In this document: positions 1 through 64,000 of the stretch, piece by piece
How the letters are laid out: each line of letters begins with the position of its first letter
Position numbering within the stretch: position 1 is the first letter of the stretch
Assembly: GCA_964643065.1 (NCBI GenBank)
Contig: CAZXPD010000004.1
Location: forward strand, 5,098-69,097
Length of the DNA stretch: 64,000 nt
From: an uncultured Gammaproteobacteria bacterium
GTDB lineage: Bacteria > Cyanobacteriota > Vampirovibrionia > Gastranaerophilales > CAZEDP01
Direction: 5' to 3'
The notes under the pieces: generated by a model
What the model saw: only the letters and a program-made list of their open reading frames with translations
Told to the model about the DNA's origin: nothing
The model's database searches: none
Made by a program: the position numbers and the translations under genes

Positions 1-155
1 TTTAAGAATTAGTAATATTAAAAACTTTTTCTGACAATTAAGAGCGTTAAATATTCACAAAAGCGAAATGCAGCATTGTGAAGAGCATATCGATTAATTA
101 ATAAAAGAAACCGATATCCAAATAGTTTAAAATTACAAGATTATCTAATTCTCAG

Positions 156-209
156 CCCCAATAGATAGCGTAAATAAACCCCAATAGCCGATTTAAATAA
201 CCCGCTTAC
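156..209. repeat. Shared 3' junction of toxin/immunity arrays (partner copy 10513..10566)
   Basis: Contains an exact 26-bp match, ccccaatagatagcgtaaataaaccc. Similarity continues through cccgcttac into the stop-codon region of the last immunity gene in both loci. Confidence 0.7.
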
Positions 210-511
210 TTCAAATTATACTTACTAGCCAATACATCAAGAACGCTTTTCGTTCTTTTTCTTAACTCATTTTCATCAATAAGACTTGGATGATCTCTTA
301 TTTCAGGATCAGGCTCATAATATGCAATACCCATTCTAACTTGATTCAAATACTCATATACATTGTGATTGTAACCAAAAATCTTGTCCACATAATCTTC
401 AAGATAATCCTCATAGTTGATTACAAACTCATCTATATCAATTTTATTATTCAAAAAATCATTAGCCATTTTTATCAAAAATTGAATATGGTTCATTGCT
501 TCACTTGTCAT
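206..511 (-). CDS. Small cytoplasmic immunity-type protein, copy 3 of a tandem triplet
   Basis: Track ORF 206..529 starts at GTG. I prefer ATG 511 because all four paralogs align from M-T-(S/N)-(E/D)-A and AGGA lies about 8 nt upstream. Conserved blocks are NDFL(N/G)N(K/R)IDI(D/N)EF and RK(R/E)TK(S/R)VLD(V/I)LA(N/S)KYNL(R/K). The FLxxxIxxxEF block recalls colicin-D-immunity-like proteins (from memory, not searched). Confidence 0.6.
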   Translation of the reverse strand: MTSEAMNHIQFLIKMANDFLNNKIDIDEFVINYEDYLEDYVDKIFGYNHNVYEYLNQVRMGIAYYEPDPEIRDHPSLIDENELRKRTKSVLDVLASKYNLK

Positions 512-525
512 ATTTGGTATCCTAG

Positions 526-831
526 TCACCTGAGATTATACTTATTAGCCAATACATCAAGAACCCTTTTCGTTTCCTTTCTCACTCCATCCTCATCAAG
601 CAAACATGGCAAATCTCGAGCTTCAGGAATTGATTCATAGTACTCAACACCCATATATATATGATCAAGATATTCATAAACTACCTTATTGTATTCTAAA
701 ATTTCTTTTGAGTGATTTTCAAAATAATCTTGATATTCAATATCAAATTCATTTATATCAATTCTATTATTCAAAAAATCATTAGCGATGTTTATTAAAA
801 ATTTTATATGATTCATTGCGTCACTTGTCAT
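526..831 (-). CDS. Small cytoplasmic immunity-type protein, copy 2 of a tandem triplet
   Basis: Paralog of 206..511 and 846..1151 with the same length and conserved blocks. Separated from each neighbour by 14 nt. Confidence 0.6.
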   Translation of the reverse strand: MTSDAMNHIKFLINIANDFLNNRIDINEFDIEYQDYFENHSKEILEYNKVVYEYLDHIYMGVEYYESIPEARDLPCLLDEDGVRKETKRVLDVLANKYNLR

Positions 832-845
832 ATTTGGTATCCTAG

Positions 846-1151
846 TCACCTGAGATTATATTTATTAGCCAATACATCAAGGACACTTTTAGTCCTCTTC
901 CTCACGCCGTCTTCATCAAGAAAGTACGGGCGATCCCTAGCCTCGGGAATAGATTCATAATTTGCAATTCCCATTCTTATCTGCGCAAGAAATTCATATA
1001 TTTCTTTACTATAATTGTGGATAACTTCTGTATAATCTACAAAATAATTCTCAAACTCAATACAAAATTCATCTATATCAATTTTATTACCCAGAAAATC
1101 ATTCGACATATTTATTAAATAATGTATGTGCTTTATTGCTTCATTTGTCAT
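846..1151 (-). CDS. Small cytoplasmic immunity-type protein, copy 1, directly downstream of orphan toxin module 1163..1846
   Basis: ATG 1151 lies 11 nt after the stop of 1163..1846, with GAGGA upstream. DNA 855..1151 matches 10572..10868 with 2 mismatches in 297 bp by manual alignment. Confidence 0.65.
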   Translation of the reverse strand: MTNEAIKHIHYLINMSNDFLGNKIDIDEFCIEFENYFVDYTEVIHNYSKEIYEFLAQIRMGIANYESIPEARDRPYFLDEDGVRKRTKSVLDVLANKYNLR

Positions 1152-1162
1152 ATTTATTTTCC

Positions 1163-1846
1163 TCATTTCTTCAAAATCCATTGCAATTTTATCTTTTTTG
1201 TGTTGATTGCATTAACAATCTCACCTGTATATCTATCAATAATTACAGCCACATTATCAGCATAACGGACATAATTATTTTCAATAGGATCATAATATAA
1301 ATCACCCTTTTTTAAAACTTCAAGAATTTTTTCTGTCGAACTGATTTTACCCTGATTAATACGTTGCACAATTCTTGACACTGCATGACGATTTACCAAA
1401 TAACCGTTATTTTTCAAAGTATAATATGTTCTATAAAGTTTTTCTTTGTAAAGAGACGGATTTGAAGGTTTACCTTTGTATACTTTGGGCATTTGAGCAA
1501 CTCTTTCTTCTATAAATTTTATTATTGCTTTTTCCGAGAGCCTCTCATATACGTTTCGGATTGATGGAGTTCTAGCCAAAGCCCCTTGTCCCATTTTGCC
1601 AATAACAGGTAGAGCTTTCGCAATAGCCTGTTCTTCAATACTTGGAACTCCGGCAAAACTTGCGGAATAAAGTCCGTAGTTTATTACATCGTTCACAGTT
1701 GCTTCTCGTGATTGCTGTGTTCCGGTTTTCCAATCATAAGAAAGCGGTCTAAATCCTTTTAATCCGGCATTATTTGAAGATTGAGCATTCCCGCCGCCAC
1801 CGCCATAATTATTAACGCCCTCCTCAAACTGTCCATTCTCAGCCAT
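1163..1846 (-). CDS. Orphan toxin C-terminal module (possible BECR/DUF4258-like RNase fold)
   Basis: The N-terminal MAENGQFEEGVNNYGGGGGNA matches the Gly hinge of 3382..5082. The DNA handle 1784..1849 equals 4129..4194 with 2 mismatches in 66 bp. The C-terminal pattern NRHAVSRIVQR...ILEVLKKG...VAVIIDRYTGEIVNAI resembles the HAxxRxxxR(8-12 aa)I..vL..G...vVv....g.IiT layout of DUF4258/RelE-like toxins (from memory). Confidence 0.55.
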   Translation of the reverse strand: MAENGQFEEGVNNYGGGGGNAQSSNNAGLKGFRPLSYDWKTGTQQSREATVNDVINYGLYSASFAGVPSIEEQAIAKALPVIGKMGQGALARTPSIRNVYERLSEKAIIKFIEERVAQMPKVYKGKPSNPSLYKEKLYRTYYTLKNNGYLVNRHAVSRIVQRINQGKISSTEKILEVLKKGDLYYDPIENNYVRYADNVAVIIDRYTGEIVNAINTKKIKLQWILKK

Positions 1847-1849
1847 ATT
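1784..1849. repeat. 66-bp recombination handle (partner 4129..4194) encoding the Gly hinge
   Basis: Manual alignment gives 64 of 66 identical bases. The flanks diverge completely on the C-terminal-coding side. Confidence 0.75.
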
Positions 1850-1895
1850 TTCAAATACGCTCTTTTTTAGTTGTAGAATTTCTTATTTAATTGCA

Positions 1896-2420
1896 TCAAA
1901 AAGCTATTTTAATCGACACAAGGAGCATAACGGTATAAAAAACAGGAATCAAAAATAATGTTATTAAGGATTTTTTGTATTGCATGACATACAATTGATA
2001 CAAGCCAACTAAAAGCATCAAACTTGTAAAATATAGAAACCAACTGAAAAAATAACTTGTAACAATCCAATCATCAGTAAACCCTCTTGCCGTGATATTT
2101 ATAACTCTTCTATATAAGAAATCAGAAAGCAATAACAAGAAAAGCACTATAGACGTTGAGATGGCAGGTATTTTCCAGCTATTAATTATTTGTCTAACTT
2201 TTTCTTTAAACTTTATATTTCCAGTGTATTTATACATTACAAAAATTAAAATATAAAAAAGACCAACTTCAGTAAACACATTATTGAAAAACTTGCTTAA
2301 AATGGTGTTGTTTTGAGTATCGCTAAGAAGGAAGAATACAAAGAATGATAAGTTGTAAAGCAAAATAAACAATATTTGCGGAAAACACAAATTATTCAAT
2401 TTATCACTCATTTTAATCAT
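1896..2420 (-). CDS. Multi-pass membrane protein, candidate immunity partner of module 2420..2779
   Basis: 174 aa with about 5 hydrophobic segments. Its start ATG shares one base with the TAA of the upstream ORF (TAATG coupling). Confidence 0.5.
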   Translation of the reverse strand: MIKMSDKLNNLCFPQILFILLYNLSFFVFFLLSDTQNNTILSKFFNNVFTEVGLFYILIFVMYKYTGNIKFKEKVRQIINSWKIPAISTSIVLFLLLLSDFLYRRVINITARGFTDDWIVTSYFFSWFLYFTSLMLLVGLYQLYVMQYKKSLITLFLIPVFYTVMLLVSIKIAF

Positions 2421-2779
2421 TACCTGTTCTTAGTTATCTTATTCAGCTCCGATTTATCTACTTTTATATCTATAAGGATGTAATAATTCTTTATTTCTTT
2501 GAGTAACTGTAGAAAAAATGCTAAATTGTTTGTTGTTGTAAATATGGGATCAGCTTTGTATCTCTGTATTTTTTCTAATTTAAAATCATACTTGTCATAA
2601 ATAATAGCAGAAAAATTGCCATTTTTGTCAATGTGCGGATATAGAACTGTAGCATCATGAATGCTTCCAAACCAATCCCTATCTTTGTTTTTATCAAATG
2701 TAATTGAATTTCCATAATAATTGCTTAGGAAATGATGTTTTTGAAGCCATTCAGGAACATCATTAGTAAAAGTGTACAT
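2420..2779 (-). CDS. Stand-alone or truncated copy of the DxYDF C-terminal domain (orphan fragment)
   Basis: NSITFDK...GSIHDATVLYPHIDKNGNFSAIIYDKYDF...KNYYILIDI aligns with the last ~115 aa of 14138..15796, 12512..13336 and 3382..5082. It lacks the upstream (S/P)DC segment that the other three have. Confidence 0.5.
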   Translation of the reverse strand: MYTFTNDVPEWLQKHHFLSNYYGNSITFDKNKDRDWFGSIHDATVLYPHIDKNGNFSAIIYDKYDFKLEKIQRYKADPIFTTTNNLAFFLQLLKEIKNYYILIDIKVDKSELNKITKNR

Positions 2780-2788
2780 CCAAAACTC

Positions 2789-3367
2789 TTAGCCATACAA
2801 GAGATCGAGTCCCAAATACATATCAAGACAAAACAATACTAAAGTTAAAAGTAAAAGTAAAATTGCTTTGCCGAATTTTTTTTTATATAGCTGATAGAAA
2901 CTGGCAAGTAGCATCAATTCAAAAAAATAGAATGTCCAAATACCACTAATGTTTAAAAGATCACTTTGCACTAAAAATATTTCATTTGGAGATTTATTTA
3001 ACATAAAGCGGGATTTTTCGTTATATGCTAAGTAAAAACATAGAACTTCATATAACACAAGCAAGGTAGTCGGTTGCCACCAAACGTTAAAAAATCTCAT
3101 TATTATATTTTTAACGTGTTCTTTATCTGTAAATTTATAAATCAGCCAAATAAAGAGCCCCGAAAGAACCAATCCGACTCCCAATAATTCAATATCCAAA
3201 TCCATTTTATTAAATCTGTTAAACCAAAGATTATCCACTAAAAGACTGTCAACTAAAACTAAAAATTCCGATGAGACATAAGGAATAACAAAAAATATGG
3301 CAAACAACTCAAGATTTAAATATTTTTTGAAGAATTTAAACATTCTCATTTTATAGCATCTAAGCAA
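2789..3367 (-). CDS. Multi-pass membrane protein, candidate immunity partner of 3382..5082
   Basis: 192 aa with 4-5 hydrophobic segments, starting 14 nt after the toxin stop. Paralog of 10910..11488, with near-identical ends and two divergent patches. Confidence 0.55.
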   Translation of the reverse strand: MLRCYKMRMFKFFKKYLNLELFAIFFVIPYVSSEFLVLVDSLLVDNLWFNRFNKMDLDIELLGVGLVLSGLFIWLIYKFTDKEHVKNIIMRFFNVWWQPTTLLVLYEVLCFYLAYNEKSRFMLNKSPNEIFLVQSDLLNISGIWTFYFFELMLLASFYQLYKKKFGKAILLLLLTLVLFCLDMYLGLDLLYG

Positions 3368-3381
3368 TCCTTTGCCAATAT

Positions 3382-5082
3382 TTACTCTAGAATTTCTATA
3401 ATAAATATATAATTTTCTAACAAAGCAAAATTCTGAAGATAATAGGCAATATTATTAATCGCATTAGTTCTAGTTTTGTAAAAATCTTTAAATAGATACT
3501 TTGACACGTCTAATTTATGAAAATCATAAATATCAGAAATCACAACAGAATAATGACCTTTGCTATTCAATTTCACGTTATTTACTGTTACTTTACCAAG
3601 ACTCAGATGTAAATCCTGAGTTTTGTCAAATGAAATTGAATTAGGTGCCGAACCCGTTTTGAGTTTAGCAAGGAATTCCCTAAACTCGACTGACTGTTTT
3701 ACAGCTCGTGAAATTCTACTGTTTGGAGAATATTGCAAAACCTTTAATCTTTTGATATTGCCATTTTTGTCCCAAGTATCTATTGTTTGATCAAGCAATT
3801 TGCAGTCAGGAGTGCTAGACAAATCCTCAAGTTTGTTGATTGAATGTTTCATAAATTCGTATGTCAATGGTCTATAATTATTTTCTATATTGAATTTATA
3901 ATTAACTGCATTAAGCTTAGCTTTGATCTGAGCGTTGGTATTTTCTGTTATATTGGAGTTTGAATTTATCTCCTCATTGTACGGTCGCACATTTGGTTTT
4001 ATATTATCAAAATATGTCTGTTTATAAGAGGGCATACTTGCTATATTTTGATAAGGATCGGCAATATAAGGTTTTTCAGTTGCATATCCCTGTAAAGGGT
4101 TGCTATTGTTTCGACTTTCAGCCTGATTAGCATTCCCGCCGCCACCGCCATAATTATTAACACCCTCCTCAAACTGTTCATTCTCAGCCATATTCTCATA
4201 ACTGTTTATTTTGGCCATATTTTGCTGATACGATTCTTTTTTAGCCGTATATTTAGACCAAAGTTTTTTATGAACAGATTGATTATTATTTGTGGCTATT
4301 TCATTTTCAAGCTTGTCAAGATTAGTCTTTTGTTTAGACAGCGATACTTTAGCTTTATCTATTGCATTTTTCAGATTTCCTTTTGAAGCATCTAAATGAT
4401 GCGAATAGTTTGACACAGCCCCGGATGATTGAACTCCGCCCTCGTACTGTCCATTTTGTCCACCTGATTTTTGAGAAGTAAGTTTTTTAATGGAACTCAT
4501 CAGTTGCATGATTTGCTCTATCTTTTTCAAATCATTATTAACTTCCTCATCGACAGGGTCAGGCGCCGGACTGGGTTCAGGTTCTGGAGTAGGCTCGGGT
4601 TCCGGTTTAGGCTGAGGTTCTCCCTGCCCATCCGGTGGCAGCTTTCCATTATCAGGCGATTTTGGAAACTCGACTATTATCACTTTGCCCTTTAAGACTT
4701 TACCCTCAGGATTATTAGGGTCGGGATTAGGAGGGTTTTGATTTTGGTCGGAGTTAGGATCATTGTCAGGATTAGGATTTCCGTCTTCATCCGGTGACAT
4801 CCCCTGATAATCCCCATTTGATTGTCTGATTGGAGCAGACCTGTAATGTTCTCTGACATCAGTCCCGTCATCTTTTGTATAGGCGCTTACGTGAACAACT
4901 CCACAGCTTTCTTTTAAATCGCTTTCAGATGGTATTCCGATTACACCCAGTTGATAATCAATAGCTTTCTCATTAGCCGCAAATTCAGCCCTCGGCATTT
5001 TCGCGATTTCCTCTCTTGTGAATATTTTATTTGAATTATTTAATTTCGGGTTTGCATACCCCGAATAATTTCTTTTATCCAT
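3382..5082 (-). CDS. Modular polymorphic-toxin-like protein A (conserved N-domain, PE-rich linker, helical region, Gly hinge, DxYDF-family C-terminal domain)
   Basis: Start moved to ATG 5082 (the track uses TTG 5088). The N-terminal ~85 aa are about 85-90 percent identical to 14138..15796, including VHVSAYTKDDGT(D/N)VREHYRSAP. The linker is PQPKPEPEPTPEPEPSPAPDP and the hinge is NNYGGGGGN. No signal peptide was seen. Confidence 0.7.
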   Translation of the reverse strand: MDKRNYSGYANPKLNNSNKIFTREEIAKMPRAEFAANEKAIDYQLGVIGIPSESDLKESCGVVHVSAYTKDDGTDVREHYRSAPIRQSNGDYQGMSPDEDGNPNPDNDPNSDQNQNPPNPDPNNPEGKVLKGKVIIVEFPKSPDNGKLPPDGQGEPQPKPEPEPTPEPEPSPAPDPVDEEVNNDLKKIEQIMQLMSSIKKLTSQKSGGQNGQYEGGVQSSGAVSNYSHHLDASKGNLKNAIDKAKVSLSKQKTNLDKLENEIATNNNQSVHKKLWSKYTAKKESYQQNMAKINSYENMAENEQFEEGVNNYGGGGGNANQAESRNNSNPLQGYATEKPYIADPYQNIASMPSYKQTYFDNIKPNVRPYNEEINSNSNITENTNAQIKAKLNAVNYKFNIENNYRPLTYEFMKHSINKLEDLSSTPDCKLLDQTIDTWDKNGNIKRLKVLQYSPNSRISRAVKQSVEFREFLAKLKTGSAPNSISFDKTQDLHLSLGKVTVNNVKLNSKGHYSVVISDIYDFHKLDVSKYLFKDFYKTRTNAINNIAYYLQNFALLENYIFIIEILE

Positions 5083-5109
5083 GATCAACTCAATTCCTAT
5101 TATTTCTTG

Positions 5110-5829
5110 TTAAACATCCGTTCTGAAAAATTCTTCTATCATTGCTGAATTACAATCATTTCCTTTCTCAAACACAATCCTTCCTTCGGCGTCTCCGCCA
5201 TAGCCGTCCTGTCTTTGCATTTCAAGCAGATATTCAAGGAATTTTTCTCTTGTATATTTATATTTTTCGTCAGGTTTATAATTTTGCCTGTAAAGAGACG
5301 CAGTTCCCCACTCAATTACTTTTATGAACTTCTCGGGAATAAGAGGGACATCCGTTTCATCTGCGAGGTTCTCTTTTTCTTCTGTTTTATCTGCATTGAA
5401 TGCACAGTTTTGTGTCAAAAATTTTATTTGAACGGAATAAGAACTCTCCGGTGTCGGATCAAGTATTAATTTCCCGCCGAAAATCGAATATCTTAAGGGT
5501 TTACCGCTTCCTTCGGAAAGTTTATCGAGATCGCTGTGTTTTACAAAATAAAGCGGCAGAAGAGCTTCTTCAATTCTGACTCCGTCTTTCAAGATACTGC
5601 TTAATTCTACACTTTGCGAAATATCATACTCTTTTTGTTCAGCTGTTGTTTGGAAAGTATATTTTCTTTCCCTGAAAGAAAAAGGAAATCTCAAACATAC
5701 TTCGCCCAGTGTGTCTTTAATGTACTGTTTAATTTCAGGATAGGGCGAATTATCATCGGCAAAATTAACCGGCGGCTCCTCATGAACCAGCACACAAACA
5801 TTTTTCAATATATCGTAAAAATTACTCAT
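5110..5829 (-). CDS. Phage virion structural protein (possible head-tail adaptor)
   Basis: 239 aa, co-oriented and downstream of the capsid module. The assignment rests on position and size only. Confidence 0.35.
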   Translation of the reverse strand: MSNFYDILKNVCVLVHEEPPVNFADDNSPYPEIKQYIKDTLGEVCLRFPFSFRERKYTFQTTAEQKEYDISQSVELSSILKDGVRIEEALLPLYFVKHSDLDKLSEGSGKPLRYSIFGGKLILDPTPESSYSVQIKFLTQNCAFNADKTEEKENLADETDVPLIPEKFIKVIEWGTASLYRQNYKPDEKYKYTREKFLEYLLEMQRQDGYGGDAEGRIVFEKGNDCNSAMIEEFFRTDV

Positions 5830-5962
5830 TATAATTTCCTTTCAACAGTTGTTATTCATATTTTGTGAATTATAGATTTGTTCTTTGTTATTTTGAATGT
5901 TTATTTACCTTAAATATTAATTTTGCTAAGATTAACGTAATTTCTAATCAAATTATTCTTAA

Positions 5963-6682
5963 ATGAAAAAAATATTTTTAACTTTATTTATAATTTTTAT
6001 TTACGGCAATTTTGCTTTGTCTCAAGAGCTAAATAATAGTTATTTACAAGCAGGCAATGATTTCTATAACAGCGGAAAGTACGATTCAGCCATAAAATCA
6101 TATAAAAAGGCTTTAAAAAAAGATAATAATAATTTCAAAATATTTTATGACTTAGGGTTGGCATATACTAAAAAAGGGATGATAAAACAAGCTGTTTTAA
6201 GTTACCAAAAAGCTATCGAAATGAACCCTTCTGATGATTTAACATACAATAATCTTGGTTCTTTGTATTTCAGAAAAAAGAATTTTAATAAAGCAATAGA
6301 TAGTTACAAAAAGGCTATTGAGATAAATCCTTCATTAAATATGGCGGTTGAAAATTTGGCTAATACATATTTTGAAATAAAGTCGATTGAATTAGCTTTC
6401 GATAATTTTAAAAAATTACCGGATTCTTATTCAATGGCTTCTTGGTCGCTCAATAAGCTTTCAGCTATTTACATTATCAAAGGTGATTACACATCTGCTA
6501 TCAGCATTTATAAAAAAATGATTGAACGTGAACCTAATTCCGAAATAAATTATTTCAATTTGGCTACTATTTTTGAAATAGTTGGCTTACAAGACTTAGC
6601 CGTTCAAAATTACCAAAAAGCTCTTGAAATCAATCCTCATTATATCCAGGCAAGTGAACAGCTAATAAAAATCAGAAATTGA
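5963..6682 (+). CDS. Secreted TPR-repeat protein
   Basis: N-terminal signal-like segment MKKIFLTLFIIFIYGNFALS, followed by repeated 34-aa units with A..Y.KA(L/I)(E/K).(N/D)P. Confidence 0.85.
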   Translation: MKKIFLTLFIIFIYGNFALSQELNNSYLQAGNDFYNSGKYDSAIKSYKKALKKDNNNFKIFYDLGLAYTKKGMIKQAVLSYQKAIEMNPSDDLTYNNLGSLYFRKKNFNKAIDSYKKAIEINPSLNMAVENLANTYFEIKSIELAFDNFKKLPDSYSMASWSLNKLSAIYIIKGDYTSAISIYKKMIEREPNSEINYFNLATIFEIVGLQDLAVQNYQKALEINPHYIQASEQLIKIRN

Positions 6683-6687
6683 TTAAT

Positions 6688-7074
6688 TTAAGCACGCGTG
6701 CTGCCACTATCGATCAGTGGGTATTTAGGATCATCAAGATATATATGTTTCCAGTTTCCATTTATATATATTTCAATATACGGACCGTATTCATCCTTAT
6801 CTATCCGCCAATCGCCGTCTTTTGGTTTATCATCTTTAGTTTCAGCATTAACTTCTTTCCCATTTTTTAAAGATAAAGATAATGACGATATATCATTTTG
6901 TATGCTATTTATTGAATTCCTTTGTTCCATATATTGTTGGTAAAATTTATTATAATTATTATTTTTATCAGCTTCTACAAGGTCATTTAATAAACTGTTA
7001 GCTTTGTCCTTTTCTGATTTAATAAGTGCCATCTTATTGTTTAAGAGATTCTGCAAATTATAAGTTTGAAACAT
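6688..7074 (-). CDS. Hypothetical phage-cluster protein
   Basis: The track ORF runs to 7191 but would overlap 7115..7426 by 77 nt. The internal ATG at 7074 has AAGGAG about 10 nt upstream. Confidence 0.5.
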   Translation of the reverse strand: MFQTYNLQNLLNNKMALIKSEKDKANSLLNDLVEADKNNNYNKFYQQYMEQRNSINSIQNDISSLSLSLKNGKEVNAETKDDKPKDGDWRIDKDEYGPYIEIYINGNWKHIYLDDPKYPLIDSGSTRA

Positions 7075-7114
7075 ATATGCTATTCTCCTTTTTAAATATT
7101 TTGCTTTTTGTTTG

Positions 7115-7426
7115 TCAAACCATCTCAACCCTGTGATCAAAGCGAATAATATAATCCTCTGTATATTTGACCATATTTTCTGCCTGCTCACCGTTTACAT
7201 ATGTTTCGGTTTTGTTTTTTCTGTTAAAGACCTTGTATATACTATTTTTATCGTATTTTTTATCAGGCGCTATTTTGTTGATATCGGTTATTTTCAGCGG
7301 AGAAAGTTTCTTTTCTTTCAATTCTCTTGCTTCTGCTATTTCGGCATCAAGACCGGAAACAATTTCCATTTCATAATCATCGGCATTATCCAATAATTGT
7401 TTTTCTATTTCATTATAATCATTCAT
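7115..7426 (-). CDS. Hypothetical phage-cluster protein
   Basis: 103-aa acidic ORF immediately downstream of the capsid terminator. Confidence 0.5.
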   Translation of the reverse strand: MNDYNEIEKQLLDNADDYEMEIVSGLDAEIAEARELKEKKLSPLKITDINKIAPDKKYDKNSIYKVFNRKNKTETYVNGEQAENMVKYTEDYIIRFDHRVEMV

Positions 7427-7444
7427 ATAATATCCTCGAATTAA

Positions 7445-7485
7445 TTTTTAAAGAAAGCCGGACGGCGGATTTCAACGCCGTCCGG
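7445..7485 (-). terminator. Rho-independent-type terminator or attenuator after the major capsid gene
   Basis: Perfect 10-bp GC stem (ccggacggcg 7458..7467 with cgccgtccgg 7476..7485) and an 8-nt loop. It is followed on the minus strand by the T-rich ctttctttaaaaatt. Confidence 0.6.
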
Positions 7486-7509
7486 ACAACAACCCCAACA
7501 GAAACGAAA

Positions 7510-8352
7510 CTATGATATAGTGCAAATTAATTTTGCCAGTGCATTGGGCACAACTGTTTTTGCTCCGTATACATAAAGCCCTCTTACGGCTGTGTCGAAA
7601 GAATCCTGAAGCCTGATTGATTCAACTTCAACAACCTGAGAGGCAAAGGTAACGGCATTGTTTGTTCCGGCAAGCACATAATATTTTCCTGCCGTAGCAT
7701 CGAAGTTAGTGCATACCAAAACGTCCAAACCGGCAATCTTTCCGATAGAACCTTCTCTCAAGGTATTATCGCCGGATTGAGTGGCGTGGATGAATTCCGG
7801 AGCCTGTATTAAAAGAGCTTCAATATCAGGATTAATGACAATCCAGGGTTTTTGACCTTTTGTGATAGCGTTAGCCTTTTTAAGAGCTTTTGCCATAGCT
7901 ACAAAATTCGAATAAATATTGTCTTTTGTCAGTTCAATCGGCGTTCCTTCTGAGCCTACGACATTTTCACTCGGAACATCGGCATGTTTTGCGAGTAAAA
8001 AACCGTCTTTAGCGAGGTCAATAGCAACACGGGCTCTTTCAAGATAACCGCTCATGATGTTGATATTTGACTGAGCTTTGGAAACATCGTCAACCTTGAA
8101 TGCAAAGTATTTTTTCTGGTCAATTAACAATGTTTGTAAGGGCGAAGTCAAATCATCATAAGTGATTGAACCGGCATATGTTTTAACGGTAACATTGCCG
8201 AAAGAACGGATGTATACCGTGTCGCCGGAATTTTTTATGTCCCCTTCAAAATCCCTGTTGATGCACTGCATCATAACGCCGGATTTGTCAAGAAGTGTGG
8301 TCAATTTTTTCGACCAAATTTCCGGGACAAAATTTGTTAAGTCATTAGCCAT
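7510..8352 (-). CDS. Major capsid protein (HK97 fold, P22-coat-like small type)
   Basis: 280 aa directly downstream of the scaffold-like ORF. The N-terminal FVPEIWSKK...NRDFEGDIK..GDTV pattern is typical of this capsid family (from memory). Confidence 0.7.
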   Translation of the reverse strand: MANDLTNFVPEIWSKKLTTLLDKSGVMMQCINRDFEGDIKNSGDTVYIRSFGNVTVKTYAGSITYDDLTSPLQTLLIDQKKYFAFKVDDVSKAQSNINIMSGYLERARVAIDLAKDGFLLAKHADVPSENVVGSEGTPIELTKDNIYSNFVAMAKALKKANAITKGQKPWIVINPDIEALLIQAPEFIHATQSGDNTLREGSIGKIAGLDVLVCTNFDATAGKYYVLAGTNNAVTFASQVVEVESIRLQDSFDTAVRGLYVYGAKTVVPNALAKLICTIS

Positions 8353-8497
8353 AGTTTTTTCCTTTCAAGCTAATCAGCTGGTATTTGTAGTAACGTGAAT
8401 GTATCAAGAACCTGAGATTAATTAGGAATTTGCATTAGACAGACAAAGTAAACCGGCCGGTAACATCCTGACCGGTTATGCAAAAAAATAATTTTTG

Positions 8498-9211
8498 CTA
8501 CTTTATCAATCCTTTTGCCATTTGATCAAAAATCACTTTTTCATATTTTGAAAAAGTTTCTGTATCCATCGCAGCTATTTCTGCTCTGGTAAATGCCCTT
8601 GCGGTATTTGATGAAGGTACACCGCAGTTAACGGAAGACTGAAGTCTTGATTTTGCGTTGTTATTTTCGGCTTTCATCTTCAATGCCGCATTATATCCTG
8701 CTTTATAAATCGATGAAATATACTCAACCGCATCTTCAAAGCCCTGTTCTTTCAGACTTTCATTTTGATTCATATCCATCTGTAAATATGCTTCAATTGC
8801 CTGCTTAACTTCGGGAACAGCATATAACTCCTGATATTTTGTCTGAACGTTTCTCAGGACGGACTGGTTTTCAGTCTGAACGGCAGATAAATTTTTCAGC
8901 TTGTTATCAAGCCATTGATTAGCGTATGCTTCTCCTTTATTTTTCAACAGATAATCGAAATGAGCCTGAAGATTCTGAGGATTCAGCTCTTTTTCGCTCA
9001 TTTCAAAAATCGCATCTTCATATTTTTGCCTTAATTTTCTTTCTTCTTCAAGCTGAGATAATGAATTCTCGGTTTCTTCGGCAATTTTAGGAATTGAACT
9101 TGATTCGCCGTTATTAAAGCTGTTTTGAACTATTGGCTGCGAATCTTCATTTTCATTCTGAACCGGGTTTAGACTTAGATTTTCTGATGAGGTGAAATTT
9201 TCGTTTTCCAT
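8498..9211 (-). CDS. Scaffolding-like protein
   Basis: 237 aa, acidic and helix-prone, immediately upstream of the capsid gene. Confidence 0.5.
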   Translation of the reverse strand: MENENFTSSENLSLNPVQNENEDSQPIVQNSFNNGESSSIPKIAEETENSLSQLEEERKLRQKYEDAIFEMSEKELNPQNLQAHFDYLLKNKGEAYANQWLDNKLKNLSAVQTENQSVLRNVQTKYQELYAVPEVKQAIEAYLQMDMNQNESLKEQGFEDAVEYISSIYKAGYNAALKMKAENNNAKSRLQSSVNCGVPSSNTARAFTRAEIAAMDTETFSKYEKVIFDQMAKGLIK

Positions 9212-9357
9212 ATAAACTCCTATTGTTTGTGAAATTGCGTTATAATATTGATTAAAATTTGATTAACATTTAAATTAATACTTGTTTTTAAATCCATATG
9301 TCCAATACGTTTTTATTTGCAAAGAAAATATTCTGTAAGAAAAGAAAATAGTTTTTC

Positions 9358-9696
9358 ATGATTGTTAAAATCGGATTAAATAACAGATTCAAAACTCCGC
9401 TGCAATTTTGCGGAAAACCTTTGAATTCATATAAAATTGCCGATTACCTAAAATTAAAAAACAGAATTGTAAAACTGACCGAAGAAGGCACGGCATTTTT
9501 TCAATTTTTTTTCCCCGGCGTTGAAGTTCCGGAAAGATTTATTATCAAATCCGTTATTGTTCATGGAATTGATGATGAAAGAAAAGTACCTGTCGTCGCT
9601 GTCAGAGCTTTAAAAATTAATAACGGACGAGAAGAAGAGTACGGCTGTTTAAGGACTGTTCTTTTCAAGGATAATTTTGAACCGATTGAGAAATAA
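9358..9696 (+). CDS. Hypothetical protein
   Basis: 112-aa ORF on the opposite strand inside the phage cluster. Confidence 0.4.
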   Translation: MIVKIGLNNRFKTPLQFCGKPLNSYKIADYLKLKNRIVKLTEEGTAFFQFFFPGVEVPERFIIKSVIVHGIDDERKVPVVAVRALKINNGREEEYGCLRTVLFKDNFEPIEK

Positions 9697-9802
9697 TTAT
9701 TTAGTTTTGTAAAATTTATCCCCTTTACTGTCAAAAAAATTTATTCACTGCTTTTATATTATTGTAAATTATTTATTTGTGTTCCAAAAGGAGAGTTGAA
9801 TT

Positions 9803-10045
9803 ATGCAAGTACAAAGCTTAGTCCCGTATGTTGAAAGGGTAATGGTCAGACCTGATCGAGCAAACTTCTTTACTGCTATAAATCTACTTAGTAAACCGGA
9901 TCGCATTTTCGAAGTTGTTAGCAGAAGAACGCAAACTTTTGCAGGTGGAAACAACTCAATAGATTTTATAACTCTTAAAGATACAGTTACGAACAGGTTG
10001 ATAAAAGACGTTTTTGCAGATGATGTTTTTAGTGTTTTAGCATAA
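9803..10045 (+). CDS. Hypothetical protein
   Basis: 80-aa ORF with aaaggagag upstream of the ATG. Confidence 0.45.
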   Translation: MQVQSLVPYVERVMVRPDRANFFTAINLLSKPDRIFEVVSRRTQTFAGGNNSIDFITLKDTVTNRLIKDVFADDVFSVLA

Positions 10046-10047
10046 AC

Positions 10048-10296
10048 TCACTCCCCAAAAACCTTATCAAGCTCCTCTCTGTAAAAAGAGACACGTTCTG
10101 CTTCGTTTTCAACGAATGAGAACACCTCTTTGATACCTGCAAGGTACGGGACAATATTTTCATTAGCGTTTAGAGAGATATTAGAGAGCATTTTATCTCT
10201 GAATATTTCTTTTAACATATTATAATTGCTGTCAATGTTCAGTTCTCTGAGCTTGACGGCAGTTTGATATTTAGCGTAAAGTTCCTGATAGTTCAT
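10048..10296 (-). CDS. Hypothetical protein
   Basis: 82-aa ORF convergent with 9803..10045. Confidence 0.4.
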   Translation of the reverse strand: MNYQELYAKYQTAVKLRELNIDSNYNMLKEIFRDKMLSNISLNANENIVPYLAGIKEVFSFVENEAERVSFYREELDKVFGE

Positions 10297-10348
10297 ATAT
10301 ATACCCCATAATTACTTTAAATCAGACAATATAAATGTATTGATAAGG

Positions 10349-10491
10349 TGCCGTCTCTTGAAACGGCATCGTAAGGTTTTAATCTAATTTCTATATTCTC
10401 GTGTCATTCTCAGCTCCATAGGGCGTGAGAATCTGCAAGCATTATGCGTATTCCCGTCACCACAAGGAGGGCTTTCAGCCCGACGTGGTGA
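10349..10491. repeat. Cluster of three short GC-rich hairpins (REP-like) just outside the locus B junction
   Basis: Hairpin 1 is tgccgt/acggca (10349..10368). Hairpin 2 is attctca/tgagaat (10406..10432). Hairpin 3 is tcaccac/gtggtga with an inner gggct/agccc stem (10457..10491). Confidence 0.45.
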
Positions 10492-10562
10492 TGCAAAAAA
10501 GTCAAATCCCAACCCCAATAGATAGCGTAAATAAACCCTAACAGCCAATTTATATAACCCGC

Positions 10563-10868
10563 TTACCTCAAATTATATTTATTAGCCAATATATCAAGGA
10601 CACTTTTAGTCCTCTTCCTCACCCCGTCTTCATCAAGAAAGTACGGGCGATCCCTAGCCTCGGGAATAGATTCATAATTTGCAATTCCCATTCTTATCTG
10701 CGCAAGAAATTCATATATTTCTTTACTATAATTGTGGATAACTTCTGTATAATCTACAAAATAATTCTCAAACTCAATACAAAATTCATCTATATCAATT
10801 TTATTACCCAGAAAATCATTCGACATATTTATTAAATAATGTATGTGCTTTATTGCTTCATTTGTCAT
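10563..10868 (-). CDS. Small cytoplasmic immunity-type protein, orphan copy with no adjacent toxin
   Basis: 101 aa, differing from 846..1151 at only two nucleotide positions. Homology stops exactly at the ATG. Confidence 0.65.
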   Translation of the reverse strand: MTNEAIKHIHYLINMSNDFLGNKIDIDEFCIEFENYFVDYTEVIHNYSKEIYEFLAQIRMGIANYESIPEARDRPYFLDEDGVRKRTKSVLDILANKYNLR

Positions 10869-10909
10869 TTAATGAAATTTCCTATTAAACTCGGCATGTG
10901 AAAAATACT

Positions 10910-11488
10910 TTACCCATATATAAGGTCAAATCCAAAATAAATATCAAGACAAAACAATACTAAAGTTAAAAATAAAAGTAAAATTGCTTTGCCGAATTGT
11001 TTTTTATATAGCTGATAGAAACTGGCAAGTAGGACCAATCCAAAAAAATAGAATGCCCAAAAAAAACCAAAGCCTAAAAGATTTCCTTGTTCTAGAAAAG
11101 CTTCATGCGAAGGTTTGCTTAGCATAAAACGGGATTTTTCGTTATATGCTAAGCAAAAATATAGGACTTCATACGATACAAGCAAGACAATTGGTTGCCA
11201 CCAAACGTTAAAAAATCTCCTTATTATATTTTTAACGTATTCTTTATCTGTAAATTTATAAATCAGCCAAATAAATAAACCGGAAAGAACTAATCCGACT
11301 CCCAGCAATTCAATATCCAAATCCATTCTATTAAATCTGTTAAACCATAGATTATCCTCTAAAAAAATGCCAAGCAAAGCTAAACATTCCAATAAGGCGT
11401 ATGGGATAACAAAAAATAGGGCAAACAACTCAAGATTTAAATATTTTTTGAAGAATTTAAACATTCTCATTTTATAGCATCTAAGCAA
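10910..11488 (-). CDS. Multi-pass membrane protein, orphan paralog of 2789..3367
   Basis: 192 aa. The upstream intergenic cctttgccaatatt is conserved with locus A, but no toxin C-terminus precedes it. Confidence 0.55.
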   Translation of the reverse strand: MLRCYKMRMFKFFKKYLNLELFALFFVIPYALLECLALLGIFLEDNLWFNRFNRMDLDIELLGVGLVLSGLFIWLIYKFTDKEYVKNIIRRFFNVWWQPIVLLVSYEVLYFCLAYNEKSRFMLSKPSHEAFLEQGNLLGFGFFWAFYFFGLVLLASFYQLYKKQFGKAILLLFLTLVLFCLDIYFGFDLIYG

Positions 11489-11622
11489 CCCTTTGCCAAT
11501 ATTATTTATTCCTGAATTATATACTGAATTATATTCAAATGCTTATAAAACCGAAAATGCATTAATAAAGTTGATAATTGTTTGCTATAAAATATGATTA
11601 GTTATTAGATTTTTAATAAATT

Positions 11623-12468
11623 ATGAATATTGGGAATTATAAAATTCAGTTGACTCGCTGGTTGATAAAACAACTCGCAAGCCCGTATTTGGCAATTTTT
11701 TTTATTATTACAATATCTGTCTTTTATCTGCAAATTAACGGTTGGGCAGTAAAAGATTATTATTTTGATCGAGAAAAGGCACAAATTGCGGTTGATAAAA
11801 GTTATGACGGGACATATAGCAATAATCTTATAAGAGAACTTGATTTGTTGACTAATAAGAAGTTCCTTCCCGTAAATCGGTCATATAATGCTTTAACGTT
11901 CTCTTTTATGTTATTATTACTGTTAATTATACTGAAAGTAAATTCTTACGAAGATTTTATAAAATTACCGGCTTTATCAAATAAAATAATTATATTTTCA
12001 TGGATTAATGTTTCTTATATCTTATTTTCTTATTTATTTATAGCTAAATTAATGAATGATATTGTTATTGAAGTTTTGCCCAGCACTGCTGACAGTTTAA
12101 GTATTCCTGAGTTATCAGCAGCCGTGTTTCTTTTTATTATAGCTATTCCCTATTATATTTTTACAAATCTATTTTTCTTTATTACATATAGAAAAACATA
12201 TAATATGAAAGTTGCTTTGAATAAATCTCTTCTTTTTTATAAACCGTTATTATCTTGGAAATATGGTTTTATAACTTTATTTCATATTTTTTCTATAATC
12301 TTATGTTTATTTTTGCTGATTGATTGGTTGCAGGGAAAATTTTATCTCTCTTTTTCCATCCAAATTATCCTGTCATTTATATGGATTTACCTTAATATAT
12401 CAGCTCTATCTGTACTTGCGAATAAATTTATTTCAAGTACAGAAAAACAAAACAACACCGTAATTTAA
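11623..12468 (+). CDS. Multi-pass membrane protein of unknown function
   Basis: 281 aa with about 7 hydrophobic segments. It is the only plus-strand gene inside locus B, convergent with 12512..13336. Confidence 0.5.
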   Translation: MNIGNYKIQLTRWLIKQLASPYLAIFFIITISVFYLQINGWAVKDYYFDREKAQIAVDKSYDGTYSNNLIRELDLLTNKKFLPVNRSYNALTFSFMLLLLLIILKVNSYEDFIKLPALSNKIIIFSWINVSYILFSYLFIAKLMNDIVIEVLPSTADSLSIPELSAAVFLFIIAIPYYIFTNLFFFITYRKTYNMKVALNKSLLFYKPLLSWKYGFITLFHIFSIILCLFLLIDWLQGKFYLSFSIQIILSFIWIYLNISALSVLANKFISSTEKQNNTVI

Positions 12469-12511
12469 GATAACTTTTAAAAACAGCGTTGTTTTGCCTT
12501 TATATCAGATT

Positions 12512-13336
12512 TTACTTGTTATTCAATATTCTTGCTACTTGATACTTATCCAATTTGATATAAATAACTATAAAATAATTTTTTAGCAGACCTTTTTCTT
12601 GCAGATTGTACGCAGTTTTAACTAAAATGTTTCCTTCATTTGCAAAATTATAAACATCAATAACAATGGCATTAAAATTTCCGGCTTTGTCCAAGTGAGC
12701 ATTTATAATATCGGCAGAATTAATACTGTTACGTAGATCTTGCTTGGATTTAAATGTTTTTGAGCCATTTATGAACTGTCCATTTATCAATTTGGTTTTA
12801 TTAGTTAGTATAAACTCTTTGATATCTTGAGAATGAGCTATCTTATCAGCAAGAGGGTGTTTTGAAAATAAAATAACACCGGGACAATCAGAATTACCAA
12901 GTTGTGCTTTTATCTTGGACTCCACCCAAGCACGTATTGAGGGATCGTGTATATTATTTATACTGCCATAATAGAGACTATTTAAGGCATTTCCAATAGG
13001 ATAATTTATATGTGTTGAATGCAAAAATAATTTCGAAGATTCGGGGACATTAAAAACATTTCCGTATTTTTCGCCAACGTGAGCGCCAAAATCCATATTA
13101 TTTTTTAGCATTTGGTCGAACCAATTTGGTGAATTGTTCTTACTAGAATTTTGGCTATGGATAGTCTGACTAATAACCTTACTTGAAGATTGAGCAGGTA
13201 GACCACCACCACTTCCCTGATTTCCGTACCCATCCGCAATCCCCTGATAATCCTCATTTTGGAAGAGACTTTCAATATGATTCAGAGCTTGAGAATGTTT
13301 ATTCAGAGCTTGTTTCTTGGCATGTATTTTTTGCAT
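12512..13336 (-). CDS. Orphan C-terminal module of the DxYDF family (displaced 3' part of a 14138-type gene)
   Basis: It starts MQKIHAKKQALNKHSQALNHIESLFQNEDYQGIADGYGNQGSGG, identical to residues ~269-312 of 14138..15796. It then diverges into its own C-terminus with SDCPG ... LDKAGNFNAIVIDVYNF ... KNYFIVIYI. Confidence 0.6.
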   Translation of the reverse strand: MQKIHAKKQALNKHSQALNHIESLFQNEDYQGIADGYGNQGSGGGLPAQSSSKVISQTIHSQNSSKNNSPNWFDQMLKNNMDFGAHVGEKYGNVFNVPESSKLFLHSTHINYPIGNALNSLYYGSINNIHDPSIRAWVESKIKAQLGNSDCPGVILFSKHPLADKIAHSQDIKEFILTNKTKLINGQFINGSKTFKSKQDLRNSINSADIINAHLDKAGNFNAIVIDVYNFANEGNILVKTAYNLQEKGLLKNYFIVIYIKLDKYQVARILNNK

Positions 13337-13518
13337 CAGTTGACCGTATTTAGACTGATTTGTCGTATTTACGGCTTCATCAACAATTTTCTTCAGTTCA
13401 TTCCCTTGTTTTTGCAGAGATGATTTAGATTTGTTAATTGCTCTCTTTAAATTCGTCTTGGATAATTCAATGCTATTAGAATACCTGCTGATTGCTCCTT
13501 AATATTTTGAACTGACAG
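13205..13518. repeat. 314-bp recombination handle (partner 14861..15174)
   Basis: Manual alignment gives 6 mismatches in 314 bp, and the first ~200 bp are identical. Homology extends 182 bp upstream of the orphan ATG, where TCA (Ser214 in the full-length gene, 15155..15157) is TAA (13499..13501). Confidence 0.85.
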
Positions 13519-13558
13519 ATTTATTTCCGTCTATTTCATTTTCAAGTTTATTAATCCA

Positions 13559-14131
13559 CTACATTTTCTTTAATAACATTAAATAGCTTTTGATTTTCCT
13601 AAAAAGAAATAAAAATATAAAAATTGCCAAATAGCTTCCTGTTAATCCTCCAAAAACTAACCTCCAAAATAGATCTGAATCTGAATAAAAGTAAGAGTGT
13701 TCTACAAAAGTTCGTGCAAAATATGAAGATATAATTGCAAAAATATCAACTATTATAGCAAACAATACTATCCTTAGTTGGAGGTTACTATTTTGAAAAA
13801 TAAGTCTAATCCATGTTATAATTTCCACGTTTTTACTCTGTCTTAGAATGATAAAGATTGTTAATGGTAGTAATAAATATTTTATAATTATTAAGAGAGG
13901 CATTAAATATACCGCCAACATCAATATAACAGAAATGCCCTCTATTTGTGCTTTATATAGCCAATCAATATATGAATACCCCATATATGCAAGATATGTT
14001 GCTATGAGTGGAAATATATTTGTTAAAATAATTAAATTTGCAAAAACAAATAAAATAGTCTCCCATTTTAATAGATTTTTAACTATAATTTGCCAGTTCA
14101 ATTTTTCTATAATTTTATCAATCATGAACAA
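13559..14131 (-). CDS. Multi-pass membrane protein, candidate immunity partner of 14138..15796
   Basis: 190 aa with about 5 hydrophobic segments, starting 6 nt after the toxin stop. Confidence 0.55.
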   Translation of the reverse strand: MFMIDKIIEKLNWQIIVKNLLKWETILFVFANLIILTNIFPLIATYLAYMGYSYIDWLYKAQIEGISVILMLAVYLMPLLIIIKYLLLPLTIFIILRQSKNVEIITWIRLIFQNSNLQLRIVLFAIIVDIFAIISSYFARTFVEHSYFYSDSDLFWRLVFGGLTGSYLAIFIFLFLFRKIKSYLMLLKKM

Positions 14132-14137
14132 TCAAGA

Positions 14138-15796
14138 TTATCTAGCTCTATTTATTTTAACAAAAACTATGACAAAATAATTTTCGATATTCTTATTTTC
14201 TTGCCAAGTTTCCATTTGGTTATTAATTTGAGCTTTAATGCTGTATTGATTTTTCATTTTACTAAAATCATATATATCAAAAATTAATGCATTTAAATTT
14301 CCGTTTTTATCAATCCATGCTTTATAAATTGTGGCATTATGCAAAGAATTTGCCAAATCTGTATCACGATAGAAGAAAACTGGTTTGAGAGTTATTGAAC
14401 CTTTTTTAAATAAATCATCTTTGTTTCTATATATTACATCTCTAAAGTCATTGGAATTTTGTATTTTTTTTGCGACATTCGATTCTGAGGTATAAATTAC
14501 TCCCTTACAATCTGATTTGTGTAATATATCACGGATTCGTTCTTGTAGATAAGTTCGTAATTGTTTGTCATTGATTTGTCGAATACTTTGAATCAACTGG
14601 GCATTTGGATTATTTAAAACTTCTCTAAGCCAAGTTAGCGAGTTATGGGCAAATTCTGTTGCAATGGGTACATAAGGTACATTTTTAAGTTTTCTAGCAA
14701 TATCAAATTTCATTCTATCCCAAAATTCTGAAGGTTCATGTAAGTCGGAACTTTTGAGAGTTTTATTTAAATCTGAATAAATATTTTGATTTCTGGCATT
14801 ATTATAATCTGATTTTTTATGAGTCTTACTGGCTGAGTTATTTTCTCCAACATTGGGTACACCACCACTTCCCTGATTTCCGTACCCATCCGCAATCCCC
14901 TGATAATCCTCATTTTGGAAGAGACTTTCAATATGATTCAGAGCTTGAGAATGTTTATTCAGAGCTTGTTTCTTGGCATGTATTTTTTGCATCAGTTGAC
15001 CGTATTTAGACTGATTTGTCGTATTTACGGCTTCATCAACAATTTTCTTCAGTTCATTTCCTTGTTTTTGCAGAGATGCTTTAGATTTGTTAATTGCTCT
15101 CTTTAAATTCGTCTTGGATAATTCAATGTTATTAGAATACCTGTTTATTGCTCCTGAATATTTTGAACTGACAGGCAATGACAGATTTTCTTTATTAGCT
15201 TTACTCGAAGCAATTTCTTTCAGACTGTTCATACTTTGTACTATTTGTTTTGCAAGGTCAGCTATTTCTTTAAGTTCGGAAATATTTTGTTCCTCATCTT
15301 CATTCGACGGTTGAGGATCAGGCTCTGGAGGTGGCTCAGGTTGCGGATCAGGTAAAGGCTCTTCCTGATCGTCCGGCGGTACAGGCAGCATTACCCCGTC
15401 GTTATTTTTATATACGTTTTTTTCAACACTTCCTTTATAAACACGCGGAATTTTTTCTTCACTGTTATTGTCCTGAGTATTATTATCATTATTTTCGTTC
15501 TCATCCCCCTCAACTCCCATCCCCCAACCATTTGACACTCTGTTGGGAGCAGAGCGGTAATGCTCTCTGACATTCGTTCCGTCATCTTTTGTATAAGCGC
15601 TTACGTGAACAACTCCACTGCTTTCCTGCAAATCGCTTTCAGAGGGTATTCCAATTACACCCAGTTGATAATCAATAGCTTTTTCATTAGCCGCAAATTC
15701 AGCCCTTGGCATTTTTGCGACTTCCTCTCTTGTGAATATTTTATTTGAATTATTCAATTTTGGATTTATAAATCCTGCAAAATTTTTTCTATCCAC
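14138..15796 (-). CDS. Modular polymorphic-toxin-like protein B (same architecture as 3382..5082)
   Basis: GTG start. The N-terminal 85 aa are shared with protein A. The linker is PDDQEEPLPDPQPEPPPEPDPQP and the hinge is DGYGNQGSGG. The C-terminus carries SDCKG ... IDKNGNLNALIFDIYDF ... ENYFVIVFV. It is the first minus-strand gene after the portal. Confidence 0.7.
   Translation of the reverse strand: MDRKNFAGFINPKLNNSNKIFTREEVAKMPRAEFAANEKAIDYQLGVIGIPSESDLQESSGVVHVSAYTKDDGTNVREHYRSAPNRVSNGWGMGVEGDENENNDNNTQDNNSEEKIPRVYKGSVEKNVYKNNDGVMLPVPPDDQEEPLPDPQPEPPPEPDPQPSNEDEEQNISELKEIADLAKQIVQSMNSLKEIASSKANKENLSLPVSSKYSGAINRYSNNIELSKTNLKRAINKSKASLQKQGNELKKIVDEAVNTTNQSKYGQLMQKIHAKKQALNKHSQALNHIESLFQNEDYQGIADGYGNQGSGGVPNVGENNSASKTHKKSDYNNARNQNIYSDLNKTLKSSDLHEPSEFWDRMKFDIARKLKNVPYVPIATEFAHNSLTWLREVLNNPNAQLIQSIRQINDKQLRTYLQERIRDILHKSDCKGVIYTSESNVAKKIQNSNDFRDVIYRNKDDLFKKGSITLKPVFFYRDTDLANSLHNATIYKAWIDKNGNLNALIFDIYDFSKMKNQYSIKAQINNQMETWQENKNIENYFVIVFVKINRAR
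14861..15174. repeat. 314-bp handle inside the full-length gene (partner 13205..13518)
   Basis: See 13205..13518. The offset between copies is 1656 bp. Confidence 0.85.
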
Positions 15797-15866
15797 AATT
15801 ATCAGTCCATTAGTTTTGTATATTTTTAGTACAATTAATCCATAGCAACTTATAAGGTAAATCCAA

Positions 15867-16247
15867 ATGACAAACTATTTAGCGGTATTCATAGGCGGTG
15901 GGATAGGCTCTTTATTGAGATATTTAATTTCCTTGTATTTTATAAAACATATAACTAATTCGTTTCCCTATGCCACATTTACTGTAAACTTAATAGGCTG
16001 TCTTTTTATAGGCTTTATAATTTCCCTTTCAATGAACAAACCAGGCTTGTGCGGAACCAGCCTCCTTTTATTCCTTACGGTTGGAATTGCAGGAGGCTTT
16101 ACAACGTTCAGCACATTCAGCTACGAGACTTTCGCTCTTTTAAAGAACGGAGCTTTATCTGTAGCTGTTGTTTATGTTTTTCTGAGTTCATTGTTAGGCT
16201 TATTTGCGGTTTATATGGGTTCATTACTCGGGAAAGCATTCAACTGA
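15867..16247 (+). CDS. crcB: Fluoride ion channel CrcB/Fluc
   Basis: 126 aa with 4 TM segments and the motifs GGGIGSLLRY and GGFTTFSTFSYE. Confidence 0.9.
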   Translation: MTNYLAVFIGGGIGSLLRYLISLYFIKHITNSFPYATFTVNLIGCLFIGFIISLSMNKPGLCGTSLLLFLTVGIAGGFTTFSTFSYETFALLKNGALSVAVVYVFLSSLLGLFAVYMGSLLGKAFN

Positions 16248-17884
16248 CTGGGTTCTTCCTTAATAAAAATATTCGGATCAACAGAACCTAACTGTTCAAA
16301 CGCCCATTTAAGAACTTCAATCCATTTTATTCTCGGGGCAATTTCAGGACTTTGAGCGAATTTATACAATATTTCAAGACTTTCAGCCATTCTTGACTTC
16401 CTTTCGAAAATAGCCGAGCCGTCCCCGATTGTATAATCATAGTTACCCTGTCTGACTGTTTCATCAATCAGGATAAAGTCAAGTTCACCGTTTTGTTTTC
16501 TGATTTTTATTTCTTTTATGTCATAGCTGAAGTTTGCAAGTAATTCAGCAATTTTTTCTATTATGGGAACCTTAACCTTAAAGTTCAAAACATCGACTTC
16601 CTTAGAAATTCTGACATTTTGTCCGAGCATTATACCGCTAGCTTCTGTTGCAGTTCTTTGTTTCGTTCCTGCCGGATTTCCGCTCATGTATTTAGATATA
16701 CCGGTGGCGGATTCTATTTTACTTTCAAAAAACTTCAAGAAATCCCAGCCTACGAGCGCATCTTTAAATTCCAGCGCAATCGGTTCTTTTGGCATCAAGA
16801 CGGGATCATATTCAATAATAGAACCCTCTTTTATTTTAATATTACCTGTCAGAGAGCCTTTAGGAGCAAGGTAAGGCTTATTTATAATCAGCTTCAAGGC
16901 ATCCAACTGGAGATTCATTATGGAAGATGACATTTTATTCAACGGCAACGCAACTAAGAGCGGGCTAATTCCTCTTTTTGTTTCGGGGTCTTCAAGAAAT
17001 GCCGCAAATACAAACGGGTTTAAGATAAACGGATTAGGCTCAAATCTAATTATTTTTTTTCTTCCGGCAAGAGTAACCACATAATTTTTTAACAAATTGC
17101 CGTTTTCGAGCTTAATATCACCCCAATATTCGAGAATTTCTATCTGGTCTCCTTTCGTTGCTTTATTTTCTTCGGAAATCTCTTTTTTCTCTTCCGTTAA
17201 TTCCTTCAATTCCTCATAGTTTTGATAAAGCTTATTTGATTTAATCTCATCAAACGTAGAAAACGAACGATAGATTTTTGGGCAGGTCTCAAAATTCTCT
17301 TTTTTATCAGGATCAAAAACAAAAGCTTCAGGAGATACAATTGTAAGAGAAGGGCCATCGTATACAATTTCATCCTTGAGAGCAAATTCTTTTTCAGCAG
17401 CGTTATTTTCATTTTGTTTAATCCTTCTTACTTTTTTAACTTTAGTTTCCCAATTTATGAAAGCAATAAATTCCCCTTTGTTAATCCAGTTATCCAACCC
17501 TTTTTCAAGTTTTGAAATAAAATTTATTTCTCGAAATACGTCAACCAGGGCGGCTTTTTGTCTTTCAGCTCTGAAGTGGTCTTCTCTTGCTTTTCCCTGA
17601 ACATCGAACATATTGTCGAGAGAAGAATACCAGCTTTTCCACAGATGAGCTTTGTATGTTTCTTTTATTTCATAAATTTCGGGCATTTTTATATCATTCT
17701 GAATGGATGTATTTTTAGAGGGATAAATAACCTTTTCTATAGCCTGATTTGCTTCCAGATTAGGTCTTCTCAGCTCATCCCACAAGTCACGGCTTTTTGC
17801 AATTTTTTCGACTAAAGAATTTTGATTTTCTTCGGAAAGTTGTACGGTTTTATTTTCGTACTCATACTCAAATTTATAAGGCAT
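16211..17884 (-). CDS. Portal-like protein
   Basis: 557 aa counted from ATG 17884, which has AAGGAG 6 nt upstream (the track start is 17917). Same orientation as the terminase and capsid genes. The call rests on size and position. Confidence 0.55.
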   Translation of the reverse strand: MPYKFEYEYENKTVQLSEENQNSLVEKIAKSRDLWDELRRPNLEANQAIEKVIYPSKNTSIQNDIKMPEIYEIKETYKAHLWKSWYSSLDNMFDVQGKAREDHFRAERQKAALVDVFREINFISKLEKGLDNWINKGEFIAFINWETKVKKVRRIKQNENNAAEKEFALKDEIVYDGPSLTIVSPEAFVFDPDKKENFETCPKIYRSFSTFDEIKSNKLYQNYEELKELTEEKKEISEENKATKGDQIEILEYWGDIKLENGNLLKNYVVTLAGRKKIIRFEPNPFILNPFVFAAFLEDPETKRGISPLLVALPLNKMSSSIMNLQLDALKLIINKPYLAPKGSLTGNIKIKEGSIIEYDPVLMPKEPIALEFKDALVGWDFLKFFESKIESATGISKYMSGNPAGTKQRTATEASGIMLGQNVRISKEVDVLNFKVKVPIIEKIAELLANFSYDIKEIKIRKQNGELDFILIDETVRQGNYDYTIGDGSAIFERKSRMAESLEILYKFAQSPEIAPRIKWIEVLKWAFEQLGSVDPNIFIKEEPSQLNAFPSNEPI

Positions 17885-17988
17885 TACAGTCTCCTTATGT
17901 AAACTTTTTATTAACAATTGAAATAAATTAGCAATTTTATATTTTTACGGATTTTAATTATTTAGAATTAAAAATTCGAGGAAAAATT

Positions 17989-18360
17989 ATGAACAGCATA
18001 ACATTTTCATTAATAGGAAAAAGCGCATATATAAACAAAAATCAAACTAATACAAAAACTTTGTCCTATTTATATTCAAAGCAAATTAATGACAAAATCT
18101 CCTTTGGCGATGATGTGGATGTTTATGATTTAGACACATCACTAGAAGGGCAACTACAACGTTTTCTTAAAATTAATCCTGATAAAGACAGTTTGCCGGT
18201 TGTAAAATTAAAGACATACAGAACTTTTAATTTACCAATGGGAGATTTAATCGAAGAATTATTAAGAGATAAAAAATCAGTTAAAGAAATAGAAGATTTT
18301 TTAAGGAAGCTGAATGAAATAGAAGAACAAATAGGCGGACCCGATTGTGATGATGACTAA
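17989..18360 (+). CDS. Hypothetical protein
   Basis: 123-aa ORF with GAGGAAAAA upstream. Confidence 0.45.
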   Translation: MNSITFSLIGKSAYINKNQTNTKTLSYLYSKQINDKISFGDDVDVYDLDTSLEGQLQRFLKINPDKDSLPVVKLKTYRTFNLPMGDLIEELLRDKKSVKEIEDFLRKLNEIEEQIGGPDCDDD

Positions 18361-18439
18361 CTTTTCTTTCAAATTATTTTAAAATTCCATAGAACCTAAT
18401 CTCTGCTATAATCATCCTAATCACAAACGGCTTTAAGTC

Positions 18440-18658
18440 ATGAAAACCCAAATCCTTATCCTCATAATTTTAGGCTTTATTTTTGCGGTAATTATCTCTT
18501 TTACCCATGTTCAACTGCATTTCGCCGTAAAAAAATCCATTTCAAACAAGCCCAAGCCAATTGATAAGAATTCCGAAATCGAAGATTTGAGACAAGAAAT
18601 ACAATCTCTTAAGTCACGCATTGAAAAACTTGAAAACGAGGGTACAGAAAAATTCTGA
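18440..18658 (+). CDS. Small membrane-anchored coiled-coil protein
   Basis: N-terminal TM segment ILILIILGFIFAVIISF followed by the helical EIEDLRQEIQSLKSRIEKLENE. Confidence 0.45.
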   Translation: MKTQILILIILGFIFAVIISFTHVQLHFAVKKSISNKPKPIDKNSEIEDLRQEIQSLKSRIEKLENEGTEKF

Positions 18659-18731
18659 TTTTTCTGCATCTTCAACACTAATCCTTAAAAAGCCAAGCAC
18701 AGCTTTCTATATAAATATTTTGCGGAATTTT

Positions 18732-19055
18732 TTAATTAACGACATCCAAAAGTATTTTATAAGCTCTTATCACGCTTTTGGTTTCTGCATTCTTTAATGT
18801 TTCACAGATTTCGTCAATGAGAGCATTTTTATTTTTTAAATGACCAAATGCAAAAAATTCCTTAATTTCAATTTTCAAAGCTCTTGCTGTTTTTTCCAGT
18901 GTATTAATGGACGGATAGCTTGAACCAACCTCTATTCTGCTCAGGTGCTTATAATCAATGCCGATCATTTCTGCCAACTGAGTTTGTGTTAATTTTCTGT
19001 TTTTTCTGAGTTCTTTAATTCTTAAGCCCAGATTTTTTTTGATACTATTTTCCAT
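18732..19055 (-). CDS. XRE-family HTH regulator
   Basis: LTQTQLAEMIGIDYKHLSRIEVG is a typical HTH_3 sequence. Paralog of 19259..19579. Confidence 0.85.
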   Translation of the reverse strand: MENSIKKNLGLRIKELRKNRKLTQTQLAEMIGIDYKHLSRIEVGSSYPSINTLEKTARALKIEIKEFFAFGHLKNKNALIDEICETLKNAETKSVIRAYKILLDVVN

Positions 19056-19258
19056 ACGCCCTATTTTTATAATTTTTCTCTATACACTATAATTAACCGA
19101 TAAATTTTTTTATAAAACCACAATAAATAAATATTTTTTTTAATAAAGTGATTTCTTATGATGACAACAAACACAGCTGCTTTTACATAGATATAAACCT
19201 TTTCAAAGTTTACTGAACTCAAATCCCTTATTTTACGCAGGTATTACAGGCAAAAGTT

Positions 19259-19579
19259 CTATTTAAGAACGTTTTGCAGTACATTATAAGCCTTAACTAC
19301 ATTTTTGTATTCGGCATTGTGCAATATCTCAGATATTTCCTGTATCAAATCATTTTTAGATCTGGAAAATCCGAAAGAAAACAATTCGCTGGCTTCAACA
19401 TCAAGATAATGAGCTATTTTTTGCAAGGTATTAATGGACGGATAGCTTGAGCCGACCTCTATTCTGCTCAAATGCTTATAATCTATTCCCACCTTCTCGG
19501 CTAAATTTGTTTGAGTTAATTTCTTGGCTTTTCTGAGTTCTTTGATTCTTTGTCCGAGTTTTTTTCCGATATTTTGCAT
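19259..19579 (-). CDS. XRE-family HTH regulator
   Basis: LTQTNLAEKVGIDYKHLSRIEVG. I prefer ATG 19579 over the track TTG start at 19591. Confidence 0.85.
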   Translation of the reverse strand: MQNIGKKLGQRIKELRKAKKLTQTNLAEKVGIDYKHLSRIEVGSSYPSINTLQKIAHYLDVEASELFSFGFSRSKNDLIQEISEILHNAEYKNVVKAYNVLQNVLK

Positions 19580-19799
19580 TTCGCTAATCAATAAATAATT
19601 ACTACATCATAATCATTAACTATTTATTCAAATTTCAGAACTTTATTAAATAAATAATATGACTTTTAAAAGTGACAAATTGTGTAGAAATTTATCCCGC
19701 CAAGCCCGGAATGAATTTTTGGAATTATACTCACTGTTTATGTTTTAAAAAAAAGAACAAACAATTTTTGATTCATAATTGTAAATAGTTTTTAATATT

Positions 19800-19817
19800 T
19801 TGACTAACAACTGTCAA
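19800..19817. promoter_or_regulatory. Palindrome TTGAC-N8-GTCAA in a divergent intergenic region (possible operator overlapping a -35 box)
   Basis: The sequence ttgactaacaactgtcaa lies between 19259..19579 (minus) and 19873..20229 (plus). A tataat-like box sits about 20 nt downstream. Confidence 0.25.
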
Positions 19818-19872
19818 TTTTTATTTTCACGGCTTTTATAATTATCATTAAATATATAAGGAATAAACTATA

Positions 19873-20229
19873 ATGAAAATCAACGCAACCTCAACTCCCA
19901 ATTTCAAGAGCATCTTCAGAGTTCCCGCTCAGGCGATCAAAGGTGTTAAACTCGATACATTAGGCTACAACAGACCTCAAGTTGTTGAGCCAGATTCTCA
20001 ACACGCTTACTTTGCCTGCAAAAATGAAGATGATGAGAAAGTCAGAGCGGAAGTTTTAGAAAAAACAGGTTTGTCAGAAGATCAAATCGAATCAAGAAAA
20101 CTCGACAGCAACTTAAATGCTCCCGATTGTCCCATAAGTCCGGAAATGCTGCATTGGAGCAATATGGCATATATTTGGATTTGTTCTGAAGGATCAGAAC
20201 AAATAACCATAGATCATTACAGAGGCTAA
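19873..20229 (+). CDS. Hypothetical protein
   Basis: 118-aa ORF with AAGGAATAA upstream. It ends 1 nt before the convergent terminase stop. Confidence 0.45.
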   Translation: MKINATSTPNFKSIFRVPAQAIKGVKLDTLGYNRPQVVEPDSQHAYFACKNEDDEKVRAEVLEKTGLSEDQIESRKLDSNLNAPDCPISPEMLHWSNMAYIWICSEGSEQITIDHYRG

Positions 20230-21510
20230 CTATTCCAACCGCACCGGCCAGTAAAAATCCACAAGATAGCTGGCTGCATCAAACGGATGCCCCATAAACT
20301 TCAACTGCCTGTCCTGTTTTATCTGATAATGCGAAGGCAACGCCAGCCTTGAAGTGCCTTCCTGATATTTAAGGTTTTGCAGATTATATATGAGATTTTT
20401 GCATTTAGGCGAAATATAAACATTAACTTCATTTTTGCTGTTCAATATCTTTGCGTTAAAAGCCGCAATTCTGTTTTTTATTGGCGGATTGAAAGATTTT
20501 ATTTTTATATCCGTATTTTTATAGCCGAGTTGTCCCAGCCTGTTTTTCATAACGGCATAATTTGTAAATTCCGAATTTGACGAACGGTTGTCGCCGGAAG
20601 CATCCCCGTTTATTATAATAGGACCTTTATGCCCTGCATATCTTGAGTGGAATTCATCAACCGCATCTCTTGTTGTTGCATTTTCCATTACGATTTCGTC
20701 GAAATAATATACTTTTTCCTCGGTTTTGTGAGCTAAAATCCAGCACATCGGATCCACGTTAAAATCGCATGTAATATGGAGCGGCAGCTCTTTAATATAG
20801 TTTATATGATTTATATTCTTATCGGAGAACCCTTTTACGGCAAGCCCTTTGGTATAATCGCCAAATTCTCCGAGTACATTAATACGGTAATACTCGCTGT
20901 CATAGGCTTTTTTGAGATTTTCCGCAAAATCTTCCGGGAGATAAATATTTTGAGTTGTAGGAGCTATTATAAGCCGATAATTAGGCTTCGGATTTTCGAC
21001 AAAAGTCCTGTATATCCAGCCCTTTGTGCTTTCGGGGTTAGTATGCCCGAATAACCTGTATTGTGGTATTCCTGACTGTCTTAACCTTCCGAGAAGCATT
21101 TTAAAAGTTGCTTCAGAAACATCAGACATTTCTTCGATTTCTACAAAACCGAGATTTAAAGATTTCAGTCGTGTTTCGTCGTCAAACGACCTGAAAAGTA
21201 TTGATGAACCGTTGCAAAATTCAATCTTGGCTTCACTTTTGATATAGTTATAGTCTACGCCTTCTTTCTTCCCGTCATTTTCGAGATGTTCCAGATACAT
21301 AACAAGAGTGGTATCTCTAACGAGAGGAAAGGTTTGAGCGCCGACAAGACCTCTTATGCCGGGATATTTACGGCACAGCTTTAGTCCCAAAAACGCTCCG
21401 GCAAAAGTTTTTCCCGAGCCGAAACCGCCCTGATAAACGGCAACATCGAGTTTATAGTTATGGGGAATATTTTTTAATTCTTCCTGAGAAGGAAGCAAAT
21501 TAGGTTTCAT
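20230..21510 (-). CDS. terL: Terminase large subunit
   Basis: Walker A QGGFGSGKTF and Walker B-like GFVEIEEMSD. The C-terminal nuclease-type acidic motifs are ITCDFNVDP and IINGDASGD. Confidence 0.85.
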   Translation of the reverse strand: MKPNLLPSQEELKNIPHNYKLDVAVYQGGFGSGKTFAGAFLGLKLCRKYPGIRGLVGAQTFPLVRDTTLVMYLEHLENDGKKEGVDYNYIKSEAKIEFCNGSSILFRSFDDETRLKSLNLGFVEIEEMSDVSEATFKMLLGRLRQSGIPQYRLFGHTNPESTKGWIYRTFVENPKPNYRLIIAPTTQNIYLPEDFAENLKKAYDSEYYRINVLGEFGDYTKGLAVKGFSDKNINHINYIKELPLHITCDFNVDPMCWILAHKTEEKVYYFDEIVMENATTRDAVDEFHSRYAGHKGPIIINGDASGDNRSSNSEFTNYAVMKNRLGQLGYKNTDIKIKSFNPPIKNRIAAFNAKILNSKNEVNVYISPKCKNLIYNLQNLKYQEGTSRLALPSHYQIKQDRQLKFMGHPFDAASYLVDFYWPVRLE

Positions 21511-21550
21511 AATTCATATTTGTTAAAGTTAATTATTAAAGTATTTTTTG

Positions 21551-21784
21551 TCAGATCCGGCTGTCATCGATTTCTTCGGCAAAAGTAAAACTTCTCCTGC
21601 GTGCAGGCATTTTTTTTGCGTACACAAATTTTGATTTTACTTCGCACGCCTTAATATAGAGCTCAGCCAATTTCAGATAAGATTTTGATTTATCTTTATC
21701 TTCAATAGCATTAATTTGGGCCATCAGCTCATTAAGAATTAAATCTATTTTATTTTTTCCTTTTGTATTTTTATCCATTTCCAT
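21551..21784 (-). CDS. Hypothetical small protein upstream of terL (a small-terminase role is not supported)
   Basis: 77-aa helical ORF; position only. Confidence 0.35.
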   Translation of the reverse strand: MEMDKNTKGKNKIDLILNELMAQINAIEDKDKSKSYLKLAELYIKACEVKSKFVYAKKMPARRRSFTFAEEIDDSRI

Positions 21785-21824
21785 AACCTCAGATGCAAGG
21801 TAAATTCAGTTATTTCTTCATAAT

Positions 21825-21881
21825 AAAAAAACGGGACCGTTTGGGGAGGGAAGGAGGAGTGGGCAAGCAAAACGGTCCCGT
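21825..21881 (-). terminator. Long hairpin with a purine-rich loop followed by a T-run (minus strand)
   Basis: 11-bp stem (acgggaccgtt 21831..21841 with aacggtcccgt 21871..21881) and a 29-nt G/A-rich loop. The minus strand then reads TTTTTTT. Confidence 0.5.
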
Positions 21882-21914
21882 ATAAGAGAAGGCAAGTTAG
21901 TGGTTTGTTTTGAT

Positions 21915-22316
21915 TTATATTTTTTGTCTTTTGGTTAAGTCATCAAATAAATCTGTTTCTATTTTTCCAAGTTTTACGCAGGACAAATTCTGATAACATT
22001 TTTTCTTTATTCCGTATTCGTTATATTCAAGATAAAAATCCGAATATACTTTATTTGAAAGGTTCAGCTTTTTAGGTTTCCAAATGACAGACATAGAATT
22101 TAGGAATTTTTCAATATTTTTTGTTTTTAGCCTAACGGGTTCGAGAATATTCCCCCAAATATCAATTCTGAGGATTTGAAGGACAGGATTATTACAGATT
22201 GCGCAATTATTCAGATAAAATACATACTCGTCTTTAATACCTGCTTTAGTTGGTACTATTTTATAAATTTCACTTTTTTGTAAAGCCCCGTGGCATAATA
22301 TTCTGACCATTCCCAA
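21915..22316 (-). CDS. Hypothetical Cys-containing protein
   Basis: 133-aa ORF with CHG...CAICNN, a possible zinc site. Confidence 0.4.
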   Translation of the reverse strand: MGMVRILCHGALQKSEIYKIVPTKAGIKDEYVFYLNNCAICNNPVLQILRIDIWGNILEPVRLKTKNIEKFLNSMSVIWKPKKLNLSNKVYSDFYLEYNEYGIKKKCYQNLSCVKLGKIETDLFDDLTKRQKI

Positions 22317-22360
22317 CTCCTGAAAAAGCTATGATTTAATATTGATAAATAATTTTAAAG

Positions 22361-22405
22361 TTATCCTGAGCCGTATACCGTCATCCTGAGCGAAGCGAAG
22401 GATCT
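22361..22405. repeat. Small hairpin repeat of the gtcatcctgagcgaagcgaaggatc type
   Basis: tatcctgagc and catcctgagc form a direct duplication, and atcct/aggat forms a stem. The antisense translation gives the LRFAQDD peptide, which I recall as a common artefact of this repeat family. Confidence 0.45.
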
Positions 22406-22705
22406 CAAAATCATTGACTTTGAAATGTTTCGTGGAATTTGCACTGAGTAAAGCAAATGTATTCAACATGACGAAAGTAATAATGCGTTTAATACAGTTT
22501 AATAATTGCAACTTTGCGGTTTCAAATACAATTCCCTTCAGTCTCTCTTAGGCGACCTTCCGATTGTTTAGGGGACGATAAGAGCTTTATATTTATATAA
22601 ACTATTATAGCACTGCTTTATGCGTCCGTCCGGCCACAAATTGTAGCCAAACGGCCCCAATTTATTTTAAATACAATTTCAAAGTGACAGAAAAATCGAA
22701 TGCCG

Positions 22706-23821
22706 TTATTGTTCATCTTGAATAAAAGATTTTGTAAGAATTTCCAGATCTCTTGAAGACGGTTTTTCAGGTGCAGTTTTAATTGATTGATTTTGATTAT
22801 TAATATCTCCCTTTCGTTCAATATCAAATCTTACTTCGTTATAGTCATACATTATATCAGCAGGGTTGGAACTGTGTTTCCAAATCCCGAGTGCATGCCC
22901 GATTTCATGAGCCAAAATATATTCAAGATGTTCGTTATTCAAATATCTGCCGGAATAAATAAACACTTTGGGGTTAGGATAATTAATTTTATCCTTATAA
23001 ACCGTCACAAAATATCTGTCCTTTAAATCAATAATAATATCACCGGTGCCATAATTTTCGGATAATTCAATGTTATAATACGGCTTCCAAAAATTAACTG
23101 CTTTTATTGCGCTTTCACTAAAATACAAGTCCTTTGAAGGAGTAATAAATATCCTAACGGGATTATTTTTCCATGCGAACTTTGATTGGGAAATATTTTG
23201 AACTGATTTTGATATTTGATTAATTGATTTTTGATTTGTAGTTTTAAAACCATTTTTTTTCGGAAGATAAATAGCATCAGAGCCGGACTTATCAGATAAA
23301 CTTATTCCTGTTGTGTTTAAAGGCACTTTTTGAAACAGATTGCTAAGACGCTCCTTAGTTTGCTCCGTTGAAGGCTTCCCATAAATTTGTGTTTCAAGTC
23401 TTGTTAATCTTTTTTCATTTGTCTCCGTCGGATAATCAGTATTAAAGTACTTTTTTTCAAGCAAAGAAAGCATTATTTCATTTTTGTCGTCGCATTTTTT
23501 CTCATTTTTTAAGTTTAGTGTTTTTTTAATTTCATCAAGTCTTGTTAGAACTGATTCGTTGGTTTTGCGTCCGTATATTGTTACTTCAAGCCTGTCAATC
23601 CTTGTTATAATATTATCAAGGCTATATTCTTTGCTGTAAACCTGTTTTTCAAGATATGAAACTGTTGTATAGATTGATTCCGCAACTTGTTCAGGCTGCT
23701 TATATAAATCTTTACCCTGACAGATGCCAATGTAAGCAGCTGCAATAATCAGAGAAAACACTAAATAATTCGTTTTAGAATATTTATTGACCGAATTTTT
23801 CAAAAGAAACAATTTCTTCAA
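22706..23821 (-). CDS. Secreted zinc metalloprotease (metzincin/matrixin-like)
   Basis: Signal-like N-terminus and a C-terminal HEIGHALGIWKH motif (HExxHxxG plus a downstream His). Two N-terminal repeats of the form RL(D/T)RLE..IYG(R/K). Confidence 0.7.
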   Translation of the reverse strand: MKKLFLLKNSVNKYSKTNYLVFSLIIAAAYIGICQGKDLYKQPEQVAESIYTTVSYLEKQVYSKEYSLDNIITRIDRLEVTIYGRKTNESVLTRLDEIKKTLNLKNEKKCDDKNEIMLSLLEKKYFNTDYPTETNEKRLTRLETQIYGKPSTEQTKERLSNLFQKVPLNTTGISLSDKSGSDAIYLPKKNGFKTTNQKSINQISKSVQNISQSKFAWKNNPVRIFITPSKDLYFSESAIKAVNFWKPYYNIELSENYGTGDIIIDLKDRYFVTVYKDKINYPNPKVFIYSGRYLNNEHLEYILAHEIGHALGIWKHSSNPADIMYDYNEVRFDIERKGDINNQNQSIKTAPEKPSSRDLEILTKSFIQDEQ

Positions 23822-24422
23822 AAGACTTCCTTGCCTTCGGCATTTTTTGCAAATTTTCTGACGGGTATCCGATAGTTAACAAACTGACTATAATATGATT
23901 TTCGGGAATATTCAGCTTACTGCGGACTTCTGCATATATATCGGGAAGAACGCCTGTCAATTCATTACCTATTGCCCCGATAACACAGCACCCCAAACCC
24001 TCGTCGTGAGCCGCCAATGTCATATATGAGGCTGCATAAGTCACTTCTTCAAGTGTTCTGGAAATAACTGCATTTTGACTGACAAGTTTAGGATTTCCCG
24101 CAATTAGAGCCCTTTCCTTTTCCGGCGGTAAATTTCTTGATTTTACAATATTAGTGTAATTCTCAACTTCCCATGCGCTAAGGTTTCCGAGACATACAAT
24201 AACAACCGGTGCCTGCAAAACATGCGGCTGTCCTTTTGCGAGTTTTGACAGAAGTTCCTTTGAATTTCGGTCTCTAATTAAGATAAAGTGCCATGGCTGA
24301 ACATTAACCCATGATGGAGCCAGTCTGCCTGCTTCGAGTACTCTGTTAATTTTTTCTTCAGACGGTACTTCGGATGAGAAGCTTCTGACACTGAATCTTT
24401 CTTTAATTAAATCCAGAATCAC
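23784..24422 (-). CDS. Nitroreductase-family oxidoreductase
   Basis: ERFSVRSF...LEAGRLAPSWVNVQPWHF is typical of the nitroreductase family. Confidence 0.75.
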   Translation of the reverse strand: MILDLIKERFSVRSFSSEVPSEEKINRVLEAGRLAPSWVNVQPWHFILIRDRNSKELLSKLAKGQPHVLQAPVVIVCLGNLSAWEVENYTNIVKSRNLPPEKERALIAGNPKLVSQNAVISRTLEEVTYAASYMTLAAHDEGLGCCVIGAIGNELTGVLPDIYAEVRSKLNIPENHIIVSLLTIGYPSENLQKMPKARKSFEEIVSFEKFGQ

Positions 24423-24424
24423 TT

Positions 24425-25192
24425 TTATTTAATCTCCTCTTGGTCAGGTTCCTTGAGTTGTGCCTTATAAGTAAAACCTATTTCTTGAAGTACTTGGTAA
24501 GATTCGAATCCTAATTTTGTTGTAGGTTGTGATCTTACAATATCAACCAATTTTTTAACGGCTTCTTTCGGTTTGTTATCTTCAATATAAAGGAGAGCCA
24601 ATTGATAACCCGCTTTATCTCTTAGGATTGCATATTTAAGAGCAAGATCTCTTTCTAAGTCTGCTTGTGTTTGAGCTGTATCAATGTCTTTTAGTACTTT
24701 GTACAGCCCTGTATGAAATTCCGTTGCATCATTCAGCCAGGTATAAGTCGGCTCTATCGTTGCTTTAGCATCATCCAGCTTGTTTTTCCTGATTAAATCA
24801 TATGTTTTATTTATCATAGCTTCAGAATAAACGAGGCTTAATTGATTTTTAGGATCCAGAATTGGCATAATCTTTTGTTTTGGAGGTTCTGTTTTAACTG
24901 TTTCAGTCTTTGCAGCATTTTGAACAGTTTGGGGTTTAACGGTTTCAGTTTTTACAACAGGCTGGACGGATTGCACCACAGGTTGTTTTACCGCCTCTGT
25001 TTTTGGGTTTTGAGTTGTTTTGGTAACAACCGCAGGGGGAGTTGTTTGTTTAGGTTCCTGCTTCACTTGTTTGAACGGAGAGCTTATTACTTTTGGTGCA
25101 GGTTGTTGAGCAGTCTGCTGAGCCTGTACACTGACTGCGCATGTTAAAAATAAAGAAAACGCGAGCATTGCGATAATTTGTTGTTTATTCAA
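24425..25192 (-). CDS. Secreted protein with a low-complexity Q/T/V/K/P repeat region and a helical C-terminal domain
   Basis: Signal peptide MNKQQIIAMLAFSLFLTCAVSVQA and VKTE(T/P)VKP-type repeats. Confidence 0.6.
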   Translation of the reverse strand: MNKQQIIAMLAFSLFLTCAVSVQAQQTAQQPAPKVISSPFKQVKQEPKQTTPPAVVTKTTQNPKTEAVKQPVVQSVQPVVKTETVKPQTVQNAAKTETVKTEPPKQKIMPILDPKNQLSLVYSEAMINKTYDLIRKNKLDDAKATIEPTYTWLNDATEFHTGLYKVLKDIDTAQTQADLERDLALKYAILRDKAGYQLALLYIEDNKPKEAVKKLVDIVRSQPTTKLGFESYQVLQEIGFTYKAQLKEPDQEEIK

Positions 25193-25299
25193 TGTTGGAA
25201 CTCCTTATAAACTGCCTTTAACTTTGATATAGATTATATCAAAAATAAACTTTTTAATTCACGCAAGAGTATTTGTTCGATACAAACATTGTTGCAGTA

Positions 25300-26028
25300 T
25301 CATTTGCTTTTAAAATAATAAGCATATTCTTGTAAAATATAATAATTACCGAATGGATTAACTCTCATTCCTGCCGTTTTTATTTGTTCATACGGTTCAA
25401 TTTTTAAAAAATCTAAGATTTGCTTATTCCAAACTTCAGCCGGAGCAGCAATGTTAGCCCATGCATCGACAACAACCGCAAATTTTCCCCAATATTGGGG
25501 TTCGTTCCATAAGTATTCTCTATCATTAAAACCCAAAACTGTAAATACGTGGTCTTTAACCGGACGCTTTGGATTGGAATTTGTAATGAAATAAACACAT
25601 TCAGCAGCAGAAACCTTTTTTTTATTTAGAAGATAATGAATTATTTGAGATTGTTCACCACAGTTGGATGAGTTGAATTTAGACATATTAGAACATAATG
25701 CCTCATAATTATAATCATAATTGAGAACCTCTCTCAATTTATCTATTTGATTGGTTGTATGTGGAATTGCTTTTTCTATGTTCTTTTCCAATAAAGAATA
25801 TCTTGCAGTATTCCCGGTGTATTTTAGTTGTCGTAAAAATGAACTTGAAACAGGATAGCCAAATTTACTCCTGAAATCATCCAGAACTTCTTGACCTATT
25901 CGTAAATTTTTTTGCATCAAACTTTCATATTTGAAAGCGCCTCTTGGTTTCCCGGCTCTTACTAATCTGACAGATCTTACTCCACAGTGCATTATTCCAC
26001 TTTCCAAATCATTTGTATTTTTATACAT
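25300..26028 (-). CDS. Hypothetical protein with a candidate Cys-His-Asp (papain/transglutaminase/NAT-like) arrangement
   Basis: The order NCGEQSQII ... KDHVFTVLG ... AVVVDAWAN is reminiscent of Cys-His-Asp triad enzymes. This is inference only. Confidence 0.35.
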   Translation of the reverse strand: MYKNTNDLESGIMHCGVRSVRLVRAGKPRGAFKYESLMQKNLRIGQEVLDDFRSKFGYPVSSSFLRQLKYTGNTARYSLLEKNIEKAIPHTTNQIDKLREVLNYDYNYEALCSNMSKFNSSNCGEQSQIIHYLLNKKKVSAAECVYFITNSNPKRPVKDHVFTVLGFNDREYLWNEPQYWGKFAVVVDAWANIAAPAEVWNKQILDFLKIEPYEQIKTAGMRVNPFGNYYILQEYAYYFKSK

Positions 26029-26178
26029 TTATATAAAAAATTTAAATGATAATAATTGCTTAAAAATGATTTATGATAAAGAAAACTTTACAATTTGGGT
26101 TAAGTCAATGGAATGGAGATGGAAAATTTTAAAGCTCATTTTTTCAGTTAGTTACTATTTCCATTTTATGCCTGGGAT

Positions 26179-27378
26179 TTAAAGCATACACTTTATAATC
26201 GAAAAAATATCATCCATTATTCCTGTTACTTCTTCATTTTCAGAGATATTATCTGCTATGATATCCGCGAAATCCGATTTTTTAAATTCCCCGAATCCTT
26301 TTTCCTTCCATATTTTTTCAAAAGTCTCGACTTTTGAAGAGTTTTCCCGTAATTCTTCCAGACTGACGGAATTCAGCAGGGAATAATACTTGTTAATTGC
26401 GTTCTTAATTAATTTTTCAGGAATTATATCCTCAAATTCCCCGTCAGGAATGAGAAAAATCCTGTCTTTTTCTTTTAGGATGCTTTCTATTTCTGTTTTA
26501 ACAGGTCGTGCGTCACTGTCCAAAATAATCAAAATTGGCAGATTGATTTTATCGCAGTATTTCCTGTAGATTCTTGCAACCTGATTCTTGCCGCCTGAAG
26601 GAATTATTTTAACTCCCGATTTGTCAAAATCTAGTCCGTTTACTTTTGCAAAGAGAGGCAGGAGCTTCTCTTCAGTAGTTCCTTCTACAAGTATAATAAT
26701 CTTTTCGGGGGAAAGCGATGCTGCTTTTTCTCTGTATATTATGCTTTGGTTGTATATGGTTTCAAAAAGTTCTTTAGATTCGGTTTTACAAGACAAATAT
26801 TTTTCTGATTTCAATAAATTATTAAGATAGATAAGACGTTTTAACGCATCGGAATAATTTTTGCCGTTATTATTTTCGGCAAAATCAAGAAAACGTATTA
26901 TCTTCAGCGGATAATTAAGCCTGACATTAAAATAAAGCTGTTCAAATTCATCAAAATCTGATGATACTTCTTTATCAAAATTATATCCGTTAACTTCAAG
27001 TACTGATTTTATTGATTCAATCGAATTTGAGCAATTATTTTCCAATGGATTTGTACTATTAATAATATTTTCACTTTTTGTAATATCACTTAGCATTTCT
27101 TTAGCGCAAAATACTTTTGTTTCTTCAAAAACCAAGTATTTATTTATAAGATAATCAGCTTCGTTTTGTTTTGCAATTTTATCGAGAGACTCGTTCCAAA
27201 TTTTTGCCGCCAAAAAATTAACCGAGCCGAGAGAGTATTTATAATAATTTTTAAGACTAATTTTTGGAGTTATGCTGAATTTTATGAGAATTTCGCGAAA
27301 AAATCTGTCATAATTTTGATTAGGATATTTAAATCTGATTAATCTCTCAAAAGATGTAAGCAGTTCTTCAAAAGACAT
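26179..27378 (-). CDS. OLD-family Toprim-domain protein lacking the usual ATPase domain
   Basis: C-terminal IILVEGTTEEKLLP...IIPSGGKNQV...LPILIILDSDA...DGEFEDII matches the Toprim (E, DxD) layout of OLD/DUF4435 nucleases. The N-terminal ~220 aa show no Walker motifs. Confidence 0.65.
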   Translation of the reverse strand: MSFEELLTSFERLIRFKYPNQNYDRFFREILIKFSITPKISLKNYYKYSLGSVNFLAAKIWNESLDKIAKQNEADYLINKYLVFEETKVFCAKEMLSDITKSENIINSTNPLENNCSNSIESIKSVLEVNGYNFDKEVSSDFDEFEQLYFNVRLNYPLKIIRFLDFAENNNGKNYSDALKRLIYLNNLLKSEKYLSCKTESKELFETIYNQSIIYREKAASLSPEKIIILVEGTTEEKLLPLFAKVNGLDFDKSGVKIIPSGGKNQVARIYRKYCDKINLPILIILDSDARPVKTEIESILKEKDRIFLIPDGEFEDIIPEKLIKNAINKYYSLLNSVSLEELRENSSKVETFEKIWKEKGFGEFKKSDFADIIADNISENEEVTGIMDDIFSIIKCML

Positions 27379-27560
27379 CAGTTTTATTTTTATTTTGTCG
27401 GGGTAGCAGCCGTTATAATCGTTAAAAAATTCAAAGGTATTGCTAATTGTATTATCCTCGTAAAATTCTTTTTAACATTACTTAGAATTTAACTAAAAAA
27501 TAGCACATTTTGAATACTTTTTGTTTTATAAAAAATAGTAGCGTATAAAATCGGAAAGTT

Positions 27561-29090
27561 ATGCCAAATAATATTTCCAGCATACAATTCAGCAAAGTCA
27601 ATTACGAAGGCACTATCAAGCCTTCTAAAAACGATTCCGGAAATAATCAAAATCAGAATACCCAAACAACAAATAAAGAAACAAATTTACATTTTGGCAA
27701 TATTTTACCTGAAAGTTTAGTTACGAAAACCTCTGATATGAAGATGTATTATCAGATATATTTGTCATTAGACGGTAAAGACAGAAAAAACCTTGAAAAA
27801 ATAAAAAGCGAGGGCAAATTAAACTCAAGACTGTCCAATGACGGTTCTTCGACACTTGAAAACCTTTATAAAATCTATAAAGAACCTCGTGCAGACGGGC
27901 TTGAGAATAAAAAAATATTAAGTGAAGTTCTGCAGAATCTGGCGAATCCCTATGTCATACACCAAAAATTCGGTAAAGTTCCCGATTTTATGGTGGGAAA
28001 ACTTGTGTTTAACGAAAAAATGAACAGCCTTACAAAAGGTTTATGGCTTGATCCTTCTGTCGCCCCTTATTACAAACAAGCAAAATACACAGGTCCTATT
28101 AGTGCCCTGAAACCGGAAGATTTGAATGTGGAAACAAGCGCAACTTGTGTTGCAACAAGTATAGAATTTAACTTGGCAATGAGAAAGCCTGCGGAATATG
28201 TCAGATATGCGGCAGGCTTAACGAGTCCCAAAATGGAAGTCAAATCCAAAATAAAATTGAGCGATATTTCACCGAATATTATGGATGCATTGTATATTCT
28301 GAATTATTTCCAAACCGAATACAGACCTGTTGACTGGGAGACAGTTGAAGTTACCGTTAAGCCTGACAGCAATGCATTAACAAGAGCTCAAATACAAAGT
28401 AAACACAGACAAACGGATTATACAAAAAGCAGGTTTGACGATTTAGGAGAAACGCCGCCCGAAAATTATAAAATACCCCCTTCTCGTTCATCAGTGGATT
28501 CTCTTATGCAGTCAGCATTTATGCAGTTGGGAAGCCAGAACACGTACAACTCTCTTAATGATATGAGAGCAGGAGAAAACTGTTCCGATCCTAAAGGGCT
28601 TATCGAGTTTGAAAAAACTTATGTCGAAACCATTGTTGAGGATGATGAAGGCGGAATAACTTCAATAACTTATCAAAATGTAGATGACAATAAAAAGCTC
28701 CAGTCTTATTTCTTTGATTATGAGACTACAAAAAAGCATTTGCTTGATACATTAGCTCTCGGCAGAAATGTCATAGTAGGTGTTACTTATGTTGATAACA
28801 ATAAAAATATTCTCGGCGGACACGAAATGACTGTCATCGGAAGCCGAACGGATGCTAACGGAGAACTTTATTTTATTACTAACGATACAGACGATGATTT
28901 TGTAGGTACATCAGAATACAGAGCAAAAGATTTTATCCCCACAATACACCATGCAGGCATCCCGAATAAAGTTCTTAACCAGCCGCCTGAGCCGGAAGCG
29001 GGTTATGTTCTGCTGAATGAATTGGCAGAGCTGAAAAAACAAAACCAGCTTGAAGCTCAAAAGAAACTCCAAGCCGGTAAATCTGTTTAA
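27561..29090 (+). CDS. Large hypothetical protein with a papain-like cysteine-peptidase-type C-terminal half
   Basis: Candidate nucleophile ETSATCVATSIEF and distal GGHEMTVIGSRTDANGELYFITNDTDDD (His, then Asn/Asp). Confidence 0.4.
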   Translation: MPNNISSIQFSKVNYEGTIKPSKNDSGNNQNQNTQTTNKETNLHFGNILPESLVTKTSDMKMYYQIYLSLDGKDRKNLEKIKSEGKLNSRLSNDGSSTLENLYKIYKEPRADGLENKKILSEVLQNLANPYVIHQKFGKVPDFMVGKLVFNEKMNSLTKGLWLDPSVAPYYKQAKYTGPISALKPEDLNVETSATCVATSIEFNLAMRKPAEYVRYAAGLTSPKMEVKSKIKLSDISPNIMDALYILNYFQTEYRPVDWETVEVTVKPDSNALTRAQIQSKHRQTDYTKSRFDDLGETPPENYKIPPSRSSVDSLMQSAFMQLGSQNTYNSLNDMRAGENCSDPKGLIEFEKTYVETIVEDDEGGITSITYQNVDDNKKLQSYFFDYETTKKHLLDTLALGRNVIVGVTYVDNNKNILGGHEMTVIGSRTDANGELYFITNDTDDDFVGTSEYRAKDFIPTIHHAGIPNKVLNQPPEPEAGYVLLNELAELKKQNQLEAQKKLQAGKSV

Positions 29091-29095
29091 CTATT

Positions 29096-30937
29096 TTAGT
29101 TTTGAGACTTTCCTACTGCTTTGTTTTCCAATTCTTTTGCTTTCGCAAAGTTTTCATTGGCTAAATCAGTGAGTCCTTTTTTAGTATAAAGATTCCCGAG
29201 ATTTTTATATGCTTCTACGTAGTCAGGCTTGAACTCAATAGCTTTCTGATAGTTGGAAACGGCTAAATCAGTCATATCCTTTTTCTCAAAGAGATTAGCC
29301 AGTTTAAAGTATGCATATGCATCTTTCGGTTCAATTTCTATATTTTTCTGATAATTTTGTACTGCCAAATCCAACAATCCCTGCTCTGTATAAACATCTC
29401 CCAGAGCGTGATAAGCGGCGGCATTGTTCGGGTAGAGTTTTATTGCTTTTTGAAAACTTTCTGCAGCCTTATCATAGAGTTTTTGTTTTAAGTAGCACTG
29501 TCCAAGTGATGTATACGCCAGGTCATAGTCGGGTTCAATTTCTATTACCTTTTGGTAATACTGCGCAGCAATGTCGTATTGTTTTTTATAGTAATAATAA
29601 ACAATACCCAAATTATAATAGGCATTACTATAATCAGGTTTGACTTCAGCAGCTTTCTTGTAATTTTCGATTGCGAGGTCATACTCTTTATTGTTTTCGT
29701 AAGCCAAGCCCAAATAGTTATATGCTTTTTCGAAATTCGGATAAATTGCGATAGATTTTTTATAATTTTCAATTGCCTTAGCATATTGTTTTTTCTCGTC
29801 ATAAATCAATCCGAGATTATAATATGCTTTATAATAGTTTGGATTAACGTTTATAGCTTTTTCATAATATGGGATTGCTTCGTCAAGCATGCTTTTATGA
29901 TAATAAGCCAGCCCAAGATTGTTATAAGCATCTGCGTCATTTGGATTAAGAGCAGTTGCCTTTTTATTATATTCGATAGCCTTGTCGTATTGTCCTTTTT
30001 TGTCATAGATTCTTCCGAGATTGTAGTATGCCATAGCATAATTCGGGTTGAGACTTATGGCTTTCTCATAATTAGGAATTGCCAGGTCATTTTGTCCTTG
30101 TGTAACATAAACATTTGCAAGATTGTTATAAGCATCGGTAAAAGCCGTGTCGAGATCTATTGCTTTCAGATAATTTGAAATTGCCGGTTCATATTGACTT
30201 TTTTTGTCATAAATAATCCCCAGATTATAATAACCTCTTGCATAGTTTGGATCGAGGCTGACAGCTTTTTCGTAATTTGCAAGTGCAAGGTCATTTTGTC
30301 CCGTTGCTTCATATGCATTTCCCAGATTATTATATGCATCGGTATAATTAGGGTTTGTAGCTATTGCATTTTTGTAGGTCTGGATGGACAGGTCATATTT
30401 GCCCTGTTTGTCGTAAATACTGCCTAAATTATAATAAGCTCTTGAATAGTTCGGATTTATGCTTAAGGCTTTTTTATAGCTTTCAACAGCTTCATTGTAG
30501 AGTCCTTTGTCGTCGTATAAAATTCCCAGGTTATTATGCGCATCAGACATATTGGGATTTACCGCAATAGCTTTTTTATAGTTTGAAATAGCCAAATCAT
30601 TTTGCTGAGTTTTCGAATATACAAGCGCAAGATTATAGTAAGCATCACCATAATTAGGATTAATGCTCAGCGCTTTTTTGAAGTTTGCTATGGCTAAATC
30701 ATATTGGTTTTTTTGATAGTATGCCAACCCCAGATCGTAATAGGCAAGATGCACTTCATAATTAGAAGGATCTGCTTTTATGGCTTTTTGGAAATTTGCA
30801 ATGGCAAGATCGTATTGACCGCTGTCATAGTAGTTGATACCGATATCAAAATAATCTCCAAATGCAGCGCTTTGAGAATAAACCGGCAAACATGCCGCAA
30901 CAAACAGTGTTAAAAAGAAAAGTTTAAGTCTGTTCAT
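29096..30937 (-). CDS. Secreted TPR-repeat protein (about 17 repeats)
   Basis: ATG 30937 has GGGAG upstream and yields the signal peptide MNRLKLFFLTLFVAACLPVYS. The body is a continuous run of AYYNLG..Y...G.YD.AI..Y.KA(I/L)..(N/D)PN units. Confidence 0.9.
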   Translation of the reverse strand: MNRLKLFFLTLFVAACLPVYSQSAAFGDYFDIGINYYDSGQYDLAIANFQKAIKADPSNYEVHLAYYDLGLAYYQKNQYDLAIANFKKALSINPNYGDAYYNLALVYSKTQQNDLAISNYKKAIAVNPNMSDAHNNLGILYDDKGLYNEAVESYKKALSINPNYSRAYYNLGSIYDKQGKYDLSIQTYKNAIATNPNYTDAYNNLGNAYEATGQNDLALANYEKAVSLDPNYARGYYNLGIIYDKKSQYEPAISNYLKAIDLDTAFTDAYNNLANVYVTQGQNDLAIPNYEKAISLNPNYAMAYYNLGRIYDKKGQYDKAIEYNKKATALNPNDADAYNNLGLAYYHKSMLDEAIPYYEKAINVNPNYYKAYYNLGLIYDEKKQYAKAIENYKKSIAIYPNFEKAYNYLGLAYENNKEYDLAIENYKKAAEVKPDYSNAYYNLGIVYYYYKKQYDIAAQYYQKVIEIEPDYDLAYTSLGQCYLKQKLYDKAAESFQKAIKLYPNNAAAYHALGDVYTEQGLLDLAVQNYQKNIEIEPKDAYAYFKLANLFEKKDMTDLAVSNYQKAIEFKPDYVEAYKNLGNLYTKKGLTDLANENFAKAKELENKAVGKSQN

Positions 30938-31196
30938 ATTCAGCTCCCTATTTTGGTAAACTCCAATTAAGTAAAACAATTTGACTATAAAAACCCGCTA
31001 ATGTAAATATGAGTAAATAACTGCTTTATGATTGACTTTTGCTTTAAATAAGCATCACTGAATCTGATTTTGATAAATTACCCAAATTTATATTATCGAG
31101 GTTTTTTCCGTGTGTTTTTGGAGCGGGGAATTTGTAAAGTGTCATACAGAAACTTTTAGGAATTCCGTTAAGTTCATATGAAATATCGATACGTGA

Positions 31197-31249
31197 TGCG
31201 AAAATGAGTGCTTGAAAATAATCTTGTCCACATGGGTTGAAACCCACCC
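31197..31249. repeat. 53-bp direct repeat, copy 1
   Basis: tgcgaaaatgagtgcttgaaaataatcttgtccacatgggttgaaacccaccc is identical to 31482..31534. It contains the mini-hairpin gggt-tgaa-accc. Confidence 0.85.
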
Positions 31250-31481
31250 AGACTATCCGCGGTGTTTTTTGTGCGTTTTTGAGGCAAATAATTGGGTATA
31301 ATTAGATATTTGAAGCAAAGTTTTCATTGCGGGTTGAAACCTTAACCCGAGTGTGCATTCCTGAAGCATAAGGCTGTGCTAACAAAGATTATCGGGGATG
31401 TTCAAAATCTATCCGGTTATCGACACCTGCATAGGCTAAACTGTTTGTTAGGAAAAGCCCTGTGGGTATTATCGTGGGCGG

Positions 31482-31534
31482 TGCGAAAATGAGTGCTTGA
31501 AAATAATCTTGTCCACATGGGTTGAAACCCACCC
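31482..31534. repeat. 53-bp direct repeat, copy 2
   Basis: Identical to 31197..31249. It lies about 140 nt upstream of the ATPase gene start. Confidence 0.85.
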
Positions 31535-31672
31535 GCTTGTTGGAGAGATGGAAATATAGTTTTTTGATGATTTAAGTATAGTATAATTTTAATTATGCTT
31601 TTATTATCGAAATATATAATGAATATAAAAATGTTTTTTTAGTGATGACTGTAATATTAGGTGAATAATTAT

Positions 31673-33811
31673 ATGTTAACTGAAGATTTATTGAAAAATG
31701 ACGATAAAGATAATTTTAATGAATTGGCTCAATCCTTGAAATTATGTAGAAGAGCGGATTTAACAGATTTTTATAATGACGAGAATATAATTGAGGAACT
31801 ATATGTTGATCCTTATGAAAATAATTTTGTATTAAATTCTATGCTCCTTCCAAATACTACATTGTTAATAGGCAGGAAAGGTACAGGAAAATCAACAATT
31901 ATATCTCGAGTTCAACACGAAATAAGAAAAAGACCCAATTCATTGTCGTTATATTTAGATGTAAAAACCATATATGAACAATGTTTGTTAACAAATCAAG
32001 ATTCCGAAACTTATCAAGGTATTTTATCGCTCGAGAACATAAAAAAATATTTACTCTATAAAGCATTTATTAAAGAAATCTTACTACAAGTTAAGAACGA
32101 GATTAAAATAAAAACGAAAGCAAAAAATTCTCTTTGGGCAAAAATTATAACTTTTTTTAAAAATGAAAAAAAATTTATTGATGAAGTAGATAACCTTATA
32201 AATTACTCAACAGAGAATGAATATCAAGATATTACATTACTAAGAAATGTAACTATTAAACATAGGTCGTCAGTCTCGGAAACATCAACTTTTCGTGATA
32301 ATGGAGAATTATCCTCAAAAGCAACAGTTAATAATTTGGGTGTTTCTGCAAAATTAGCAAGTAATTCCGAAAGTGCTGAAGCAAACAGCGATTCACTAGA
32401 AGAGCAATTTAGTAAGGTATTGTCAATTTACTACAGTCCCATTGAATTTGTAAATAAAATTAAAAATCTTTTATCTGAATTTGGGATTAGACAAATTATT
32501 ATCTGTTTAGATGATTTTTCGGAAATAGATGAAGGAGCAATCAAAGTATTTGTTGATACTTTGATTGCTCCTCTCAATAATTGGACAGACGAATTTATTA
32601 AATTTAAAATTTGTGCATATCCAGATCGCTACTATTTAGGTAGCATCGATCCTACCAAAATTGATATATTGAATTTAGATTTTTATAATCTATATTCTCA
32701 AAGAACTATAAAAGATATACAAAACGAAGCATTATCTTATACTAAGAGATTATTAGACAAAAGGCTTTCATATTTTTGTAAAAAAAGTTTTGATACTTTT
32801 TTTGATACCACCAAAGATGGAAAAGCTGTATTTTATGAAACTATATTTTATATTACTGCTAATGTTCCTCGTAATATTGGGCGAATTTTATGGTATGCTT
32901 CGCAATCCGCTATTTCAAGAGGGAAAAAAATAACATTAACTGACTTAAGATTGGCATCTGAAAAATATTATAAAGATAGTATTGAGGTGTATTTTAATAA
33001 AGACAGCCATATATTGCAAACCTATAATGATCAATTATCTAGACATCATTTAAAATTAATTTTGAATGCATTAGTATCTCAAGCTAAAATAAATAAAAAA
33101 GAAATAGGTTTATCAGTTGCATCAATATTTAAAGATTATGCAGTAAATACAGCTCCGACAAGCTTCTTTTATATTTTATCTATTAGGGAATATGAAAAAT
33201 TATTATCTTCATTAGAATTGAACTTCTTTATTACCAAGTATAATGAACAAAAAAACAAAGATGGAAGGAGTATCAGTTTATATTGGCTAAATTATGGTTT
33301 ATGTATGAAAGAAGATATTATATTTGGAAAAGGTAATGACCGAAAATATTTAATTGAGAGAAAATTTAATTACACAGAGTTGCTTAAAGATTATATCGAA
33401 AGGGTACAAGTTATAAAATGCAAGCAATGTGAAGCTGAGTTCCAAATTGAAGAATTAGAAAGCCTAAAAAAATATGATATGCAATGCTATATTTGTAAAA
33501 AAGGAATTTGTGGCATAGAGCATTTAAACGTATCCTTACCTAAAGAAACTATTGATAACACAATAAAGTTGCCTGAAATAGACTTTGACATCCTGAATTC
33601 CATTAGAATAAATAATTTTCCCATGTTCGCTAGTCAGCTAGCTGGTGAATTAGATTGTTCTTATCAAAAAGTGGGAAAAAGAGCACAAATATTATCTGCT
33701 AAAGGCTATATTGAAAAAAAAGAAGAAACTCACAATAAAAAACATGGACAAAGGAGCTATTATTATATAACTCAAAAAGCTATTGATGATTTTTTTAATA
33801 AGTCAATGTGA
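31673..33811 (+). CDS. P-loop NTPase with C-terminal zinc ribbon and winged-helix domain
   Basis: Walker A LIGRKGTGKST and Walker B IIICLDDFSEID. The ribbon is CKQCEAEF...CYICKKGIC, followed by a MarR-like tail QKVGKRAQILSAKGYIEKKE. I prefer ATG 31673 (AGGTGA 8 nt upstream) to GTG 31661. Confidence 0.65.
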   Translation: MLTEDLLKNDDKDNFNELAQSLKLCRRADLTDFYNDENIIEELYVDPYENNFVLNSMLLPNTTLLIGRKGTGKSTIISRVQHEIRKRPNSLSLYLDVKTIYEQCLLTNQDSETYQGILSLENIKKYLLYKAFIKEILLQVKNEIKIKTKAKNSLWAKIITFFKNEKKFIDEVDNLINYSTENEYQDITLLRNVTIKHRSSVSETSTFRDNGELSSKATVNNLGVSAKLASNSESAEANSDSLEEQFSKVLSIYYSPIEFVNKIKNLLSEFGIRQIIICLDDFSEIDEGAIKVFVDTLIAPLNNWTDEFIKFKICAYPDRYYLGSIDPTKIDILNLDFYNLYSQRTIKDIQNEALSYTKRLLDKRLSYFCKKSFDTFFDTTKDGKAVFYETIFYITANVPRNIGRILWYASQSAISRGKKITLTDLRLASEKYYKDSIEVYFNKDSHILQTYNDQLSRHHLKLILNALVSQAKINKKEIGLSVASIFKDYAVNTAPTSFFYILSIREYEKLLSSLELNFFITKYNEQKNKDGRSISLYWLNYGLCMKEDIIFGKGNDRKYLIERKFNYTELLKDYIERVQVIKCKQCEAEFQIEELESLKKYDMQCYICKKGICGIEHLNVSLPKETIDNTIKLPEIDFDILNSIRINNFPMFASQLAGELDCSYQKVGKRAQILSAKGYIEKKEETHNKKHGQRSYYYITQKAIDDFFNKSM

Positions 33812-33919
33812 AATCTCCCTCAGTGTCCCAAGTAGCGAGTTGCTGTAATGTGTCGCTCTGTGTCTTTTATAATAGTTCTGTCCGAAGCCGAAGGCAAGTT
33901 AGCGAAAGGAACCTAACCA

Positions 33920-34714
33920 ATGACCGACAGCACAAAAATATTAAACACCGCGAAAGAAGCCGCTTTGGAGGCGGGCAAAATTCATATGCAGTTTTTTGGC
34001 AAAAAACTCGAAATATCCCATAAATTCAATGAATACGACCTAGTCACGAACGTTGACAAACTTTCGGAAGAAAAAATCGTTTCTGTTATAAAAAAGAGCT
34101 TCCCTGACCACGACATTTTGGGAGAGGAAGGCACGCAAGCCGCCACGCACGCGTCGGATTTCACCTGGGTAATTGACCCGATAGACGGAACGACCAACTA
34201 TGCGCATGCCTTTCCGCAGTTTTCGGCTTCGATAGGGATTTTATACAAAGGCGAATTGTTCATGGGCGTTGTCTATGATGCTTTTAAAAAAGAAATGTTC
34301 AGCGCAGTCAAAAGTCAAGGGGCGTTTTTGAACGACAGCCCGATTGCAGTCAGCACGGTAGATACAATCGAGAAATCGCTCCTCTCAACAGGCTTCCCTT
34401 ATGACAGGGAAGAAGTTATGAAAGAGAACCTCAAATACTTTGAAAGTTTTGTTTATAAAGCTCAGGCTCTCAGGCGTCAGGGCTCTGCCAGTCTGGATTT
34501 GTGCTATACGGCATGCGGAAGGCTGGACGGCTTCTGGGAATTAAATCTCGCGCCTTGGGATACAGCCGCAGGGGCGTTGATAGTTTTGGAGGCAGGCGGC
34601 AAAGTTACAAATATGCACAGTGATGCGTTTGATATTTACGAAAAAAGCATAATAGCTTCGAACGGTTTGATTCATTCCCAAATGAAGGATATTATAAACT
34701 ACGCCAAAGTTTAA
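33920..34714 (+). CDS. suhB: Inositol monophosphatase family protein
   Basis: Contains the motifs LGEEG and WVIDPIDGTTNY, and WDTAAG near the C-terminus. Confidence 0.9.
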   Translation: MTDSTKILNTAKEAALEAGKIHMQFFGKKLEISHKFNEYDLVTNVDKLSEEKIVSVIKKSFPDHDILGEEGTQAATHASDFTWVIDPIDGTTNYAHAFPQFSASIGILYKGELFMGVVYDAFKKEMFSAVKSQGAFLNDSPIAVSTVDTIEKSLLSTGFPYDREEVMKENLKYFESFVYKAQALRRQGSASLDLCYTACGRLDGFWELNLAPWDTAAGALIVLEAGGKVTNMHSDAFDIYEKSIIASNGLIHSQMKDIINYAKV

Positions 34715-34801
34715 ACTTAGTTTTGCTATTTAAGAACAATTCTGATTTTTTGGAAAATATTATTTATCTGCGTCATAAATCTTCTGGTAAAATAACCTAT
34801 T

Positions 34802-36565
34802 ATGACTAACAGCAAAAAACGGAATTTTTTAATATTTTTAATAATGGCTCTGTTTGCATTTTTTACAGCCGATGCATCAATTGCGGATACGGGAAAAACT
34901 CAAGAAACAAAGTCTTCTGTGCGAAACATTGATGCCATAGATCCATCACCCGTTAAGAATCCTTGGGGTGCTTATTATCCCGGCTTCAGAGGGGCAAATC
35001 AGCTTATAATTTATACTCCCGAATACGGCGAAAGAACAGGGACCAATGAATTTGGTTTAGAAGCAATCGTCAAAGAGTTAATTGTACAGGATATGAACGG
35101 TTCGGATTCTTTGATTCCGAAAGACGGCTTTGTAATAAGCGGACATGGCAAAGCAAAAACGTGGATAGAGAAGAACATTATACCCGGAGCTTATATAAAA
35201 TACGACAATGCAGCGATGGAGCTTACAAGCGGAATTGAGCCCGAGAGCTATATTTTTTGGGCTGAAAGAAATTTAAAAAAGGTTTGGGAAGTTATAAATT
35301 ATTATAAAGAGACTGATCAGTTTTATGATTACACAGAATCCTCACGTTTAATTGCTGATGCTCAGGAGGATATAGACAACGCAAAAATTTATATCAAACA
35401 GCACGAGATTGAAAAATCTTTACACCTGGCAAAGTCAGCATTAGATTTGACGAATAAAGCTCTGAATTTTGCGCTGCCTGCGAAAGAAGGAGAATTTCAC
35501 GGAATTTGGATAAGACCGACGGAAAAGAAATCTGATGATATTGAAAAAACAGTTCAAAAAATTAAATCTGCGGGTATCGAGAATATTTTTCTGGAAACTT
35601 ATTATCATGGATATACAATTTTCCCGTCTTCAACATTGGAAAATTATAAAGTTCAAAGCCAAAGACAAGAATTTCAGGGATTTGATGCTCTTGCGTCTTG
35701 GATAGAACAGGCACACAAAGAAGGTTTAAAAGTCCATGTTTGGTTTCAGACTTTTTATGTAGGCAATGATGACCTTTCTAAAAATCCGAAACATGTTCTT
35801 TCTGTTTATCCCAAATGGGGCAACAAACAGCGAAGAAGTTACAACGTTGATGCACCATCGCAATCAGCCTCTGAGCATAACGGATATTTTCTGGATCCTG
35901 CTAATGAAGAGGTTCAAACATATCTGAAAAATATCATTGCTGAAATAGTTGCAAAGTATGATATTGACGGAATTAATATTGATTACATCAGATACCCTGC
36001 AAGCATACGTCCTGATTTTCCGGGATTTTTACAGTCCACTTGGGGATATACCGACTATGCAAGGAATGAATTTCAGTCACTTTACGGTGCCGACCCGGCG
36101 GAAATTACTCCTTCAATGTTTGATTTATGGAATAAATGGGTTCAATACCGGCAGAATAAAGTTACTGAATTTGTCAAAAATCTCAAAAATATTGTCAAAG
36201 ACAAACCTATAATTTTATCTGTGGTCATTTTCCCCAACCTGACCGAAGGCAATACAGTTAAGCTTCAGAATTGGCAGGACTGGGGATATAACAAGTATGT
36301 CGATGCCTTTACTCCGTTAATAATAGGAACTGACAGGGAAATAGCGGATACTTATGTTAAGGGAATAATCAATAATTCCGATGAAAGTGTTAAAGTCTAT
36401 GCGGGCTTATTTGAGCCTTTTGTTTCAGCTCCGTCGTCGGATATGCTTTATCAAATTATATCCGCAAGAAATGCAAAAGCTGACGGCATAGTGCTTTTTG
36501 ATTATGCGCATTTATCTGACGAATATATTAAATCTTTAAACAGCAGGATTTTTATTAAACCCTAA
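34802..36565 (+). CDS. Secreted glycoside-hydrolase-like family 10 (GHL10/YngK-like) protein
   Basis: Signal-like N-terminus and a central HGIWIRPT...IENIFLETYYHGYTIFPS...VHVWFQTF pattern. Confidence 0.55.
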   Translation: MTNSKKRNFLIFLIMALFAFFTADASIADTGKTQETKSSVRNIDAIDPSPVKNPWGAYYPGFRGANQLIIYTPEYGERTGTNEFGLEAIVKELIVQDMNGSDSLIPKDGFVISGHGKAKTWIEKNIIPGAYIKYDNAAMELTSGIEPESYIFWAERNLKKVWEVINYYKETDQFYDYTESSRLIADAQEDIDNAKIYIKQHEIEKSLHLAKSALDLTNKALNFALPAKEGEFHGIWIRPTEKKSDDIEKTVQKIKSAGIENIFLETYYHGYTIFPSSTLENYKVQSQRQEFQGFDALASWIEQAHKEGLKVHVWFQTFYVGNDDLSKNPKHVLSVYPKWGNKQRRSYNVDAPSQSASEHNGYFLDPANEEVQTYLKNIIAEIVAKYDIDGINIDYIRYPASIRPDFPGFLQSTWGYTDYARNEFQSLYGADPAEITPSMFDLWNKWVQYRQNKVTEFVKNLKNIVKDKPIILSVVIFPNLTEGNTVKLQNWQDWGYNKYVDAFTPLIIGTDREIADTYVKGIINNSDESVKVYAGLFEPFVSAPSSDMLYQIISARNAKADGIVLFDYAHLSDEYIKSLNSRIFIKP

Positions 36566-36630
36566 ATTTGAGCATAAAAATACGGGTGAATTTATCCCCG
36601 CATTTTTAAGTATGTCATATTGAAATGTGT

Positions 36631-37344
36631 TTAGTTTCCTTTGCCGTTTATGATAATTGATGCTTCGGTCGGTGCTGCAGGCGGAATAGGCATTGGAGGA
36701 GTCTCGGGATTTGCTTCGTTAATATCAGAACAGAAGCCTTTTCCTTTTACCTTCCTTAAAACATCGCAAGCCGTCCTGTAATAATTATCTCCCGCATCAT
36801 TACAAGGGGTGGGGCAATCCAAGTTAATTTCATTTACGATATTCTTAGTGCCGTTTTTATAGTAATTCATGACTTGTTTTCCGATATATTCTCTGCCTTT
36901 ATATTTTTGACTTGTAAGAAGAGTTAAAAAGTATCTTACATCACCGTTTGTCATTGAAGCATCACATTTTTCTTTATCCTCAATACAGTTTTGGATGAGA
37001 AAGTCGCACGCTTTGTTGCCGCCGCCGCTGCAGGCTTCTTTTAATGCATTGAGAGCTAAGTGCATTTTAGCGGGAGTTGATTTTTTTGTATATGAAATTA
37101 AGGCATTGCAGCTTGCTTCCTGATTGTACCTGCATCCCAAAATTGCCGCATTACAGGCAACCGATGCAAGATTTCCGCCTTCTTTAAAAAGACAGTCCTG
37201 AGCATTTTTATCCACATTCACGTCTTCTTTTTTTCTTGTTGACATTACAAGCATGGTTGAACTTATGATTATGCTTACAACAAGCAGTCCTATTAGAATT
37301 TCGACCAAAGAAAACCCTTTTAACCTATAATCTTTTAAATTCAT
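36631..37344 (-). CDS. Prepilin-type N-terminal cleavage/methylation protein with a Cys-rich C-terminal domain
   Basis: KGFSLVEILIGLLVVSIIISS is a class III signal (G|FSLVE). The C-terminal part has about 14 Cys in KAC/EAC..G pairs resembling Sel1/Hcp-like repeats. Confidence 0.75.
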   Translation of the reverse strand: MNLKDYRLKGFSLVEILIGLLVVSIIISSTMLVMSTRKKEDVNVDKNAQDCLFKEGGNLASVACNAAILGCRYNQEASCNALISYTKKSTPAKMHLALNALKEACSGGGNKACDFLIQNCIEDKEKCDASMTNGDVRYFLTLLTSQKYKGREYIGKQVMNYYKNGTKNIVNEINLDCPTPCNDAGDNYYRTACDVLRKVKGKGFCSDINEANPETPPMPIPPAAPTEASIIINGKGN

Positions 37345-37525
37345 ATTATTACCACCTCATAAAATTAAATACATTGTAAATTATTATATAGCATTACCGT
37401 ACAAATATTCTCCGGTTAATTTTACGTCCTTATTTTTTTAAGTATACATTTTTTTTAATATTCAAGGCAAATTATTTATTATAAAAGGGATTTGGATTAG
37501 AATTAAGGAAAGTTAAAACTTACAT

Positions 37526-38164
37526 ATGAAAAATTACTTAAAAAACATTAAAGAAGAAGATTTCTTTTCAAAAGTCAATCTGCATATACACAGCAGTTAC
37601 TCTGACGGCAGATTAGAACCTGCCGAAATTGTTGCTGAGGCAAAGAAACAGGGGCTAAAGTTGATATCGATTACCGACCACAATACTGTTGAAGCCTATC
37701 ATGAAATTGACGTTAACGGGGAAGATGATTTAAAAATCATATCGGGCATTGAATTTGACTGCTGGCATTGTTTAAATATGATTCATATTTTGGGGTACGC
37801 AATAGATATTAACAATGACAAAATCAATAAGCTTTGTTCAAATGACAAACTTGGCAAGAGCTTTGATTTTGTGAGGTTTTTTAACAGGAGAAAAGCCGCT
37901 GATGTTATAAAAGCCATAAAAGATTCCGGCGGAATTGCAATCTTAGCTCACCCTGCGAGTTATTTATGCTTTAACCTTCGCAAACTCATTTTAGAGCTTA
38001 AAGATTTAGGATTAGAAGGAATTGAAGTTTATTATCCTTATTCAGGACATAAAAAACTGACAAAAATCTACTCTAAAGAATATCTTCTTAAGCTTGCCAA
38101 AGAAATGGATTTAACAGTCACCGGCGGGACAGACTGCCACGGAAAAAAACTCGAAACGAGATAA
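37526..38164 (+). CDS. PHP-domain metal-dependent phosphoesterase
   Basis: Contains NLHIHSSYSDG, ISITDHNTV, LAHP and GGTDCHG. Confidence 0.8.
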   Translation: MKNYLKNIKEEDFFSKVNLHIHSSYSDGRLEPAEIVAEAKKQGLKLISITDHNTVEAYHEIDVNGEDDLKIISGIEFDCWHCLNMIHILGYAIDINNDKINKLCSNDKLGKSFDFVRFFNRRKAADVIKAIKDSGGIAILAHPASYLCFNLRKLILELKDLGLEGIEVYYPYSGHKKLTKIYSKEYLLKLAKEMDLTVTGGTDCHGKKLETR

Positions 38165-38168
38165 AGAT

Positions 38169-40658
38169 TTACTCCAAACGAATTGTTTTTAACTCAAAAG
38201 CTTTGATATCAATAGGAATATCGATAGATTTTCTTTTAGACAGTTCTTTTTCAAGCGAATTCACTTCAATATACTTTGAAAAATTCAAGTCAGAATTTAA
38301 AATTATGGTTTGGTTTTTTTCGCTCAGATTTAAAAGCCTAACAACTGCTCCCTTTTGTTTTTTATTTTCAGGCGATTTAACCGCACAAACATAAATATTC
38401 GGATTATCAAAACTGAAAAATTGAGTATTTTTTAATGAAGATTCTTCGGAGCTGATTCCTTCCTTTGCCAAAACACTGCCCATAAAAAAGTCTGCTTCCC
38501 TGAATAATTCTTGCGGATTCTCTGTCAAATACAGCGCATATCTGAAAGTTTGCATTCCATGGCACTGCGCTTCGCGGACTTCAAGAGGGGGACCTGCCGG
38601 AAAAGCCCTTGTTTCCAGATACGCTTTAGAGAGCATGCCGACCGATCTTAGAACAGTGACTGATAATTCATTCTGATTAACTTCATACTCCTGCAAACCT
38701 TCTGTTATAATTCCCAATCCCTGTGACCATACAAACCTCTGCATTGGGAAAGAGTTTGTTTTGAGCTCTTTGTTTTTTTCCGCAGGCATATAATCTTTGA
38801 TGTCATAATCAGGATTAATATTTCTTTTTATCAGTCCTAAATTATTTTCGCTGAGCGTTTCGGTAATTTTGTCTTTGAGCGGGAATTTTAACTTTATTAG
38901 CCTGTCATTAATGCTGTTTTTGAAAGAAACTTCAAATTCTGCTCTTGCGCTTGCAGCCGCGAGGCATATATCAACAATAATGTAGTTATCAAGGGGCTCA
39001 AGCTGATATTTTAATCTCAAAATACTTCTTAATGAGCCCTTTTCATGAATTTCGGAAGAGATAAATTTTGCCTTTTGAGGCTTATCATTTTTAACGGGAC
39101 AGTAATTATACGTATCTCCGACATCTGCAATGCTTTCAATTATATTTATGTTATTGAACGTTAAACCGTCATTCAATATGGCAACATTGATACTGCCGTC
39201 CGAGTTTACATAAATCTGAATTAAAGAATTTGAAAGACGATTTTCGCTTATGCTGACTTCAGCAAATTTGCCGAATTTTGTATTTGGCGTAACTATTTTT
39301 AATGAATGAGGCTTTATATTTTCAACCCAAATGAGATTTTCCGTAAAATCAGCCATATCTTCCATCATCGGTGCCCTGCTGAGGTCATAAAGTACCTCAT
39401 CGGGAAAAACTCTTTTTTTGCTAACTTCTTGCGCGGTCAGATTTTTCGGAAGTTCATTTTTTGTTTTGACTTTAACAACTCCTGAAAATTCGTAATCCGA
39501 AGCATTATAGAGCGCAAAATCTTCCTTATTTATTCCTTTTGCAATTTCATTCAGGCATTTTGAGCTTATCCAATCTGATATCTGAATGACTTTTTCAAAT
39601 CTCAAGACGTTTTCTCTGTGAACTTCATCGATACTGCAACCGCAAATGCTGTCATGAGCGTGGTTTTGCAAAAGAAGTTTCCATGCGTATTCTATTTCGT
39701 TTCTTTTATCGGGACAAATCCCCGCGAATGATGTCAAAGCCTGCAGAGGTTCGGCAATTTTACAGAGTTTATGCGCTGCAATGGCATTTAATTTTTTCAA
39801 ATAAGCTCTTGTGCTGAACGTCCCCGGTAAAATTGCGCTTCGGCTGTTGTCTCTCAATTCGCCTTTAAATGTTTCGATTTCATCAGGGTTATATTTTACC
39901 TCTTTTAAGTATTTGAAGATTGAGCCCGATTCCAGGCTGAAATCATCATTGATTTTGCTTATTTCTTTTAACTGCCGGTCAAAATCCCCAACAATTCCTA
40001 TGTGGTCACCGCCCGCAGGGACAAGAATTTTATCGGTAACTGCAAATTTCTTAAGATTTTCAATTAAATTTTTTATATGAACTGTTTTCTCTTTTGACGG
40101 AATATCTTTTGAAAAAATATCCTGAAAATATCCTTCGGTCAGATTTAAAGCTAATACTGAAGCTCCGTCTTCAGATGTCCATCGGAACAGATTTTTTAAT
40201 TCACCTGCTCCTCTCCATAAAACAGCATTTTTTAATCCGAATGAATTTAATATTGAAGGCATATTAGAGTTATGCCCGAACGAATCCGGCATGTATCCGA
40301 TGAAATCTTTGCATCTTAGTTTCTTGGCGGAATTTATTCCAATCAGGAGATTTCTGATAAGGCTTTCGCCCGAAACAAGAAACTCATCGGGAAGAGAGTA
40401 CCACGGACCAACAAAAAGCCTCTTTTTTTTGATTAATTTCTTTATTTTTTCAAGTTTATCAGGATAAATTTCAAGGTAATCATCAATAACAACAGTCTGT
40501 CCGTCGAGATAAAAAGATTTGATTTTGTTTTGCTCGAGCTGACTGATAATCTCGTCAACAGCTTCGATAAGCCTAAGACGAAATTCCTCAAAAGTCCTGT
40601 ACCACTCCCTGTCCCAGTGCGTGTGGGCAAATATCAAAATTTTGTCTTTTTTAGTCAT
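38169..40658 (-). CDS. Glycoside hydrolase family 38 (alpha-mannosidase / mannosylglycerate hydrolase-like)
   Basis: N-terminal FAHTHWDREWY, and a size of 829 aa typical of GH38. Confidence 0.8.
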   Translation of the reverse strand: MTKKDKILIFAHTHWDREWYRTFEEFRLRLIEAVDEIISQLEQNKIKSFYLDGQTVVIDDYLEIYPDKLEKIKKLIKKKRLFVGPWYSLPDEFLVSGESLIRNLLIGINSAKKLRCKDFIGYMPDSFGHNSNMPSILNSFGLKNAVLWRGAGELKNLFRWTSEDGASVLALNLTEGYFQDIFSKDIPSKEKTVHIKNLIENLKKFAVTDKILVPAGGDHIGIVGDFDRQLKEISKINDDFSLESGSIFKYLKEVKYNPDEIETFKGELRDNSRSAILPGTFSTRAYLKKLNAIAAHKLCKIAEPLQALTSFAGICPDKRNEIEYAWKLLLQNHAHDSICGCSIDEVHRENVLRFEKVIQISDWISSKCLNEIAKGINKEDFALYNASDYEFSGVVKVKTKNELPKNLTAQEVSKKRVFPDEVLYDLSRAPMMEDMADFTENLIWVENIKPHSLKIVTPNTKFGKFAEVSISENRLSNSLIQIYVNSDGSINVAILNDGLTFNNINIIESIADVGDTYNYCPVKNDKPQKAKFISSEIHEKGSLRSILRLKYQLEPLDNYIIVDICLAAASARAEFEVSFKNSINDRLIKLKFPLKDKITETLSENNLGLIKRNINPDYDIKDYMPAEKNKELKTNSFPMQRFVWSQGLGIITEGLQEYEVNQNELSVTVLRSVGMLSKAYLETRAFPAGPPLEVREAQCHGMQTFRYALYLTENPQELFREADFFMGSVLAKEGISSEESSLKNTQFFSFDNPNIYVCAVKSPENKKQKGAVVRLLNLSEKNQTIILNSDLNFSKYIEVNSLEKELSKRKSIDIPIDIKAFELKTIRLE

Positions 40659-40736
40659 GATTTATAGGTTATTAATTAAATAATCCCCATTATACAAATT
40701 TTTGTACTAATAAACTATTGATAAAAATGGATTAAC

Positions 40737-40988
40737 TTATCCCTTCTTTTTATTTCTCCAAAAAAACGGTAGAAACAGCCCGCCGAATAATATCGGCAGA
40801 CCAAAGCCGCTTATAATTGCCGTTATAATAAATGTAATCCCCAGCGATATTACTATGCCCTTTATAAGAGCAGACTTATCGAGTTCAAATTTCGTTTCTC
40901 GATTATTTTCAAATATGACCGGATTGCCGCAGTAATCGCAAAACCTGCTGTCATCTTTTAATTCTCTCCGGCAATATTTGCAGTTCAT
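40737..40988 (-). CDS. Zinc-ribbon membrane protein
   Basis: CKYCRREL...CDYCGNP followed by two hydrophobic segments. Confidence 0.6.
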   Translation of the reverse strand: MNCKYCRRELKDDSRFCDYCGNPVIFENNRETKFELDKSALIKGIVISLGITFIITAIISGFGLPILFGGLFLPFFWRNKKKG

Positions 40989-41215
40989 AATTTAACCCTT
41001 TCAATATAAATATACTGCCCTTTTATGATAAAGAAAATATCCTGACAGTTTAATATAACATTAGTTGCAGAGGGAACAATACCAATCTGTTTTCCTGAAT
41101 ATGGAATCCGAAATTGGGATTATAAAGGGCGGAGCCCTTTATCTGCTTGAGGGAGGAAGGTGGGTATAGAAACAAAATTACGTTATTAACTGTAAGTTGC
41201 CATAAGGAGCTATAA

Positions 41216-42193
41216 ATGTTCGAAAACCAAGACACAATTAAAATTCTATCCATAGACGGCGGTGGAATGAGAGGCATTATACCCGCTATGATACTGGCAG
41301 AAATCGAAAAGAAAAAGCAGAAAAGCATATACGAGCTTTTTGATTTTTTTGCCGGCACTTCAACGGGCGGGATAATTTCGCTGCTGTTAAATAAACCAAA
41401 TCCCCTGCCTGCTAAAGATATTATTGCCCTCTACAATAATGACGGAGTAAATACTATTTTTAAAAAGAATCTGCTTACTTCACTAAAGTTTTATCTGGCA
41501 GGGAAAAAATACAATAAAAAGGGAATAGAAACTGTTCTGAGCGAAAAATTCGAAACCTGCTGCCTTAAAGATTCGTTAAAGCCTGTCTTGATTCCGTCAT
41601 ACGAAACCCAAACGAGAGATGCGGTTTTCTTTAACAGCTACGAAGAAATGTACGCTGATATATGCATGAAGGACGTAGCAAGGGCTACTTCGTCAGCCCC
41701 GACTTACTTTGAACCCGTTCACTTGCAGGGCATAGGAACGCTTATTGACGGAGGAATTGCGGCAAATAACCCTGCAATGTGCGCTTATATAGAAGTAATT
41801 AAACTCATGAACCGTGCTTCAATTGACTGGACAAAGAAAAAAATAGTTATGGTTTCATTGGGAACGGGGACTCAAACTGTCTCAATCAAATACGATGAAA
41901 TTAAAAAATGGAACCTTTTAGACTGGATTAAAGGACCTCTAATTTCTTCATTCTTTGACGGCAGCAATGATACCGTTCAGCATCAGCTTAAAATACTTTT
42001 GCCACAAGACTGCTATTATCGTTTTCAGCTCGAACTTCCTAATGAAAAGGGCGCTGATGAACTCGATAATACAGATGTTAAGTATTTAGCGGAATTAACC
42101 GAACTTACACAGCAGTATATTCAAAAAGACACAATACACCAATCGCCGGTCGGCTGGAAGTCTATGCTTGAAAGGCTGTTAAATAACCTCTAA
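41216..42193 (+). CDS. Patatin-like phospholipase
   Basis: Contains the motifs GGGMRG, GTSTGG and DGGIAANNP. Confidence 0.9.
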   Translation: MFENQDTIKILSIDGGGMRGIIPAMILAEIEKKKQKSIYELFDFFAGTSTGGIISLLLNKPNPLPAKDIIALYNNDGVNTIFKKNLLTSLKFYLAGKKYNKKGIETVLSEKFETCCLKDSLKPVLIPSYETQTRDAVFFNSYEEMYADICMKDVARATSSAPTYFEPVHLQGIGTLIDGGIAANNPAMCAYIEVIKLMNRASIDWTKKKIVMVSLGTGTQTVSIKYDEIKKWNLLDWIKGPLISSFFDGSNDTVQHQLKILLPQDCYYRFQLELPNEKGADELDNTDVKYLAELTELTQQYIQKDTIHQSPVGWKSMLERLLNNL

Positions 42194-42976
42194 TTTAGAT
42201 TGAATTTTGTTCTTTGCCGTCTTAACTATAAATTCATTTAGCATTTCGAAATCAATTACTTGACCGACTGTATTGGCAGGTAGGGAATTATTGTCGCCTA
42301 CCAAAATACCGGAGCCGTTGTGATTTATTGTTTCTTTAATTGCGGAAATGTCGGTAATATCATCCCCGAAATATACGGGGAAACAGTCAGGGAAAAAACT
42401 AATCAAATGATTGACAGCTTTATCCTTGCTAAAGCCGGCAGGTAAAATTTCAAGGACTTTTTTTCCTGGCTGCAAAATAAATTCATTATGCGAATTGTAA
42501 AAATTAAAAATATCTTTAACAATCCTAAGTATATCTTCTACGGCATTATTTTCAGCCAGCCTGTAATGCACTGCAACCGAAAGCCCTTTGTTTTCAAGAA
42601 TAATCCCTTTGTAAACAGTTAATTCTTTTTCAAGCGTTTTAGAGATTTCACAAATTTTGTTCTTTTGTGTCTCGGATGAATAATCGTGAATTTCACCCTC
42701 AACCTGTGTTTGCCCTCCGTGTAAACCGAAAAGGATAATATGCATTGACGTTATTCCCGATAATTGTTTTAGAGTTTCTATATCTCTGCCTGATATGATT
42801 GCAATTTTTATCAAATCATTTTCGGCAATAGCTTCAAGAGCTTTTTTTGTTTTATCATCCATTATTGCCAGTTCCGGTTTTTCGACAATCGGAGTTAAAG
42901 TTCCGTCATAGTCAAACATCAGCAAAACTTTTTCACGGTTGTTAATTTTTTTAGAGATTTCTTCAGTTATGTTCAT
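42179..42976 (-). CDS. otsB: Trehalose-phosphate phosphatase (HAD family)
   Basis: MFDYDGTLTPIV and GDDITD, in an operon with otsA. Confidence 0.75.
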   Translation of the reverse strand: MNITEEISKKINNREKVLLMFDYDGTLTPIVEKPELAIMDDKTKKALEAIAENDLIKIAIISGRDIETLKQLSGITSMHIILFGLHGGQTQVEGEIHDYSSETQKNKICEISKTLEKELTVYKGIILENKGLSVAVHYRLAENNAVEDILRIVKDIFNFYNSHNEFILQPGKKVLEILPAGFSKDKAVNHLISFFPDCFPVYFGDDITDISAIKETINHNGSGILVGDNNSLPANTVGQVIDFEMLNEFIVKTAKNKIQSKLEVI

Positions 42977-44241
42977 TGCTCTAATTTCCTGAACAGGTTG
43001 ATAAAATCTTCCAGTTCTCTTATGACAATAAATTTTTCTTTTACGATTTGTTTTCCCGCTTCTCCCATTTTTTTGCCGAGTTCGGGATGTTGCAGCAGGT
43101 ATAATGTTCGCTCGGTTGCTTCCTGAATATTTGATACGAGATAGCCGTTAACGCCGTCTTGAATTTGAAGTTTAATTCCGCCGACATTTCCGCCTACAAC
43201 AGGTTTGCCTTTCCATAACGCTTCCGATACGGTTAAGCCAAAGCCCTCTTTCAGAGATTTTTGCAAAACAACGTCAGAAGCATACTGGAATGCTTTAACT
43301 GCAACGTCGCCAACGTTATGGAAGTTTGTATATACGTTTAAATCAAAATCTTCACCGGCTTTTCTCATGACTCTGTCGTAAATCAGCCAGCCTTCAGGGT
43401 CATCATTAGCCATACTGCCGACAAGAATCAGCTGCAAACCTTTAATTCCTTTTTGAACCTGTCCCTGTTTAATGTTTCTGTAAACATCAATAACCCCGAG
43501 AGGGTCTTTCCACGGGTCAAACCTGGATATTTGCGAGATAATAGGTCTATCGGGGTCAATATTGTAGCTTATCATAAGATTTCTGACTTCTTCTTCTGAC
43601 ATTTCGCTGTTTTTCGGGCTTAACGGGTCAATAGAGGGGGGAATAAAAGTAAGATTTTTAAAATCGGCATTTTCGTTTACAAATTCATCCAAAGTGAAGA
43701 TAACGGCTTCAAAATTTTGCATAAACGGATACAAAAATTCCCATGTTTCTTTATTGGGTTCGGATGTGTCAATATGGCATCTCCAAATGCTCTTTGAAAT
43801 AGGCGCATTGATATATTGTCTCATCCCGATAGTTTGAGGGTCATGAAAAATCACAAAATCATAACTTTCTGCAATCATTTTGGCATTTTCCCGGACGGTA
43901 TCAATGTATATTTCTTTCATTTCTTCGGTAATTAAAACATTGCTGCCCTGAAGGGTGTTATGAAGAATTTTGGTCACATCAAAAAATTCAGGTTTTGCTC
44001 TCATTACGTGCCATTCTGTTGATATTCCCAAATCCTGCATAAGAGCAACCTGAGTTTTTAAAAGTTCCGAAACCCCACCGCCGAATGCTGTCGCATTTAG
44101 GTTAAGCACCTTTTTGTTTTGCAGGGGCTTGGCAAGTTCCCTCAAATGTTTTATTCTTTCTTCTCCGACAATCGGAATATAATCATCAAGACTTCTTGGG
44201 GTGACCCTTACTTCCTGTAATCCTTTTGCTAATTCTGTCAT
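42973..44241 (-). CDS. GT4 glycosyltransferase, TreT-like trehalose synthase
   Basis: LNATAFGGGVSELL near the N-terminus and a C-terminal EGFGLTVSEALWKGKPVV (E-x7-E region). It overlaps the start of otsB by 4 nt. Confidence 0.55.
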   Translation of the reverse strand: MTELAKGLQEVRVTPRSLDDYIPIVGEERIKHLRELAKPLQNKKVLNLNATAFGGGVSELLKTQVALMQDLGISTEWHVMRAKPEFFDVTKILHNTLQGSNVLITEEMKEIYIDTVRENAKMIAESYDFVIFHDPQTIGMRQYINAPISKSIWRCHIDTSEPNKETWEFLYPFMQNFEAVIFTLDEFVNENADFKNLTFIPPSIDPLSPKNSEMSEEEVRNLMISYNIDPDRPIISQISRFDPWKDPLGVIDVYRNIKQGQVQKGIKGLQLILVGSMANDDPEGWLIYDRVMRKAGEDFDLNVYTNFHNVGDVAVKAFQYASDVVLQKSLKEGFGLTVSEALWKGKPVVGGNVGGIKLQIQDGVNGYLVSNIQEATERTLYLLQHPELGKKMGEAGKQIVKEKFIVIRELEDFINLFRKLEQ

Positions 44242-44259
44242 TAGAAACTCCTTTTTATA

Positions 44260-45624
44260 TTAACCAAGTTTTTCAAGAAAACTGTCGAGCCATTTAAAAA
44301 TGTCATTTTCCTCAACATAGCTTCTTAATTTTTCCATTACGATAAACTTTTCCTCATCGCTGGTTTTAATAACCTGCGATATAGAATTTGATATGGATGT
44401 AACATCGTAGGGATTTATCAGGTATTTATAAGGCATTTCTTCAGCAACGCCGGTAAATTCGCTCAATATCAACTGTCCTTTATTATTAATTTTTGAAGCA
44501 ACATACTCTTTTGCCACAAGGTTTAAACCGTCTCTGAGAGCGGAAACTATAATGAAATCGGCTAATCTGTAATATGCAACCAGTTTATCGAATTTTAAGT
44601 TTGAGTAAATGTAATGTATCGGGCTCCATCCTTCTCTTGAAAACTTTCCGTTTATCCTTCCGACAATTTCATCCGTTCTTTTTTTAATTTTTATATAGTC
44701 CTGAACATTTGTCCTTGACGGAACGGCAATTTGAATAAAAGAAATTTTCTTTATGTATTCGGGGTTCTTATCAAGAAAATATTCCAGTCCCAGAAATTTT
44801 TCTATTAAACCTTTTGTATAATCCAGTCTGTCAACGCCGAGTCCGATAATCTGTCCTGCAAAAATTTCCTGCAGTTCTGCCAGAGATTGCTCTGTTGTTT
44901 CACTCTGCGCAATTTTTTGAATTTCCTTAAAATCAATGCTTATAGGCATAGCTTCAACCTTTGAAACACGCTCGTTATAAAATATTTTATTTCCTTTGAC
45001 TTTTGCCTGACTGTTTAAAATAGATTCTACACATTCTAAGAAATGTTTTTTGTAACTTTCTGTATGAAATCCTATTAAATCACAGTTTATAAGGCTTTCA
45101 AGAATTTCCGACCTCTTAGGAAAAATTCGATAAATCTCAAAATCAGGAAAAGGTATGTGCAGGAAAAATCCTATTTTATTTTCAACGCCTTTTTCTCTGA
45201 GCATTTTGGGCAAAAGCATCAATTGATAATCATGAATCCAAATTCTGTCGTTAGGTTCAAGTATATCTGCAATCTGGTTGGCAAATTTTTGATTTACCTG
45301 CTTGTAAAAGGGCCAGTCTTTGGTATCGAGCTTATATCTTGTCGGAAAGTAATGAAACAATGGCCATATTTGAGTATTGCAAAACCCTTCATAATAATGT
45401 TTGTTTTCATTTTTGGTTAATTTTACCTGTCTGACGGGATAAGGGAGCTCAATGCCGTAATCCTCCAAAGCTTTTTCTCCCCCGCAAACCCATATTCCTT
45501 GATTATTTTTCATTATCGGGTCAAGTGCGGCAACGAGTCCGCCGGGAGACTTCTCTATAATTACTTCATCTTTAGGCTTTTTTATATCGTATGGAGCCCT
45601 ATTTGTTGCTATTATTAGCCGCAT
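44260..45624 (-). CDS. otsA: Trehalose-6-phosphate synthase (GT20)
   Basis: LIIATNRAPY...SPGGLVAAL...IWIHDYQLMLLP...LRDGLNLVAKEY. ATG 45624 has GGAAGGA upstream (the track starts at TTG 45642). Confidence 0.85.
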   Translation of the reverse strand: MRLIIATNRAPYDIKKPKDEVIIEKSPGGLVAALDPIMKNNQGIWVCGGEKALEDYGIELPYPVRQVKLTKNENKHYYEGFCNTQIWPLFHYFPTRYKLDTKDWPFYKQVNQKFANQIADILEPNDRIWIHDYQLMLLPKMLREKGVENKIGFFLHIPFPDFEIYRIFPKRSEILESLINCDLIGFHTESYKKHFLECVESILNSQAKVKGNKIFYNERVSKVEAMPISIDFKEIQKIAQSETTEQSLAELQEIFAGQIIGLGVDRLDYTKGLIEKFLGLEYFLDKNPEYIKKISFIQIAVPSRTNVQDYIKIKKRTDEIVGRINGKFSREGWSPIHYIYSNLKFDKLVAYYRLADFIIVSALRDGLNLVAKEYVASKINNKGQLILSEFTGVAEEMPYKYLINPYDVTSISNSISQVIKTSDEEKFIVMEKLRSYVEENDIFKWLDSFLEKLG

Positions 45625-45850
45625 AAAAATTTTCCTTCCCAAATAAGTACGGAAATGCTTTAAACAAACATTTTCTCAATAAATTCAGATAACGGGTTAT
45701 TTAATTAAGCGGACAAACATTAATATCTCTAACTACTTCATATTATAAATCAAAATCTGACAACTTTATTATATACCATAAGTTGCTAGTTGGCAATATG
45801 TGCTGAATGACTGACTTTCAGGGGCATGATAACAATATATAAAACAAATT

Positions 45851-46474
45851 TTACATAGTATCTAAAAATTTGCTTACTTTTAATTTTGCGTCATGTATTC
45901 CTACGAAAAGGATAATGTCGTCTTTTTCAAACTCAAAATAAGGTCCCGGCGATATTAGCATATTGTCGGCTCTCTGAATTCCGATAATAGTTGCGCCGGT
46001 ATTTTGCCAGAACTGAAGTTCAGACAAAGTATTTCCTATTACATGGCTGGTTTCCGGAATTTTATATTCATAATAGGTTATTTTGTTAACCAGATCCTGA
46101 TGATTTATTTGTTCCAAGAGCAAGTTGAAATTATAAAAAATTTCTTCGTTGTTTTTATCTCTTTGAATCATTAAATCCTGAATTTTGTTTTTGAGATTTG
46201 AAATAGTTTGTTTTGAAGAAAATTTTTCAATAAAATCAAATGCTTTATTTTTTGATTTAATTTCTATCCCGCTTTTGTCAATAACTTTGACAACCCCGGT
46301 ATCAGCAAGCAGAGCAATCGATCTTCTGATTGTTTCCGGCGAAACATTGTATTCTCCGGCTAAAATTGAGCGCCCTTTAATTTTTTGATTCTCATAAAAT
46401 TTATCCTGAGTTATTTTATGGGCAATATCAACAGCTATCCTGACGTATCGGGGAAATTGTTCTTGATTTGGCAA
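45851..46474 (-). CDS. GntR-type HTH regulator with a TrkA-C-like C-terminal domain
   Basis: ILAGEYNVSPETIRRSIALLADTGVVKV is the HTH. The C-terminal LSELQFWQNTGATIIGIQR...GPYFEFEKDDIILFVG resembles TrkA-C. Confidence 0.6.
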   Translation of the reverse strand: MPNQEQFPRYVRIAVDIAHKITQDKFYENQKIKGRSILAGEYNVSPETIRRSIALLADTGVVKVIDKSGIEIKSKNKAFDFIEKFSSKQTISNLKNKIQDLMIQRDKNNEEIFYNFNLLLEQINHQDLVNKITYYEYKIPETSHVIGNTLSELQFWQNTGATIIGIQRADNMLISPGPYFEFEKDDIILFVGIHDAKLKVSKFLDTM

Positions 46475-46676
46475 TCTGAAATAATCCTTTCAAATTTATA
46501 AAATGCTTCTTCCAAATGCAATTATACAACGAATTTTAATGAATTAACGGTAAATCGAATTTCTGAACTTAATAAGATGTATAATATTTGACGAATAAAC
46601 AGTAAGATTAAATTTTCTGAAGTTTGATATTTCCCGTATAATAAATATTGAATAAAAAAATCAATCAGGAAATATA

Positions 46677-47600
46677 ATGTATAAATTCGGTGTCAGACTT
46701 CTCAAAAACAGGCTTCACCCTCTGTCCATACCGGATACAGCACATGTTGAACACGGACAATTGGTTATAGTGAGGACTGAAAAAGGGGAGGAAGTTGTTA
46801 AGGCATTGAGAATTGCCGATGCTGTTTGGGAAAAATGGGGAAAAGATTTGCCTGAACCGGTTCATCTGATAAGAGTTTTATCATCAAAAGAATTCAAAGT
46901 CCTTGAGGAAATTAAGCAAAGAGAGAATGAAGCTTATCAAAAATGCTGTGAACTCATAGAGAAAAACAACCTGCCTATGAGGCTTGTAGATGCCAATTAT
47001 ACCTTTGACAGAAGAAAGCTGACTTTTTATTTTACCGCTCCGCACAGGGTGGACTTCAGGGAACTGCTGAAAGATTTAACCCAAACGTTCAGGAAAGTGC
47101 GTATTGATTTGCGTCATATCGGAGTGAGAGACGAAACCTCGATAATGTCGGGCTTAGGCATGTGCGGAAATGAATTTTGCTGCTGTTCATGGCTTAAACA
47201 ATTTGCTTCAATCAATATCAAGCTTGCCAAAGATCAGGGAATGCCGATAAATCCCGCCAAGGTTTCGGGCGTATGCGGAAGGCTTCTTTGTTGTCTTAAT
47301 TACGAATACTCAACTTATCTGGAAGCGGCAGCCGGTATGCCTCCTGTTGGAAGCGGTGTTATGACGGACGATGGAATCGGCAGAGTTAGTGCTCTTCATT
47401 TTCTTAGCGGAAAAGTTGCGGTCAAGCTTCAAGACGGCAGAATTAAGGATTTTTCCAAAGATGAAATTGAAATGATTGAAGAAGAAGATGTCAGCGGTAT
47501 TGAGATTGATAATCCGCTTAATTATACCGAAGAGGAAGTCAGCTACAGTGAAATTAAACAACTGGAAGATGATGAGCAGAGTTCCACCGGAGATGTCTAA
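46677..47600 (+). CDS. ricT: PSP1/RicT (YaaT) domain protein
   Basis: ANYTFDRRKLTFYFTAPHRVDFRELLKDL...RIDLRHIGVRDE plus a Cys cluster CGNEFCCCSW...CGRLLCCL. Confidence 0.8.
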   Translation: MYKFGVRLLKNRLHPLSIPDTAHVEHGQLVIVRTEKGEEVVKALRIADAVWEKWGKDLPEPVHLIRVLSSKEFKVLEEIKQRENEAYQKCCELIEKNNLPMRLVDANYTFDRRKLTFYFTAPHRVDFRELLKDLTQTFRKVRIDLRHIGVRDETSIMSGLGMCGNEFCCCSWLKQFASINIKLAKDQGMPINPAKVSGVCGRLLCCLNYEYSTYLEAAAGMPPVGSGVMTDDGIGRVSALHFLSGKVAVKLQDGRIKDFSKDEIEMIEEEDVSGIEIDNPLNYTEEEVSYSEIKQLEDDEQSSTGDV

Positions 47601-47633
47601 GGTCTAATTTCAACAAAAAATAAGAAATGAAAA

Positions 47634-48275
47634 ATGTTTACTGGAATAATTGAAGAAATAGGAACGGTTAGAAAGGTTTCGTACGAAAATAACGGAGCCG
47701 TTGTATCTGTTGCATGTTCCGAAATAACAAAGGATATGAAAATCGGCGACAGTATTTGCGTTGAGGGAGTCTGTACAACCGTTGAGACATTTGATTCCGG
47801 AAGTTTCAGTTTTACAGTGTCAGGTGAAACATTGAATTTGACCACGTTCAAAACTCTTAATACAGGCAAAAAGGTTAATCTTGAAAGAGCTTTGAGACCT
47901 ATGGACAGATTGGGCGGGCATATCGTTTCGGGACATGTTGATTCAACTGGAGAATTTATTAATAAAGTTAATCAAGGGAGCTCATGGCTTTATTATTTCA
48001 GAGCGACGAAGGAATTAACAAAATATATCGTTTACAAAGGCTCGATTGCCGTTAACGGAATAAGTCTTACGGTTGCAAGTATTGAAGATGATGTTTTTTC
48101 AGTTGCGCTTATTCCTCACACGCTTGCTTCAACAAGTCTGGGGACGATGATTGAGGGAGATAAAGTCAATCTTGAGTGCGATATTCTTGCGAAATACATT
48201 GAAAAGTTATTCAGCAGAAAATCCTATTTAAACCAGGGCTTAACAGAAGCTTTTCTGGCTGAAAACGGGTTTTAA
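47634..48275 (+). CDS. ribE: Riboflavin synthase alpha chain
   Basis: MFTGIIEEIGTV...SICVEGVCTTV...VNLERAL...RLGGHIVSGHVD and a duplicated barrel segment SIAVNGISLTV. Confidence 0.9.
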   Translation: MFTGIIEEIGTVRKVSYENNGAVVSVACSEITKDMKIGDSICVEGVCTTVETFDSGSFSFTVSGETLNLTTFKTLNTGKKVNLERALRPMDRLGGHIVSGHVDSTGEFINKVNQGSSWLYYFRATKELTKYIVYKGSIAVNGISLTVASIEDDVFSVALIPHTLASTSLGTMIEGDKVNLECDILAKYIEKLFSRKSYLNQGLTEAFLAENGF

Positions 48276-48426
48276 TTTTAAAATTTCAATTTATAAAACC
48301 TGAAATTCTTTGACAACTGCTATATGGCTGTAATGTTTAATTATTGAGCATTTTGGTGTATAATATAGTAGATATCGTCATCAATTGCCTATTTTAGCTG
48401 ACATAGGGCTTAACAGAGAATAAAAA

Positions 48427-48435
48427 TGCTATAAT
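48427..48435 (+). promoter_or_regulatory. Extended -10 element TGcTATAAT upstream of ablA
   Basis: tgctataat lies 21 nt before ATG 48457, with AAGGGGGA as the RBS in between. Confidence 0.3.
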
Positions 48436-48456
48436 GCAGAAATGCAAGGGGGAGTT

Positions 48457-49794
48457 ATGAGTAAACATGATGTAAATCACTATATAAATATCGATAAGCT
48501 AAGCGAAATCTTTAAAACCATAAAAAGGAAGGTTGCTTCAAGCAATTGGAAAGACTGGAAGTGGCAAGTTAAGCATGTCATAAGGGATATTGATACATTC
48601 GAAGCCTTAACGGGCATAAGATTCAGTGATGAAGAAAAACAGGAACTGTTAAAAACGATTGAAAAATTCCCTGTATCAATTACTCCGTATTACTTGTCAT
48701 TAATTGAAACTGAAAATTATCAAAATGATCCTATATTTAAACAGGCTTTTCCTAATCCCAAAGAATTAATAATCAGCAAATCAGATATGCTTGATCCTTT
48801 GGCGGAAGACAAAGACAGTCCGGTAAAAGGAATTACTCACAGATATCCCGACAGAGTACTTTTTCATATAAGCAACAAGTGCGCTATGTATTGCAGGCAT
48901 TGCACAAGAAAAAGAAAAGTCGGAGATATTGACTTCATCCCTAAAAAGGAAGATATCTCAGAAGGGATTAATTATATAAAAGAAAATCCTGTCGTAAGAG
49001 ATGTTCTTTTATCGGGCGGTGATCCTTTTATGCTTTCGGATGAATATATTGAATGGATATTAAATAAACTGAAAGAAATAAAACATCTTGAAATTATCAG
49101 AATAGGGACAAGAACACCTGTTGTGCTGCCTTATCGTATTACTGACAAACTGGTTTCAATTTTAAAAAAATACCATCCGATATGGATAAACACTCACTTC
49201 AACCATCCCAGAGAAATCACAAGGGACTCAATTGAGGCTCTCAGGAAACTGGCTGACGCAGGAATTCCGCTCGGCAACCAATCCGTATTGCTTGCAGGAG
49301 TTAATGACTGCACACATATTATGAAAAAACTAGTCAGAAAATTGTTGCAAAATCGGGTCAGACCTTATTATTTATACCAATGTGATTTGACCGTAGGATT
49401 GTCTCATTTCAGAACCCCAATCGGTAAAGGAATTGAAATTATGGAAGGACTTAGGGGGCATACCAGCGGTTTGGCAATACCGACGTATGTTATTGACGCG
49501 CCGGGGGGAGGAGGCAAAATTCCGGTCATGCCTAATTATCTTGTTTCCTGGTCTGCAAATAAAGTAATTTTACGGAATTTTGAAGGAGTTATTACTACTT
49601 ATGACGAACCGGCTGAGTATGAACATAATTACTGTGACTTAGCCTGTGACAACTGCAATCTTTATTTAAAAATGGAAGACCCTGAAAAAGTTAATCCTGT
49701 CGGAATTAAAAAACTGCTTTCTCATGCGGATGATGCAATTTCATTGATTCCTAATGATGTTGAAAGAATAGAAAGAAGAAAAATTGAGCGATAA
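48457..49794 (+). CDS. ablA: Lysine 2,3-aminomutase (radical SAM, KamA family)
   Basis: [12 protein letters not shown] (CxxxCxxC), LSGGDP and [13 protein letters not shown] prefer the second ATG (48457) because of the RBS. Confidence 0.85.
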
Positions 49795-50617
49795 GGTTAT
49801 TAAAATTGGAGAATCAATAATTCAGCACGGTAAGGAAAACGACCGAGTTTATCTGATGAAACTGCATGAAAAAGACCTTAACGATGTTTTATTGATTATA
49901 GACACTCTTGTGAAGGATAACGGATACGCAAAAATTTTCGCAAAAGTGCCTTCGGATTTCAAACAAAAATTTAAGGATTGCGGTTATCTTATTGAAGCTG
50001 TTGTACCGGAGTTTTATAACGGCAAAAAGGATGCTTTATTTCTCGCAAAATATTTTTCGCAAGAGAGAAAAACTATTAATGATGAAAAAAAAATAAATGA
50101 TGTTTTACAAACGGCATTACAAAAATCCGCAAAGGATTTAAACATAAAATTTAAAGAAGAATTCGTCTTCAAAAAATGCCGTTCCGAAGATTCTGAACAA
50201 ATGGCGCAAATTTACTCGAAAGTATTTGAAAGTTATCCGTTTCCTATTGATAACCCGGATTATTTGGCAGATATGATGTCTAATAATGTTGATTATTATG
50301 CCGTTTGCCATGAAGGCAGCATAATATCCATCGCTTCCTCTGAAATGGACTTAGAGGGCAAAAACACGGAAATGACTGACTTCGCAACATTGCCTGAATA
50401 CAGAGGCAGCAATATGTCAGCTTACATCCTTTCAAAAATGGAAACCGACGCCGCAAAGAATGGGATTAAAACTGCTTATACAATAGCAAGGTCTCTTTCG
50501 TACGGTATTAATATATGTTTTGCAAAAATGGGGTACACCTTCAGCGGAACGTTAAAAAATAATACCTGCATTTGCGGAAGCATAGAGAGCATGAATGTCT
50601 GGTACAAAGCAATCTGA
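49784..50617 (+). CDS. ablB: GNAT acetyltransferase, beta-lysine N6-acetyltransferase-like
   Basis: TTG start overlapping the ablA stop. N-terminal [15 protein letters not shown] and a C-terminal GNAT core [16 protein letters not shown]. The pairing with ablA supports the call. Confidence 0.6.
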
Positions 50618-50855
50618 ATAAATTCCCGTACCATAATGTAAATTTTTATAAACATGATTAATATTAAGTATCAAATTTCAATTTGTTCAGGTTTTAAACA
50701 AATAACAGGACTTACGCAGCCAAGTCAAAATCATTTTGAATATTGATTTTACCAAGTCGATACAATCTTAAAAATTCTCTATGAGCCATTTCTATCCCCA
50801 ACTTAGGAAATTTGAAATAACTAAAATAAATTTAATAAATTAGAAAGGACTAAAA

Positions 50856-51710
50856 ATGAATATTGGAGCAATTTATTTCAATCAGCTGGTATCACAGAAG
50901 TTTATTGGCAGTAAAAAAAATTCATCACCTCAAACCTGTATTAATTCACAGAATGATATTTTCCAAAGAAATAATATATATTTTACAGGAAGTTTGCTTT
51001 CTTCTGAAACTTTGAGCTTATTCCCAGAAGTAATCAGTAAATGTAAACCATTATGTAGTAGTCTCTTTGAGGATAGAATTTATATAAAAGAGCTTGAAGC
51101 TACAACGCCGGGAATATCAATGGATGCTGAATTCATTGAAAATATGCAAGCAAGAAAGAAACTTGCACTCGAAGTTATGTCACCCGCTTTAGATCAATTA
51201 AAAAAATTAATAAATCTTGATGTATTCACGAATTACACAAATAAATTTTTACTTTCTGAAATTGATAAAAAATTAGTAAATGAAGCAAGAAAAGCAGGAA
51301 AACTTACAGAATTGGATAGAGAATCTAAAGCATTGGTTGTTGATGAACAATCATGCGCTATATGGAATGCCATGACTCGTTTATATGAACCAAGCGTAGA
51401 AGGCAATATATTTGTTGAGATTATGGATAAAAAAGCCAAAGACTTAGCTAAAAAACTATTTGGTGATACATATAAAGAAATCAAAGTTATAAATGAATTG
51501 TCAGAATTAAGAGATAAAGGGGATTCTGAAAAAACGCTGAGAAATTTTTTACATCAGGGATTAAGAGTATTCGGTAAAAAACCTGATAGTGAAGAATTTG
51601 TTCCTTTGTTCCGTCTTTTACGAAATAAAAAATTCGAAATATTAAACCTCGGATATCTTAAGGATCTGACAGAACCGGATAGAGAAGTCTTACAGATTTT
51701 AGGTATTTAA
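50856..51710 (+). CDS. Hypothetical protein
   Basis: 284-aa ORF with AAAGGA upstream. Confidence 0.5.
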   Translation: MNIGAIYFNQLVSQKFIGSKKNSSPQTCINSQNDIFQRNNIYFTGSLLSSETLSLFPEVISKCKPLCSSLFEDRIYIKELEATTPGISMDAEFIENMQARKKLALEVMSPALDQLKKLINLDVFTNYTNKFLLSEIDKKLVNEARKAGKLTELDRESKALVVDEQSCAIWNAMTRLYEPSVEGNIFVEIMDKKAKDLAKKLFGDTYKEIKVINELSELRDKGDSEKTLRNFLHQGLRVFGKKPDSEEFVPLFRLLRNKKFEILNLGYLKDLTEPDREVLQILGI

Positions 51711-51778
51711 TTCTTGAAAACTTGCTTTGTCAATCTGATAATGATTAAATCAAATCAAAAAAATGAAGTGATTATAAA

Positions 51779-53002
51779 ATGACAGAGCAAAAAATAGCTT
51801 TTAATACCGTTGAAGAAGCAATTGAAGATATAAAGCAAGGCAAAATGATTATTATTGCCGATGACGAGAGCCGTGAAAACGAAGGCGACCTTACCTGCGC
51901 GGCGGACAAAATAACCCCCGAAATCATTAATTTTATGGCAACGGAGGGAAGAGGTTTAATCTGCCTGGCATTAACAGCGGAAAAAGCAAAAGAACTCGAA
52001 CTTAATCAAATGGTGAATAATAACACGGAGTCTCTGCGTACGGCTTTTACGGTCAGTATAGACGCTGAAGAAAAATTCGGCGTCACAACCGGAATATCTG
52101 CGAGCGACAGAGCCGTTACAATCCAAACAGCGGTAAATCCAAATGCTGTACCTTCTGATTTAAGGCGCCCGGGGCATATTTTTCCGCTGGAGGCTAAAGC
52201 AGGCGGCGTGCTTGAGAGAGTCGGACAAACAGAAGCTTCTGTTGATATTACAAAACTTGCAGGCTTAACTCCTGCGGGCGTTATTTGCGAGATTTTGAAT
52301 CCCGACGGAACTATGGCAAGAAGGAACGATTTGTTCAAGTTTGCTAAAAAGCACAATCTCAAATTTATTACCGTTTCTCAAATTATTGCATACAGGCTCA
52401 AGACAGAGAGATTTGTCAAAAGAGTTATCAAGGCTAAACTTCCGACGGAGTTCGGGGACTTCGACATTTACGGATACCTTAACGAACTTGATAAAATCGA
52501 ACATGTCGCACTTGTAAAAGGCAATCCGCAAGACTTTGCCAAAACCAACCCAATGGTCAGAATGCACAGCGAATGCCTTACGGGAGATATTTTTCACAGC
52601 CTCAGGTGTGACTGCGGAAACCAGCTTGCATCTGCACTGGAGCTTATAGAAAAAGAAGGTGCGGGAGCCCTTGTATATATAAGATCTCACGAAGGCAGAG
52701 GCATAGGGCTGTTAAATAAATTAAAAGCGTATTCGCTTCAGGAAAAAGGTCAGGACACGGTTGAAGCCAATATTTCTCTGGGATTTAAGCCGGATTTAAG
52801 GGATTACGGTGTCGGAGCTCAGATTTTGCTTGATTTGGGACTGAAAAAATTCAGATTGATAACAAACAACCCTCGAAAAATTATCGGGCTTGAAGGCTAC
52901 GGTTTAGAGATAACCGACAGGGTTTCACTGCCTGTTTACTGCAACAAATACAACGAAAAATATCTCAAAACCAAACGAGATAAAATGGAACATTTGCTGT
53001 AA
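51779..53002 (+). CDS. ribBA: Bifunctional DHBP synthase / GTP cyclohydrolase II
   Basis: [27 protein letters not shown] and CDCG. Confidence 0.9.
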
Positions 53003-53213
53003 GCCAATTTAAATTTTCAGCGTCAGTGTATCATTTCAGCTAAGACATATTAAAAAAACTTAACATTTGAAAAATCCAGTGATAATTGAATTTCCAGATG
53101 AATATATTTGCGTAAAAAAATTATTCATTATCTCAAAGTCAATTACTTTCCTCTTTTTGTTTTTTTATATATATAACTGAAAGGTTAGATTTTTTACCAA
53201 AGGAGGAGAGAAC

Positions 53214-53489
53214 GTGGTATTTAGAATTAATCAAAGCAATACAGCATTTCAATTTAACAAACCGGGTACTGCAAGCGGCAGTATCTATCAGCAAAACTTC
53301 TTTAATCAGGGATCAATTTTTACACAAGGCGGATTTGGGGATTTCTTTTCACGCGGATGCAGAAATGAAAGACATGGAGGAGGAGTTGGTAGAACTCCTA
53401 AACCGGTAAAACCTCCTGTTCCGCCGCCGTCCGGTGACCCCTCGACACCGCCGCCCCCGCCACCCCCGCCGCCCCCGCCGTCAGCATAA
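53214..53489 (+). CDS. Small Gly/Pro-rich protein ending in a polyproline run
   Basis: GTG start 5 nt after AAAGGAGGAGAGAAC, with a terminator 24 nt after the stop. The C-terminus is PKPVKPPVPPPSGDPSTPPPPPPPPPPPSA, encoded by a GC-rich tract in an AT-rich genome. Confidence 0.45.
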   Translation: MVFRINQSNTAFQFNKPGTASGSIYQQNFFNQGSIFTQGGFGDFFSRGCRNERHGGGVGRTPKPVKPPVPPPSGDPSTPPPPPPPPPPPSA

Positions 53490-53512
53490 TATTTTAAAGG
53501 TTTTATAATAAG

Positions 53513-53545
53513 CAGACAGCTAAGCAAACACAGCTGTCTGTTTTT
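53513..53545 (+). terminator. Rho-independent terminator
   Basis: 9-bp stem (cagacagct with agctgtctg), a 10-nt loop and then TTTTT. Confidence 0.7.
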
Positions 53546-53645
53546 AAATGAAAATATTCAGACCATTCTTTAAGTTTATTATGATTTGTTGTAAAGTAAT
53601 AGCGGTTAGTTAGTTTAACCTGCACGATAATTGAGTTTGCAGAAT

Positions 53646-54737
53646 ATGAAAACCGTTTCGCAAAAACTTAATTTAAACACAATAATCCACGGCGATTGCA
53701 TAGAAGAAATGCAAAAGCTCCCCGAAGGCTTTGCCAAGGTTATTTTTGCTGACCCTCCTTATAATATGCAGTTAAACGGAGAGCTTTACCGCCCGAATCA
53801 GACACGAGTCGACGGAGTTGACGATGATTGGGACAAATTCGGTTCTTTCAGTGATTATGACGATTTTACAAGACAATGGCTTGCACAGTGCAAGAGATTA
53901 TTAAGCGATGACGGAACTATCTGGGTTATCGGCTCTTATCATAACATTTTCCGCGTAGGGAAAATTATGCAGGACTTAGGTTTTTGGATATTAAACGATA
54001 TTATTTGGGTTAAAACAAACCCCATGCCGAACTTTAACGGCGTGAGATTTACAAACGCTCACGAGACTTTGATATGGGCTAAAAAATCTGAGAAACAGAA
54101 GAAATATACATTTAATTATCAAACAATGAAAAACCTCAATGACGAAAAACAAATGCGAAGCGACTGGGAAATTCCCATCTGTTCCGGTAATGAACGATGC
54201 AGAGAAAACGGAAGCAAAGCGCATTCAACTCAAAAGCCGGAAGGGCTTCTCAGACGGGTAATATTATCTTCTTCAAATCCGGGTGATATTGTTTTTGATC
54301 CGTTCTTTGGTTCCGGTACAACCGGAGCAGTTGCAAAGAAACTCAAACGAAACTGGCTGGGCATTGAAAAAGAGCAAAAATACACAGATATTGCCGCTGA
54401 AAGGATATATTCAGTTTCAGAATGTCAATTATCCGAAGAAGAACTTACAACTCCTACCAGAAGAGAGCTTCCTCGAGTCAGCGTGGCAAAGCTGATAGAA
54501 GTTGGTTTGCTTCAAGAAGGAGAGATATTTTGTTCCGAAGATAAAAAATATTCAGCGGTATTATGTGCTGACAGCTTTTTAAAATCCGACAAATTAAGAG
54601 GCTCAATTCACAAGCTGGGCGCGCAGCTGCAAAACAAACCGTCCTGCAACGGCTGGGATTTTTGGTTTATTAAACAAAACAATGCTCTTGTATCTATCAA
54701 TCTATTGAGAGATAAATATAGAGAAGAATATTTATAG
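53646..54737 (+). CDS. ccrM: CcrM-like beta-class N6-adenine DNA methyltransferase (orphan; GANTC specificity expected by homology)
   Basis: TIIHGDCIEEM, IFADPPYN, IWVIGSYHNIFRVG, LGFWILNDIIW.K.NPMPNF, HETLIWA, QMRSDW.IP.C, KAHSTQKPE.LL.RVIL, DPFFGSGTTGA. This is near-colinear with Caulobacter CcrM as I remember it. No restriction partner was seen. Confidence 0.85.
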   Translation: MKTVSQKLNLNTIIHGDCIEEMQKLPEGFAKVIFADPPYNMQLNGELYRPNQTRVDGVDDDWDKFGSFSDYDDFTRQWLAQCKRLLSDDGTIWVIGSYHNIFRVGKIMQDLGFWILNDIIWVKTNPMPNFNGVRFTNAHETLIWAKKSEKQKKYTFNYQTMKNLNDEKQMRSDWEIPICSGNERCRENGSKAHSTQKPEGLLRRVILSSSNPGDIVFDPFFGSGTTGAVAKKLKRNWLGIEKEQKYTDIAAERIYSVSECQLSEEELTTPTRRELPRVSVAKLIEVGLLQEGEIFCSEDKKYSAVLCADSFLKSDKLRGSIHKLGAQLQNKPSCNGWDFWFIKQNNALVSINLLRDKYREEYL

Positions 54738-54758
54738 AATAATAATCGGAGAAAAGAT

Positions 54759-55256
54759 ATGGTTAACGTTTACGAAGGCAAGATGACGGCGGGAAAAGAA
54801 AAGTATGCCGTTATAGTGGGAAGATTCAATGAATTTATCGGCTCAAAGCTTCTAAGCGGCTGTGTTGATGCTCTTTATCGGCATGGCGTTGCAGAAGAAG
54901 CAATAGATGTGGCATGGGTTCCGGGCGCATTTGAAATCCCCGTTACCGCAAAGAAACTTGTTGAAACAAACAAATATGCCGCTGTTATATGTCTTGGCGC
55001 GGTTATCAGAGGAAGCACTCCGCATTTTCAATATATTGCCGCAGAGCTTTCAAAAGGCATAGCTCAAATAAGTTTAAACTCTAATATCCCTGTTATATTC
55101 GGCGTTTTGACAACCGAAACAATCGAACAAGCGATAGAACGCGCAGGAACAAAAGCAGGCAATAAAGGCGCAGAAGCTGCTAAAAGCGCAATTGAAATGG
55201 TTAATCTTTTTAATACAATTAAAACAGGCGAAACAAGAAAGGCTTCTTTGTTATAA
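54759..55256 (+). CDS. ribH: 6,7-dimethyl-8-ribityllumazine synthase
   Basis: [11 protein letters not shown]...VPGAFEIP...[14 protein letters not shown]...[15 protein letters not shown]. Confidence 0.9.
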
Positions 55257-55284
55257 ACATTAATAACGACAAGGAGAAGTTTGT

Positions 55285-56193
55285 ATGGGTTTAGAAATTA
55301 AAAGAGCTGTTAAGTTTATTTTTGAGGACAAAAACTGGCTCCAAAAAATCCTTTTAGGCGGAGTATTTTACTTTGTGGCATCTTTTTTGCATATGTTCGA
55401 CGGATTTTCATTAGGATTCCTGACGCCGGTATGCACAAGATTACATTTACCGATTTTTACATTTCCTGTGGTTCTAAACGGAATGTTTAGCCTGTTAGCT
55501 TTTAGCCTGTTTATGTTGGTAGTTTTTATTCTTCTTTATTCAATTCCGAAAGGTTATATTATTCAATCCATGCATAATGAGATAAACTCAAAAGAACCGC
55601 TTTTGCCGGAATGGGACTCTTTACTGGGACGGTATTTTAATTTAGGTATAAACTTTTTTATAATTGATTTAATTTATTTGGCTATCATTGCGGTAATTTC
55701 AGCAATACCGTTTATTGCGGGATATACTGTCTATACTCTATATCCCGAAAATCCGATGGTCGGGAGTTTGGGAATATTTTCGGCAATATTTTTCTGTCTT
55801 CCTTTCTTTTTCATTTATGCATTAATTTTGCCGTTCATAGTATGCTCTTACGCCGAAGGATTAAATATAAAGGATGCTTTTAAACTCGACAGGATATTCG
55901 CTCTTGTTTTCAACGTGCTCCCCGAATACCTTTTAACATTGGTTTTAACATTTTGTCTTGTTATTGTCTGGTTTTTACTTTCGACGGCAATGGTTTGCAC
56001 TTGTTTAGGAATTGTCCTCTTACCGTTTTTAATTCTTCCGATGGCTTTAATTGCAATGAATTTATTTGCGCAAACTTACAAATTAGCATTGCAAAACAAA
56101 CCTGAAGTTTCAGAAGAGGAATCGCAACAGGAGCAAGCCGAGCCTCGACGAACCGAACCGGAAACTTCCGAAGAAAAAACAGAAGAAAACTAA
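55285..56193 (+). CDS. Multi-pass membrane protein (DUF4013-like N-terminus)
   Basis: FIFEDKNWLQKILLGGV followed by about 7 TM segments and an acidic tail. Confidence 0.45.
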   Translation: MGLEIKRAVKFIFEDKNWLQKILLGGVFYFVASFLHMFDGFSLGFLTPVCTRLHLPIFTFPVVLNGMFSLLAFSLFMLVVFILLYSIPKGYIIQSMHNEINSKEPLLPEWDSLLGRYFNLGINFFIIDLIYLAIIAVISAIPFIAGYTVYTLYPENPMVGSLGIFSAIFFCLPFFFIYALILPFIVCSYAEGLNIKDAFKLDRIFALVFNVLPEYLLTLVLTFCLVIVWFLLSTAMVCTCLGIVLLPFLILPMALIAMNLFAQTYKLALQNKPEVSEEESQQEQAEPRRTEPETSEEKTEEN

Positions 56194-57047
56194 GCTTTTG
56201 GAACATTTATATCAACGAAAACTGAAACAAAGAAGAGAATTTTTTCTTTAATTGTTTCCAGCCTTTCTTGGGTTTTATTTTTTAAATTTTCTTTCGGGGA
56301 AAGTATTCTTTTGCTTTGAAATTCGAGAATTGAGCTTTTAAAAGCCAAATCTTCATATTCTTTTGAATAGCTGTCTTTTTCACCATAGGGACTGGATTTT
56401 TGCTCAAGAACGGTAGTTGTTTTGAGCTGAACAGCCTTGAATTTTTCAATCAAAGATGATACATAGGCTTTTTGTTTAATTTCGGGTATAAATCCTGCCA
56501 GTATCTGCACGAGGGTATTTTGCACAAATGCGTCTTTCAAATTCACGACATTTTCTTTTGCTGATTGATATGTTTCGGAGAAGAAATCGCTAATTTTGTA
56601 TAAGAATCCAAGATCTCTGTATTGTTCTTTGTAGCCCTTGATTTGGTTTTCAAGCAGTTCTTTTTTTACAGTCAGTTCCTGCATCTTTTGGTTATCATTA
56701 TCAAGATTCAGAACTTTCTGGGCATTGATTTCTCTTTGTGTTTTTTCAAGTTCCGCTTCGGCATTTTCAAGCAGAAGTTCGAGCCTGAGAGAGTCTGTCG
56801 GAAGATAATTCAGCAAATTTTTATTCATTATCTTGGAATCAATGTCATTAATTCTTTTCTGCGGTTGGGGACTTTTTACAAAAACATCATCAGAGAGGGG
56901 TTCGGCAAAGATATTTCTCGGCATGTAATTTTTGCCGTTCCTGTTTTTATCTTTGTCTTTTAACTGAGAAACGGGTGTGTATGTTTTATTTCCGCTGATT
57001 TTAAAGAAGTCGGAGTATCCCAAGGGACAAATCCCCCATTTAATCAC
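56190..57047 (-). CDS. Hypothetical coiled-coil protein
   Basis: 285-aa ORF with a GTG start. The start is uncertain; an alternative is ATG 56924. Confidence 0.45.
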   Translation of the reverse strand: MIKWGICPLGYSDFFKISGNKTYTPVSQLKDKDKNRNGKNYMPRNIFAEPLSDDVFVKSPQPQKRINDIDSKIMNKNLLNYLPTDSLRLELLLENAEAELEKTQREINAQKVLNLDNDNQKMQELTVKKELLENQIKGYKEQYRDLGFLYKISDFFSETYQSAKENVVNLKDAFVQNTLVQILAGFIPEIKQKAYVSSLIEKFKAVQLKTTTVLEQKSSPYGEKDSYSKEYEDLAFKSSILEFQSKRILSPKENLKNKTQERLETIKEKILFFVSVFVDINVPKA

Positions 57048-57161
57048 AGGATTAAATTATGCTGATTTTTTGCGGACAGTTCATCATTTTTTAGAATGAT
57101 ATTCTATGAACGGTTCTAATTTTCTTTCTGTTCGGATAAAATTAAATTTGAGGATATAAAT

Positions 57162-57473
57162 ATGACAGATAAAACATTAGATAAAATTATCGAAAAAATA
57201 TTGGAAATAATTAATCCTGATAAAATAATTCTCTTTGGCTCAAGAGCGAAGAATACAGAGAACGAAAACAGTGATTATGATTTGTTGATTATTAAATCAG
57301 GCATTGAGAATAAGAGAGAAACAGTAAAACAATTATACAGAAGCATGCTTGGTACCGGTGCAAGCGTTGATATACTCCTTGAAAAACCTGAAATTGTCGA
57401 AAAATACAAAGATTCTGTCGGATATATTTATAAATTTGCATTAAATGAAGGCAGGGTTGTTTATGCAAAATAA
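57162..57473 (+). CDS. mntA: Minimal nucleotidyltransferase (MNT antitoxin type)
   Basis: ILFGSRAKN...SDYDLLI (GS...DxD). Confidence 0.8.
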   Translation: MTDKTLDKIIEKILEIINPDKIILFGSRAKNTENENSDYDLLIIKSGIENKRETVKQLYRSMLGTGASVDILLEKPEIVEKYKDSVGYIYKFALNEGRVVYAK

Positions 57474-57863
57474 TGCAAGAGATTGGTTATTGCGAGCAAA
57501 GAGTAATCTTGAACATGCTCGCAGAGTTAATAAAGAAGACCTTTCCGCTTATGGAGGTTATATTTTCTATGAGGAATTGTGTTTTGGTCTTCAACAGTGT
57601 GTCGAAAAATCATTAAAGGCAATACTTATTCATTTAAATATAGAATTCCCAAAAACTCATGCAATTTCAAAACTGATAGAATTATTAAAAGAAAATGCTC
57701 AGGAATATCCCGACAGCTTATTAGATGCCGTTGATTTAACTGTATATGCTGTAGATGCAAGATATCCGAGTATCAAGATGTTGTATCCGAAAAGGAATAT
57801 TTTATGTCTATAGAAATAGCTCAAGATGTTTATGATTGGGCTTCAGAACAAATAATAAGGTAA
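57463..57863 (+). pseudogene. hepT: HEPN-domain protein (HepT-like), apparently frameshifted near 57768
   Basis: The frame-1 ORF ends DARYPSIKMLYPKRNILCL* at 57813. Frame 3 from 57768 reads EYQDVVSEKEYFMSIEIAQDVYDWASEQIIR* (stop at 57861..57863), which looks like a normal HEPN C-terminal helix. ccgag is probably derived from ccggag. Confidence 0.55.
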
Positions 57864-57868
57864 GAATT

Positions 57869-58246
57869 ATGAAGTTTCTTCACACAATGATTAGGATAAC
57901 CGATATCGAAAAATCTCTTAAATTCTATACTGAAATACTTGATATGAAACTTTCGCATGTTATTGACATTGCGGATGCCAAGCTGCATTTTTTACGCGAT
58001 TCAAGCGGATGTTGTGAAATCGAGCTGACATATAATAAGGAACAGCCGGAAAACGGCTATGAGATGGGCAATCAGTTCGGGCATTTGGCGTTTGCAACAG
58101 AGAGTATGGTTTCATTTACCGAAAAGATAAAGCAGCATGAAATAGATTATTATATCAAACCCTTTGACGTAACGCCCAAAGGTCCTACCATTGCATTTGT
58201 CAAAGATCCTGACGGATATTTGATTGAATTAATTGAGAGACTCTAG
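57869..58246 (+). CDS. gloA: Lactoylglutathione lyase (glyoxalase I)
   Basis: MKFLHTMIRITDIEKSLKFYTEILDMKL...GHLAF...FVKDPDGYLIELIE. Confidence 0.8.
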   Translation: MKFLHTMIRITDIEKSLKFYTEILDMKLSHVIDIADAKLHFLRDSSGCCEIELTYNKEQPENGYEMGNQFGHLAFATESMVSFTEKIKQHEIDYYIKPFDVTPKGPTIAFVKDPDGYLIELIERL

Positions 58247-58247
58247 T

Positions 58248-59369
58248 CTAATCAATAAAGTCAGCCAGAATCGAATTGCTCAGAAGCACACCGTCAATCG
58301 TGAGCTTCAAGTATCCGTTATCTAAAGTCATAAAACCGTAATCAATATACTTTTCTATCGTTTTTTTGTGATTTTCTAATAAATCAAAATCATAAAGTTT
58401 TTTAAATTTCTCTAAATCAATTCCCTGTCTTAATCTTAGTCCCAAAAATATTGCTTCCTCAATTATTTTTTGAGATGAAAGTTGTTCATGGAAGTCAATT
58501 TTATATTCGTTATTTAAATAATTCTCAATATCAGCTGTATTTGAGTATCGAACTTCGCCAATATAGCCGTGCGCACCCAGCCCAAAACCGAAATATTCCT
58601 GATTGTTCCAATATGTCAGATTATGCTTTGATTCAAACCCTTTTTTCGCAAAATTGCTGATTTCGTAATGTTCAAAACCGCTTTCCGTAATGATATCAAC
58701 TGCGGTTCGATACATTTTTGCGCAGCGCTCATCATCGGGAAGATTTTCAGGGGTTTCTGTATAAAACGCTGTACCTTCTTCAATTTTCAGTCCGTAAAGA
58801 GAAATATGGTTAATATTTAATGAAAGAGCTTTCATTAATGTCTCTTTCCATTGCTCTAAAGTCTGATTAGAAAGTCCGTAAATTAAATCGATGCTAATGT
58901 TTTTAAAGCCTGATGTAAGAGCATTTTCAACAGTATTCAAGGCATCTTCCGAATTATGCGCCCTGCCGAGAATTTTCAAAGATTTATCGTCAAAACTCTG
59001 AACTCCGATGCTCAGCCTGTTAAATCCGATTTTTCTCAGCCCTTTGAGATATTCAAAATCAACCGTTGCGGGATTAATTTCTATCGTTATCTCGCAGTTA
59101 TTATTTAACTCAAAATCGCTTTTAACAGCGTTAAAAATCTCCTGCAAATATTTAATGTTAAGGACGGACGGCGTTCCCCCGCCAAAATATACGGTTTTTA
59201 TATTTAAATTCCCATATTTCCTGCCGTAAGCGGTAATTTCTTCTTTAAGAGCTTCAATATAGTTTTTAATACAGTCGTTTTTGTCATCAAAAGACACAAA
59301 AGAACAGTAATTGCATTTTTTGATGCAAAAGGGCATATGTATATAGATGCTTTTGGGCTGTTTTTTCAT
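58248..59369 (-). CDS. hemW: Radical SAM heme chaperone HemW (HemN-like)
   Basis: IYIHMPFCIKKCNYCSF, YFGGGTPS and a C-terminal HemN_C-like region. Confidence 0.85.
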   Translation of the reverse strand: MKKQPKSIYIHMPFCIKKCNYCSFVSFDDKNDCIKNYIEALKEEITAYGRKYGNLNIKTVYFGGGTPSVLNIKYLQEIFNAVKSDFELNNNCEITIEINPATVDFEYLKGLRKIGFNRLSIGVQSFDDKSLKILGRAHNSEDALNTVENALTSGFKNISIDLIYGLSNQTLEQWKETLMKALSLNINHISLYGLKIEEGTAFYTETPENLPDDERCAKMYRTAVDIITESGFEHYEISNFAKKGFESKHNLTYWNNQEYFGFGLGAHGYIGEVRYSNTADIENYLNNEYKIDFHEQLSSQKIIEEAIFLGLRLRQGIDLEKFKKLYDFDLLENHKKTIEKYIDYGFMTLDNGYLKLTIDGVLLSNSILADFID

Positions 59370-59427
59370 TCAAATTAAAACCTGTCCTAGTTATATTGTA
59401 GGACAGGTTTATTGGTTTAGGGTAATA

Positions 59428-60723
59428 TTAAGCCAAAAATTCTTCCAATTCTTTAACGGCAGAGGTAATGAAATTTTGTCTTTCTTGCTGATATTCTTTG
59501 TTGTTTTGTATCGCGTCTTTAGTCGCAGTTTCAGTTTGTCCTAAGTCTATGCTGTTTTTAGAAACGAATTGTTTCATTTCCTCATCAATTTGCATATTGC
59601 TGTCGAGAACTTTTTGATAATATCTTGTAATGGTATCATTCCAGCTTTTGAAGCCTTTAGATGTTTCTATTTTGGATTTTAAGAAGCCAACCAGATCCTC
59701 ATGGAATAATGATTTCAAATCATAAGCGGTTGCTAATCCTTCAGGATAGGCAGCCGGTTCAATACCTCTTAATAAATCCATTCTTATCTTGTCAGCAGGA
59801 TCTGCAAATTTTATTGTTTTGGTCAATTCTATTATATTTGACAATATTTCCTGTTCTTCTAAGTCTTTTGTGATGTTGTTTTGCTTAAAAAATTCCTGAA
59901 GTTTCTTTTCATAAAAAGAATAACGGTGTTTTGTTTCGCTTCCTACGTTGAACAAACTTGATAAATAATTTAAGTTTAATTCTTTAAATGTATAAATGTT
60001 TTCCAGTATTAATCCTTTAGAATGGTCTTTCAAAAGCCACAAATTTTTGATATTCAAAAGGTTATCAAGACCATCACCAAACTTGGGATTTGTTGCAGAT
60101 TTATCAAATAATCTTAAAACTTCGTAAGATGTTCTGGATGCAAATCTGTTTGCAAACCTGATTAATGTATCAGGTAAGAAATGAGCCATATTAACAGCTG
60201 TTTGTTTGGCATCGCCTGCTAATTGGAACGATTGTGAAGAAGGTATGCTGGCATCAGTAATATGTTTATTGTTATAAATCATTGAGCTTTGCGGTTTATC
60301 TGTTCTAATAAGATTTATTGGTAATTGATTATTATCAATTATTTCTTTTTGAACAAGTTCAATTAATTTGTCAACATTAGTCAGGTCTTTATCAGTTTCG
60401 CTTAACAGCTTTTTTAGGTCAGATAAATATTTGTTTATTTTCAAAAAGCTTATCATCGGAGGCTTCAATAAGTTTTCTGATTGGTTTTTACACAAATTTT
60501 CAGCAATAATTTTAGCTGTTGCAAGAACTTTTTCGTCAGTGATTTCTTTTTTACCGGCATTCATAATACTGTCCAAGAAACCTTTGAAGTTTATATTTTT
60601 AGTAGCTCTTCCGGAACTGACAAACTCATCAGCGCTTAATTGGTTTGAAATATTTTTTTGATGATTAGTATTACTTTGAATTTGTGTAATAGATTTAACA
60701 TTTTGAACCTGATTTACTAACAT
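59428..60723 (-). CDS. Hypothetical protein
   Basis: 431 aa counted from ATG 60723, which has GGGAG 7 nt upstream (the track start is 60777). Confidence 0.5.
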   Translation of the reverse strand: MLVNQVQNVKSITQIQSNTNHQKNISNQLSADEFVSSGRATKNINFKGFLDSIMNAGKKEITDEKVLATAKIIAENLCKNQSENLLKPPMISFLKINKYLSDLKKLLSETDKDLTNVDKLIELVQKEIIDNNQLPINLIRTDKPQSSMIYNNKHITDASIPSSQSFQLAGDAKQTAVNMAHFLPDTLIRFANRFASRTSYEVLRLFDKSATNPKFGDGLDNLLNIKNLWLLKDHSKGLILENIYTFKELNLNYLSSLFNVGSETKHRYSFYEKKLQEFFKQNNITKDLEEQEILSNIIELTKTIKFADPADKIRMDLLRGIEPAAYPEGLATAYDLKSLFHEDLVGFLKSKIETSKGFKSWNDTITRYYQKVLDSNMQIDEEMKQFVSKNSIDLGQTETATKDAIQNNKEYQQERQNFITSAVKELEEFLA

Positions 60724-60826
60724 TATTATCTCCCTGATTATTAATTTAACTGTAAATATAAAACCCCTGAACTTCAAAAATTGCCAATTTTATTTTAAAT
60801 ATTTCAAAGTATTTACATAGGATAAT

Positions 60827-60854
60827 AAAAAACCCGCCTTCTCGGGCGGGTTTT
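60827..60854 (-). terminator. Rho-independent terminator (A-run and T-run on both sides)
   Basis: acccgcc-ttctcg-ggcgggt stem-loop flanked by aaaaaa and tttt, 14 nt downstream of the glgA-like stop. Confidence 0.75.
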
Positions 60855-60867
60855 AGAGTGGAAATAA

Positions 60868-63402
60868 TCACACCGCTATATTCAACGCATCCATATATTC
60901 CCAGAATGAACCTTTTCTATCGGCAGGATTTTTATCGATAATCCAGCTGAAATCATTATTCATTGCATTTTTAACCATTTGATAATATTTACCGCTGTCG
61001 TTTACGAACAAATCATAGGATTGTTTTAGTGCTTCAGCAAAGGATGCGGCATTTTTTTGAAGATTCGCGTCTGTCATCTCGGGCAATATTTCCTTGCTCA
61101 GGAAACCGTCGACGCCGTGTTTTATTGTATCAACAAGTCCGCCTGTTCTGGATGCCACAGGAATTGTGCCTTTTGCCATAGCTTCCATTTGAACAAGCCC
61201 GCAGGGTTCAAACCAGCTCGGTATATCAAAATATTGACCTCCGACCTGAAGAATTTCTTTCAATTCATCTGTTACAAAACCCGGCATAATTACTATTCTG
61301 TTTCCCATTTCCTTCATTTCAGCTTTTTTGGGTTTCAGGATATCTTCGAGCATGTCTTTATCTCCTTTATTTACCGGAGGAGAGGGCTTGCCGGCCATAA
61401 TAAATACGGGTTTTTCCTTGTTATCCTTTGTTAATTGTTCGTAGAGCTTCTTTATTGCTTTCATGTTTATATCAAAGCCCTTTTGCGGATCCATCCGTCC
61501 AATCATTACATAAATCGGCGTTTTATCTGTTATATCCGAGATATCCGTATATTCCGGGCTAATCAGCGGAGGGTCTTTACTGTTGACAGACTTTGCTTTG
61601 AGATCCGCAACGTATTTTTTAAGATATCTGTTTAAAACCTTGCTGTTTTCAGGCTTAATTTGATCTGCATCCTCTGCTGTGTAGGGTTTGAGCTCTATGC
61701 CCGTTATTTCTTTAAGCTTCAATGTGTTATTAAGTTTTGATATGAGGGGCTCTGTCGGTATCAAATTTGCTTTATCATTACCGTTAACCGTTCCTATCAT
61801 TGTTCCCTGATTCTTTCTAAGTCTTAACAGCTCGGGCAAATCTCTGGAAAATTCGCCGCTTGTGGCAACCTGTTCGGCATAATTTTTAGAAACGGGTTTA
61901 ACCATATCAGCAAGAGTACATCCCATTTGAGCAAAATTAACGCTTTCCCCGGTATACAAAGTATTATTAAGCTTATGGTTATCGAACTGCGGATGTGATA
62001 TCGTGACTGTTCTAAGAGATTTCATGTATTTTTCGAACAGCAAAGACAGGATTTTATCCTGCGCGTATTTGTCATTAACCCATCCCTGATATGCCATATT
62101 ATGCCCGACATAAACTATAGGAATATTGCTGAGCTTTTCGGCGGCTTCTTCGCTGATAACATTCATTTTGGCTTTTATTTGTGTCATATACCTGAAGAGA
62201 GCTACACACGGCCCTGCCTGCCAATCGTTTGCTATCATTGCATCAGGCGGCTTTATTGCGTCAATTTTTCCGTCAAATTCGCTGCGGCTGACTAATGATC
62301 CGTCAGTCAGCATTAATTTTCCGTTTTCTTCATTCTTCTTTAGATGCAGAGCAAATTCATGAACCGCTTTTGAGAAGAATGCAAATCTTTCCTGTTCGTT
62401 GCTATTCCCGTTACTTGTGTAAGGGCTTATTTTTGCGGCGTCCTTACCGTCGGTAATATCCATTCTTTTATTGGAGAATAAAATGTATCGTGTATTATTT
62501 ACTTTGGTTGTATAAATTTTAGTTTTCTCAAAAGTCAGTATGCCGTTTTCGTGAACAGGAATTTCCAGTTCGCATAATTTTTGCAATAATAGACCGTCTT
62601 TATTATTGCCGACTTTGTAAAATGCTTTTCCGTTTCCGAGTTCGGTAATGAAAGCCTTCATTCCGCTTAATGTTTTGGCTCCGTTGTGAACATACAAACC
62701 TGATAAAACAATTCCTTCTCCTTTAACACCGCCGTTAAGTACTTTATTATTAAGAGTATCTGCAATTTGTACGGGAACTTCAGCTAAACCGCCTTCTTTG
62801 ACTGTATTGACGGTTTCCGATGTCGGTATCCAGACAGTGGGGTTTTCCAGCCGGGGAATATCGTGTCTTTCAATTCTCTTTCGGGCTTCCATTCTGATTT
62901 TGTTAAGGATTGGCTTGTCAAGCTCTTCTTCCGAGTATGTTATTTTGCCGGTTAATGTATCGGAAATCACTTTAACTTTCTGCGGCAGCTTTTCCTGAAT
63001 GTCCGTTTTTTGAGATAATTCGCTTAATTTTGACATAATTACATTAAGGACTTGGTTGTCATTTTTTTGTTTTTCAATCAATTTTAGAATTTCGGGGCTG
63101 ACTTTCCCTTTGTTAAGCAAAGTCATAATTACCGCCGCACCTGCCATGGCAGTGCCCGCAAGTGAAATAAACTGAAAACTGTTGCTTGGGAATCTTCCTA
63201 AATAGCTCCCTCCAAAACTCGCTTCCTGTCCGGGATAAGGTCTGTTGTATGAGTTATAAGGATTCAAACTTGTCATTCCGGCACAGCCGTTTTGCAAGTT
63301 TTGAGCATATTGTTTGTTTTTGGAAACATCTATACCAGTTCCGTTTTTATAATACGGAAATCTCTCCAGCACAGAGCCGGAAAAACCTAAAGGCTTCACC
63401 AT
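60868..63402 (-). CDS. Glycogen/starch-synthase-like GT5 glycosyltransferase with a long N-terminal extension and predicted TM helix
   Basis: VKEGGLAEVP (K-x-GGL) and EPCGLVQMEAMAKGTIPVASRTGGLVDTI. The N-terminal ~190 aa include FISLAGTAMAGAAVIMTLL. ATG 63402 has AAGGGGGA upstream. Confidence 0.7.
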   Translation of the reverse strand: MVKPLGFSGSVLERFPYYKNGTGIDVSKNKQYAQNLQNGCAGMTSLNPYNSYNRPYPGQEASFGGSYLGRFPSNSFQFISLAGTAMAGAAVIMTLLNKGKVSPEILKLIEKQKNDNQVLNVIMSKLSELSQKTDIQEKLPQKVKVISDTLTGKITYSEEELDKPILNKIRMEARKRIERHDIPRLENPTVWIPTSETVNTVKEGGLAEVPVQIADTLNNKVLNGGVKGEGIVLSGLYVHNGAKTLSGMKAFITELGNGKAFYKVGNNKDGLLLQKLCELEIPVHENGILTFEKTKIYTTKVNNTRYILFSNKRMDITDGKDAAKISPYTSNGNSNEQERFAFFSKAVHEFALHLKKNEENGKLMLTDGSLVSRSEFDGKIDAIKPPDAMIANDWQAGPCVALFRYMTQIKAKMNVISEEAAEKLSNIPIVYVGHNMAYQGWVNDKYAQDKILSLLFEKYMKSLRTVTISHPQFDNHKLNNTLYTGESVNFAQMGCTLADMVKPVSKNYAEQVATSGEFSRDLPELLRLRKNQGTMIGTVNGNDKANLIPTEPLISKLNNTLKLKEITGIELKPYTAEDADQIKPENSKVLNRYLKKYVADLKAKSVNSKDPPLISPEYTDISDITDKTPIYVMIGRMDPQKGFDINMKAIKKLYEQLTKDNKEKPVFIMAGKPSPPVNKGDKDMLEDILKPKKAEMKEMGNRIVIMPGFVTDELKEILQVGGQYFDIPSWFEPCGLVQMEAMAKGTIPVASRTGGLVDTIKHGVDGFLSKEILPEMTDANLQKNAASFAEALKQSYDLFVNDSGKYYQMVKNAMNNDFSWIIDKNPADRKGSFWEYMDALNIAV

Positions 63403-64000
63403 AATATCCCCCTTGCTCTGCAAATAAAATATTACCTAAGTTTTAAATCGATTCGGTCAACTTCAAGCATTAACTGCCGGTAGAAAGCTAACCAAATTGC
63501 GAATACATACCACATATTAGGGATATTAAAACGCATAATTCATTACCCCTTATAAATGAAGATACACATTTCCCTAACACTAGCTTTGTAACGAAAGAGC
63601 TTTTAAAAAGCAAAATTCATTGTTTTACTTTTTTAATACTCCCGCTTCGCCATACCGCTTTACAGATTTTGCCGGTCTTTTATTATTAATTGCAAAGTGG
63701 TATTAAAAGCTAATACAATTGTCCAACTCCGGCAGAAGTCTTTTTCATCACCTCCCCGCCGACAAATATTATTTAAGATTCAAAAGATAATTAATTTTAG
63801 CGAATTACCGTTAAAAATAGCAGTAATATATGCTGAAATTCATAACTACACGCAAACCAAGGCTAAACATAAAATAACCTTTCTTTACAAAAAATCACAC
63901 AAAGTAAGTAAAACTACTAAGAAGGAAAACTAACCTTAATCCCTATGCTCAACTATATTTCCATTTGCATGCATTATACATTAAAAATACAAAAACTTCA

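Follow-up and report, generated by a model that had tools for sequence, protein, structure and literature searches.

The window, i.e., the whole stretch of 64,000 nucleotides that was analysed, carries an SU10-like prophage, whose host is probably a Melainabacteria-type bacterium. Two islands, locus A (156..5082) and locus B (10513..15796), sit at two points of its late structural operon, locus B between portal and scaffold and locus A between the adaptor and the next virion protein. The original prediction had placed both within a cluster of head genes, and this is supported by the portal, adaptor and capsid families flanking them in Pfam and PHROG searches:

16211..17917, minus strand: portal protein, upstream boundary of locus B (PF23899 SU10_portal; phrog_332, phrog_1216)
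8498..9211, minus strand: putative scaffolding protein of 237 aa, adjoining the major capsid gene on its upstream side
7510..8352, minus strand: major capsid protein (phrog_267, E 1.4e-52; PF25209)
5110..5829, minus strand: head-tail adaptor, upstream boundary of locus A (PF24175 SU10_adaptor; phrog_6013)

The full-length gene of locus B is the first co-oriented gene past the portal gene, the flanking crcB gene being assigned by Pfam (PF02537), and locus A does not lie beside the portal. That these are standard internal-virion genes, as their positions had suggested, is contradicted by closely related phages lacking both loci. In related viral contigs empty sites are found, where the adaptor is directly followed by a p484 homologue and where portal, scaffold and capsid genes are arranged without an island. 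The absence of the islands from close relatives shows that they are accessory cargo.

The ORFs and coordinates of both loci agree with the earlier reading. T1 and T2 denote two types of C-terminal domain, and locus A is composed of the following features:

3382..5082, minus strand: full-length toxin candidate, 566 aa (ORF and translation; identical to P0001)
2789..3367, minus strand: multi-TM protein, 192 aa, candidate cognate immunity protein for the locus A T1 (translation; a 3-5 TM gene adjoins T1 elsewhere)
2420..2779, minus strand: orphan remnant, 119 aa, with the C-terminal part of T1 only (aligns with the last ~110 T1 residues)
1896..2420, minus strand: multi-TM protein, 174 aa, candidate immunity protein for the 119-aa orphan (translation; directly behind the orphan)
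1163..1846, minus strand: orphan T2 module, 227 aa (begins at the Gly-hinge junction in common with gene A; 70-nt repeat, 96%)
846..1181, minus strand: small gene 1 of 3, Colicin_immun family, candidate T2 immunity (D1 repeat family; PF09204)
526..849, minus strand: small gene 2 of 3, Colicin_immun family, candidate T2 immunity (D1 repeat family; PF09204)
206..529, minus strand: small gene 3 of 3, Colicin_immun family, candidate T2 immunity (D1 repeat family; PF09204)
152..205, no strand: 54-bp non-coding junction, end of locus A (alignment with 10509..10562)

Locus B contains:

14138..15796, minus strand: full-length toxin candidate, 552 aa (ORF and translation)
13559..14131, minus strand: multi-TM protein, 190 aa, candidate cognate immunity protein for the locus B T1 (the sister phage locus L003 has a homologue with 78% identity)
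12512..13503, minus strand: orphan T1 module (ORF 12512..13336, 274 aa; homology to gene B runs upstream to 13503; T1 alignment)
11623..12468, plus strand: multi-TM protein, 281 aa, candidate immunity protein, its gene running convergently to that of the 274-aa orphan (translation)
10910..11488, minus strand: multi-TM protein, 192 aa, a second gene of the immunity type seen in locus A (84% identical at the nt level to 2789..3088; no adjoining toxin)
10563..10868, minus strand: Colicin_immun-family gene, 101 aa (DNA 99% identical to 848..1147)
10509..10562, no strand: 54-bp non-coding junction, end of locus B (alignment with 152..205)

In the full-length protein of locus A, the putative delivery module (aa 1-84, nt 4831..5082) is followed by a Pro/Asp/Asn/Glu-rich linker, a helical middle, the Gly hinge NYGGGGGNA (within nt 4129..4198) and a T1-type domain (~aa 393-566, nt 3385..3906), which can be aligned to the T1 family and has its invariant D-x-Y-D-F. 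The protein of locus B consists of the module (aa 1-84, nt 15545..15796), a PEPEP-type linker, a helical middle, a Gly hinge and T1 (aa 355-552, nt 14141..14734). The 119-aa orphan matches T1 toxins in many loci (tblastn), in L063 and L066 weak homologues of the 281-aa multi-TM protein are encoded behind T1 toxins, and the three tandem small genes of locus A encode products of 107-111 aa.

The grammar described for both loci, i.e., a full-length modular gene, a neighbouring multi-TM gene, orphan C-termini and more immunity genes, was recovered, as was the 54-bp 3' junction in both (~152..205 vs ~10509..10562 by alignment); no significant secondary structure was found for the junction of locus A. 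The reported spacing of the TM genes (6 and 14 nt) holds with TTG starts only, and the JGI call starts the TM gene of locus A six codons later. The DNA homology of the orphan C-termini to the full-length gene stands: they are 5'-truncated and keep 70–300 nt at 96–98%, with 300 nt at 98% in locus B (13204-13503 vs 14860-15159) and 70 nt at 96% in locus A (1784-1853 vs 4129-4198). Between the loci, the N-domain (4814-5081 vs 15528-15795, 87%), the TM gene (2789-3088 vs 10910-11209, 84%) and a small gene (848-1147 vs 10565-10864, 99%) are repeated at the DNA level.

The resident toxins of A and B are two divergent alleles of a new T1 domain, their modules being 87% and their T1 domains 26% identical. 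T1 is an α/β domain without a match in Pfam or PDB, and for the AlphaFold model of the locus B domain (pLDDT 85.9, pTM 0.81) Foldseek retrieved no known fold relative (best E 0.095 in PDB and 6e-3 in BFVD). The full-length proteins of both loci matched neither a Pfam family at E<=1 nor a PHROG family. Directly behind T1, nearly all of the complete T1 loci examined have a 3-5 TM gene, in most with a gap of 0-32 nt and in the rest of <=67 nt, and this pairing with a multi-pass membrane protein points to an envelope or membrane target. A DUF6973 C-terminus is followed by a convergent TM gene, an SAA C-terminus by a gene for a single-TM protein of 76-86 aa and a T2 C-terminus by a soluble gene of ~105 aa. 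Comparison of loci across the family bears out the expected co-variation, the type of the partner gene following the type of the C-terminus. Moreover, T1 identity and immunity identity are correlated (Spearman 0.54, Mantel p 0.001), with mean identities of 59% for the module, 38% for T1 and 27% for the immunity proteins.

Replacement of the C-terminus is seen directly in the sister locus L003, where P0004, the gene behind the adaptor, has as its resident C-terminus the T2 that is an orphan in the window, and the structural proteins of the two phages are 86-97% identical despite this difference. The T2 C-terminus is fused to full-length genes in P0004 with 81-84% and in P0006 with 43-48% identity. 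The junction repeats, the resident T2 and the co-varying partners together support the proposed polymorphic-toxin/immunity organisation with C-terminal swapping, and the features used by Zhang et al. (2012) are present, i.e., a conserved region with variable C-termini, a co-varying downstream gene and orphan cassettes with replacement. Judged by sequence, the loci belong to a new family of polymorphic toxin–immunity systems, for which toxicity and protection are predicted. As in the systems described by Zhang et al. (2012, PMC3482391), the C-terminal toxin is replaced at a conserved junction, the cognate immunity gene lies directly downstream and displaced orphan pairs keep junction homology. 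Unlike in those systems, the window proteins have no VENN, YD/Rhs, PAAR, LXG or signal peptide, their junction is a Gly hinge, and the delivery module may be placed at either end. Pfam searches agree with the earlier impression that VENN, Rhs, PAAR, LXG, MuF and other known trafficking domains are absent; CDI (CdiA) and Rhs toxins differ in their VENN/PT-VENN junction, FHA or YD repeats and CdiB partner, none of which was found by Pfam.

T2 pairs with PF09204, as all seven aligned downstream members (7/7) match this family with a best E of 7.2e-8; the window copy of the Colicin_immun gene alone gives E 0.018, which is below the curated cut-off. Confidence in the T2 model is low, its pLDDT being 48.5 for the whole and 57-77 for the C-terminal domain, and the top three Foldseek hits of this model in PDB are CdiA-CT of E. 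coli NC101 (probability 0.98-0.99, E 0.07-0.10, 62 columns), with a TM-score of 0.50 over the target for this low-confidence model. From this modelled fold T2 is probably a BECR-fold RNase toxin, its resemblance to the CdiA BECR RNase being weak. Similar to colicin D/BECR RNase toxins such as CdiA-CT NC101 (PDB 5i4q), which is the best match of the low-confidence model, T2 is followed by a protein of the PF09204 family; unlike for these toxins, no sequence similarity of T2 to solved structures or Pfam families was found. A sequence-level link to BECR or PBECR1 was not found either, and hhalign against PBECR1-bearing relatives was negative.

The N-domain had been regarded as private to these loci, a view that cannot be kept since ~724 protein clusters carry the 84-aa module, at either protein end and in about half of the family at the C-terminus. 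These clusters are mostly from Melainabacteria/Gastranaerophilales. The second half of the module contains the basic hairpin-like motif VxVxxYTKxDGTxVxxHYRS. In a Pfam scan of the 146 best-scoring representative clusters out of 724, fusions to DUF6973 (10), Lipase_3 (9), PBECR1 (6), GH108 (5), LPD3 (4), Gln_amidase (2) and SAA (1) were counted; a fusion to an M15-like peptidase also occurs, and the family as a whole combines the module with at least eight unrelated domain types. Prok-SAA/lipocone domains are polymorphic-toxin heads with membrane immunity (PMC12419801), and PBECR1 and LPD3 are typical of virion-delivered polyvalent proteins (PMC5512222). Most module genes of Gastranaerophilales occupy small islands of the chromosome that include a divergent XRE regulator, away from phage structural genes. 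Most members of the family thus lie in ordinary chromosomal islands outside recognisable prophages, and none of 50,697 deposited phage genomes searched contained the module. With most members outside prophages, packaging would need to act in trans, unless the module serves another purpose.

Homology links the last ~50 residues of the putative scaffold (…FTRAEIAAMDTETFSKYEKVIFDQMAKGLIK) with the first half of the module carried by the toxins; hhalign gives a probability of 97% and an E of 1.1e-10 over 52 columns. Across this capsid lineage the motif is conserved at the scaffold C-terminus, and it lies beside the capsid gene in 65 of 80 related viral contigs. Of the 57 related viral contigs in which the module HMM scores, most have the match in the final ~30 residues of a scaffold-like protein, and the motif is present too in a distant archaeal virus (Methanosarcinales virus). 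The scaffold-like 'hook' of the toxins is internal and not C-terminal, which counts against packaging. For the 80α scaffolding protein it was shown that a C-terminal helix-and-hook binds the capsid protein and that CpmB of SaPI1 copies this helix-and-hook (PMC5644958). The homology to the scaffold C-terminus thus gives the idea of virion packaging a concrete mechanism, the fusions to PBECR1 and LPD3 strengthen it, and a module functioning at either terminus is expected for a docking tag and not for a signal peptide. From these sequence relations it is suggested that the toxins may ride inside virus particles.

A close parallel for such docking is CpmB (PMC5644958), a non-scaffold protein that copies the scaffold's C-terminal capsid-binding segment and reaches the procapsid interior. 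CpmB redirects capsid size, whereas the copied segment of the module family is joined to toxins and enzymes, is followed by further sequence in the toxins and would bind the capsid by analogy. MuF toxins (Jamet et al., 2017, PMC5576092) are likewise phage-borne, with a conserved N-terminal head-associated region, a variable C-terminal toxin, a downstream immunity gene, a position just past the portal (as for locus B) and proposed delivery by the virion. However, the window proteins have no MuF domain (PF04233, PF06152 or MuF3/4; Pfam E<=1, PHROG), their module comprises 84 aa related to a scaffold C-terminus instead of a ~300-aa portal-binding domain, a second locus past the adaptor and orphan arrays are present, and most members of the module family lie outside prophages, compared to 96% of muf genes inside prophages or remnants (PMC5576092). 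With polyvalent proteins, for which co-delivery with DNA was predicted (Iyer et al., 2017, PMC5512222), relatives of the module have PBECR1 and LPD3 fusions in common. In contrast to those multi-effector polyproteins with processing peptidases, the window proteins have a single effector domain, an immunity gene and orphan cassettes.

Taken together, we consider it rather probable that the islands are accessory polymorphic toxin–immunity islands in the late operon, whose toxins are docked in and delivered by the virion via scaffold mimicry. The first half of the delivery module would be a copy of the scaffold's C-terminal, presumably capsid-binding, end, and the full-length gene encodes in order the 84-aa module, a disordered Pro/Glu/Asp/Asn linker, a helical region, the Gly hinge and a replaceable C-terminal toxin. 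C-termini that have been displaced, in the window a T1, a T1 remnant and a T2, would remain behind the full-length gene as orphans that lack a promoter and their 5' part and are accompanied by immunity genes of their own. The 70–300 nt of homology that they retain as far as the hinge allow the toxic end to be exchanged by homologous recombination. When the late genes are expressed, the toxin may be docked within procapsids by the module. The particle may then introduce it into the envelope of the cell that is infected next, lysogens with matching immunity genes being spared.

Short terminal tags load cargo into the HK97-fold shells of encapsulins and, as in the internal proteins of T4, of phage heads. 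Colicin M-class bacteriocins and pectocins consist of a small targeting domain, a linker and a periplasm-acting toxin, the matching immunity protein being anchored in the membrane. To the window proteins, M-class colicins/pectocins, encapsulin cargo-loading peptides and T4 capsid-targeting sequences are functional analogies, no homology having been found. An alternative that we judge unlikely, yet worth serious consideration, is a polymorphic toxin–immunity system without virion packaging, comparable to colicin M or pectocins, in which the prophage carries the islands as morons, bacteriocin-like toxins are released by prophage lysis or an unknown export route, and the N-module is a receptor-binding/translocation domain that takes a periplasm-acting toxin into neighbouring cells. 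It would account for the many family members outside recognisable prophages with their own divergent XRE regulator, for most fused domains hitting periplasmic or membrane targets (lipase, GH108, M15 peptidase, SAA/lipocone), for candidate immunities being membrane proteins as for M-class bacteriocins, for the long forms, in which a disordered linker, a coiled coil and the toxin follow one another as in colicins, and for the absence of the islands from related phages. It leaves unexplained the homology of module and scaffold C-terminus, the C-terminal module in about half of the family and the PBECR1 and LPD3 fusions; moreover, no lysis gene lies beside either locus, nor was a TonB or TolB box identified, and the window genes are co-oriented within the late structural operon.

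Scaffold mimicry and the location within the structural operon would also suit envelope-breaching enzymes that are ejected to help the phage itself infect, comparable to T7 gp16 or other virion-associated peptidoglycan hydrolases, in agreement with module fusions to GH108 lysozyme, M15-like peptidase and lipases. The 'immunity' would then be superinfection exclusion, the membrane proteins encoded by the partner genes neutralising the enzymes of incoming relatives, and the polymorphism would reflect an arms race of phage versus lysogen and not bacterial competition. We regard this as improbable, because close relatives infect without the A/B genes, T2 as a probable RNase with cytoplasmic Colicin_immun partners fits a toxin, and orphan arrays together with chromosomal XRE–toxin–immunity cassettes far from phages are typical of inter-bacterial toxins. 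Finally, a reading as ordinary structural proteins, i.e., tail fibres or receptor-binding proteins whose tips vary and whose chaperones are encoded downstream, to which variable C-termini with adjoining small genes near the adaptor bear a superficial likeness, is effectively refuted by the lack of any PHROG or Pfam structural (fibre) family match, by multi-pass membrane or Colicin_immun partners, by a mostly non-phage family and by the empty sites in related phages.

Both islands lie in a prophage structural operon, in which the genes follow the order terminase (PF04466), two XRE regulators, SU10-type portal, locus B, putative scaffold, major capsid protein (phrog_267), two small genes, SU10-type adaptor and locus A. 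Beyond the left end of the window, the same contig encodes a virion structural protein (phrog_3287) and an M15 endolysin. The remaining window is ordinary chromosome, encoding TPR proteins, glycoside hydrolases and a trehalose-6-P synthase. Among isolates, the capsid protein is best matched by a Microcystis phage; together with the taxonomy of the related loci, this match indirectly assigns the host to Melainabacteria. A search for tRNA genes as attachment-site marker found none. The features discussed below are:

156..5082, minus strand: locus A, candidate toxin–immunity island
3382..5082, minus strand: large gene A
8498..9211, minus strand: putative scaffolding protein
10513..15796, minus strand: locus B, candidate toxin–immunity island
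14138..15796, minus strand: large gene B

In the original prediction both loci were assigned to positions typical for genes of capsid-internal or ejected proteins. Their location in the structural operon is in line with this; however, they do not belong to the core virion genes. The site of locus A is empty in the related contigs L083, L085 and L087, in which the p484 homologue directly follows the adaptor, and the site of locus B is empty in L083, L086 and L088, in which portal, scaffold and capsid genes are consecutive. These viral contigs have the same gene order; given their empty sites, both loci are accessory insertions, and both are co-oriented with the late genes.

Several further features were observed in this region. 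The crcB fluoride-channel gene (PF02537; 15867..16247, plus strand) separates the portal gene from toxin B within the head operon but is encoded on the other strand, and it shares 90% amino acid identity with a sister-phage copy (L004); an Rfam search identified no family and no fluoride riboswitch preceding crcB. Moreover, the interval from the adaptor gene to the small head genes contains, opposite to the late genes, a gene (5963..6682, plus strand) for a 239-aa protein with TPR repeats and a signal-peptide-like N-terminus, an insertion that tblastn did not find in the sister-phage locus L003. The two XRE/Cro-type HTH regulators (18732..19055 and 19259..19591, minus strand) are paralogous and unusually located between the terminase and portal genes. 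In a sister phage group (L081, L046, L057, L079) with capsid proteins approximately 55% identical to that of the window, the head genes are arranged on one strand as capsid, scaffold-like protein, portal and terminase, compared to terminase, portal, scaffold and capsid in the window.

All minus-strand open reading frames predicted for the two loci are present, and their paralogy was independently borne out by a repeat finder. The first 268 nt of A and B are 87% identical (4814-5081 vs. 15528-15795), the two 192-aa multi-TM genes are 84% identical, and the first small gene of locus A shares 99% identity with the 101-aa gene of locus B. The orphans, i.e., 5'-truncated C-terminal modules downstream of the full-length genes, retain junction homology: 300 nt at 98% between the 274-aa orphan and gene B (13204-13503 vs. 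14860-15159), and 70 nt at 96% between the 227-aa orphan and gene A (1784-1853 vs. 4129-4198). The shared non-coding end of approximately 54 bp was confirmed (~152-205 vs. 10509-10562); significant secondary structure was searched for in this junction and not found. Promoter and terminator scans gave signals at background level. Overall, proteins A and B are only 37% identical, being near-identical in residues 1-84, the N-terminal module, and diverging beyond. Besides, a strong intrinsic-terminator-like hairpin (7458..7485, minus strand; 10-bp stem, nine G-C pairs, T-rich tail) directly follows the major capsid gene, and the first small immunity protein (846..1181, minus strand) has a weak sub-threshold Pfam match to the T4 RegB endoribonuclease (E 0.08) that is probably noise.

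The modular swapping of C-termini proposed for these loci is visible in the comparison with L003. This locus, encoding protein P0004, derives from a sister phage with structural proteins 86-97% identical to those of the window, and its gene following the adaptor ends in T2, the C-terminal type of the 227-aa orphan of locus A, followed by two Colicin_immun-type genes. In the window, T2 is displaced downstream of a new end of type T1, the resident C-terminal domain type of A and B, and its TM gene, with hinge-proximal homology retained. The resident T2 of L003 versus the orphan T2 of the window is direct evidence for C-terminal displacement. Moreover, the co-variation of C-terminus and downstream gene expected for toxin–immunity pairs was recovered, since the type of the next gene tracks the type of the C-terminus across T1, DUF6973, SAA and T2 loci. 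T1 is followed by a 145-190 aa protein with three to five TM segments on the same strand, starting 0-32 nt downstream in most complete T1 loci and no more than 67 nt downstream in the others; DUF6973 by a convergent gene with two to six TM segments; SAA by a single-TM gene of 76-86 aa, 19-21 nt downstream; and T2 by a soluble protein of approximately 105 aa. For 33 T1/TM pairs the mean identity is 59% for the module, 38% for T1 and 27% for the TM protein, and T1 identity correlates with TM-protein identity (Spearman 0.54, Mantel p 0.001). Other genomes, too, frequently have additional TM genes in tandem and T1 fragments (orphans); a search of the immunity profile against PDB sequences gave no match. 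Together, comparison of the sequences shows the loci to form a polymorphic toxin–immunity system of predicted toxins with recombinational replacement at the Gly hinge.

A word-indexed search with full-length A recovered only seven relatives, in which the modularity is already apparent: P0004 and P0006 carry T2, and P0002, P0005 and P0007 carry T1. With the N-domain profile and one genome per species, approximately 65 loci were found, nearly all in Candidatus Gastranaerophilales or Melainabacteria gut MAGs, and an exhaustive HMMER search with the module yielded 724 clusters at 50% identity, 348 of these with E<=1e-10. Among the best 150 hits, about two fifths have the module at the extreme N-terminus, and most others have it at the extreme C-terminus. 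Most relatives are short (240-335 aa), composed of module, short linker and C-terminal domain. Fused domains comprise DUF6973, class-3 lipase/Mbeg1-like, GH108 lysozyme, papain-fold glutamine deamidase, serum-amyloid-A (lipocone), PBECR1, LPD3, the unannotated T1 and, by motif inspection, an M15/VanY-like domain. Prokaryotic SAA/lipocone domains have been described as heads of polymorphic toxins against which immunity proteins in the membrane or periplasm protect (PMC12419801). PBECR1 and LPD3 are hallmarks of phage 'polyvalent proteins', for which packaging and injection are assumed (PMC5512222). The module itself matched neither Pfam nor PHROGs, nor any of 50,697 deposited phage genomes, and its profile search against PDB sequences was also empty. 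In some long family members (P0004, P0006, P0007, P0130 / L005), a strongly hydrophobic Gly/Ile/Ala-rich helix, missing in A and B, is found between module and coiled coil and might be a membrane-insertion or translocation segment.

The main result on the module concerns the protein encoded upstream of the capsid gene (8498..9211), which is acidic, helical and ends in FTRAEIAAMDTETFSKYEKVIFDQMAKGLIK; the toxin module starts with KIFTREEIAKMPRAEFAANEKAIDYQLGVIGIP. Profile-profile alignment of the module with six scaffold-position proteins gave 97% probability (E 1.1e-10, 52 columns) and stops at the scaffold's C-terminus, showing at the sequence level that the first half of the module is homologous to the scaffold C-terminus. 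Of the 80 related IMG/VR contigs kept, 65 have the motif at the C-terminal end of the scaffold-position protein, and a Methanosarcinales virus has it in the protein immediately upstream of a phrog_267 capsid gene (…SFTRQQIKDMTPEEFSKNESAIHEAMAKGEIK*); the motif thus travels with the phrog_267-type capsid lineage. In the scaffolding protein of phage 80α the last 16-21 residues form a helix-and-hook binding the N-arm of the capsid protein, and the satellite protein CpmB copies this segment for procapsid entry (PMC5644958). By analogy, the first half of the module may act as a capsid-docking tag. Consistent with this, tagged enzymes with divergent TM genes are also encoded beside the head genes on other contigs from this phage lineage (e.g., DUF6973 plus module in L121, L033 and L057, and lipase plus motif in L079), and some proteins carry a tandem copy with the 'GLI' hook retained. 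The second half is a separate basic unit, VxVxxYTRxDGTxVxxHYRSxP, present alone before T1 in L068, L071 and L074. On its own, as V-x-V-x-x-Y-T-R-x-D-G-T-x-V-x-x-H-x-R, it also occurs in small proteins from the Proteobacteria Grimontia, Alishewanella, Psychrosphaera and Massilia (L072 9803..10072; L069-L078), and P0184 (526 aa) contains six repeats of it. In addition, phage proteins of approximately 310 aa combine a DUF6973-like domain with two scaffold-like FT(R)EEI motifs (L057 8684..9643; L108 10216..11142; L062 767..1699); at their C-terminus a conserved G(R/H)WVTINGNHV(L/F)I replaces the hairpin motif and may be an alternative docking end.

As a mechanism, we propose that the toxins would be loaded into procapsids via the module, that the particle would release the toxin into the envelope of the next cell and that the immunity genes would protect lysogens. 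The module–scaffold homology makes a loose idea specific and testable, namely that phage-borne toxins enter the capsid by scaffold mimicry. To our knowledge, the Melainabacteria phylum has no recognised contact-dependent toxin secretion machinery. It is conceivable, albeit rather doubtful, that the 84-aa module is a scaffold-derived natural tag loading toxins and enzymes into the capsids of this lineage, including in trans the many chromosomal Melainabacteria toxins encoded far from any prophage, with phage or phage-like particles serving as the toxin-delivery system of the phylum. Most chromosomal module genes are located away from phage genes, and a PHROG scan of 117 neighbouring proteins from 18 loci showed no enrichment of structural genes. 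Furthermore, 24 Gastranaerophilales loci (L007, L011, L013, L031, L050 and 19 more; ~9450..9850, minus strand) share a conserved 127-aa XRE-type regulator (MDKHTQLIKFGTVLKQRR…) divergent from the module-bearing toxin gene, which suggests regulated expression of the chromosomal cassettes. Therefore, either packaging in trans is needed or the module serves another use. A serious rival is a bacteriocin-like system with release by lysis and the module as uptake domain, which both the location of these genes and the shared divergent XRE would favor. A third reading, entry enzymes versus superinfection exclusion, accommodates the lysozyme, lipase and peptidase fusions but conflicts with T2 and with the chromosomal cassettes. 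A tail-fibre reading of A and B was rejected, as Pfam and PHROGs identify no fibre domain. The XRE pair of the window has marginal similarity to the 127-aa regulator (23% identity, E ~0.01).

It is the delivery domain that defines a polymorphic toxin family. In A and B, Pfam and PHROGs detected no known trafficking, MuF, Rhs, PAAR or LXG domain, upholding the absence of the latter four noted in the original prediction. Membership in the MuF, CDI and Rhs families is rejected because MuF, VENN, YD and PAAR domains are all missing, although MuF polymorphic toxins (PMC5576092), for which capsid delivery poses the same question, and CDI/Rhs orphan-cassette systems work similarly. We rate the system as a new family of polymorphic toxins, distinguished by a scaffold-derived delivery tag and by the new toxin domain T1. 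Tag and T1 both lack a Pfam, PHROG or PDB match, and the family is abundant in gut Melainabacteria, a poorly studied lineage. If the mechanism is confirmed, tailed-phage capsids would have a natural cargo-loading tag in this module, which would be of relevance to phage biology, microbiome competition and capsid engineering.

A profile search with T1 returned 177 proteins, none with a Pfam domain, the few named ones being labelled hypothetical. For B residues 355-552, AlphaFold gave a confident model (pLDDT 85.9, pTM 0.81) with a mixed α/β fold; Foldseek against PDB and viral models gave no significant match, and Pfam and PHROG searches of T1 none. A sub-threshold VWA_N signal in a Pfam scan of all 41 alignment members was judged not meaningful. 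Invariance is limited to D, Y and Q of the D-x-Y-D-F…Q region, with several conserved Ser, Asn and Glu upstream. T1 occupies the same slot in the family architecture as the lipase, lysozyme and lipocone domains, and, as it is constantly paired with a polytopic membrane protein, it may act on or in the membrane or envelope.

For T2, all seven aligned small proteins adjoining it match PF09204 Colicin_immun (best E 7e-8). Its model is poor (pLDDT 48.5) because only four homologues exist; in this low-confidence model, the three best PDB matches of the C-terminal helix-helix-four-strand unit are all CdiA-CT of E. coli NC101 (probability 0.98-0.99, rmsd ~3 Å, 62 columns, E 0.07-0.10), a solved CDI toxin which we take to be a BECR-fold tRNase. 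From the model, T2 is probably an RNase toxin; a T2 profile search against PDB sequences and hhalign against PBECR1-bearing module proteins were negative.

Finally, a candidate anti-phage defence gene encoding an OLD-like TOPRIM nuclease (PF20469; 26179..27378, minus strand) lies a few kb past the terminase side of the prophage. Among the host genes of the window are also those for a patatin-like phospholipase and for a protein bearing a type IV pilin N-methylation motif (41216..42193, plus strand, and 36631..37344, minus strand), and similar pilin-like N-termini are likewise found near toxin cassettes in Gastranaerophilales loci, e.g., L031, L050 and L036.

Follow-up and report, generated by a model that had tools for sequence, protein, structure and literature searches.

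ImmD-type immunity genes in tandem and a fourth, distant copy within the polymorphic toxin locus of an SU10-like prophage

The stretch of DNA analyzed here (64,000 nt, referred to as the window) carries on its minus strand a series of genes that begins with a full-length toxin gene and ends with an array of three small immunity genes. Listed in the 5' to 3' direction of that strand, the features of this region (locus A) are the following, the coordinates of the immunity genes including stop codons and their 101-aa lengths being counted from the conserved ATG:

3382..5088, minus strand: full-length polymorphic toxin 2, about 566-568 aa, directly after an SU10-type adaptor gene
2789..3367, minus strand: multi-pass membrane protein of 192 aa, presumed immunity protein of toxin 2, with a paralog at 10910..11488
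1784..1853, minus strand: junction repeat of 70 nt, 96% identical to 4129..4198 in the full-length toxin gene (repeat family D5)
1163..1846, minus strand: orphan toxin cassette, 227 aa, made up of a 22-aa junction, a linker modeled with low confidence and, at residues ~122-225, a C-terminal domain
846..1151, minus strand: immunity copy 1, 101 aa plus stop, ImmD/Colicin_immun family
832..845, minus strand: spacer between copies 1 and 2, 14 nt, CTAGGATACCAAAT, which includes an AGGA ribosome-binding site
526..831, minus strand: immunity copy 2, 101 aa plus stop, PF09204 at 28.0 bits
512..525, minus strand: spacer between copies 2 and 3, 14 nt, same sequence as that at 832..845
206..511, minus strand: immunity copy 3, 101 aa plus stop, last gene of the array, PF09204 at 28.8 bits
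156..205, minus strand: array-terminal 3' flank of ~50 nt, in common with the flank of the fourth copy in locus B

Both junctions within the array consist of a TGA stop, the same 14 nt and an ATG, and the description given by an initial sequence-only reading (three 101-aa paralogs placed head to tail with 14-nt spacers) was borne out by the ORFs and the identical spacers. The minus strand is taken as the coding strand of the array because of its Pfam matches, homologs and dN/dS values below 1; plus-strand ORFs over the array (e.g., 290..640) were rejected as genes, being without homologs where the minus frames hold Pfam matches and evidence purifying selection. The conserved ATG of copy 1 (position 1151) is preceded 8 nt upstream by GAGGA and lies 11 nt past the stop of the toxin gene 1163..1846; an alternative ATG (1166..1164) overlaps this stop (ATGA at 1163..1166) and would yield a protein of 106 aa. 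No minus-strand terminator was found between the toxin gene and the array, the promoter and terminator scans around both loci being uninformative, and the 3' flank at 156..205 showed an RNA fold z of -2.85. A repeat search joined the array to a distant gene in one family of four 300-nt copies, spaced by 320, 320, and 9717 nt, with identities to copy 1 of 73, 69, and 99%. Immunity arrays recur in this family, relatives having 2-3 copies and an unrelated contig having 2, in agreement with the stockpiling of immunity genes for which a copy-number survey had been proposed.

The array genes are immunity genes of the ImmD/Colicin_immun family (PF09204), which gives a precise identity to what had been called an immunity-type gene. 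The scores of copies 3 and 2 exceed the gathering score of 22, while copy 1 and the locus B copy reach 16 bits, below that threshold, and are 61-62% identical to copies 2 and 3; precomputed Pfam matches were also present on the relatives P0004, P0006, and P0007. The AF2 model of copy 1 (pLDDT 95.7) contains four long helices and retrieved the ImmD chains 1tfk_B and 1v74_B at ranks 1-2 in Foldseek (probability 1.00, full length, TM 0.58-0.67 over 87-94 aligned columns), the following PDB matches having E >= 0.49. Identity to ImmD is just 20-21%; single-sequence and profile searches of PDB sequences with the immunity proteins gave nothing meaningful, and ImmD was recovered by fold comparison only. 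PHROGs gave no family for the immunity gene or the toxins, a word-indexed protein search returned only 7 immunity relatives, and scans with the immunity profile gave no match in viral contigs, none in metagenome contigs, and the source MAG only among GTDB genomes. ImmD was described as the main immunity of Tox-ColD, including toxins delivered by MuF proteins (Zhang et al., 2012; PMC3482391).

The orphan status of the toxin cassette 1163..1846 is deduced from the 70-nt junction repeat shared at 96% with 3382..5088, its 22-aa junction being homologous to the pre-toxin region of the full-length protein. The existence of an orphan toxin at this position, anticipated by the earlier reading, is supported by the 227-aa ORF, the junction repeat, C-terminal homologs and a natural fusion in the divergent relative L001, in which a 518-aa protein carries the C-terminus of the window's toxin (81% over 233 aa) and is directly followed by two ImmD genes. 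A HMMER search with the toxin domain against 1.84 billion representatives retrieved 61 proteins (69-527 aa), with the match always in the C-terminal ~100 residues. Among the 51 homologs scanned, the N-terminal parts matched Phage_Mu_F (10), Phage_min_cap2 (3) and Rhs/YD (1-2). The contexts examined include a MuF toxin located after an SPP1-type portal (L012) and a toxin gene that has no phage genes around it and is preceded by a PAAR-like DUF4280 gene and two metabolic genes; apart from L001, the next gene was matched by the immunity profile in 5/5 contexts. The toxin domain has no Pfam family (including no Colicin_D match) and no sequence match to any solved structure (1V74 chain A included), is absent from GenBank phages, and retrieved only itself in the word-indexed protein search.

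With regard to its structure, the AF2 model of the toxin domain (pLDDT 94-98) shows helices at residues 130-146, 153-164, and 171-180 followed by a four-stranded sheet. The best PDB matches in Foldseek were CdiA-CT from NC101 (probability 0.87), colicin E5, RelE and ParE, all with E >0.1, for which reason the RNase assignment is tentative. DUF4258, assigned in a 2026 preprint to the colicin-like branch of BECR toxins, was matched by one of the 51 homologs (2.5e-4), and a phage DUF4258 protein appeared at rank 22 of a BFVD search with the toxin model. His154 is invariant across the toxin family; the surrounding consensus is roughly H-x-L-N-R-x-x-G-R, of which the window's protein keeps only the His and the final Arg. 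Judging from the model, the fold looks like, but is not proven to be, that of a colicin-like (BECR) RNase; both toxicity and RNase activity are inferred for the domain.

Nearly 10 kb away, a second set of related genes (locus B) includes the fourth immunity copy:

14138..15796, minus strand: full-length polymorphic toxin 1, 552 aa, after the portal gene, heading locus B
10910..11488, minus strand: 192-aa membrane-protein gene, paralog of 2789..3367, directly upstream of the fourth immunity copy
10563..10868, minus strand: fourth immunity copy, 101 aa plus stop, with no toxin of matching type beside it
10513..10562, minus strand: 3' flank of the fourth copy, homologous to 156..205

The two membrane-protein genes form repeat family D3 (84% over 300 nt), and the 192-aa protein has no Pfam match. 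Locus B also contains an orphan cassette (12512..13336), the start of which is 98% identical over 300 nt to 14138..15796 (repeat family D2, junction repeat 13204..13503 vs 14860..15159). The 552-aa and 568-aa proteins of the window and the 518-aa protein of L001 are 79-81% identical in their N-terminal ~95-97 aa and differ in their C-termini. Altogether, the traits of polymorphic toxins found here comprise a shared N-terminus, exchangeable C-termini, a recurring C-terminal domain and junction homology of the orphan cassettes.

Terminase, portal, major head protein and adaptor genes were identified, which places the locus in the head module of an SU10-like prophage and not in a chromosomal island for strain warfare; the earlier reading had spoken of inter-strain warfare loci. 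Toxin 1 follows the portal gene (16211..17917), with a reverse-strand CrcB gene alone intervening. This siting in the head module, adjoining the portal gene, is MuF-like; with respect to the N-terminal domain that defines MuF proteins, Phage_Mu_F gave no Pfam match in the full-length toxins, whether the whole proteins (E values up to 0.1) or their N-terminal 97 aa (E values up to 1) were scanned. Neither Pfam nor PHROGs gave a family for this carrier domain, which retrieved nothing in the word-indexed protein search and is absent from viral contigs and GenBank phages; a metagenome scan gave five weak loci, in the best of which (L014) the domain lies at the C-terminus of an unrelated 190-aa protein. 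As the carrier has no known family, its packaging into virions would be proposed by analogy with MuF toxins only. No integrase or replication genes were seen in the window or in the readable parts of related contigs.

Several observations of the earlier reading on copy 1 and the locus B copy hold: 855..1151 and 10572..10868 differ at exactly 2 of 297 nt, there is no similarity 5' of the start codon, and no toxin of that type accompanies the locus B copy. With the final codons and the stop added, the count rises to 5 in 306 nt. The earlier reading concluded that the gene had lost its toxin. In such a history, locus B would once have been a complete toxin-immunity module of this type, and after deletion of the toxin the orphan immunity gene would continue to guard against toxins of locus A or of neighbors. 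The end of homology at the start codon would fit such a deletion, and orphan immunity genes left after toxin loss are well known in CDI/Rhs loci (Poole et al., 2011; PMC3150448). This history is nevertheless unlikely. The 41 nt that separate the locus B copy from the membrane-protein gene upstream (10910..11488) contain no toxin remnant, and the divergent L001 keeps the same toxin-less layout, with two immunity copies located 2 nt behind a 188-aa membrane-protein gene, which indicates that the layout is old and stable. Moreover, the last 9 nt and the ~50-nt 3' flank of the locus B copy are unlike copy 1 and like the end and flank of copy 3 (68/75 identical), and the 26-nt core of this flank occurs nowhere else, no chance occurrence being expected. 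We therefore regard the locus B copy as a gene of the copy-1 type with an array-terminal flank, and probably not as the stump of a decayed toxin module.

Comparison with the sister phage L003 provides an explanation for the 99% identity that does not involve toxin loss. The window and L003 are 99.5% identical across 5.9 kb (merely 23 mismatches and 5 gap openings by BLAST over the whole 5.9 kb), and the locus B copy is 100% identical between them. In an ungapped gene-by-gene comparison of copy 1, 30/30 differences fell within nt 102-190 (89 nt, codons 34-64), a clustering with a chance probability of ~1e-53 in a uniform-placement estimate, and in the window this 89-nt patch is identical to the locus B copy. 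Based on these sequence patterns, an exchange between the two loci, by gene conversion or by duplication, best accounts for how little copy 1 and the locus B copy differ, and a conversion may have run in either direction.

The array itself had been described as a triplication. The values of dS among the paralogs (about 0.86-1.6) rule out a recent event, and protein identity is 61-62% (copy 1 vs copy 2, 62%; copy 1 vs copy 3, 61%); the pairwise dN/dS comparison that had been proposed gave 0.17-0.30 (0.21 for copy 1 vs copy 2), evidencing purifying selection. As read from their sequences, the paralogs are old, and recombination has turned them into mosaics. The immunity copies of the window, L001 and L003 combine the segment types in different ways, and variability is concentrated in residues 34-64 and also in the loop residues 74-78. 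Copy 2 is 88% identical at the protein level to L001_8983, a recombinant in that its 3' third is of the copy-1 type. In its C-terminal third, copy 3 shares 68% identity with the immunity gene located behind a divergent toxin homolog (L008_733), the corresponding values of copies 1 and 2 being 44 and 41%, and the first gene behind a toxin of the 1163..1846 type always has the same C-terminal segment type. None of the relatives has a disrupted version of the extra copies, and those of L003 are 100% identical to those of the window.

It could be argued that the extra copies are redundant duplicates, fixed by dosage or by neutral tandem duplication, which neutralize the same toxin and have undergone no diversification in specificity. 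The toxin of L003 is 100% identical to that of the window in spite of a copy 1 that differs at 16/101 residues, suggesting tolerance of variation, and this observation implies either that specificity is not determined by the variable patch or that only one of these alleles can be the true cognate; an overall dN/dS well below 1 would also agree with redundancy. Against it, the copies remain intact in every relative although they share only 62% identity and their dS is saturated, the variation is concentrated in one defined patch and one loop, copy 3 is in its C-terminal third far closer than copies 1 and 2 to the immunity of a 57%-identical toxin variant, and the gene next to this toxin type never departs from its C-terminal segment type. 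We consider redundancy to be quite improbable.

ImmD-type proteins inhibit a tRNase, and some host defenses are tRNases. A role of the array proteins as phage accessory or anti-defense factors (e.g., inhibitors of host anticodon nucleases that share the ImmD fold), with which this property and the location of the genes in a prophage structural module would be compatible, is very remote, as an ImmD-like gene lies directly downstream of the same toxin domain in every context examined, including the one without phage genes (PAAR-like DUF4280 and two metabolic genes), and as toxin-immunity pairs typically show such close spacing and an ATGA overlap of this kind at the toxin stop.

Altogether, the evidence makes it probable that the array consists of ImmD-type genes belonging to a phage-borne polymorphic toxin locus that operates as follows. 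On the minus strand, the full-length toxin gene 3382..5088, placed behind the head-tail adaptor gene, is followed by two spare C-terminal cassettes that look promoterless and are each accompanied by one or more immunity genes, 1163..1846 being the last cassette. The C-terminal ~105 residues of the latter would act in the cytoplasm, most likely as a colicin-like (BECR-fold) RNase with His154 as the catalytic residue. With respect to the pairing of paralogs and toxins, we infer from gene order that copy 1 is the presumed cognate inhibitor of this toxin; by analogy with ImmD it may form a 1:1 complex in which the substrate-binding face of the toxin is covered. The old paralogs 2 and 3 are maintained by selection and most likely neutralize variant toxins of the same family from related phages, in addition to serving as potential donors and acceptors in recombination. 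The conserved 5' and 3' blocks and the identical spacers could allow the exchange of segments among paralogs, and the 70-nt junction repeat could allow the spare toxin and its immunity genes to be swapped onto the expressed gene, L001 showing the swapped state. The locus B copy would be held nearly identical to copy 1 by a recent conversion or duplication between loci.

A broader reading, in which the 552- and 568-aa proteins represent an undescribed, non-MuF family of virion-associated toxins and the ImmD arrays provide immunity against injection, is put forward as a speculative and less than likely extension. The host element would be an SU10-like podoviral prophage, possibly defective or GTA-like in view of the lack of integrase and replication genes in the sequence covered, the lysogens of which would be protected from RNase toxins delivered by related particles, and gene conversion from one toxin locus of the prophage to the other would serve to re-tune the central hypervariable patch of the immunity genes.

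As a polymorphic toxin-immunity locus, the region is clear but fairly ordinary, its main peculiarity being that it is phage-borne without a MuF carrier domain. It illustrates cleanly, in a natural setting, the storage and reshuffling of a toxin-immunity repertoire, with a spare cassette, a swapped state in a relative and an immunity array that has conserved blocks for recombination, and the 89-nt conversion between two loci of one prophage represents a datable event. It also links the ImmD family to a rare, unclassified toxin domain that occurs on MuF, Rhs and PAAR-linked proteins and on a fourth, unnamed phage carrier. If this carrier is packaged into virions, phage-delivered polymorphic toxins would reach beyond MuF, and the combination of a 100-aa toxin domain, a 101-aa immunity protein and natural chimeras would constitute a small and tractable system for mapping immunity specificity.

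Among known systems, the closest counterpart of the immunity genes is the pair colicin D/ImmD (1V74, 1TFK), in which a small (~90-100 aa), all-helical immunity protein is likewise encoded directly after the toxin domain; PF09204 is above threshold for two of the copies, and the predicted fold fits ImmD and no other PDB entry. Unlike that pair, the partner toxin described here is not detectably colicin D (its weak structural matches are of BECR type), and the genes are carried by a prophage instead of a colicin plasmid and occur in arrays instead of singly.

The genomic setting resembles that of MuF toxins (Jamet et al., 2017, PMC5576092; PMC3482391), including Bxa (Alexei et al., 2024; PMC11699363), in the portal-adjacent location within the head-morphogenesis module and in the succession of a conserved N-terminus, a variable C-terminal toxin and a small immunity ORF, and the same toxin domain occurs on genuine MuF proteins (10/51 homologs, as well as L012). 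The differences are an N-terminal domain of ~95 aa with no Phage_Mu_F match, the presence of two full-length toxin genes per prophage (one behind the portal and one behind the adaptor gene), and the orphan C-terminal cassettes and immunity arrays, the word "orphan" being absent from the main text of the MuF paper.

Spare cassettes with immunity genes downstream are shared with the orphan CT/immunity cassettes of CDI and Rhs systems (Poole et al., 2011, PMC3150448; Koskiniemi et al., 2014, PMC3967940), as is the pre-toxin junction homology that permits swapping (here 70 nt at 96% and 300 nt at 98%), and the swapped state is seen in L001. Delivery would depend on a phage and not on T5SS or T6SS, and the junction is Gly-rich (NYGGGGGN) instead of VENN or PxxxxDPxGL.

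Finally, the esaG/tipC arrays of T7SS loci (Garrett et al., 2022; PMC9484751) are also series of immunity genes that differ from one another, each having a variable core between conserved 5' and 3' blocks, in which recombination between paralogs generates mosaic genes and changes in copy number. The array of this prophage differs from them in its size (2-3 copies vs up to 12) and in its phage context within a Gram-negative-type MAG, and here the exchange also appears to take place between two loci 9.7 kb apart.

Locus A, which runs from toxin 2 through the immunity array, and locus B, which runs from toxin 1 through a fourth immunity copy, both lie on the minus strand within the head module of a prophage. 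In locus A, toxin 2 is followed by a 192-aa membrane protein, a 119-aa orphan with a 174-aa membrane protein, the 227-aa orphan toxin and three ImmD genes; in locus B, toxin 1 and a membrane immunity gene are followed by the orphan cassette 12512..13336, a 192-aa membrane protein and the fourth ImmD copy. In relatives, tail and lysis genes come after the array, and the rest of the window, from ~22.7 kb on, consists of ordinary bacterial chromosome.

Features of the prophage region
20230..21510, -, terminase
18732..19055 and 19259..19591, two paralogous XRE-type HTH genes
16211..17917, -, portal
14138..15796, -, toxin 1, 552 aa (locus B)
13559..14131, -, membrane protein after toxin 1
12512..13336, -, orphan cassette (locus B)
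10910..11488, -, 192-aa membrane protein (locus B)
10563..10868, -, fourth immunity copy (locus B), grouped with the array copies by repeat search
10513..10562 and 156..205, -, array-terminal 3' flanks, ~50 nt, each following the final immunity gene of its locus
7510..8352, -, major head protein, grouped with the adaptor and a scaffold gene (-)
5110..5829, -, SU10-type adaptor
3382..5088, -, toxin 2, 568 aa (locus A)
2789..3367, -, 192-aa membrane protein (locus A)
2420..2779, -, 119-aa orphan (locus A)
1896..2420, -, 174-aa membrane protein (locus A)
1163..1846, -, orphan toxin cassette, 227 aa
846..1151, -, immunity copy 1, ORF, 101 aa from conserved ATG
526..831, -, immunity copy 2, ORF, 101 aa from conserved ATG
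206..511, -, immunity copy 3, ORF, 101 aa from conserved ATG

Copies 3 and 2 scored 28.8 and 28.0 bits in Pfam against Colicin_immun (PF09204, the colicin D immunity family; gathering score 22 bits), and copy 1 and the locus B copy 16 bits each. Sequence searches with the immunity proteins matched no PDB chain. An AlphaFold2 model obtained from nine family members (pLDDT 95.7; helices 2-20, 26-39, 41-47, 49-63 and 80-98) had the ImmD chains 1tfk_B and 1v74_B as its sole convincing Foldseek matches in the PDB (prob 1.00, TM 0.58-0.67, 20-21% identity, full length), the next-ranked match having E = 0.49. Based on the Pfam scores and this fold match, the array genes and the locus B copy were filed as putative divergent ImmD-family immunity genes. 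The observation made in the sequence-only reading, a tandem immunity-type array with an almost identical copy elsewhere, was confirmed, and its interpretation is supported in part.

The product of 1163..1846, which had been read as an orphan toxin, is a real C-terminal cassette, as evidenced by junction homology to 3382..5088 and by a fused form in L001, a divergent related prophage contig from a MAG titled "uncultured Gammaproteobacteria bacterium". The cassette starts MAENGQFEEGVNNYGGGGGNA, an internal segment of the 568-aa protein, and the junction DNA (1784..1853 vs 4129..4198) is 96% identical over 70 nt by repeat search. L001 encodes a 518-aa full-length protein that has the N-terminus common to the 552-aa and 568-aa window proteins and the C-terminus of the window orphan (81% over 233 aa, ~92% across the last 113 residues), and its gene is directly followed by two ImmD-type genes. 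What the window carries as a spare is, in L001, the expressed version.

A HMMER search of 1.84 billion representative proteins recovered 61 relatives of the orphan toxin (69-527 aa), all matching through the C-terminal ~100 residues; among 51 of them that were scanned, the N-terminal part was Phage_Mu_F in 10, Phage_min_cap2 in 3 and Rhs/YD repeats in 1-2. In five of five unrelated contigs the gene after the toxin homolog encodes a 92-101-aa protein matching the window immunity profile (E 1e-32 to 2e-3, computed in that small set), and two of these five proteins carry precomputed Colicin_immun matches. Upstream of one toxin homolog lies a PAAR-like DUF4280 gene, and a second homolog, a MuF protein, is encoded directly 3' of an SPP1-type portal gene; the toxin-immunity pairing is therefore conserved across delivery systems. 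The closest homolog (P0009, 57% identity), on the unrelated short contig L008, one of the five, is followed by a tandem ImmD-like pair (733..1029 and 1153..1425) with a mutual identity of only 33%, so immunity doubling recurs independently in this family.

The toxin domain belongs to no Pfam family, and its sequence matches none of the solved structures. Its model, confident from residue ~100 onward (pLDDT 94-98), consists of three helices and then a four-stranded sheet, and its best Foldseek matches were CdiA-CT of E. coli NC101 (prob 0.87), colicin E5, RelE and ParE, all BECR or RelE-type RNase folds, with every E > 0.1. His154 is invariant throughout the family, frequently in a motif that is roughly H-x-L-N-R-x-x-G-R, of which just the His and the last Arg are present in the window toxin. 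One family member matches DUF4258, and weak BFVD matches include a phage DUF4258 protein. A 2026 preprint treats DUF4258 and Ntox49 as one and assigns them to the colicin-like BECR branch, whose catalytic His lies in the helix that precedes the core, and for Tox-ColD the main immunity is listed as ImmD, MuF-delivered toxins included (Zhang et al., 2012, PMC3482391). The toxin and immunity functions of the window genes are inferred.

The array genes are separated by TGA, CTAGGATACCAAAT and ATG, both spacers being identical. By repeat search the start-to-start distances among the four copies are 320, 320 and 9717 nt, and the identities of the other three to copy 1 are 73%, 69% and 99%. The count reported earlier for 855..1151 vs 10572..10868 (2 mismatches in 297 nt) is exact; over the full 306 nt there are 5, the remaining three within the last 9 nt. 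Homology had been said to end at the start codon, which holds on the 5' side, where the two upstream regions are unrelated; the 3' side had been missed, where the last 9 nt and ~50 nt past the stop of the locus B copy are of the type of the copy 3 end and flank, not of copy 1 (68/75 identical). A 26-nt core of this flank occurs at two sites only in 64 kb (0 expected by chance). The duplicated unit therefore comprises the gene together with the array-terminal flank and is cut off sharply on its 5' side, at the start codon. The flank shared by the two loci has direct repeats within it (CTATTGGGG occurs twice); its predicted RNA is more stably folded than shuffled controls (z = -2.85) but has no U-tract, and the flank may serve in processing, as a terminator or in recombination.

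Comparison with the sister phage contig L003, 99.5% identical over 5.9 kb, clarifies the near-identity of copy 1 and the locus B copy. Between the two contigs, identity is 100% for each of the orphan toxin, copy 2, copy 3 and the locus B copy, and in copy 1 all 30 differences of an ungapped comparison fall within nt 102-190 (codons 34-64), a clustering with a chance probability of ~1e-53 by our own uniform-placement estimate. As BLAST gives only 23 mismatches and 5 gap openings for the entire 5.9 kb, the divergence is confined to this patch, in which window copy 1 has the sequence of the locus B copy. Most simply, copy 1 would have received a short conversion tract from locus B in the window's lineage; alternatively, the L003 patch may have been replaced from an outside donor. 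Whichever the direction, the near-identity appears to be the product of inter-locus exchange and not of decay of a toxin module. The proposal that the locus B copy has lost its toxin is not supported: no toxin remnant was found upstream of it, and a toxin-less layout is kept in L001, whose locus B carries two ImmD genes without toxin directly behind the membrane-protein gene.

The three array genes are old paralogs. Pairwise identity in the array is 61-62% for protein and 70-74% for DNA, with dS 0.86-1.6, which argues against a recent triplication; dN/dS, a check proposed in the sequence-only reading, was 0.17-0.30. The copies vary mostly within residues 34-64, where mean entropy is 1.13 (flanking thirds, 0.55 and 0.43), and within a loop at residues 74-78; the 5' ends, 3' ends and spacers are conserved. 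Among L001 immunity genes, L001_8983 is a mosaic (first two thirds copy-2-like, last third copy-1-like) and L001_1383 has a C-terminal segment of copy 3 type, and a RPYFLDEDGVRKRTKS segment occurs in every first gene after an orphan-type toxin (copy 1 of the window and of L003, and L001_8669). In its C-terminal third, copy 3 shares 68% identity (copy 1, 44%; copy 2, 41%) with the immunity protein of the P0009 toxin variant, a toxin 57% identical to that of the window; this likeness gives weak but real support to diversified immunity specificities.

The remaining toxin C-termini (3382..5088, 14138..15796, 12512..13336 and 2420..2779, all -) share the motif DKNGN..A.I.D.YDF, and behind each comes a multi-pass membrane protein of 174-192 aa without Pfam family. 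They look to be a second toxin type, as yet unclassified, whose immunity proteins are embedded in the membrane; this suggests the envelope as target. A 281-aa multi-pass membrane ORF without Pfam match (11623..12468, +), also found in the related contig L005, splits locus B between 12512..13336 and the 192-aa membrane gene. A CrcB fluoride-channel gene (126 aa, 15867..16247, +) is squeezed in on the opposite strand between portal and toxin 1, sharing 37 nt with the 3' end of the portal gene; the arrangement recurs in L005, with a Pfam CRCB match, and is odd cargo in a phage head module. A TPR-repeat protein (239 aa, 5963..6682, +), encoded on the opposite strand between adaptor and head genes, has a signal-peptide-like N-terminus, its gene containing internal 40-nt repeats (family D6). 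A few kb from the prophage edge, a 399-aa protein (26179..27378, -) with an OLD-like TOPRIM domain (PF20469, E 3.7e-13) may be a defence protein.

No integrase, replication or excision genes were seen between the terminase and the host genes (17900..22700), nor downstream of the tail and lysis genes of relatives (L001 9649..15298); the two XRE-type HTH genes were the only ones present. It may be that the prophage is defective or that it produces GTA-like particles.

The locus joins four known themes, namely ImmD immunity, phage-borne polymorphic toxins, orphan cassettes and recombining tandem immunity arrays. As a phage-borne polymorphic toxin system it works like the MuF loci (Zhang et al., 2012, PMC3482391; Jamet, 2017, PMC5576092; Alexei, 2024, PMC11699363); however, no Pfam or PHROG family, and in particular not Phage_Mu_F, the N-terminus that defines MuF proteins, matches the N-terminal ~95 residues that the full-length toxins have in common. 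The ~70-aa core of this carrier domain (KIFTREEIAKM ... V.V..Y.R.DGT.V..YYRS) also forms the C-terminus of an unrelated 190-aa protein on a human gut metagenome contig (L014 1448..2020) and is therefore a mobile module that is not specific to toxins of the window type. Orphan C-terminal/immunity cassettes are likewise found in CDI and Rhs loci, and the arrays of esaG and tipC, whose pattern of conserved blocks drives recombination among immunity paralogs (Garrett et al., 2022, PMC9484751), are recombining tandem arrays with the same block pattern. New here are a carrier domain other than MuF, the pairing of a rare, unclassified toxin domain with ImmD-like proteins (the immunity family forms 7 clusters among 5.8 billion public proteins, from two or three phage variants only) and a documented inter-locus conversion event.

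Follow-up and report, generated by a model that had tools for sequence, protein, structure and literature searches.

A putative phage-linked polymorphic toxin locus with a glycine-rich hinge and stored toxin modules in Gastranaerophilales

Sequence comparison and structure modelling indicate that a polymorphic toxin locus occupies the region 206..5088 of the window (the whole analysed stretch of 64,000 nucleotides), among the structural genes of a prophage, with toxins that could be swapped at a hinge, an orphan toxin predicted to be a BECR-like RNase, and delivery by the phage. That all of these points hold jointly is considered probable. The product of the full-length gene, gene A, would consist of a carrier (chassis) and an exchangeable C-terminal toxin, with a Gly-rich hinge between them. 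Gene A would be followed downstream by modules that are stored and not delivered: first a truncated resident-type toxin together with its membrane immunity gene, then the orphan toxin and three immunity genes. The features of this locus are:

3382..5082, minus strand: gene A, encoding a full-length toxin of 566 aa if translation begins with the ATG at 5082; the ORF opens at a TTG at 5088 (ORF list; chassis homologs P0003, P0004, P0005, P0008)
4828..5082, minus strand: N-terminal module of gene A, about 85 aa, with the two motifs IFTREEIAKMPRAEFAANEKAIDYQLGVIGIP and VVHVSAYTKDDGTDVREHYRSAP (conserved columns)
4129..4198, minus strand: handle/hinge copy within gene A (…NMAENEQFEEGVNNYGGGGGNA; repeat alignment and shuffles)
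3385..4128, minus strand: resident C-terminal toxin of gene A, membrane-immunity type, with a conserved D-x-Y-D-F motif (family comparison)
2789..3367, minus strand: hydrophobic protein of 192 aa, candidate for membrane immunity to the resident toxin (directly downstream of gene A)
2420..2779, minus strand: handle-less orphan fragment, 119 aa, derived from a toxin of the resident type (its counterpart in the gene A and gene B C-termini is their final ~110 residues, including the DKYDF motif)
1896..2420, minus strand: candidate membrane immunity protein for this fragment, 174 aa (position and hydrophobic sequence)
1784..1853, minus strand: handle copy at the 5' end of the orphan toxin gene (96% to 4129..4198)
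1163..1846, minus strand: orphan toxin, 227 aa, with handle (residues 1-21), lineage-specific region (22 to ~120) and C-terminal toxin domain (ORF, relatives, model)
1175..1477, minus strand: predicted BECR-like toxin domain, residues ~124-224, with invariant His154 and conserved Arg158 and Trp223 (relatives, conservation, model, fold matches)
846..1151, minus strand: immunity gene 1, for which the family start at 1151 gives 101 aa, though the ORF may start at 1181 (PF09204, 16 bits, below the cut-off)
526..849, minus strand: immunity gene 2 (PF09204, 28.0 bits against a cut-off of 22)
206..529, minus strand: immunity gene 3 (PF09204, 28.8 bits against a cut-off of 22)

Gene A, for which no match was found in Pfam, PHROG or NCBIfam, is built from the N-terminal module, a Pro/Asn-rich linker, an amphipathic helix, a coiled-coil region, the Gly hinge and the resident C-terminal toxin, in this order. 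The resident toxin forms one family with the C-termini of its paralog gene B, of both M-type orphans, of P0003 and P0008 and of Gastranaerophilales proteins. Its model is of moderate confidence and gave only a weak match, which is PaeM/colicin-M-like. Toxins of this type are followed by multi-TM proteins in every related locus, and the candidate immunity gene at 2789..3367 has an 84%-identical copy at 10910..11488. The toxin fragment 2420..2779 and its candidate immunity gene are placed between this gene and the orphan.

A 70-nt handle, corresponding to the final 21 chassis codons, appears to have been retained in the orphan. The earlier note had described 1784..1849 and 4129..4194 as identical at 64 of 66 bases and unrelated beyond, and this was confirmed: there are 2 mismatches in 66 nt, and past GGGGGNA the alignments drop to noise for DNA as well as for protein. 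Ungapped extension of the repeat yields 70 nt (1784-1853 against 4129-4198; 96%, 3 of 70 positions differing), with a longest perfect run of 33 nt (1784-1816). The number of matches of this repeat expected by chance is 0.00, as judged from 100 dinucleotide-preserving shuffles of the window. Both copies, read in gene sense (minus strand), encode (N)MAEN(G/E)QFEEGVNNYGGGGGNA. On the other side, 5' of the orphan ATG, similarity to gene A is gone within about 4 nt.

A second polymorphic toxin locus spans 10563..15796 and has the same design:

14138..15796, minus strand: gene B, paralogous full-length toxin, 552 aa (P0004), with hinge GYGNQGSGG, directly after the portal gene
13559..14131, minus strand: candidate membrane immunity protein for gene B (position and hydrophobic sequence; homolog in L003)
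13204..13518, minus strand: handle of the gene B orphan, 315 nt, ~98% to 14860..15174 (sequence comparison)
12512..13336, minus strand: gene B orphan, a 274-aa ORF with a resident-type toxin (family comparison)
10910..11488, minus strand: orphan copy (84%) of the gene A membrane immunity gene (sequence comparison)
10563..10868, minus strand: orphan copy of immunity gene 1, gene-sized and 99% identical, with no adjoining toxin (sequence comparison)

In the gene B orphan, the handle has a stop (TCA>TAA) close to its 5' end and terminates at the GYGNQGSGG hinge, which is homologous to that of gene A. The proposal that the hinge is the module boundary is thus supported by the handles of the two orphans, which are independent of each other (70 nt in the case of gene A and 315 nt in that of gene B) and whose alignments end at the same position, and by the mosaic structure of the orphan described below. 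A role of the hinge like that of VENN could be upheld only in part. The boundary holds at both hinges, but the hinge itself is a variable, low-complexity Gly run, known only from four or five long-chassis proteins, in which a loosely conserved N(E/N)(Q/D)(F/Y)(E/Q) motif precedes the Gly-rich linker. As judged from sequence, the family-defining part is not the hinge but the conserved, new N-terminal module of ~85 aa.

An exhaustive HMMER search returned 59 proteins which match only residues ~124-224 of the orphan. In 57 of the 58 non-self relatives, the match is at the C-terminus or within ~15 residues of it. Among the 52 relatives that were scanned, carriers are Phage_Mu_F (9), Phage_min_cap2 (3) and YD-shell (Rhs) proteins (1). 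The last ~100 residues of the orphan are therefore, by homology, a widespread toxin domain that also occurs on MuF, minor-capsid and Rhs proteins. His154 is invariant among the relatives, while Arg158, Gly148 and Trp223 are conserved; next to the His, the orphan subfamily has RHAVSRIVQR where the family consensus is EHxLNRxxGR.

An AF2 model of the orphan has pLDDT >90 for residues 100-227, which fold into three helices and a four-stranded sheet, with the invariant His at the start of a helix. The best Foldseek matches in the PDB are the tRNase toxins CdiA-CT NC101 and colicin E5, and ParE (E 0.1-0.8); colicin D was absent from the best 50 fold matches listed, and a DUF4258 phage protein was among the BFVD matches. 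The orphan itself matches no DUF4258, Colicin_D or PBECR model of Pfam, and a profile search of PDB sequences with the orphan returned nothing. DUF4258/Ntox49 has been assigned to the colicin-like BECR toxins, a His being catalytic (bioRxiv 10.64898/2026.08.28.747851). The initial guess of a DUF4258/RelE-like BECR toxin is favoured by a DUF4258 match in 2 of the 52 scanned relatives and by the BECR folds ranking best, but the fold matches are weak. An RNase-like, BECR/DUF4258-type domain is thus supported by sequence and model, but not proven.

The three small ORFs that follow the orphan are a tandem array. By sequence, their products belong to the colicin-D immunity family (PF09204, Colicin_immun), two of the three being above the Pfam cut-off; this family accompanies colicin-D-type tRNases (PMC4905994). 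That the two toxin types are paired with different types of immunity thus proved right, with multi-pass membrane proteins after the resident type and small soluble proteins after the orphan. The first two genes have 74% and 88% identity to the first and second gene, respectively, after the toxin of the related locus L002, and the third is closest to L002:1383-1688 (70%). An immunity homolog also follows P0009, the closest toxin relative (hhalign probability 99.7%), a protein of 204 aa.

A related genome encodes P0005 (518 aa, MAG GCA_964511035.1), in which the gene A chassis is fused to an orphan-type C-terminus. As is the case for gene A, it is placed right after an SU10-like adaptor gene, and two immunity homologs follow in the same order. 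One chassis can thus carry two toxin classes, as had been anticipated. Between the toxin part of the orphan and the L002 resident toxin, DNA identity is 80-100%, and the orphan handle has 96% to gene A, while the L002 hinge region is only 62-69% identical to the orphan handle. The orphan is therefore, on these identities, a mosaic of a handle from the gene A side and a toxin part like the resident toxin of L002.

Both toxin loci lie inside the prophage head/structural gene cluster, a phage setting that the earlier note had not mentioned, any more than the fragment at 2420..2779 or the gene B orphan with its handle. The following genes of the cluster were annotated:

5110..5829, minus strand: head-tail adaptor gene, immediately upstream of gene A (PF24175 SU10_adaptor, PHROG tail-protein matches)
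7510..8352, minus strand: major capsid protein (phrog_267, E 1.4e-52; tblastn to phage major head proteins, one match being annotated as P22 coat protein 5)
8498..9211, minus strand: scaffold-like protein, upstream of the capsid gene, its C-terminus AFTRAEIAAMDTETFSKYEKVIFDQMAKGLIK like the first motif of the N-module
16211..17917, minus strand: portal protein, immediately upstream of gene B (phrog_332, phrog_1216)
20230..21510, minus strand: large terminase (phrog_2, E 1.7e-35)

The N-module has 25 invariant columns across 7 proteins, occurs in 43 further proteins, and is also found on toxins with other C-termini. The first ~30 residues, half of the module, match the C-terminus of the scaffold-like protein (BLASTP, 13 of 31 identities, E 0.001), for which no family match was obtained, and from this we propose capsid loading. 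An HMM from the toxin N-modules alone matches the extreme C-termini of scaffold-like proteins with 32.8, 26.0 and 18.9 bits; the scaffold-like protein of the window has 18.9 bits with the motif HMM (E 5e-5 among 1130 ORFs). In phage P22, the helix-turn-helix of the scaffold is the C-terminal coat-binding domain, and CpmB of SaPI1 copies the C-terminus of the 80alpha scaffold. Similarly, a short C-terminal scaffold segment recurs here on other proteins of the same phage group, and among the relatives of the capsid protein are some with an annotation as P22-type coat. Unlike in P22 and SaPI1, the segment is found on toxins and other enzymes, at either protein end, where it may bind the capsid protein.

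As an alternative, the N-module could be an export or secretion signal for an envelope pathway unrelated to phages, the toxins being secreted or lysis-released bacteriocins and the prophage a mere carrier. Several short N-module toxins from Gastranaerophilales adjoin an XRE regulator, outside phage structural clusters, which does not fit simple capsid loading in cis, and the membrane immunity of the resident type and its weak structural match to the colicin-M-like bacteriocin PaeM recall bacteriocins that act in the periplasm. However, the genes of the window, L002/L003, L009 and L011 have portal, adaptor, scaffold and capsid genes around them, and in two cases the portal gene immediately precedes the toxin gene. 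One of these is an N-module protein with a Gln_amidase toxin (above cut-off) in L011; on the viral contig L009, where the N-module is also on a toxin, the scaffold-like gene comes after the capsid gene, not before. With the first N-module motif recurring at the scaffold C-terminus and the orphan toxin domain being common to MuF and minor-capsid fusions, we consider an export signal unlikely.

The orphan and its immunity genes could also be expressed independently from their own ATG, as a toxin-antitoxin or abortive-infection unit that acts in the producing cell, with the handle as a leftover. The orphan ORF begins at an in-frame ATG, at which gene A also encodes a Met, the toxin stop lies near the immunity start or overlaps it, toxin-antitoxin systems often contain toxins of the BECR/RelE type (PMC11980606), and P0009 is likewise devoid of a recognisable carrier. 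This is nevertheless quite improbable, given that in L002 a full-length chassis ends in the orphan-type toxin and that MuF, minor-capsid and Rhs carriers have its domain at their C-terminus, that the handle was kept at 96% although the hinge region diverges between genomes, that there is no promoter-like signal above chance, and that a stop codon as in the gene B orphan handle is typical of silent stored cassettes. Since the window is from a metagenome assembly and the orphan protein is present on only two contigs, possibly from one sample, two strain alleles (RNase-type and membrane-type) might have been joined via the common handle. Such an assembly artefact is extremely improbable: the handle copies differ from each other and have a further fragment-plus-immunity pair between them, the gene B handle has its own mutations, the immunity copies at 10563..11488 are a real duplication within the contig, and L007 also shows an orphan fragment behind immunity genes.

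The preferred reading, a phage-linked polymorphic toxin locus, has parallels in several known systems. In the MuF polymorphic toxins of temperate phages (PMC5576092, Jamet et al. 2017; PMC11699363, Apk2, Bxa), the N-terminal carrier is likewise conserved and the C-terminal toxin variable, and one or in some cases several small immunity genes lie downstream; the orphan toxin domain is shared with them, and a glutamine deamidase toxin occurs both there and in the N-module family (PMC11699363). Unlike in MuF toxins, no Phage_Mu_F domain was found in gene A or B, the carrier consisting of the ~85-aa module and, behind it, a linker, a helix and a coiled coil; each prophage has two loci, of which one follows the adaptor gene, and orphan cassettes with homology handles. 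The word 'orphan' is absent from PMC5576092 and PMC11699363. For CDI (CdiA-CT/CdiI), Rhs and MafB, silent toxin-immunity modules lie downstream that retain a short piece of the conserved region adjoining the variable part on its upstream side, and recombination can thereby swap the toxin (Poole et al. 2011, as cited in PMC5576092). As far as that account goes, silent modules downstream of the full-length gene and arrays of extra immunity genes are common ground, whereas in our case the boundary is a variable Gly-rich linker rather than VENN or PxxxxDPxGL, and the carrier, instead of being a substrate of type V or type VI secretion, is linked to phages. With colicin D/ImmD and DUF4258/Ntox49, the orphan shares the PF09204 immunity and, in its model, a helical N-terminal part, a four-stranded sheet and an invariant His, but it differs in having no significant match to the corresponding models or to PDB sequences.

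The two handle copies are direct repeats around a 2.3-kb insert, a pattern which fits cassette recombination at the handle. An incoming toxin-immunity cassette would have recombined there and pushed the older RNase-type toxin downstream; a related genome still has this toxin as the resident one. If the repeats recombined with each other, the insert would be excised and the chassis re-fused to the orphan toxin, which would switch the weapon. From homology and model, the C-terminal ~100 residues of the orphan are most likely a metal-independent RNase with a BECR/colicin-like fold and His154 as catalytic residue, which the colicin-D-immunity-like proteins most likely block by direct binding. Delivery, the weakest step, would most likely make use of the phage particle, which has also been proposed for MuF toxins: through the N-module, the protein would enter the procapsid, and ejection into attacked cells would follow. 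Such an arrangement of stored toxins is already known from other bacterial toxin systems, and what appears to be new here is the phage-linked carrier domain.

The gene A locus lies wholly on the minus strand and comprises, in the direction of transcription, the following features:

5110..5829, minus strand, head-tail adaptor gene (PF24175 SU10_adaptor)
3382..5082, minus strand, gene A, a full-length toxin of 566 aa
2789..3367, minus strand, hydrophobic 192-aa protein
2420..2779, minus strand, 119-aa fragment lacking a handle, which aligns with the final part of the C-terminus of gene A
1896..2420, minus strand, second hydrophobic protein
1163..1846, minus strand, the orphan, an RNase-like toxin ORF of 227 aa
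846..1151, 526..849 and 206..529, minus strand, three tandem paralogs of ~101-107 aa, 61-64% identical

A scan of positions 1..6000 for promoters and terminators gave no more sites than shuffled sequence and is uninformative on expression of the orphan.

The orphan had been described in an earlier note as linked to gene A by a 66-bp repeat that ends at a glycine-rich hinge, the sequences being unrelated beyond it, and this description holds. Positions 1784..1849 equal 4129..4194 with two mismatches, there is no other copy in the window, and 100 dinucleotide-preserving shuffles of the window yielded no 66-mer match. By ungapped extension this handle, a stretch of gene A kept at the 5′ end of the orphan, becomes 70 nt long with 96% identity (1784-1853 vs 4129-4198). 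Both copies are in frame on the minus strand and encode (N)MAEN(G/E)QFEEGVNNYGGGGGNA; past GGGGGNA, neither the DNA nor the protein sequences can be aligned. The longest perfect run within the handle is 33 nt, and ~33 nt is about the minimum for RecA-dependent recombination in E. coli; back-switching via the handle is therefore plausible but would be rare. Within gene A, weak internal echoes of the pre-hinge sequence occur at 4432..4455 and 4531..4551 (…GQNGQYEGGVQSSG… resembling …NEQFEEGVNNYG…, 79-81% over 21-24 nt).

That the chassis of gene A, the part consisting of N-module, linker and coiled coil, can carry at least two toxin classes is borne out by P0005, a 518-aa protein of GCA_964511035.1 and one of the few relatives recovered in the search with gene A. 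P0005 has the same N-terminal region and coiled coil, and its hinge …YAEEGGGGNP precedes a C-terminus clearly homologous to the orphan. When gene A and P0005 are compared in blocks of 25 alignment columns, identity is 76-96% over the first ~100 columns and 27-64% before the hinge, and from the hinge column on it is at noise level (5-30%, mostly <15%). In the P0005 locus (L002), the toxin gene directly follows the adaptor gene and is itself followed by two small genes of the window's immunity family, which keep the order found in the window and share 74% (gene 1) and 88% (gene 2) identity with their counterparts there. Scans of metagenomes and viral sequences added few loci, and the number of toxin classes found after the long-chassis hinge stays at two.

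At the DNA level, the toxin part of the orphan shares 80-100% identity with the L002 gene. The orphan's handle reaches only 62-69% against the hinge region of L002, but 96% against gene A of its own genome. As the toxin part resembles the L002 gene while the handle resembles gene A, the orphan is a mosaic with its junction at the hinge. In the simplest history suggested by this pattern, an RNase-type toxin would once have been resident at the gene A locus, as it still is in L002. Membrane-type cassettes would have come in, recombined at the handle and displaced the RNase-type toxin downstream, leaving the handle as a direct repeat that flanks a 2,345-bp insert. Residues ~157-186 of P0005 (encoded by L002 7101..8657) form a strongly hydrophobic, transmembrane-like stretch (IPYLAIAIAIGALVLTAVKIAAAIAG) where genes A and B have a Pro-rich linker and an amphipathic helix. 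A similar stretch occurs in the related protein P0008, and this segment may have a role in membrane passage during ejection.

The second toxin locus, that of the paralogous gene B, contains the following features:

14138..15796, minus strand, gene B, 552 aa, the next phage-strand gene after the portal gene
13559..14131, minus strand, membrane protein following gene B
12512..13336, minus strand, orphan of gene B
10910..11488, toxin-less copy of a candidate immunity gene, 84% identical to 2789..3367
10563..10868, toxin-less, gene-sized copy of a candidate immunity gene, 99% identical to 846..1151, with homology that stops at the ORF borders

At 13204..13518 the gene B orphan has a handle of 315 nt, which matches 14860..15174 of gene B with ~98% identity. 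This handle ends right past the GYGNQGSGG codons, a position homologous to the gene A hinge; close to its 5′ end TCA has changed to TAA, which prevents read-through from upstream. The two toxin-less immunity gene copies are placed at the tail of the locus. Convergent with the gene B orphan is a gene for a 281-aa multi-pass membrane protein (11623..12468, plus strand), and no minus-strand ORF of at least 30 aa is found between it and the orphan's stop codon (12512). The gap of ~410 bp between portal gene and gene B contains crcB, which codes for a CrcB fluoride channel (15867..16247, plus strand; PF02537, E 4.5e-27); it is convergent and overlaps the end of the portal ORF, and the same arrangement occurs in the related locus L003 (7547..7927).

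Read by eye, the boundary sequence is …QFEEGVNNYGGGGGNA in gene A and …DYQGIADGYGNQGSGG in gene B, and neither boundary contains VENN or PxxxxDPxGL. The hinge takes the forms NYGGGGGNA, GYGNQGSGG, EEGGGGNP (P0005) and GYGNQEKGKA (in the related protein P0003). It had been proposed as the counterpart of VENN; this is correct as far as the recombination boundary is concerned, but the hinge is no conserved motif and consists of variable low-complexity linker sequence.

An exhaustive HMMER search with the orphan found 59 representatives (counted at 50% clustering) at E <= 1e-3, and these match only its residues ~124-224. The relatives are 69-527 aa long, and in nearly all of them the match reaches the C-terminus or stops within ~15 residues of it. 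Among the 52 that were scanned, nine have an N-terminal Phage_Mu_F domain, three Phage_min_cap2 and one a YD-shell/Rhs domain, and further relatives have other N-termini. Found on MuF, minor-capsid, Rhs and other carriers alike, this C-terminal domain has the hallmark of a polymorphic-toxin warhead passed from one carrier to another. A word-index protein search with the orphan returned only the orphan itself, but negatives of this search need care as it missed P0005, a clear relative; the relatives were obtained from the search with gene A and from the exhaustive HMMER search.

His154 is invariant in all 52 sequences, Arg158 occurs in 42 of them, and Gly148 and Trp223 are also strongly conserved. 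[quoted passage not shown] The family motif EHxLNRxxGR has diverged to RH(A/S)(V/I)(S/P)RI(V/A)QR in the orphan, P0005 and the related protein P0009. An AlphaFold model computed with the family alignment has a pLDDT >90 for residues 100-227, where three helices are followed by a four-stranded sheet, and is poorly predicted for residues 1-100. When this model was compared with the PDB by Foldseek, no match reached E 1e-3, and the best ones were CdiA-CT of E. coli NC101 (E 0.11, probability 0.91), the catalytic domain of colicin E5 (four entries) and ParE, all of which are BECR-fold proteins. The viral models of BFVD gave a 69-aa phage protein (E 1.2e-3, TM 0.80 to target) and a DUF4258 protein of Microbacterium phage Honk (E 0.049). 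The suggested likeness to DUF4258 finds support in two of the 52 relatives, which match DUF4258/Ntox49 (PF14076; best E 2.5e-4), but does not extend to the orphan itself, which has no match to this family at E up to 1 and thus stays below the gathering score. Colicin_D matches neither the orphan nor appears among the 25 families most frequently matched by the 52 relatives. No significant family was found in Pfam, NCBIfam or PHROGs for the orphan, gene A or gene B, and PDB sequence profile searches with the toxin, immunity and resident toxin families gave only chance-level matches.

The two toxin classes are accompanied by two types of candidate immunity genes, as the earlier note had proposed. 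Downstream of the RNase-type toxin there are small PF09204-like genes in the window, in L002 and in the related locus L013, and multi-pass membrane proteins follow the resident type, the C-terminal toxin of genes A and B, in all loci examined. With a Pfam cut-off of 22 bits for PF09204 (Colicin_immun), 526..849 scores 28.0 and 206..529 scores 28.8, while 846..1181 is below the cut-off with 16. P0009, the closest toxin relative outside the lineage (57% identity), is followed by a 98-aa protein which matches the immunity profile with an hhalign probability of 99.7%; for P0022, a more distant relative, the 96-aa neighbour has no clear similarity to this profile (probability 21%).

The resident toxin family (3385..4128, 14141..14860, 12515..13204, 2423..2779) has a conserved D-x-Y-D-F motif, in which the first Asp is invariant and the Tyr and the second Asp occur in nine and eight of ten sequences, respectively. 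Its best fold match, the colicin-M-like bacteriocin PaeM (4g76, E 0.12, probability 0.18), is weak; together with the membrane immunity proteins, it hints at a periplasmic or lipid II target. Assignment as a colicin-M-like lipid II hydrolase was not adopted, given the weakness of this match and the absence of the His-Arg part of the colicin-M motif.

The following phage genes are found in the window, on the same strand as the toxin loci:

20230..21510, minus strand, large terminase
16211..17917, minus strand, portal
7510..8352, minus strand, major capsid protein (phrog_267, E 1e-52)

The capsid protein is similar to phage major head proteins, one of them annotated as P22 coat protein 5. From ~22 kb on, the window codes for ordinary bacterial functions, e.g. 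trehalose-phosphate synthase, a GH38 mannosidase and glycosyltransferases. Given the common strand of the phage genes and the bacterial genes beyond ~22 kb, the toxin loci are located in a virion gene cluster within a bacterial chromosome. Their position is in the head module, with gene B after the portal gene (16211..17917) and gene A after the adaptor gene; in the metagenomic locus L011, the gene with the N-module begins 10 bp past the portal gene. Other genes of the region include a TPR-repeat protein with a signal-peptide-like start (5963..6682, plus strand) between the head genes and the adaptor gene, and two paralogous XRE-type HTH regulators (18732..19055 and 19259..19591, 80% over 159 nt) between portal and terminase. 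A divergent XRE regulator is also found upstream of short chromosomal N-module toxins in the loci L005, L008 and L010. A few kb past the prophage, 26179..27378 encodes an OLD-like TOPRIM-domain protein (PF20469, E 3.7e-13); this family has been linked to defence against phages.

Common to all relatives is the N-module, ~85 N-terminal residues with two motifs, IFTREEIxxMxxxEFxxNEKAIDYQLxxxGIP (motif 1) and VVxVxAYTKDDGTxVxxHYRSxP (motif 2, confined to toxins), and with 25 invariant columns across seven proteins. There are 43 further N-module proteins, one of them from the MAG "Cyanobacteria bacterium RUI128"; a word-index search with the N-module alignment recovered short fragments almost exclusively and missed all of the full-length toxins. 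Searched for at E up to 1 or 0.1, Phage_Mu_F (PF04233) matches none of gene A, gene B and P0005; there is no PHROG match, and no other known domain was found in genes A and B. Among 50,697 records of GenBank phages, none matches the N-module.

N-module proteins have at least three C-terminal toxin types. In genomes of Candidatus Gastranaerophilales the module heads shorter resident-type toxins (332-339 aa), which are followed by membrane immunity genes and, in one locus, additionally by an orphan fragment. The gene directly after the portal gene of L011 (6019..7068) combines it with a papain-fold glutamine deamidase (PF15644, 30.6 bits vs a cut-off of 24.1). On the viral contig L009 it heads a resident-type toxin and recurs in two further proteins (9737..10432 and 10824..11674), one a DUF6973 protein that has it at the C-terminus, the other a lipase-like (Mbeg1-like) protein with part of it. 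Because it spans short toxins, a glutamine deamidase, DUF6973 and lipase-like proteins, the N-module is the family-defining unit. The long chassis with coiled coil and hinge is a sub-type of which only four or five proteins are known.

Scaffold-like proteins of the window (8498..9211, C-terminus ~8501..8600), L002 (3420..4133) and L009 (4110..4823) end in ~30 residues, …FTRAEIAAMDTETFSKYEKVIFDQMAKGLIK, that match motif 1. An HMM built from motif 1 of the toxin N-modules alone and run against 1130 ORFs finds the extreme C-termini of these proteins, which are encoded beside capsid genes (32.8 bits in L009, 26.0 bits in L002 and 18.9 bits, E 5e-5, for 8498..9211). By pairwise BLASTP, motif 1 and a scaffold C-terminus have 13 identities in 31 residues.

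It seems that the N-module would load toxins into the procapsid, from which they would leave with the DNA on infection. Loading is suggested by the presence of motif 1 in scaffold C-termini, which are the coat-protein-binding parts in P22-like phages. MuF itself is thought to be a capsid-targeting domain (PMC11699363), which points in the same direction. However, several N-module copies of Gastranaerophilales adjoin an XRE regulator and have no phage genes nearby, and in L009 the scaffold-like gene is located after the capsid gene and not before it; delivery is thus the least secure step.

A more specific version, which we put forward as a rather unlikely one, is that the N-module is a portable capsid-loading tag, its first ~30 residues (FTxEEIxxMxxxEFxxxEKxIxxQL) having been copied from the capsid-binding C-terminus of the scaffold. 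If this were true, heads of this phage group would take up any enzyme with the tag at its N- or C-terminus and deliver it into target cells by injection; so far, the sequence has been seen on proteins of the RNase-like, membrane-immunity-type, glutamine deamidase, DUF6973 and lipase-like kinds. Particles of a resident prophage would then also carry those tagged toxins whose genes lie elsewhere on Gastranaerophilales chromosomes, and the phage head would in effect be a general secretion device with swappable warheads.

Three features of polymorphic toxin systems (Zhang et al. 2012) are found here: a conserved N-terminal region is combined with unrelated, exchangeable C-terminal toxins, a putative immunity gene, which co-varies with the toxin type, is located immediately downstream, and one toxin domain recurs on carriers of different families. 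Orphan cassettes, handles and surplus immunity genes are common to this locus and to the CDI, Rhs and MafB systems. As in CDI/Rhs orphan modules, the homology of the handle ends at the boundary (70 nt at 96% and 315 nt at ~98%); the VENN or PxxxxDPxGL motif which marks that boundary in CDI/Rhs is lacking. With MuF toxins (PMC5576092, PMC11699363) the locus has in common the location in the head module, a variable C-terminus and small immunity genes, but genes A and B lack the N-terminal Phage_Mu_F domain; orphan modules are not mentioned in either of these two papers. Putative immunity proteins of the PF09204 type are shared with the Colicin D/ImmD pair, while the catalytic family Colicin_D is not. 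Since the MuF domain, VENN and PxxxxDPxGL are all absent, the locus is a member of neither the CDI/Rhs/MafB nor the MuF systems.

The interpretation from which we started is thus largely right, and the architecture is a familiar one. What is new is the carrier module, its link to the scaffold, and the orphan arrays inside a prophage head-gene cluster. To our knowledge, phage-borne polymorphic toxins have so far been known mainly as MuF fusions. The locus represents a second, unrelated toxin carrier, in prophages of the poorly studied, uncultured Gastranaerophilales-like bacteria, and the orphan's toxin domain belongs to a widespread family that is covered by no Pfam model. The full CDI/Rhs feature set of exchangeable toxins, stored orphans with handles and surplus immunity genes here occurs inside a virion gene cluster. 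Entry into the capsid by a short motif common to toxins and scaffold is a concrete and testable idea and, if confirmed, the tag could be used for loading proteins into phage particles.
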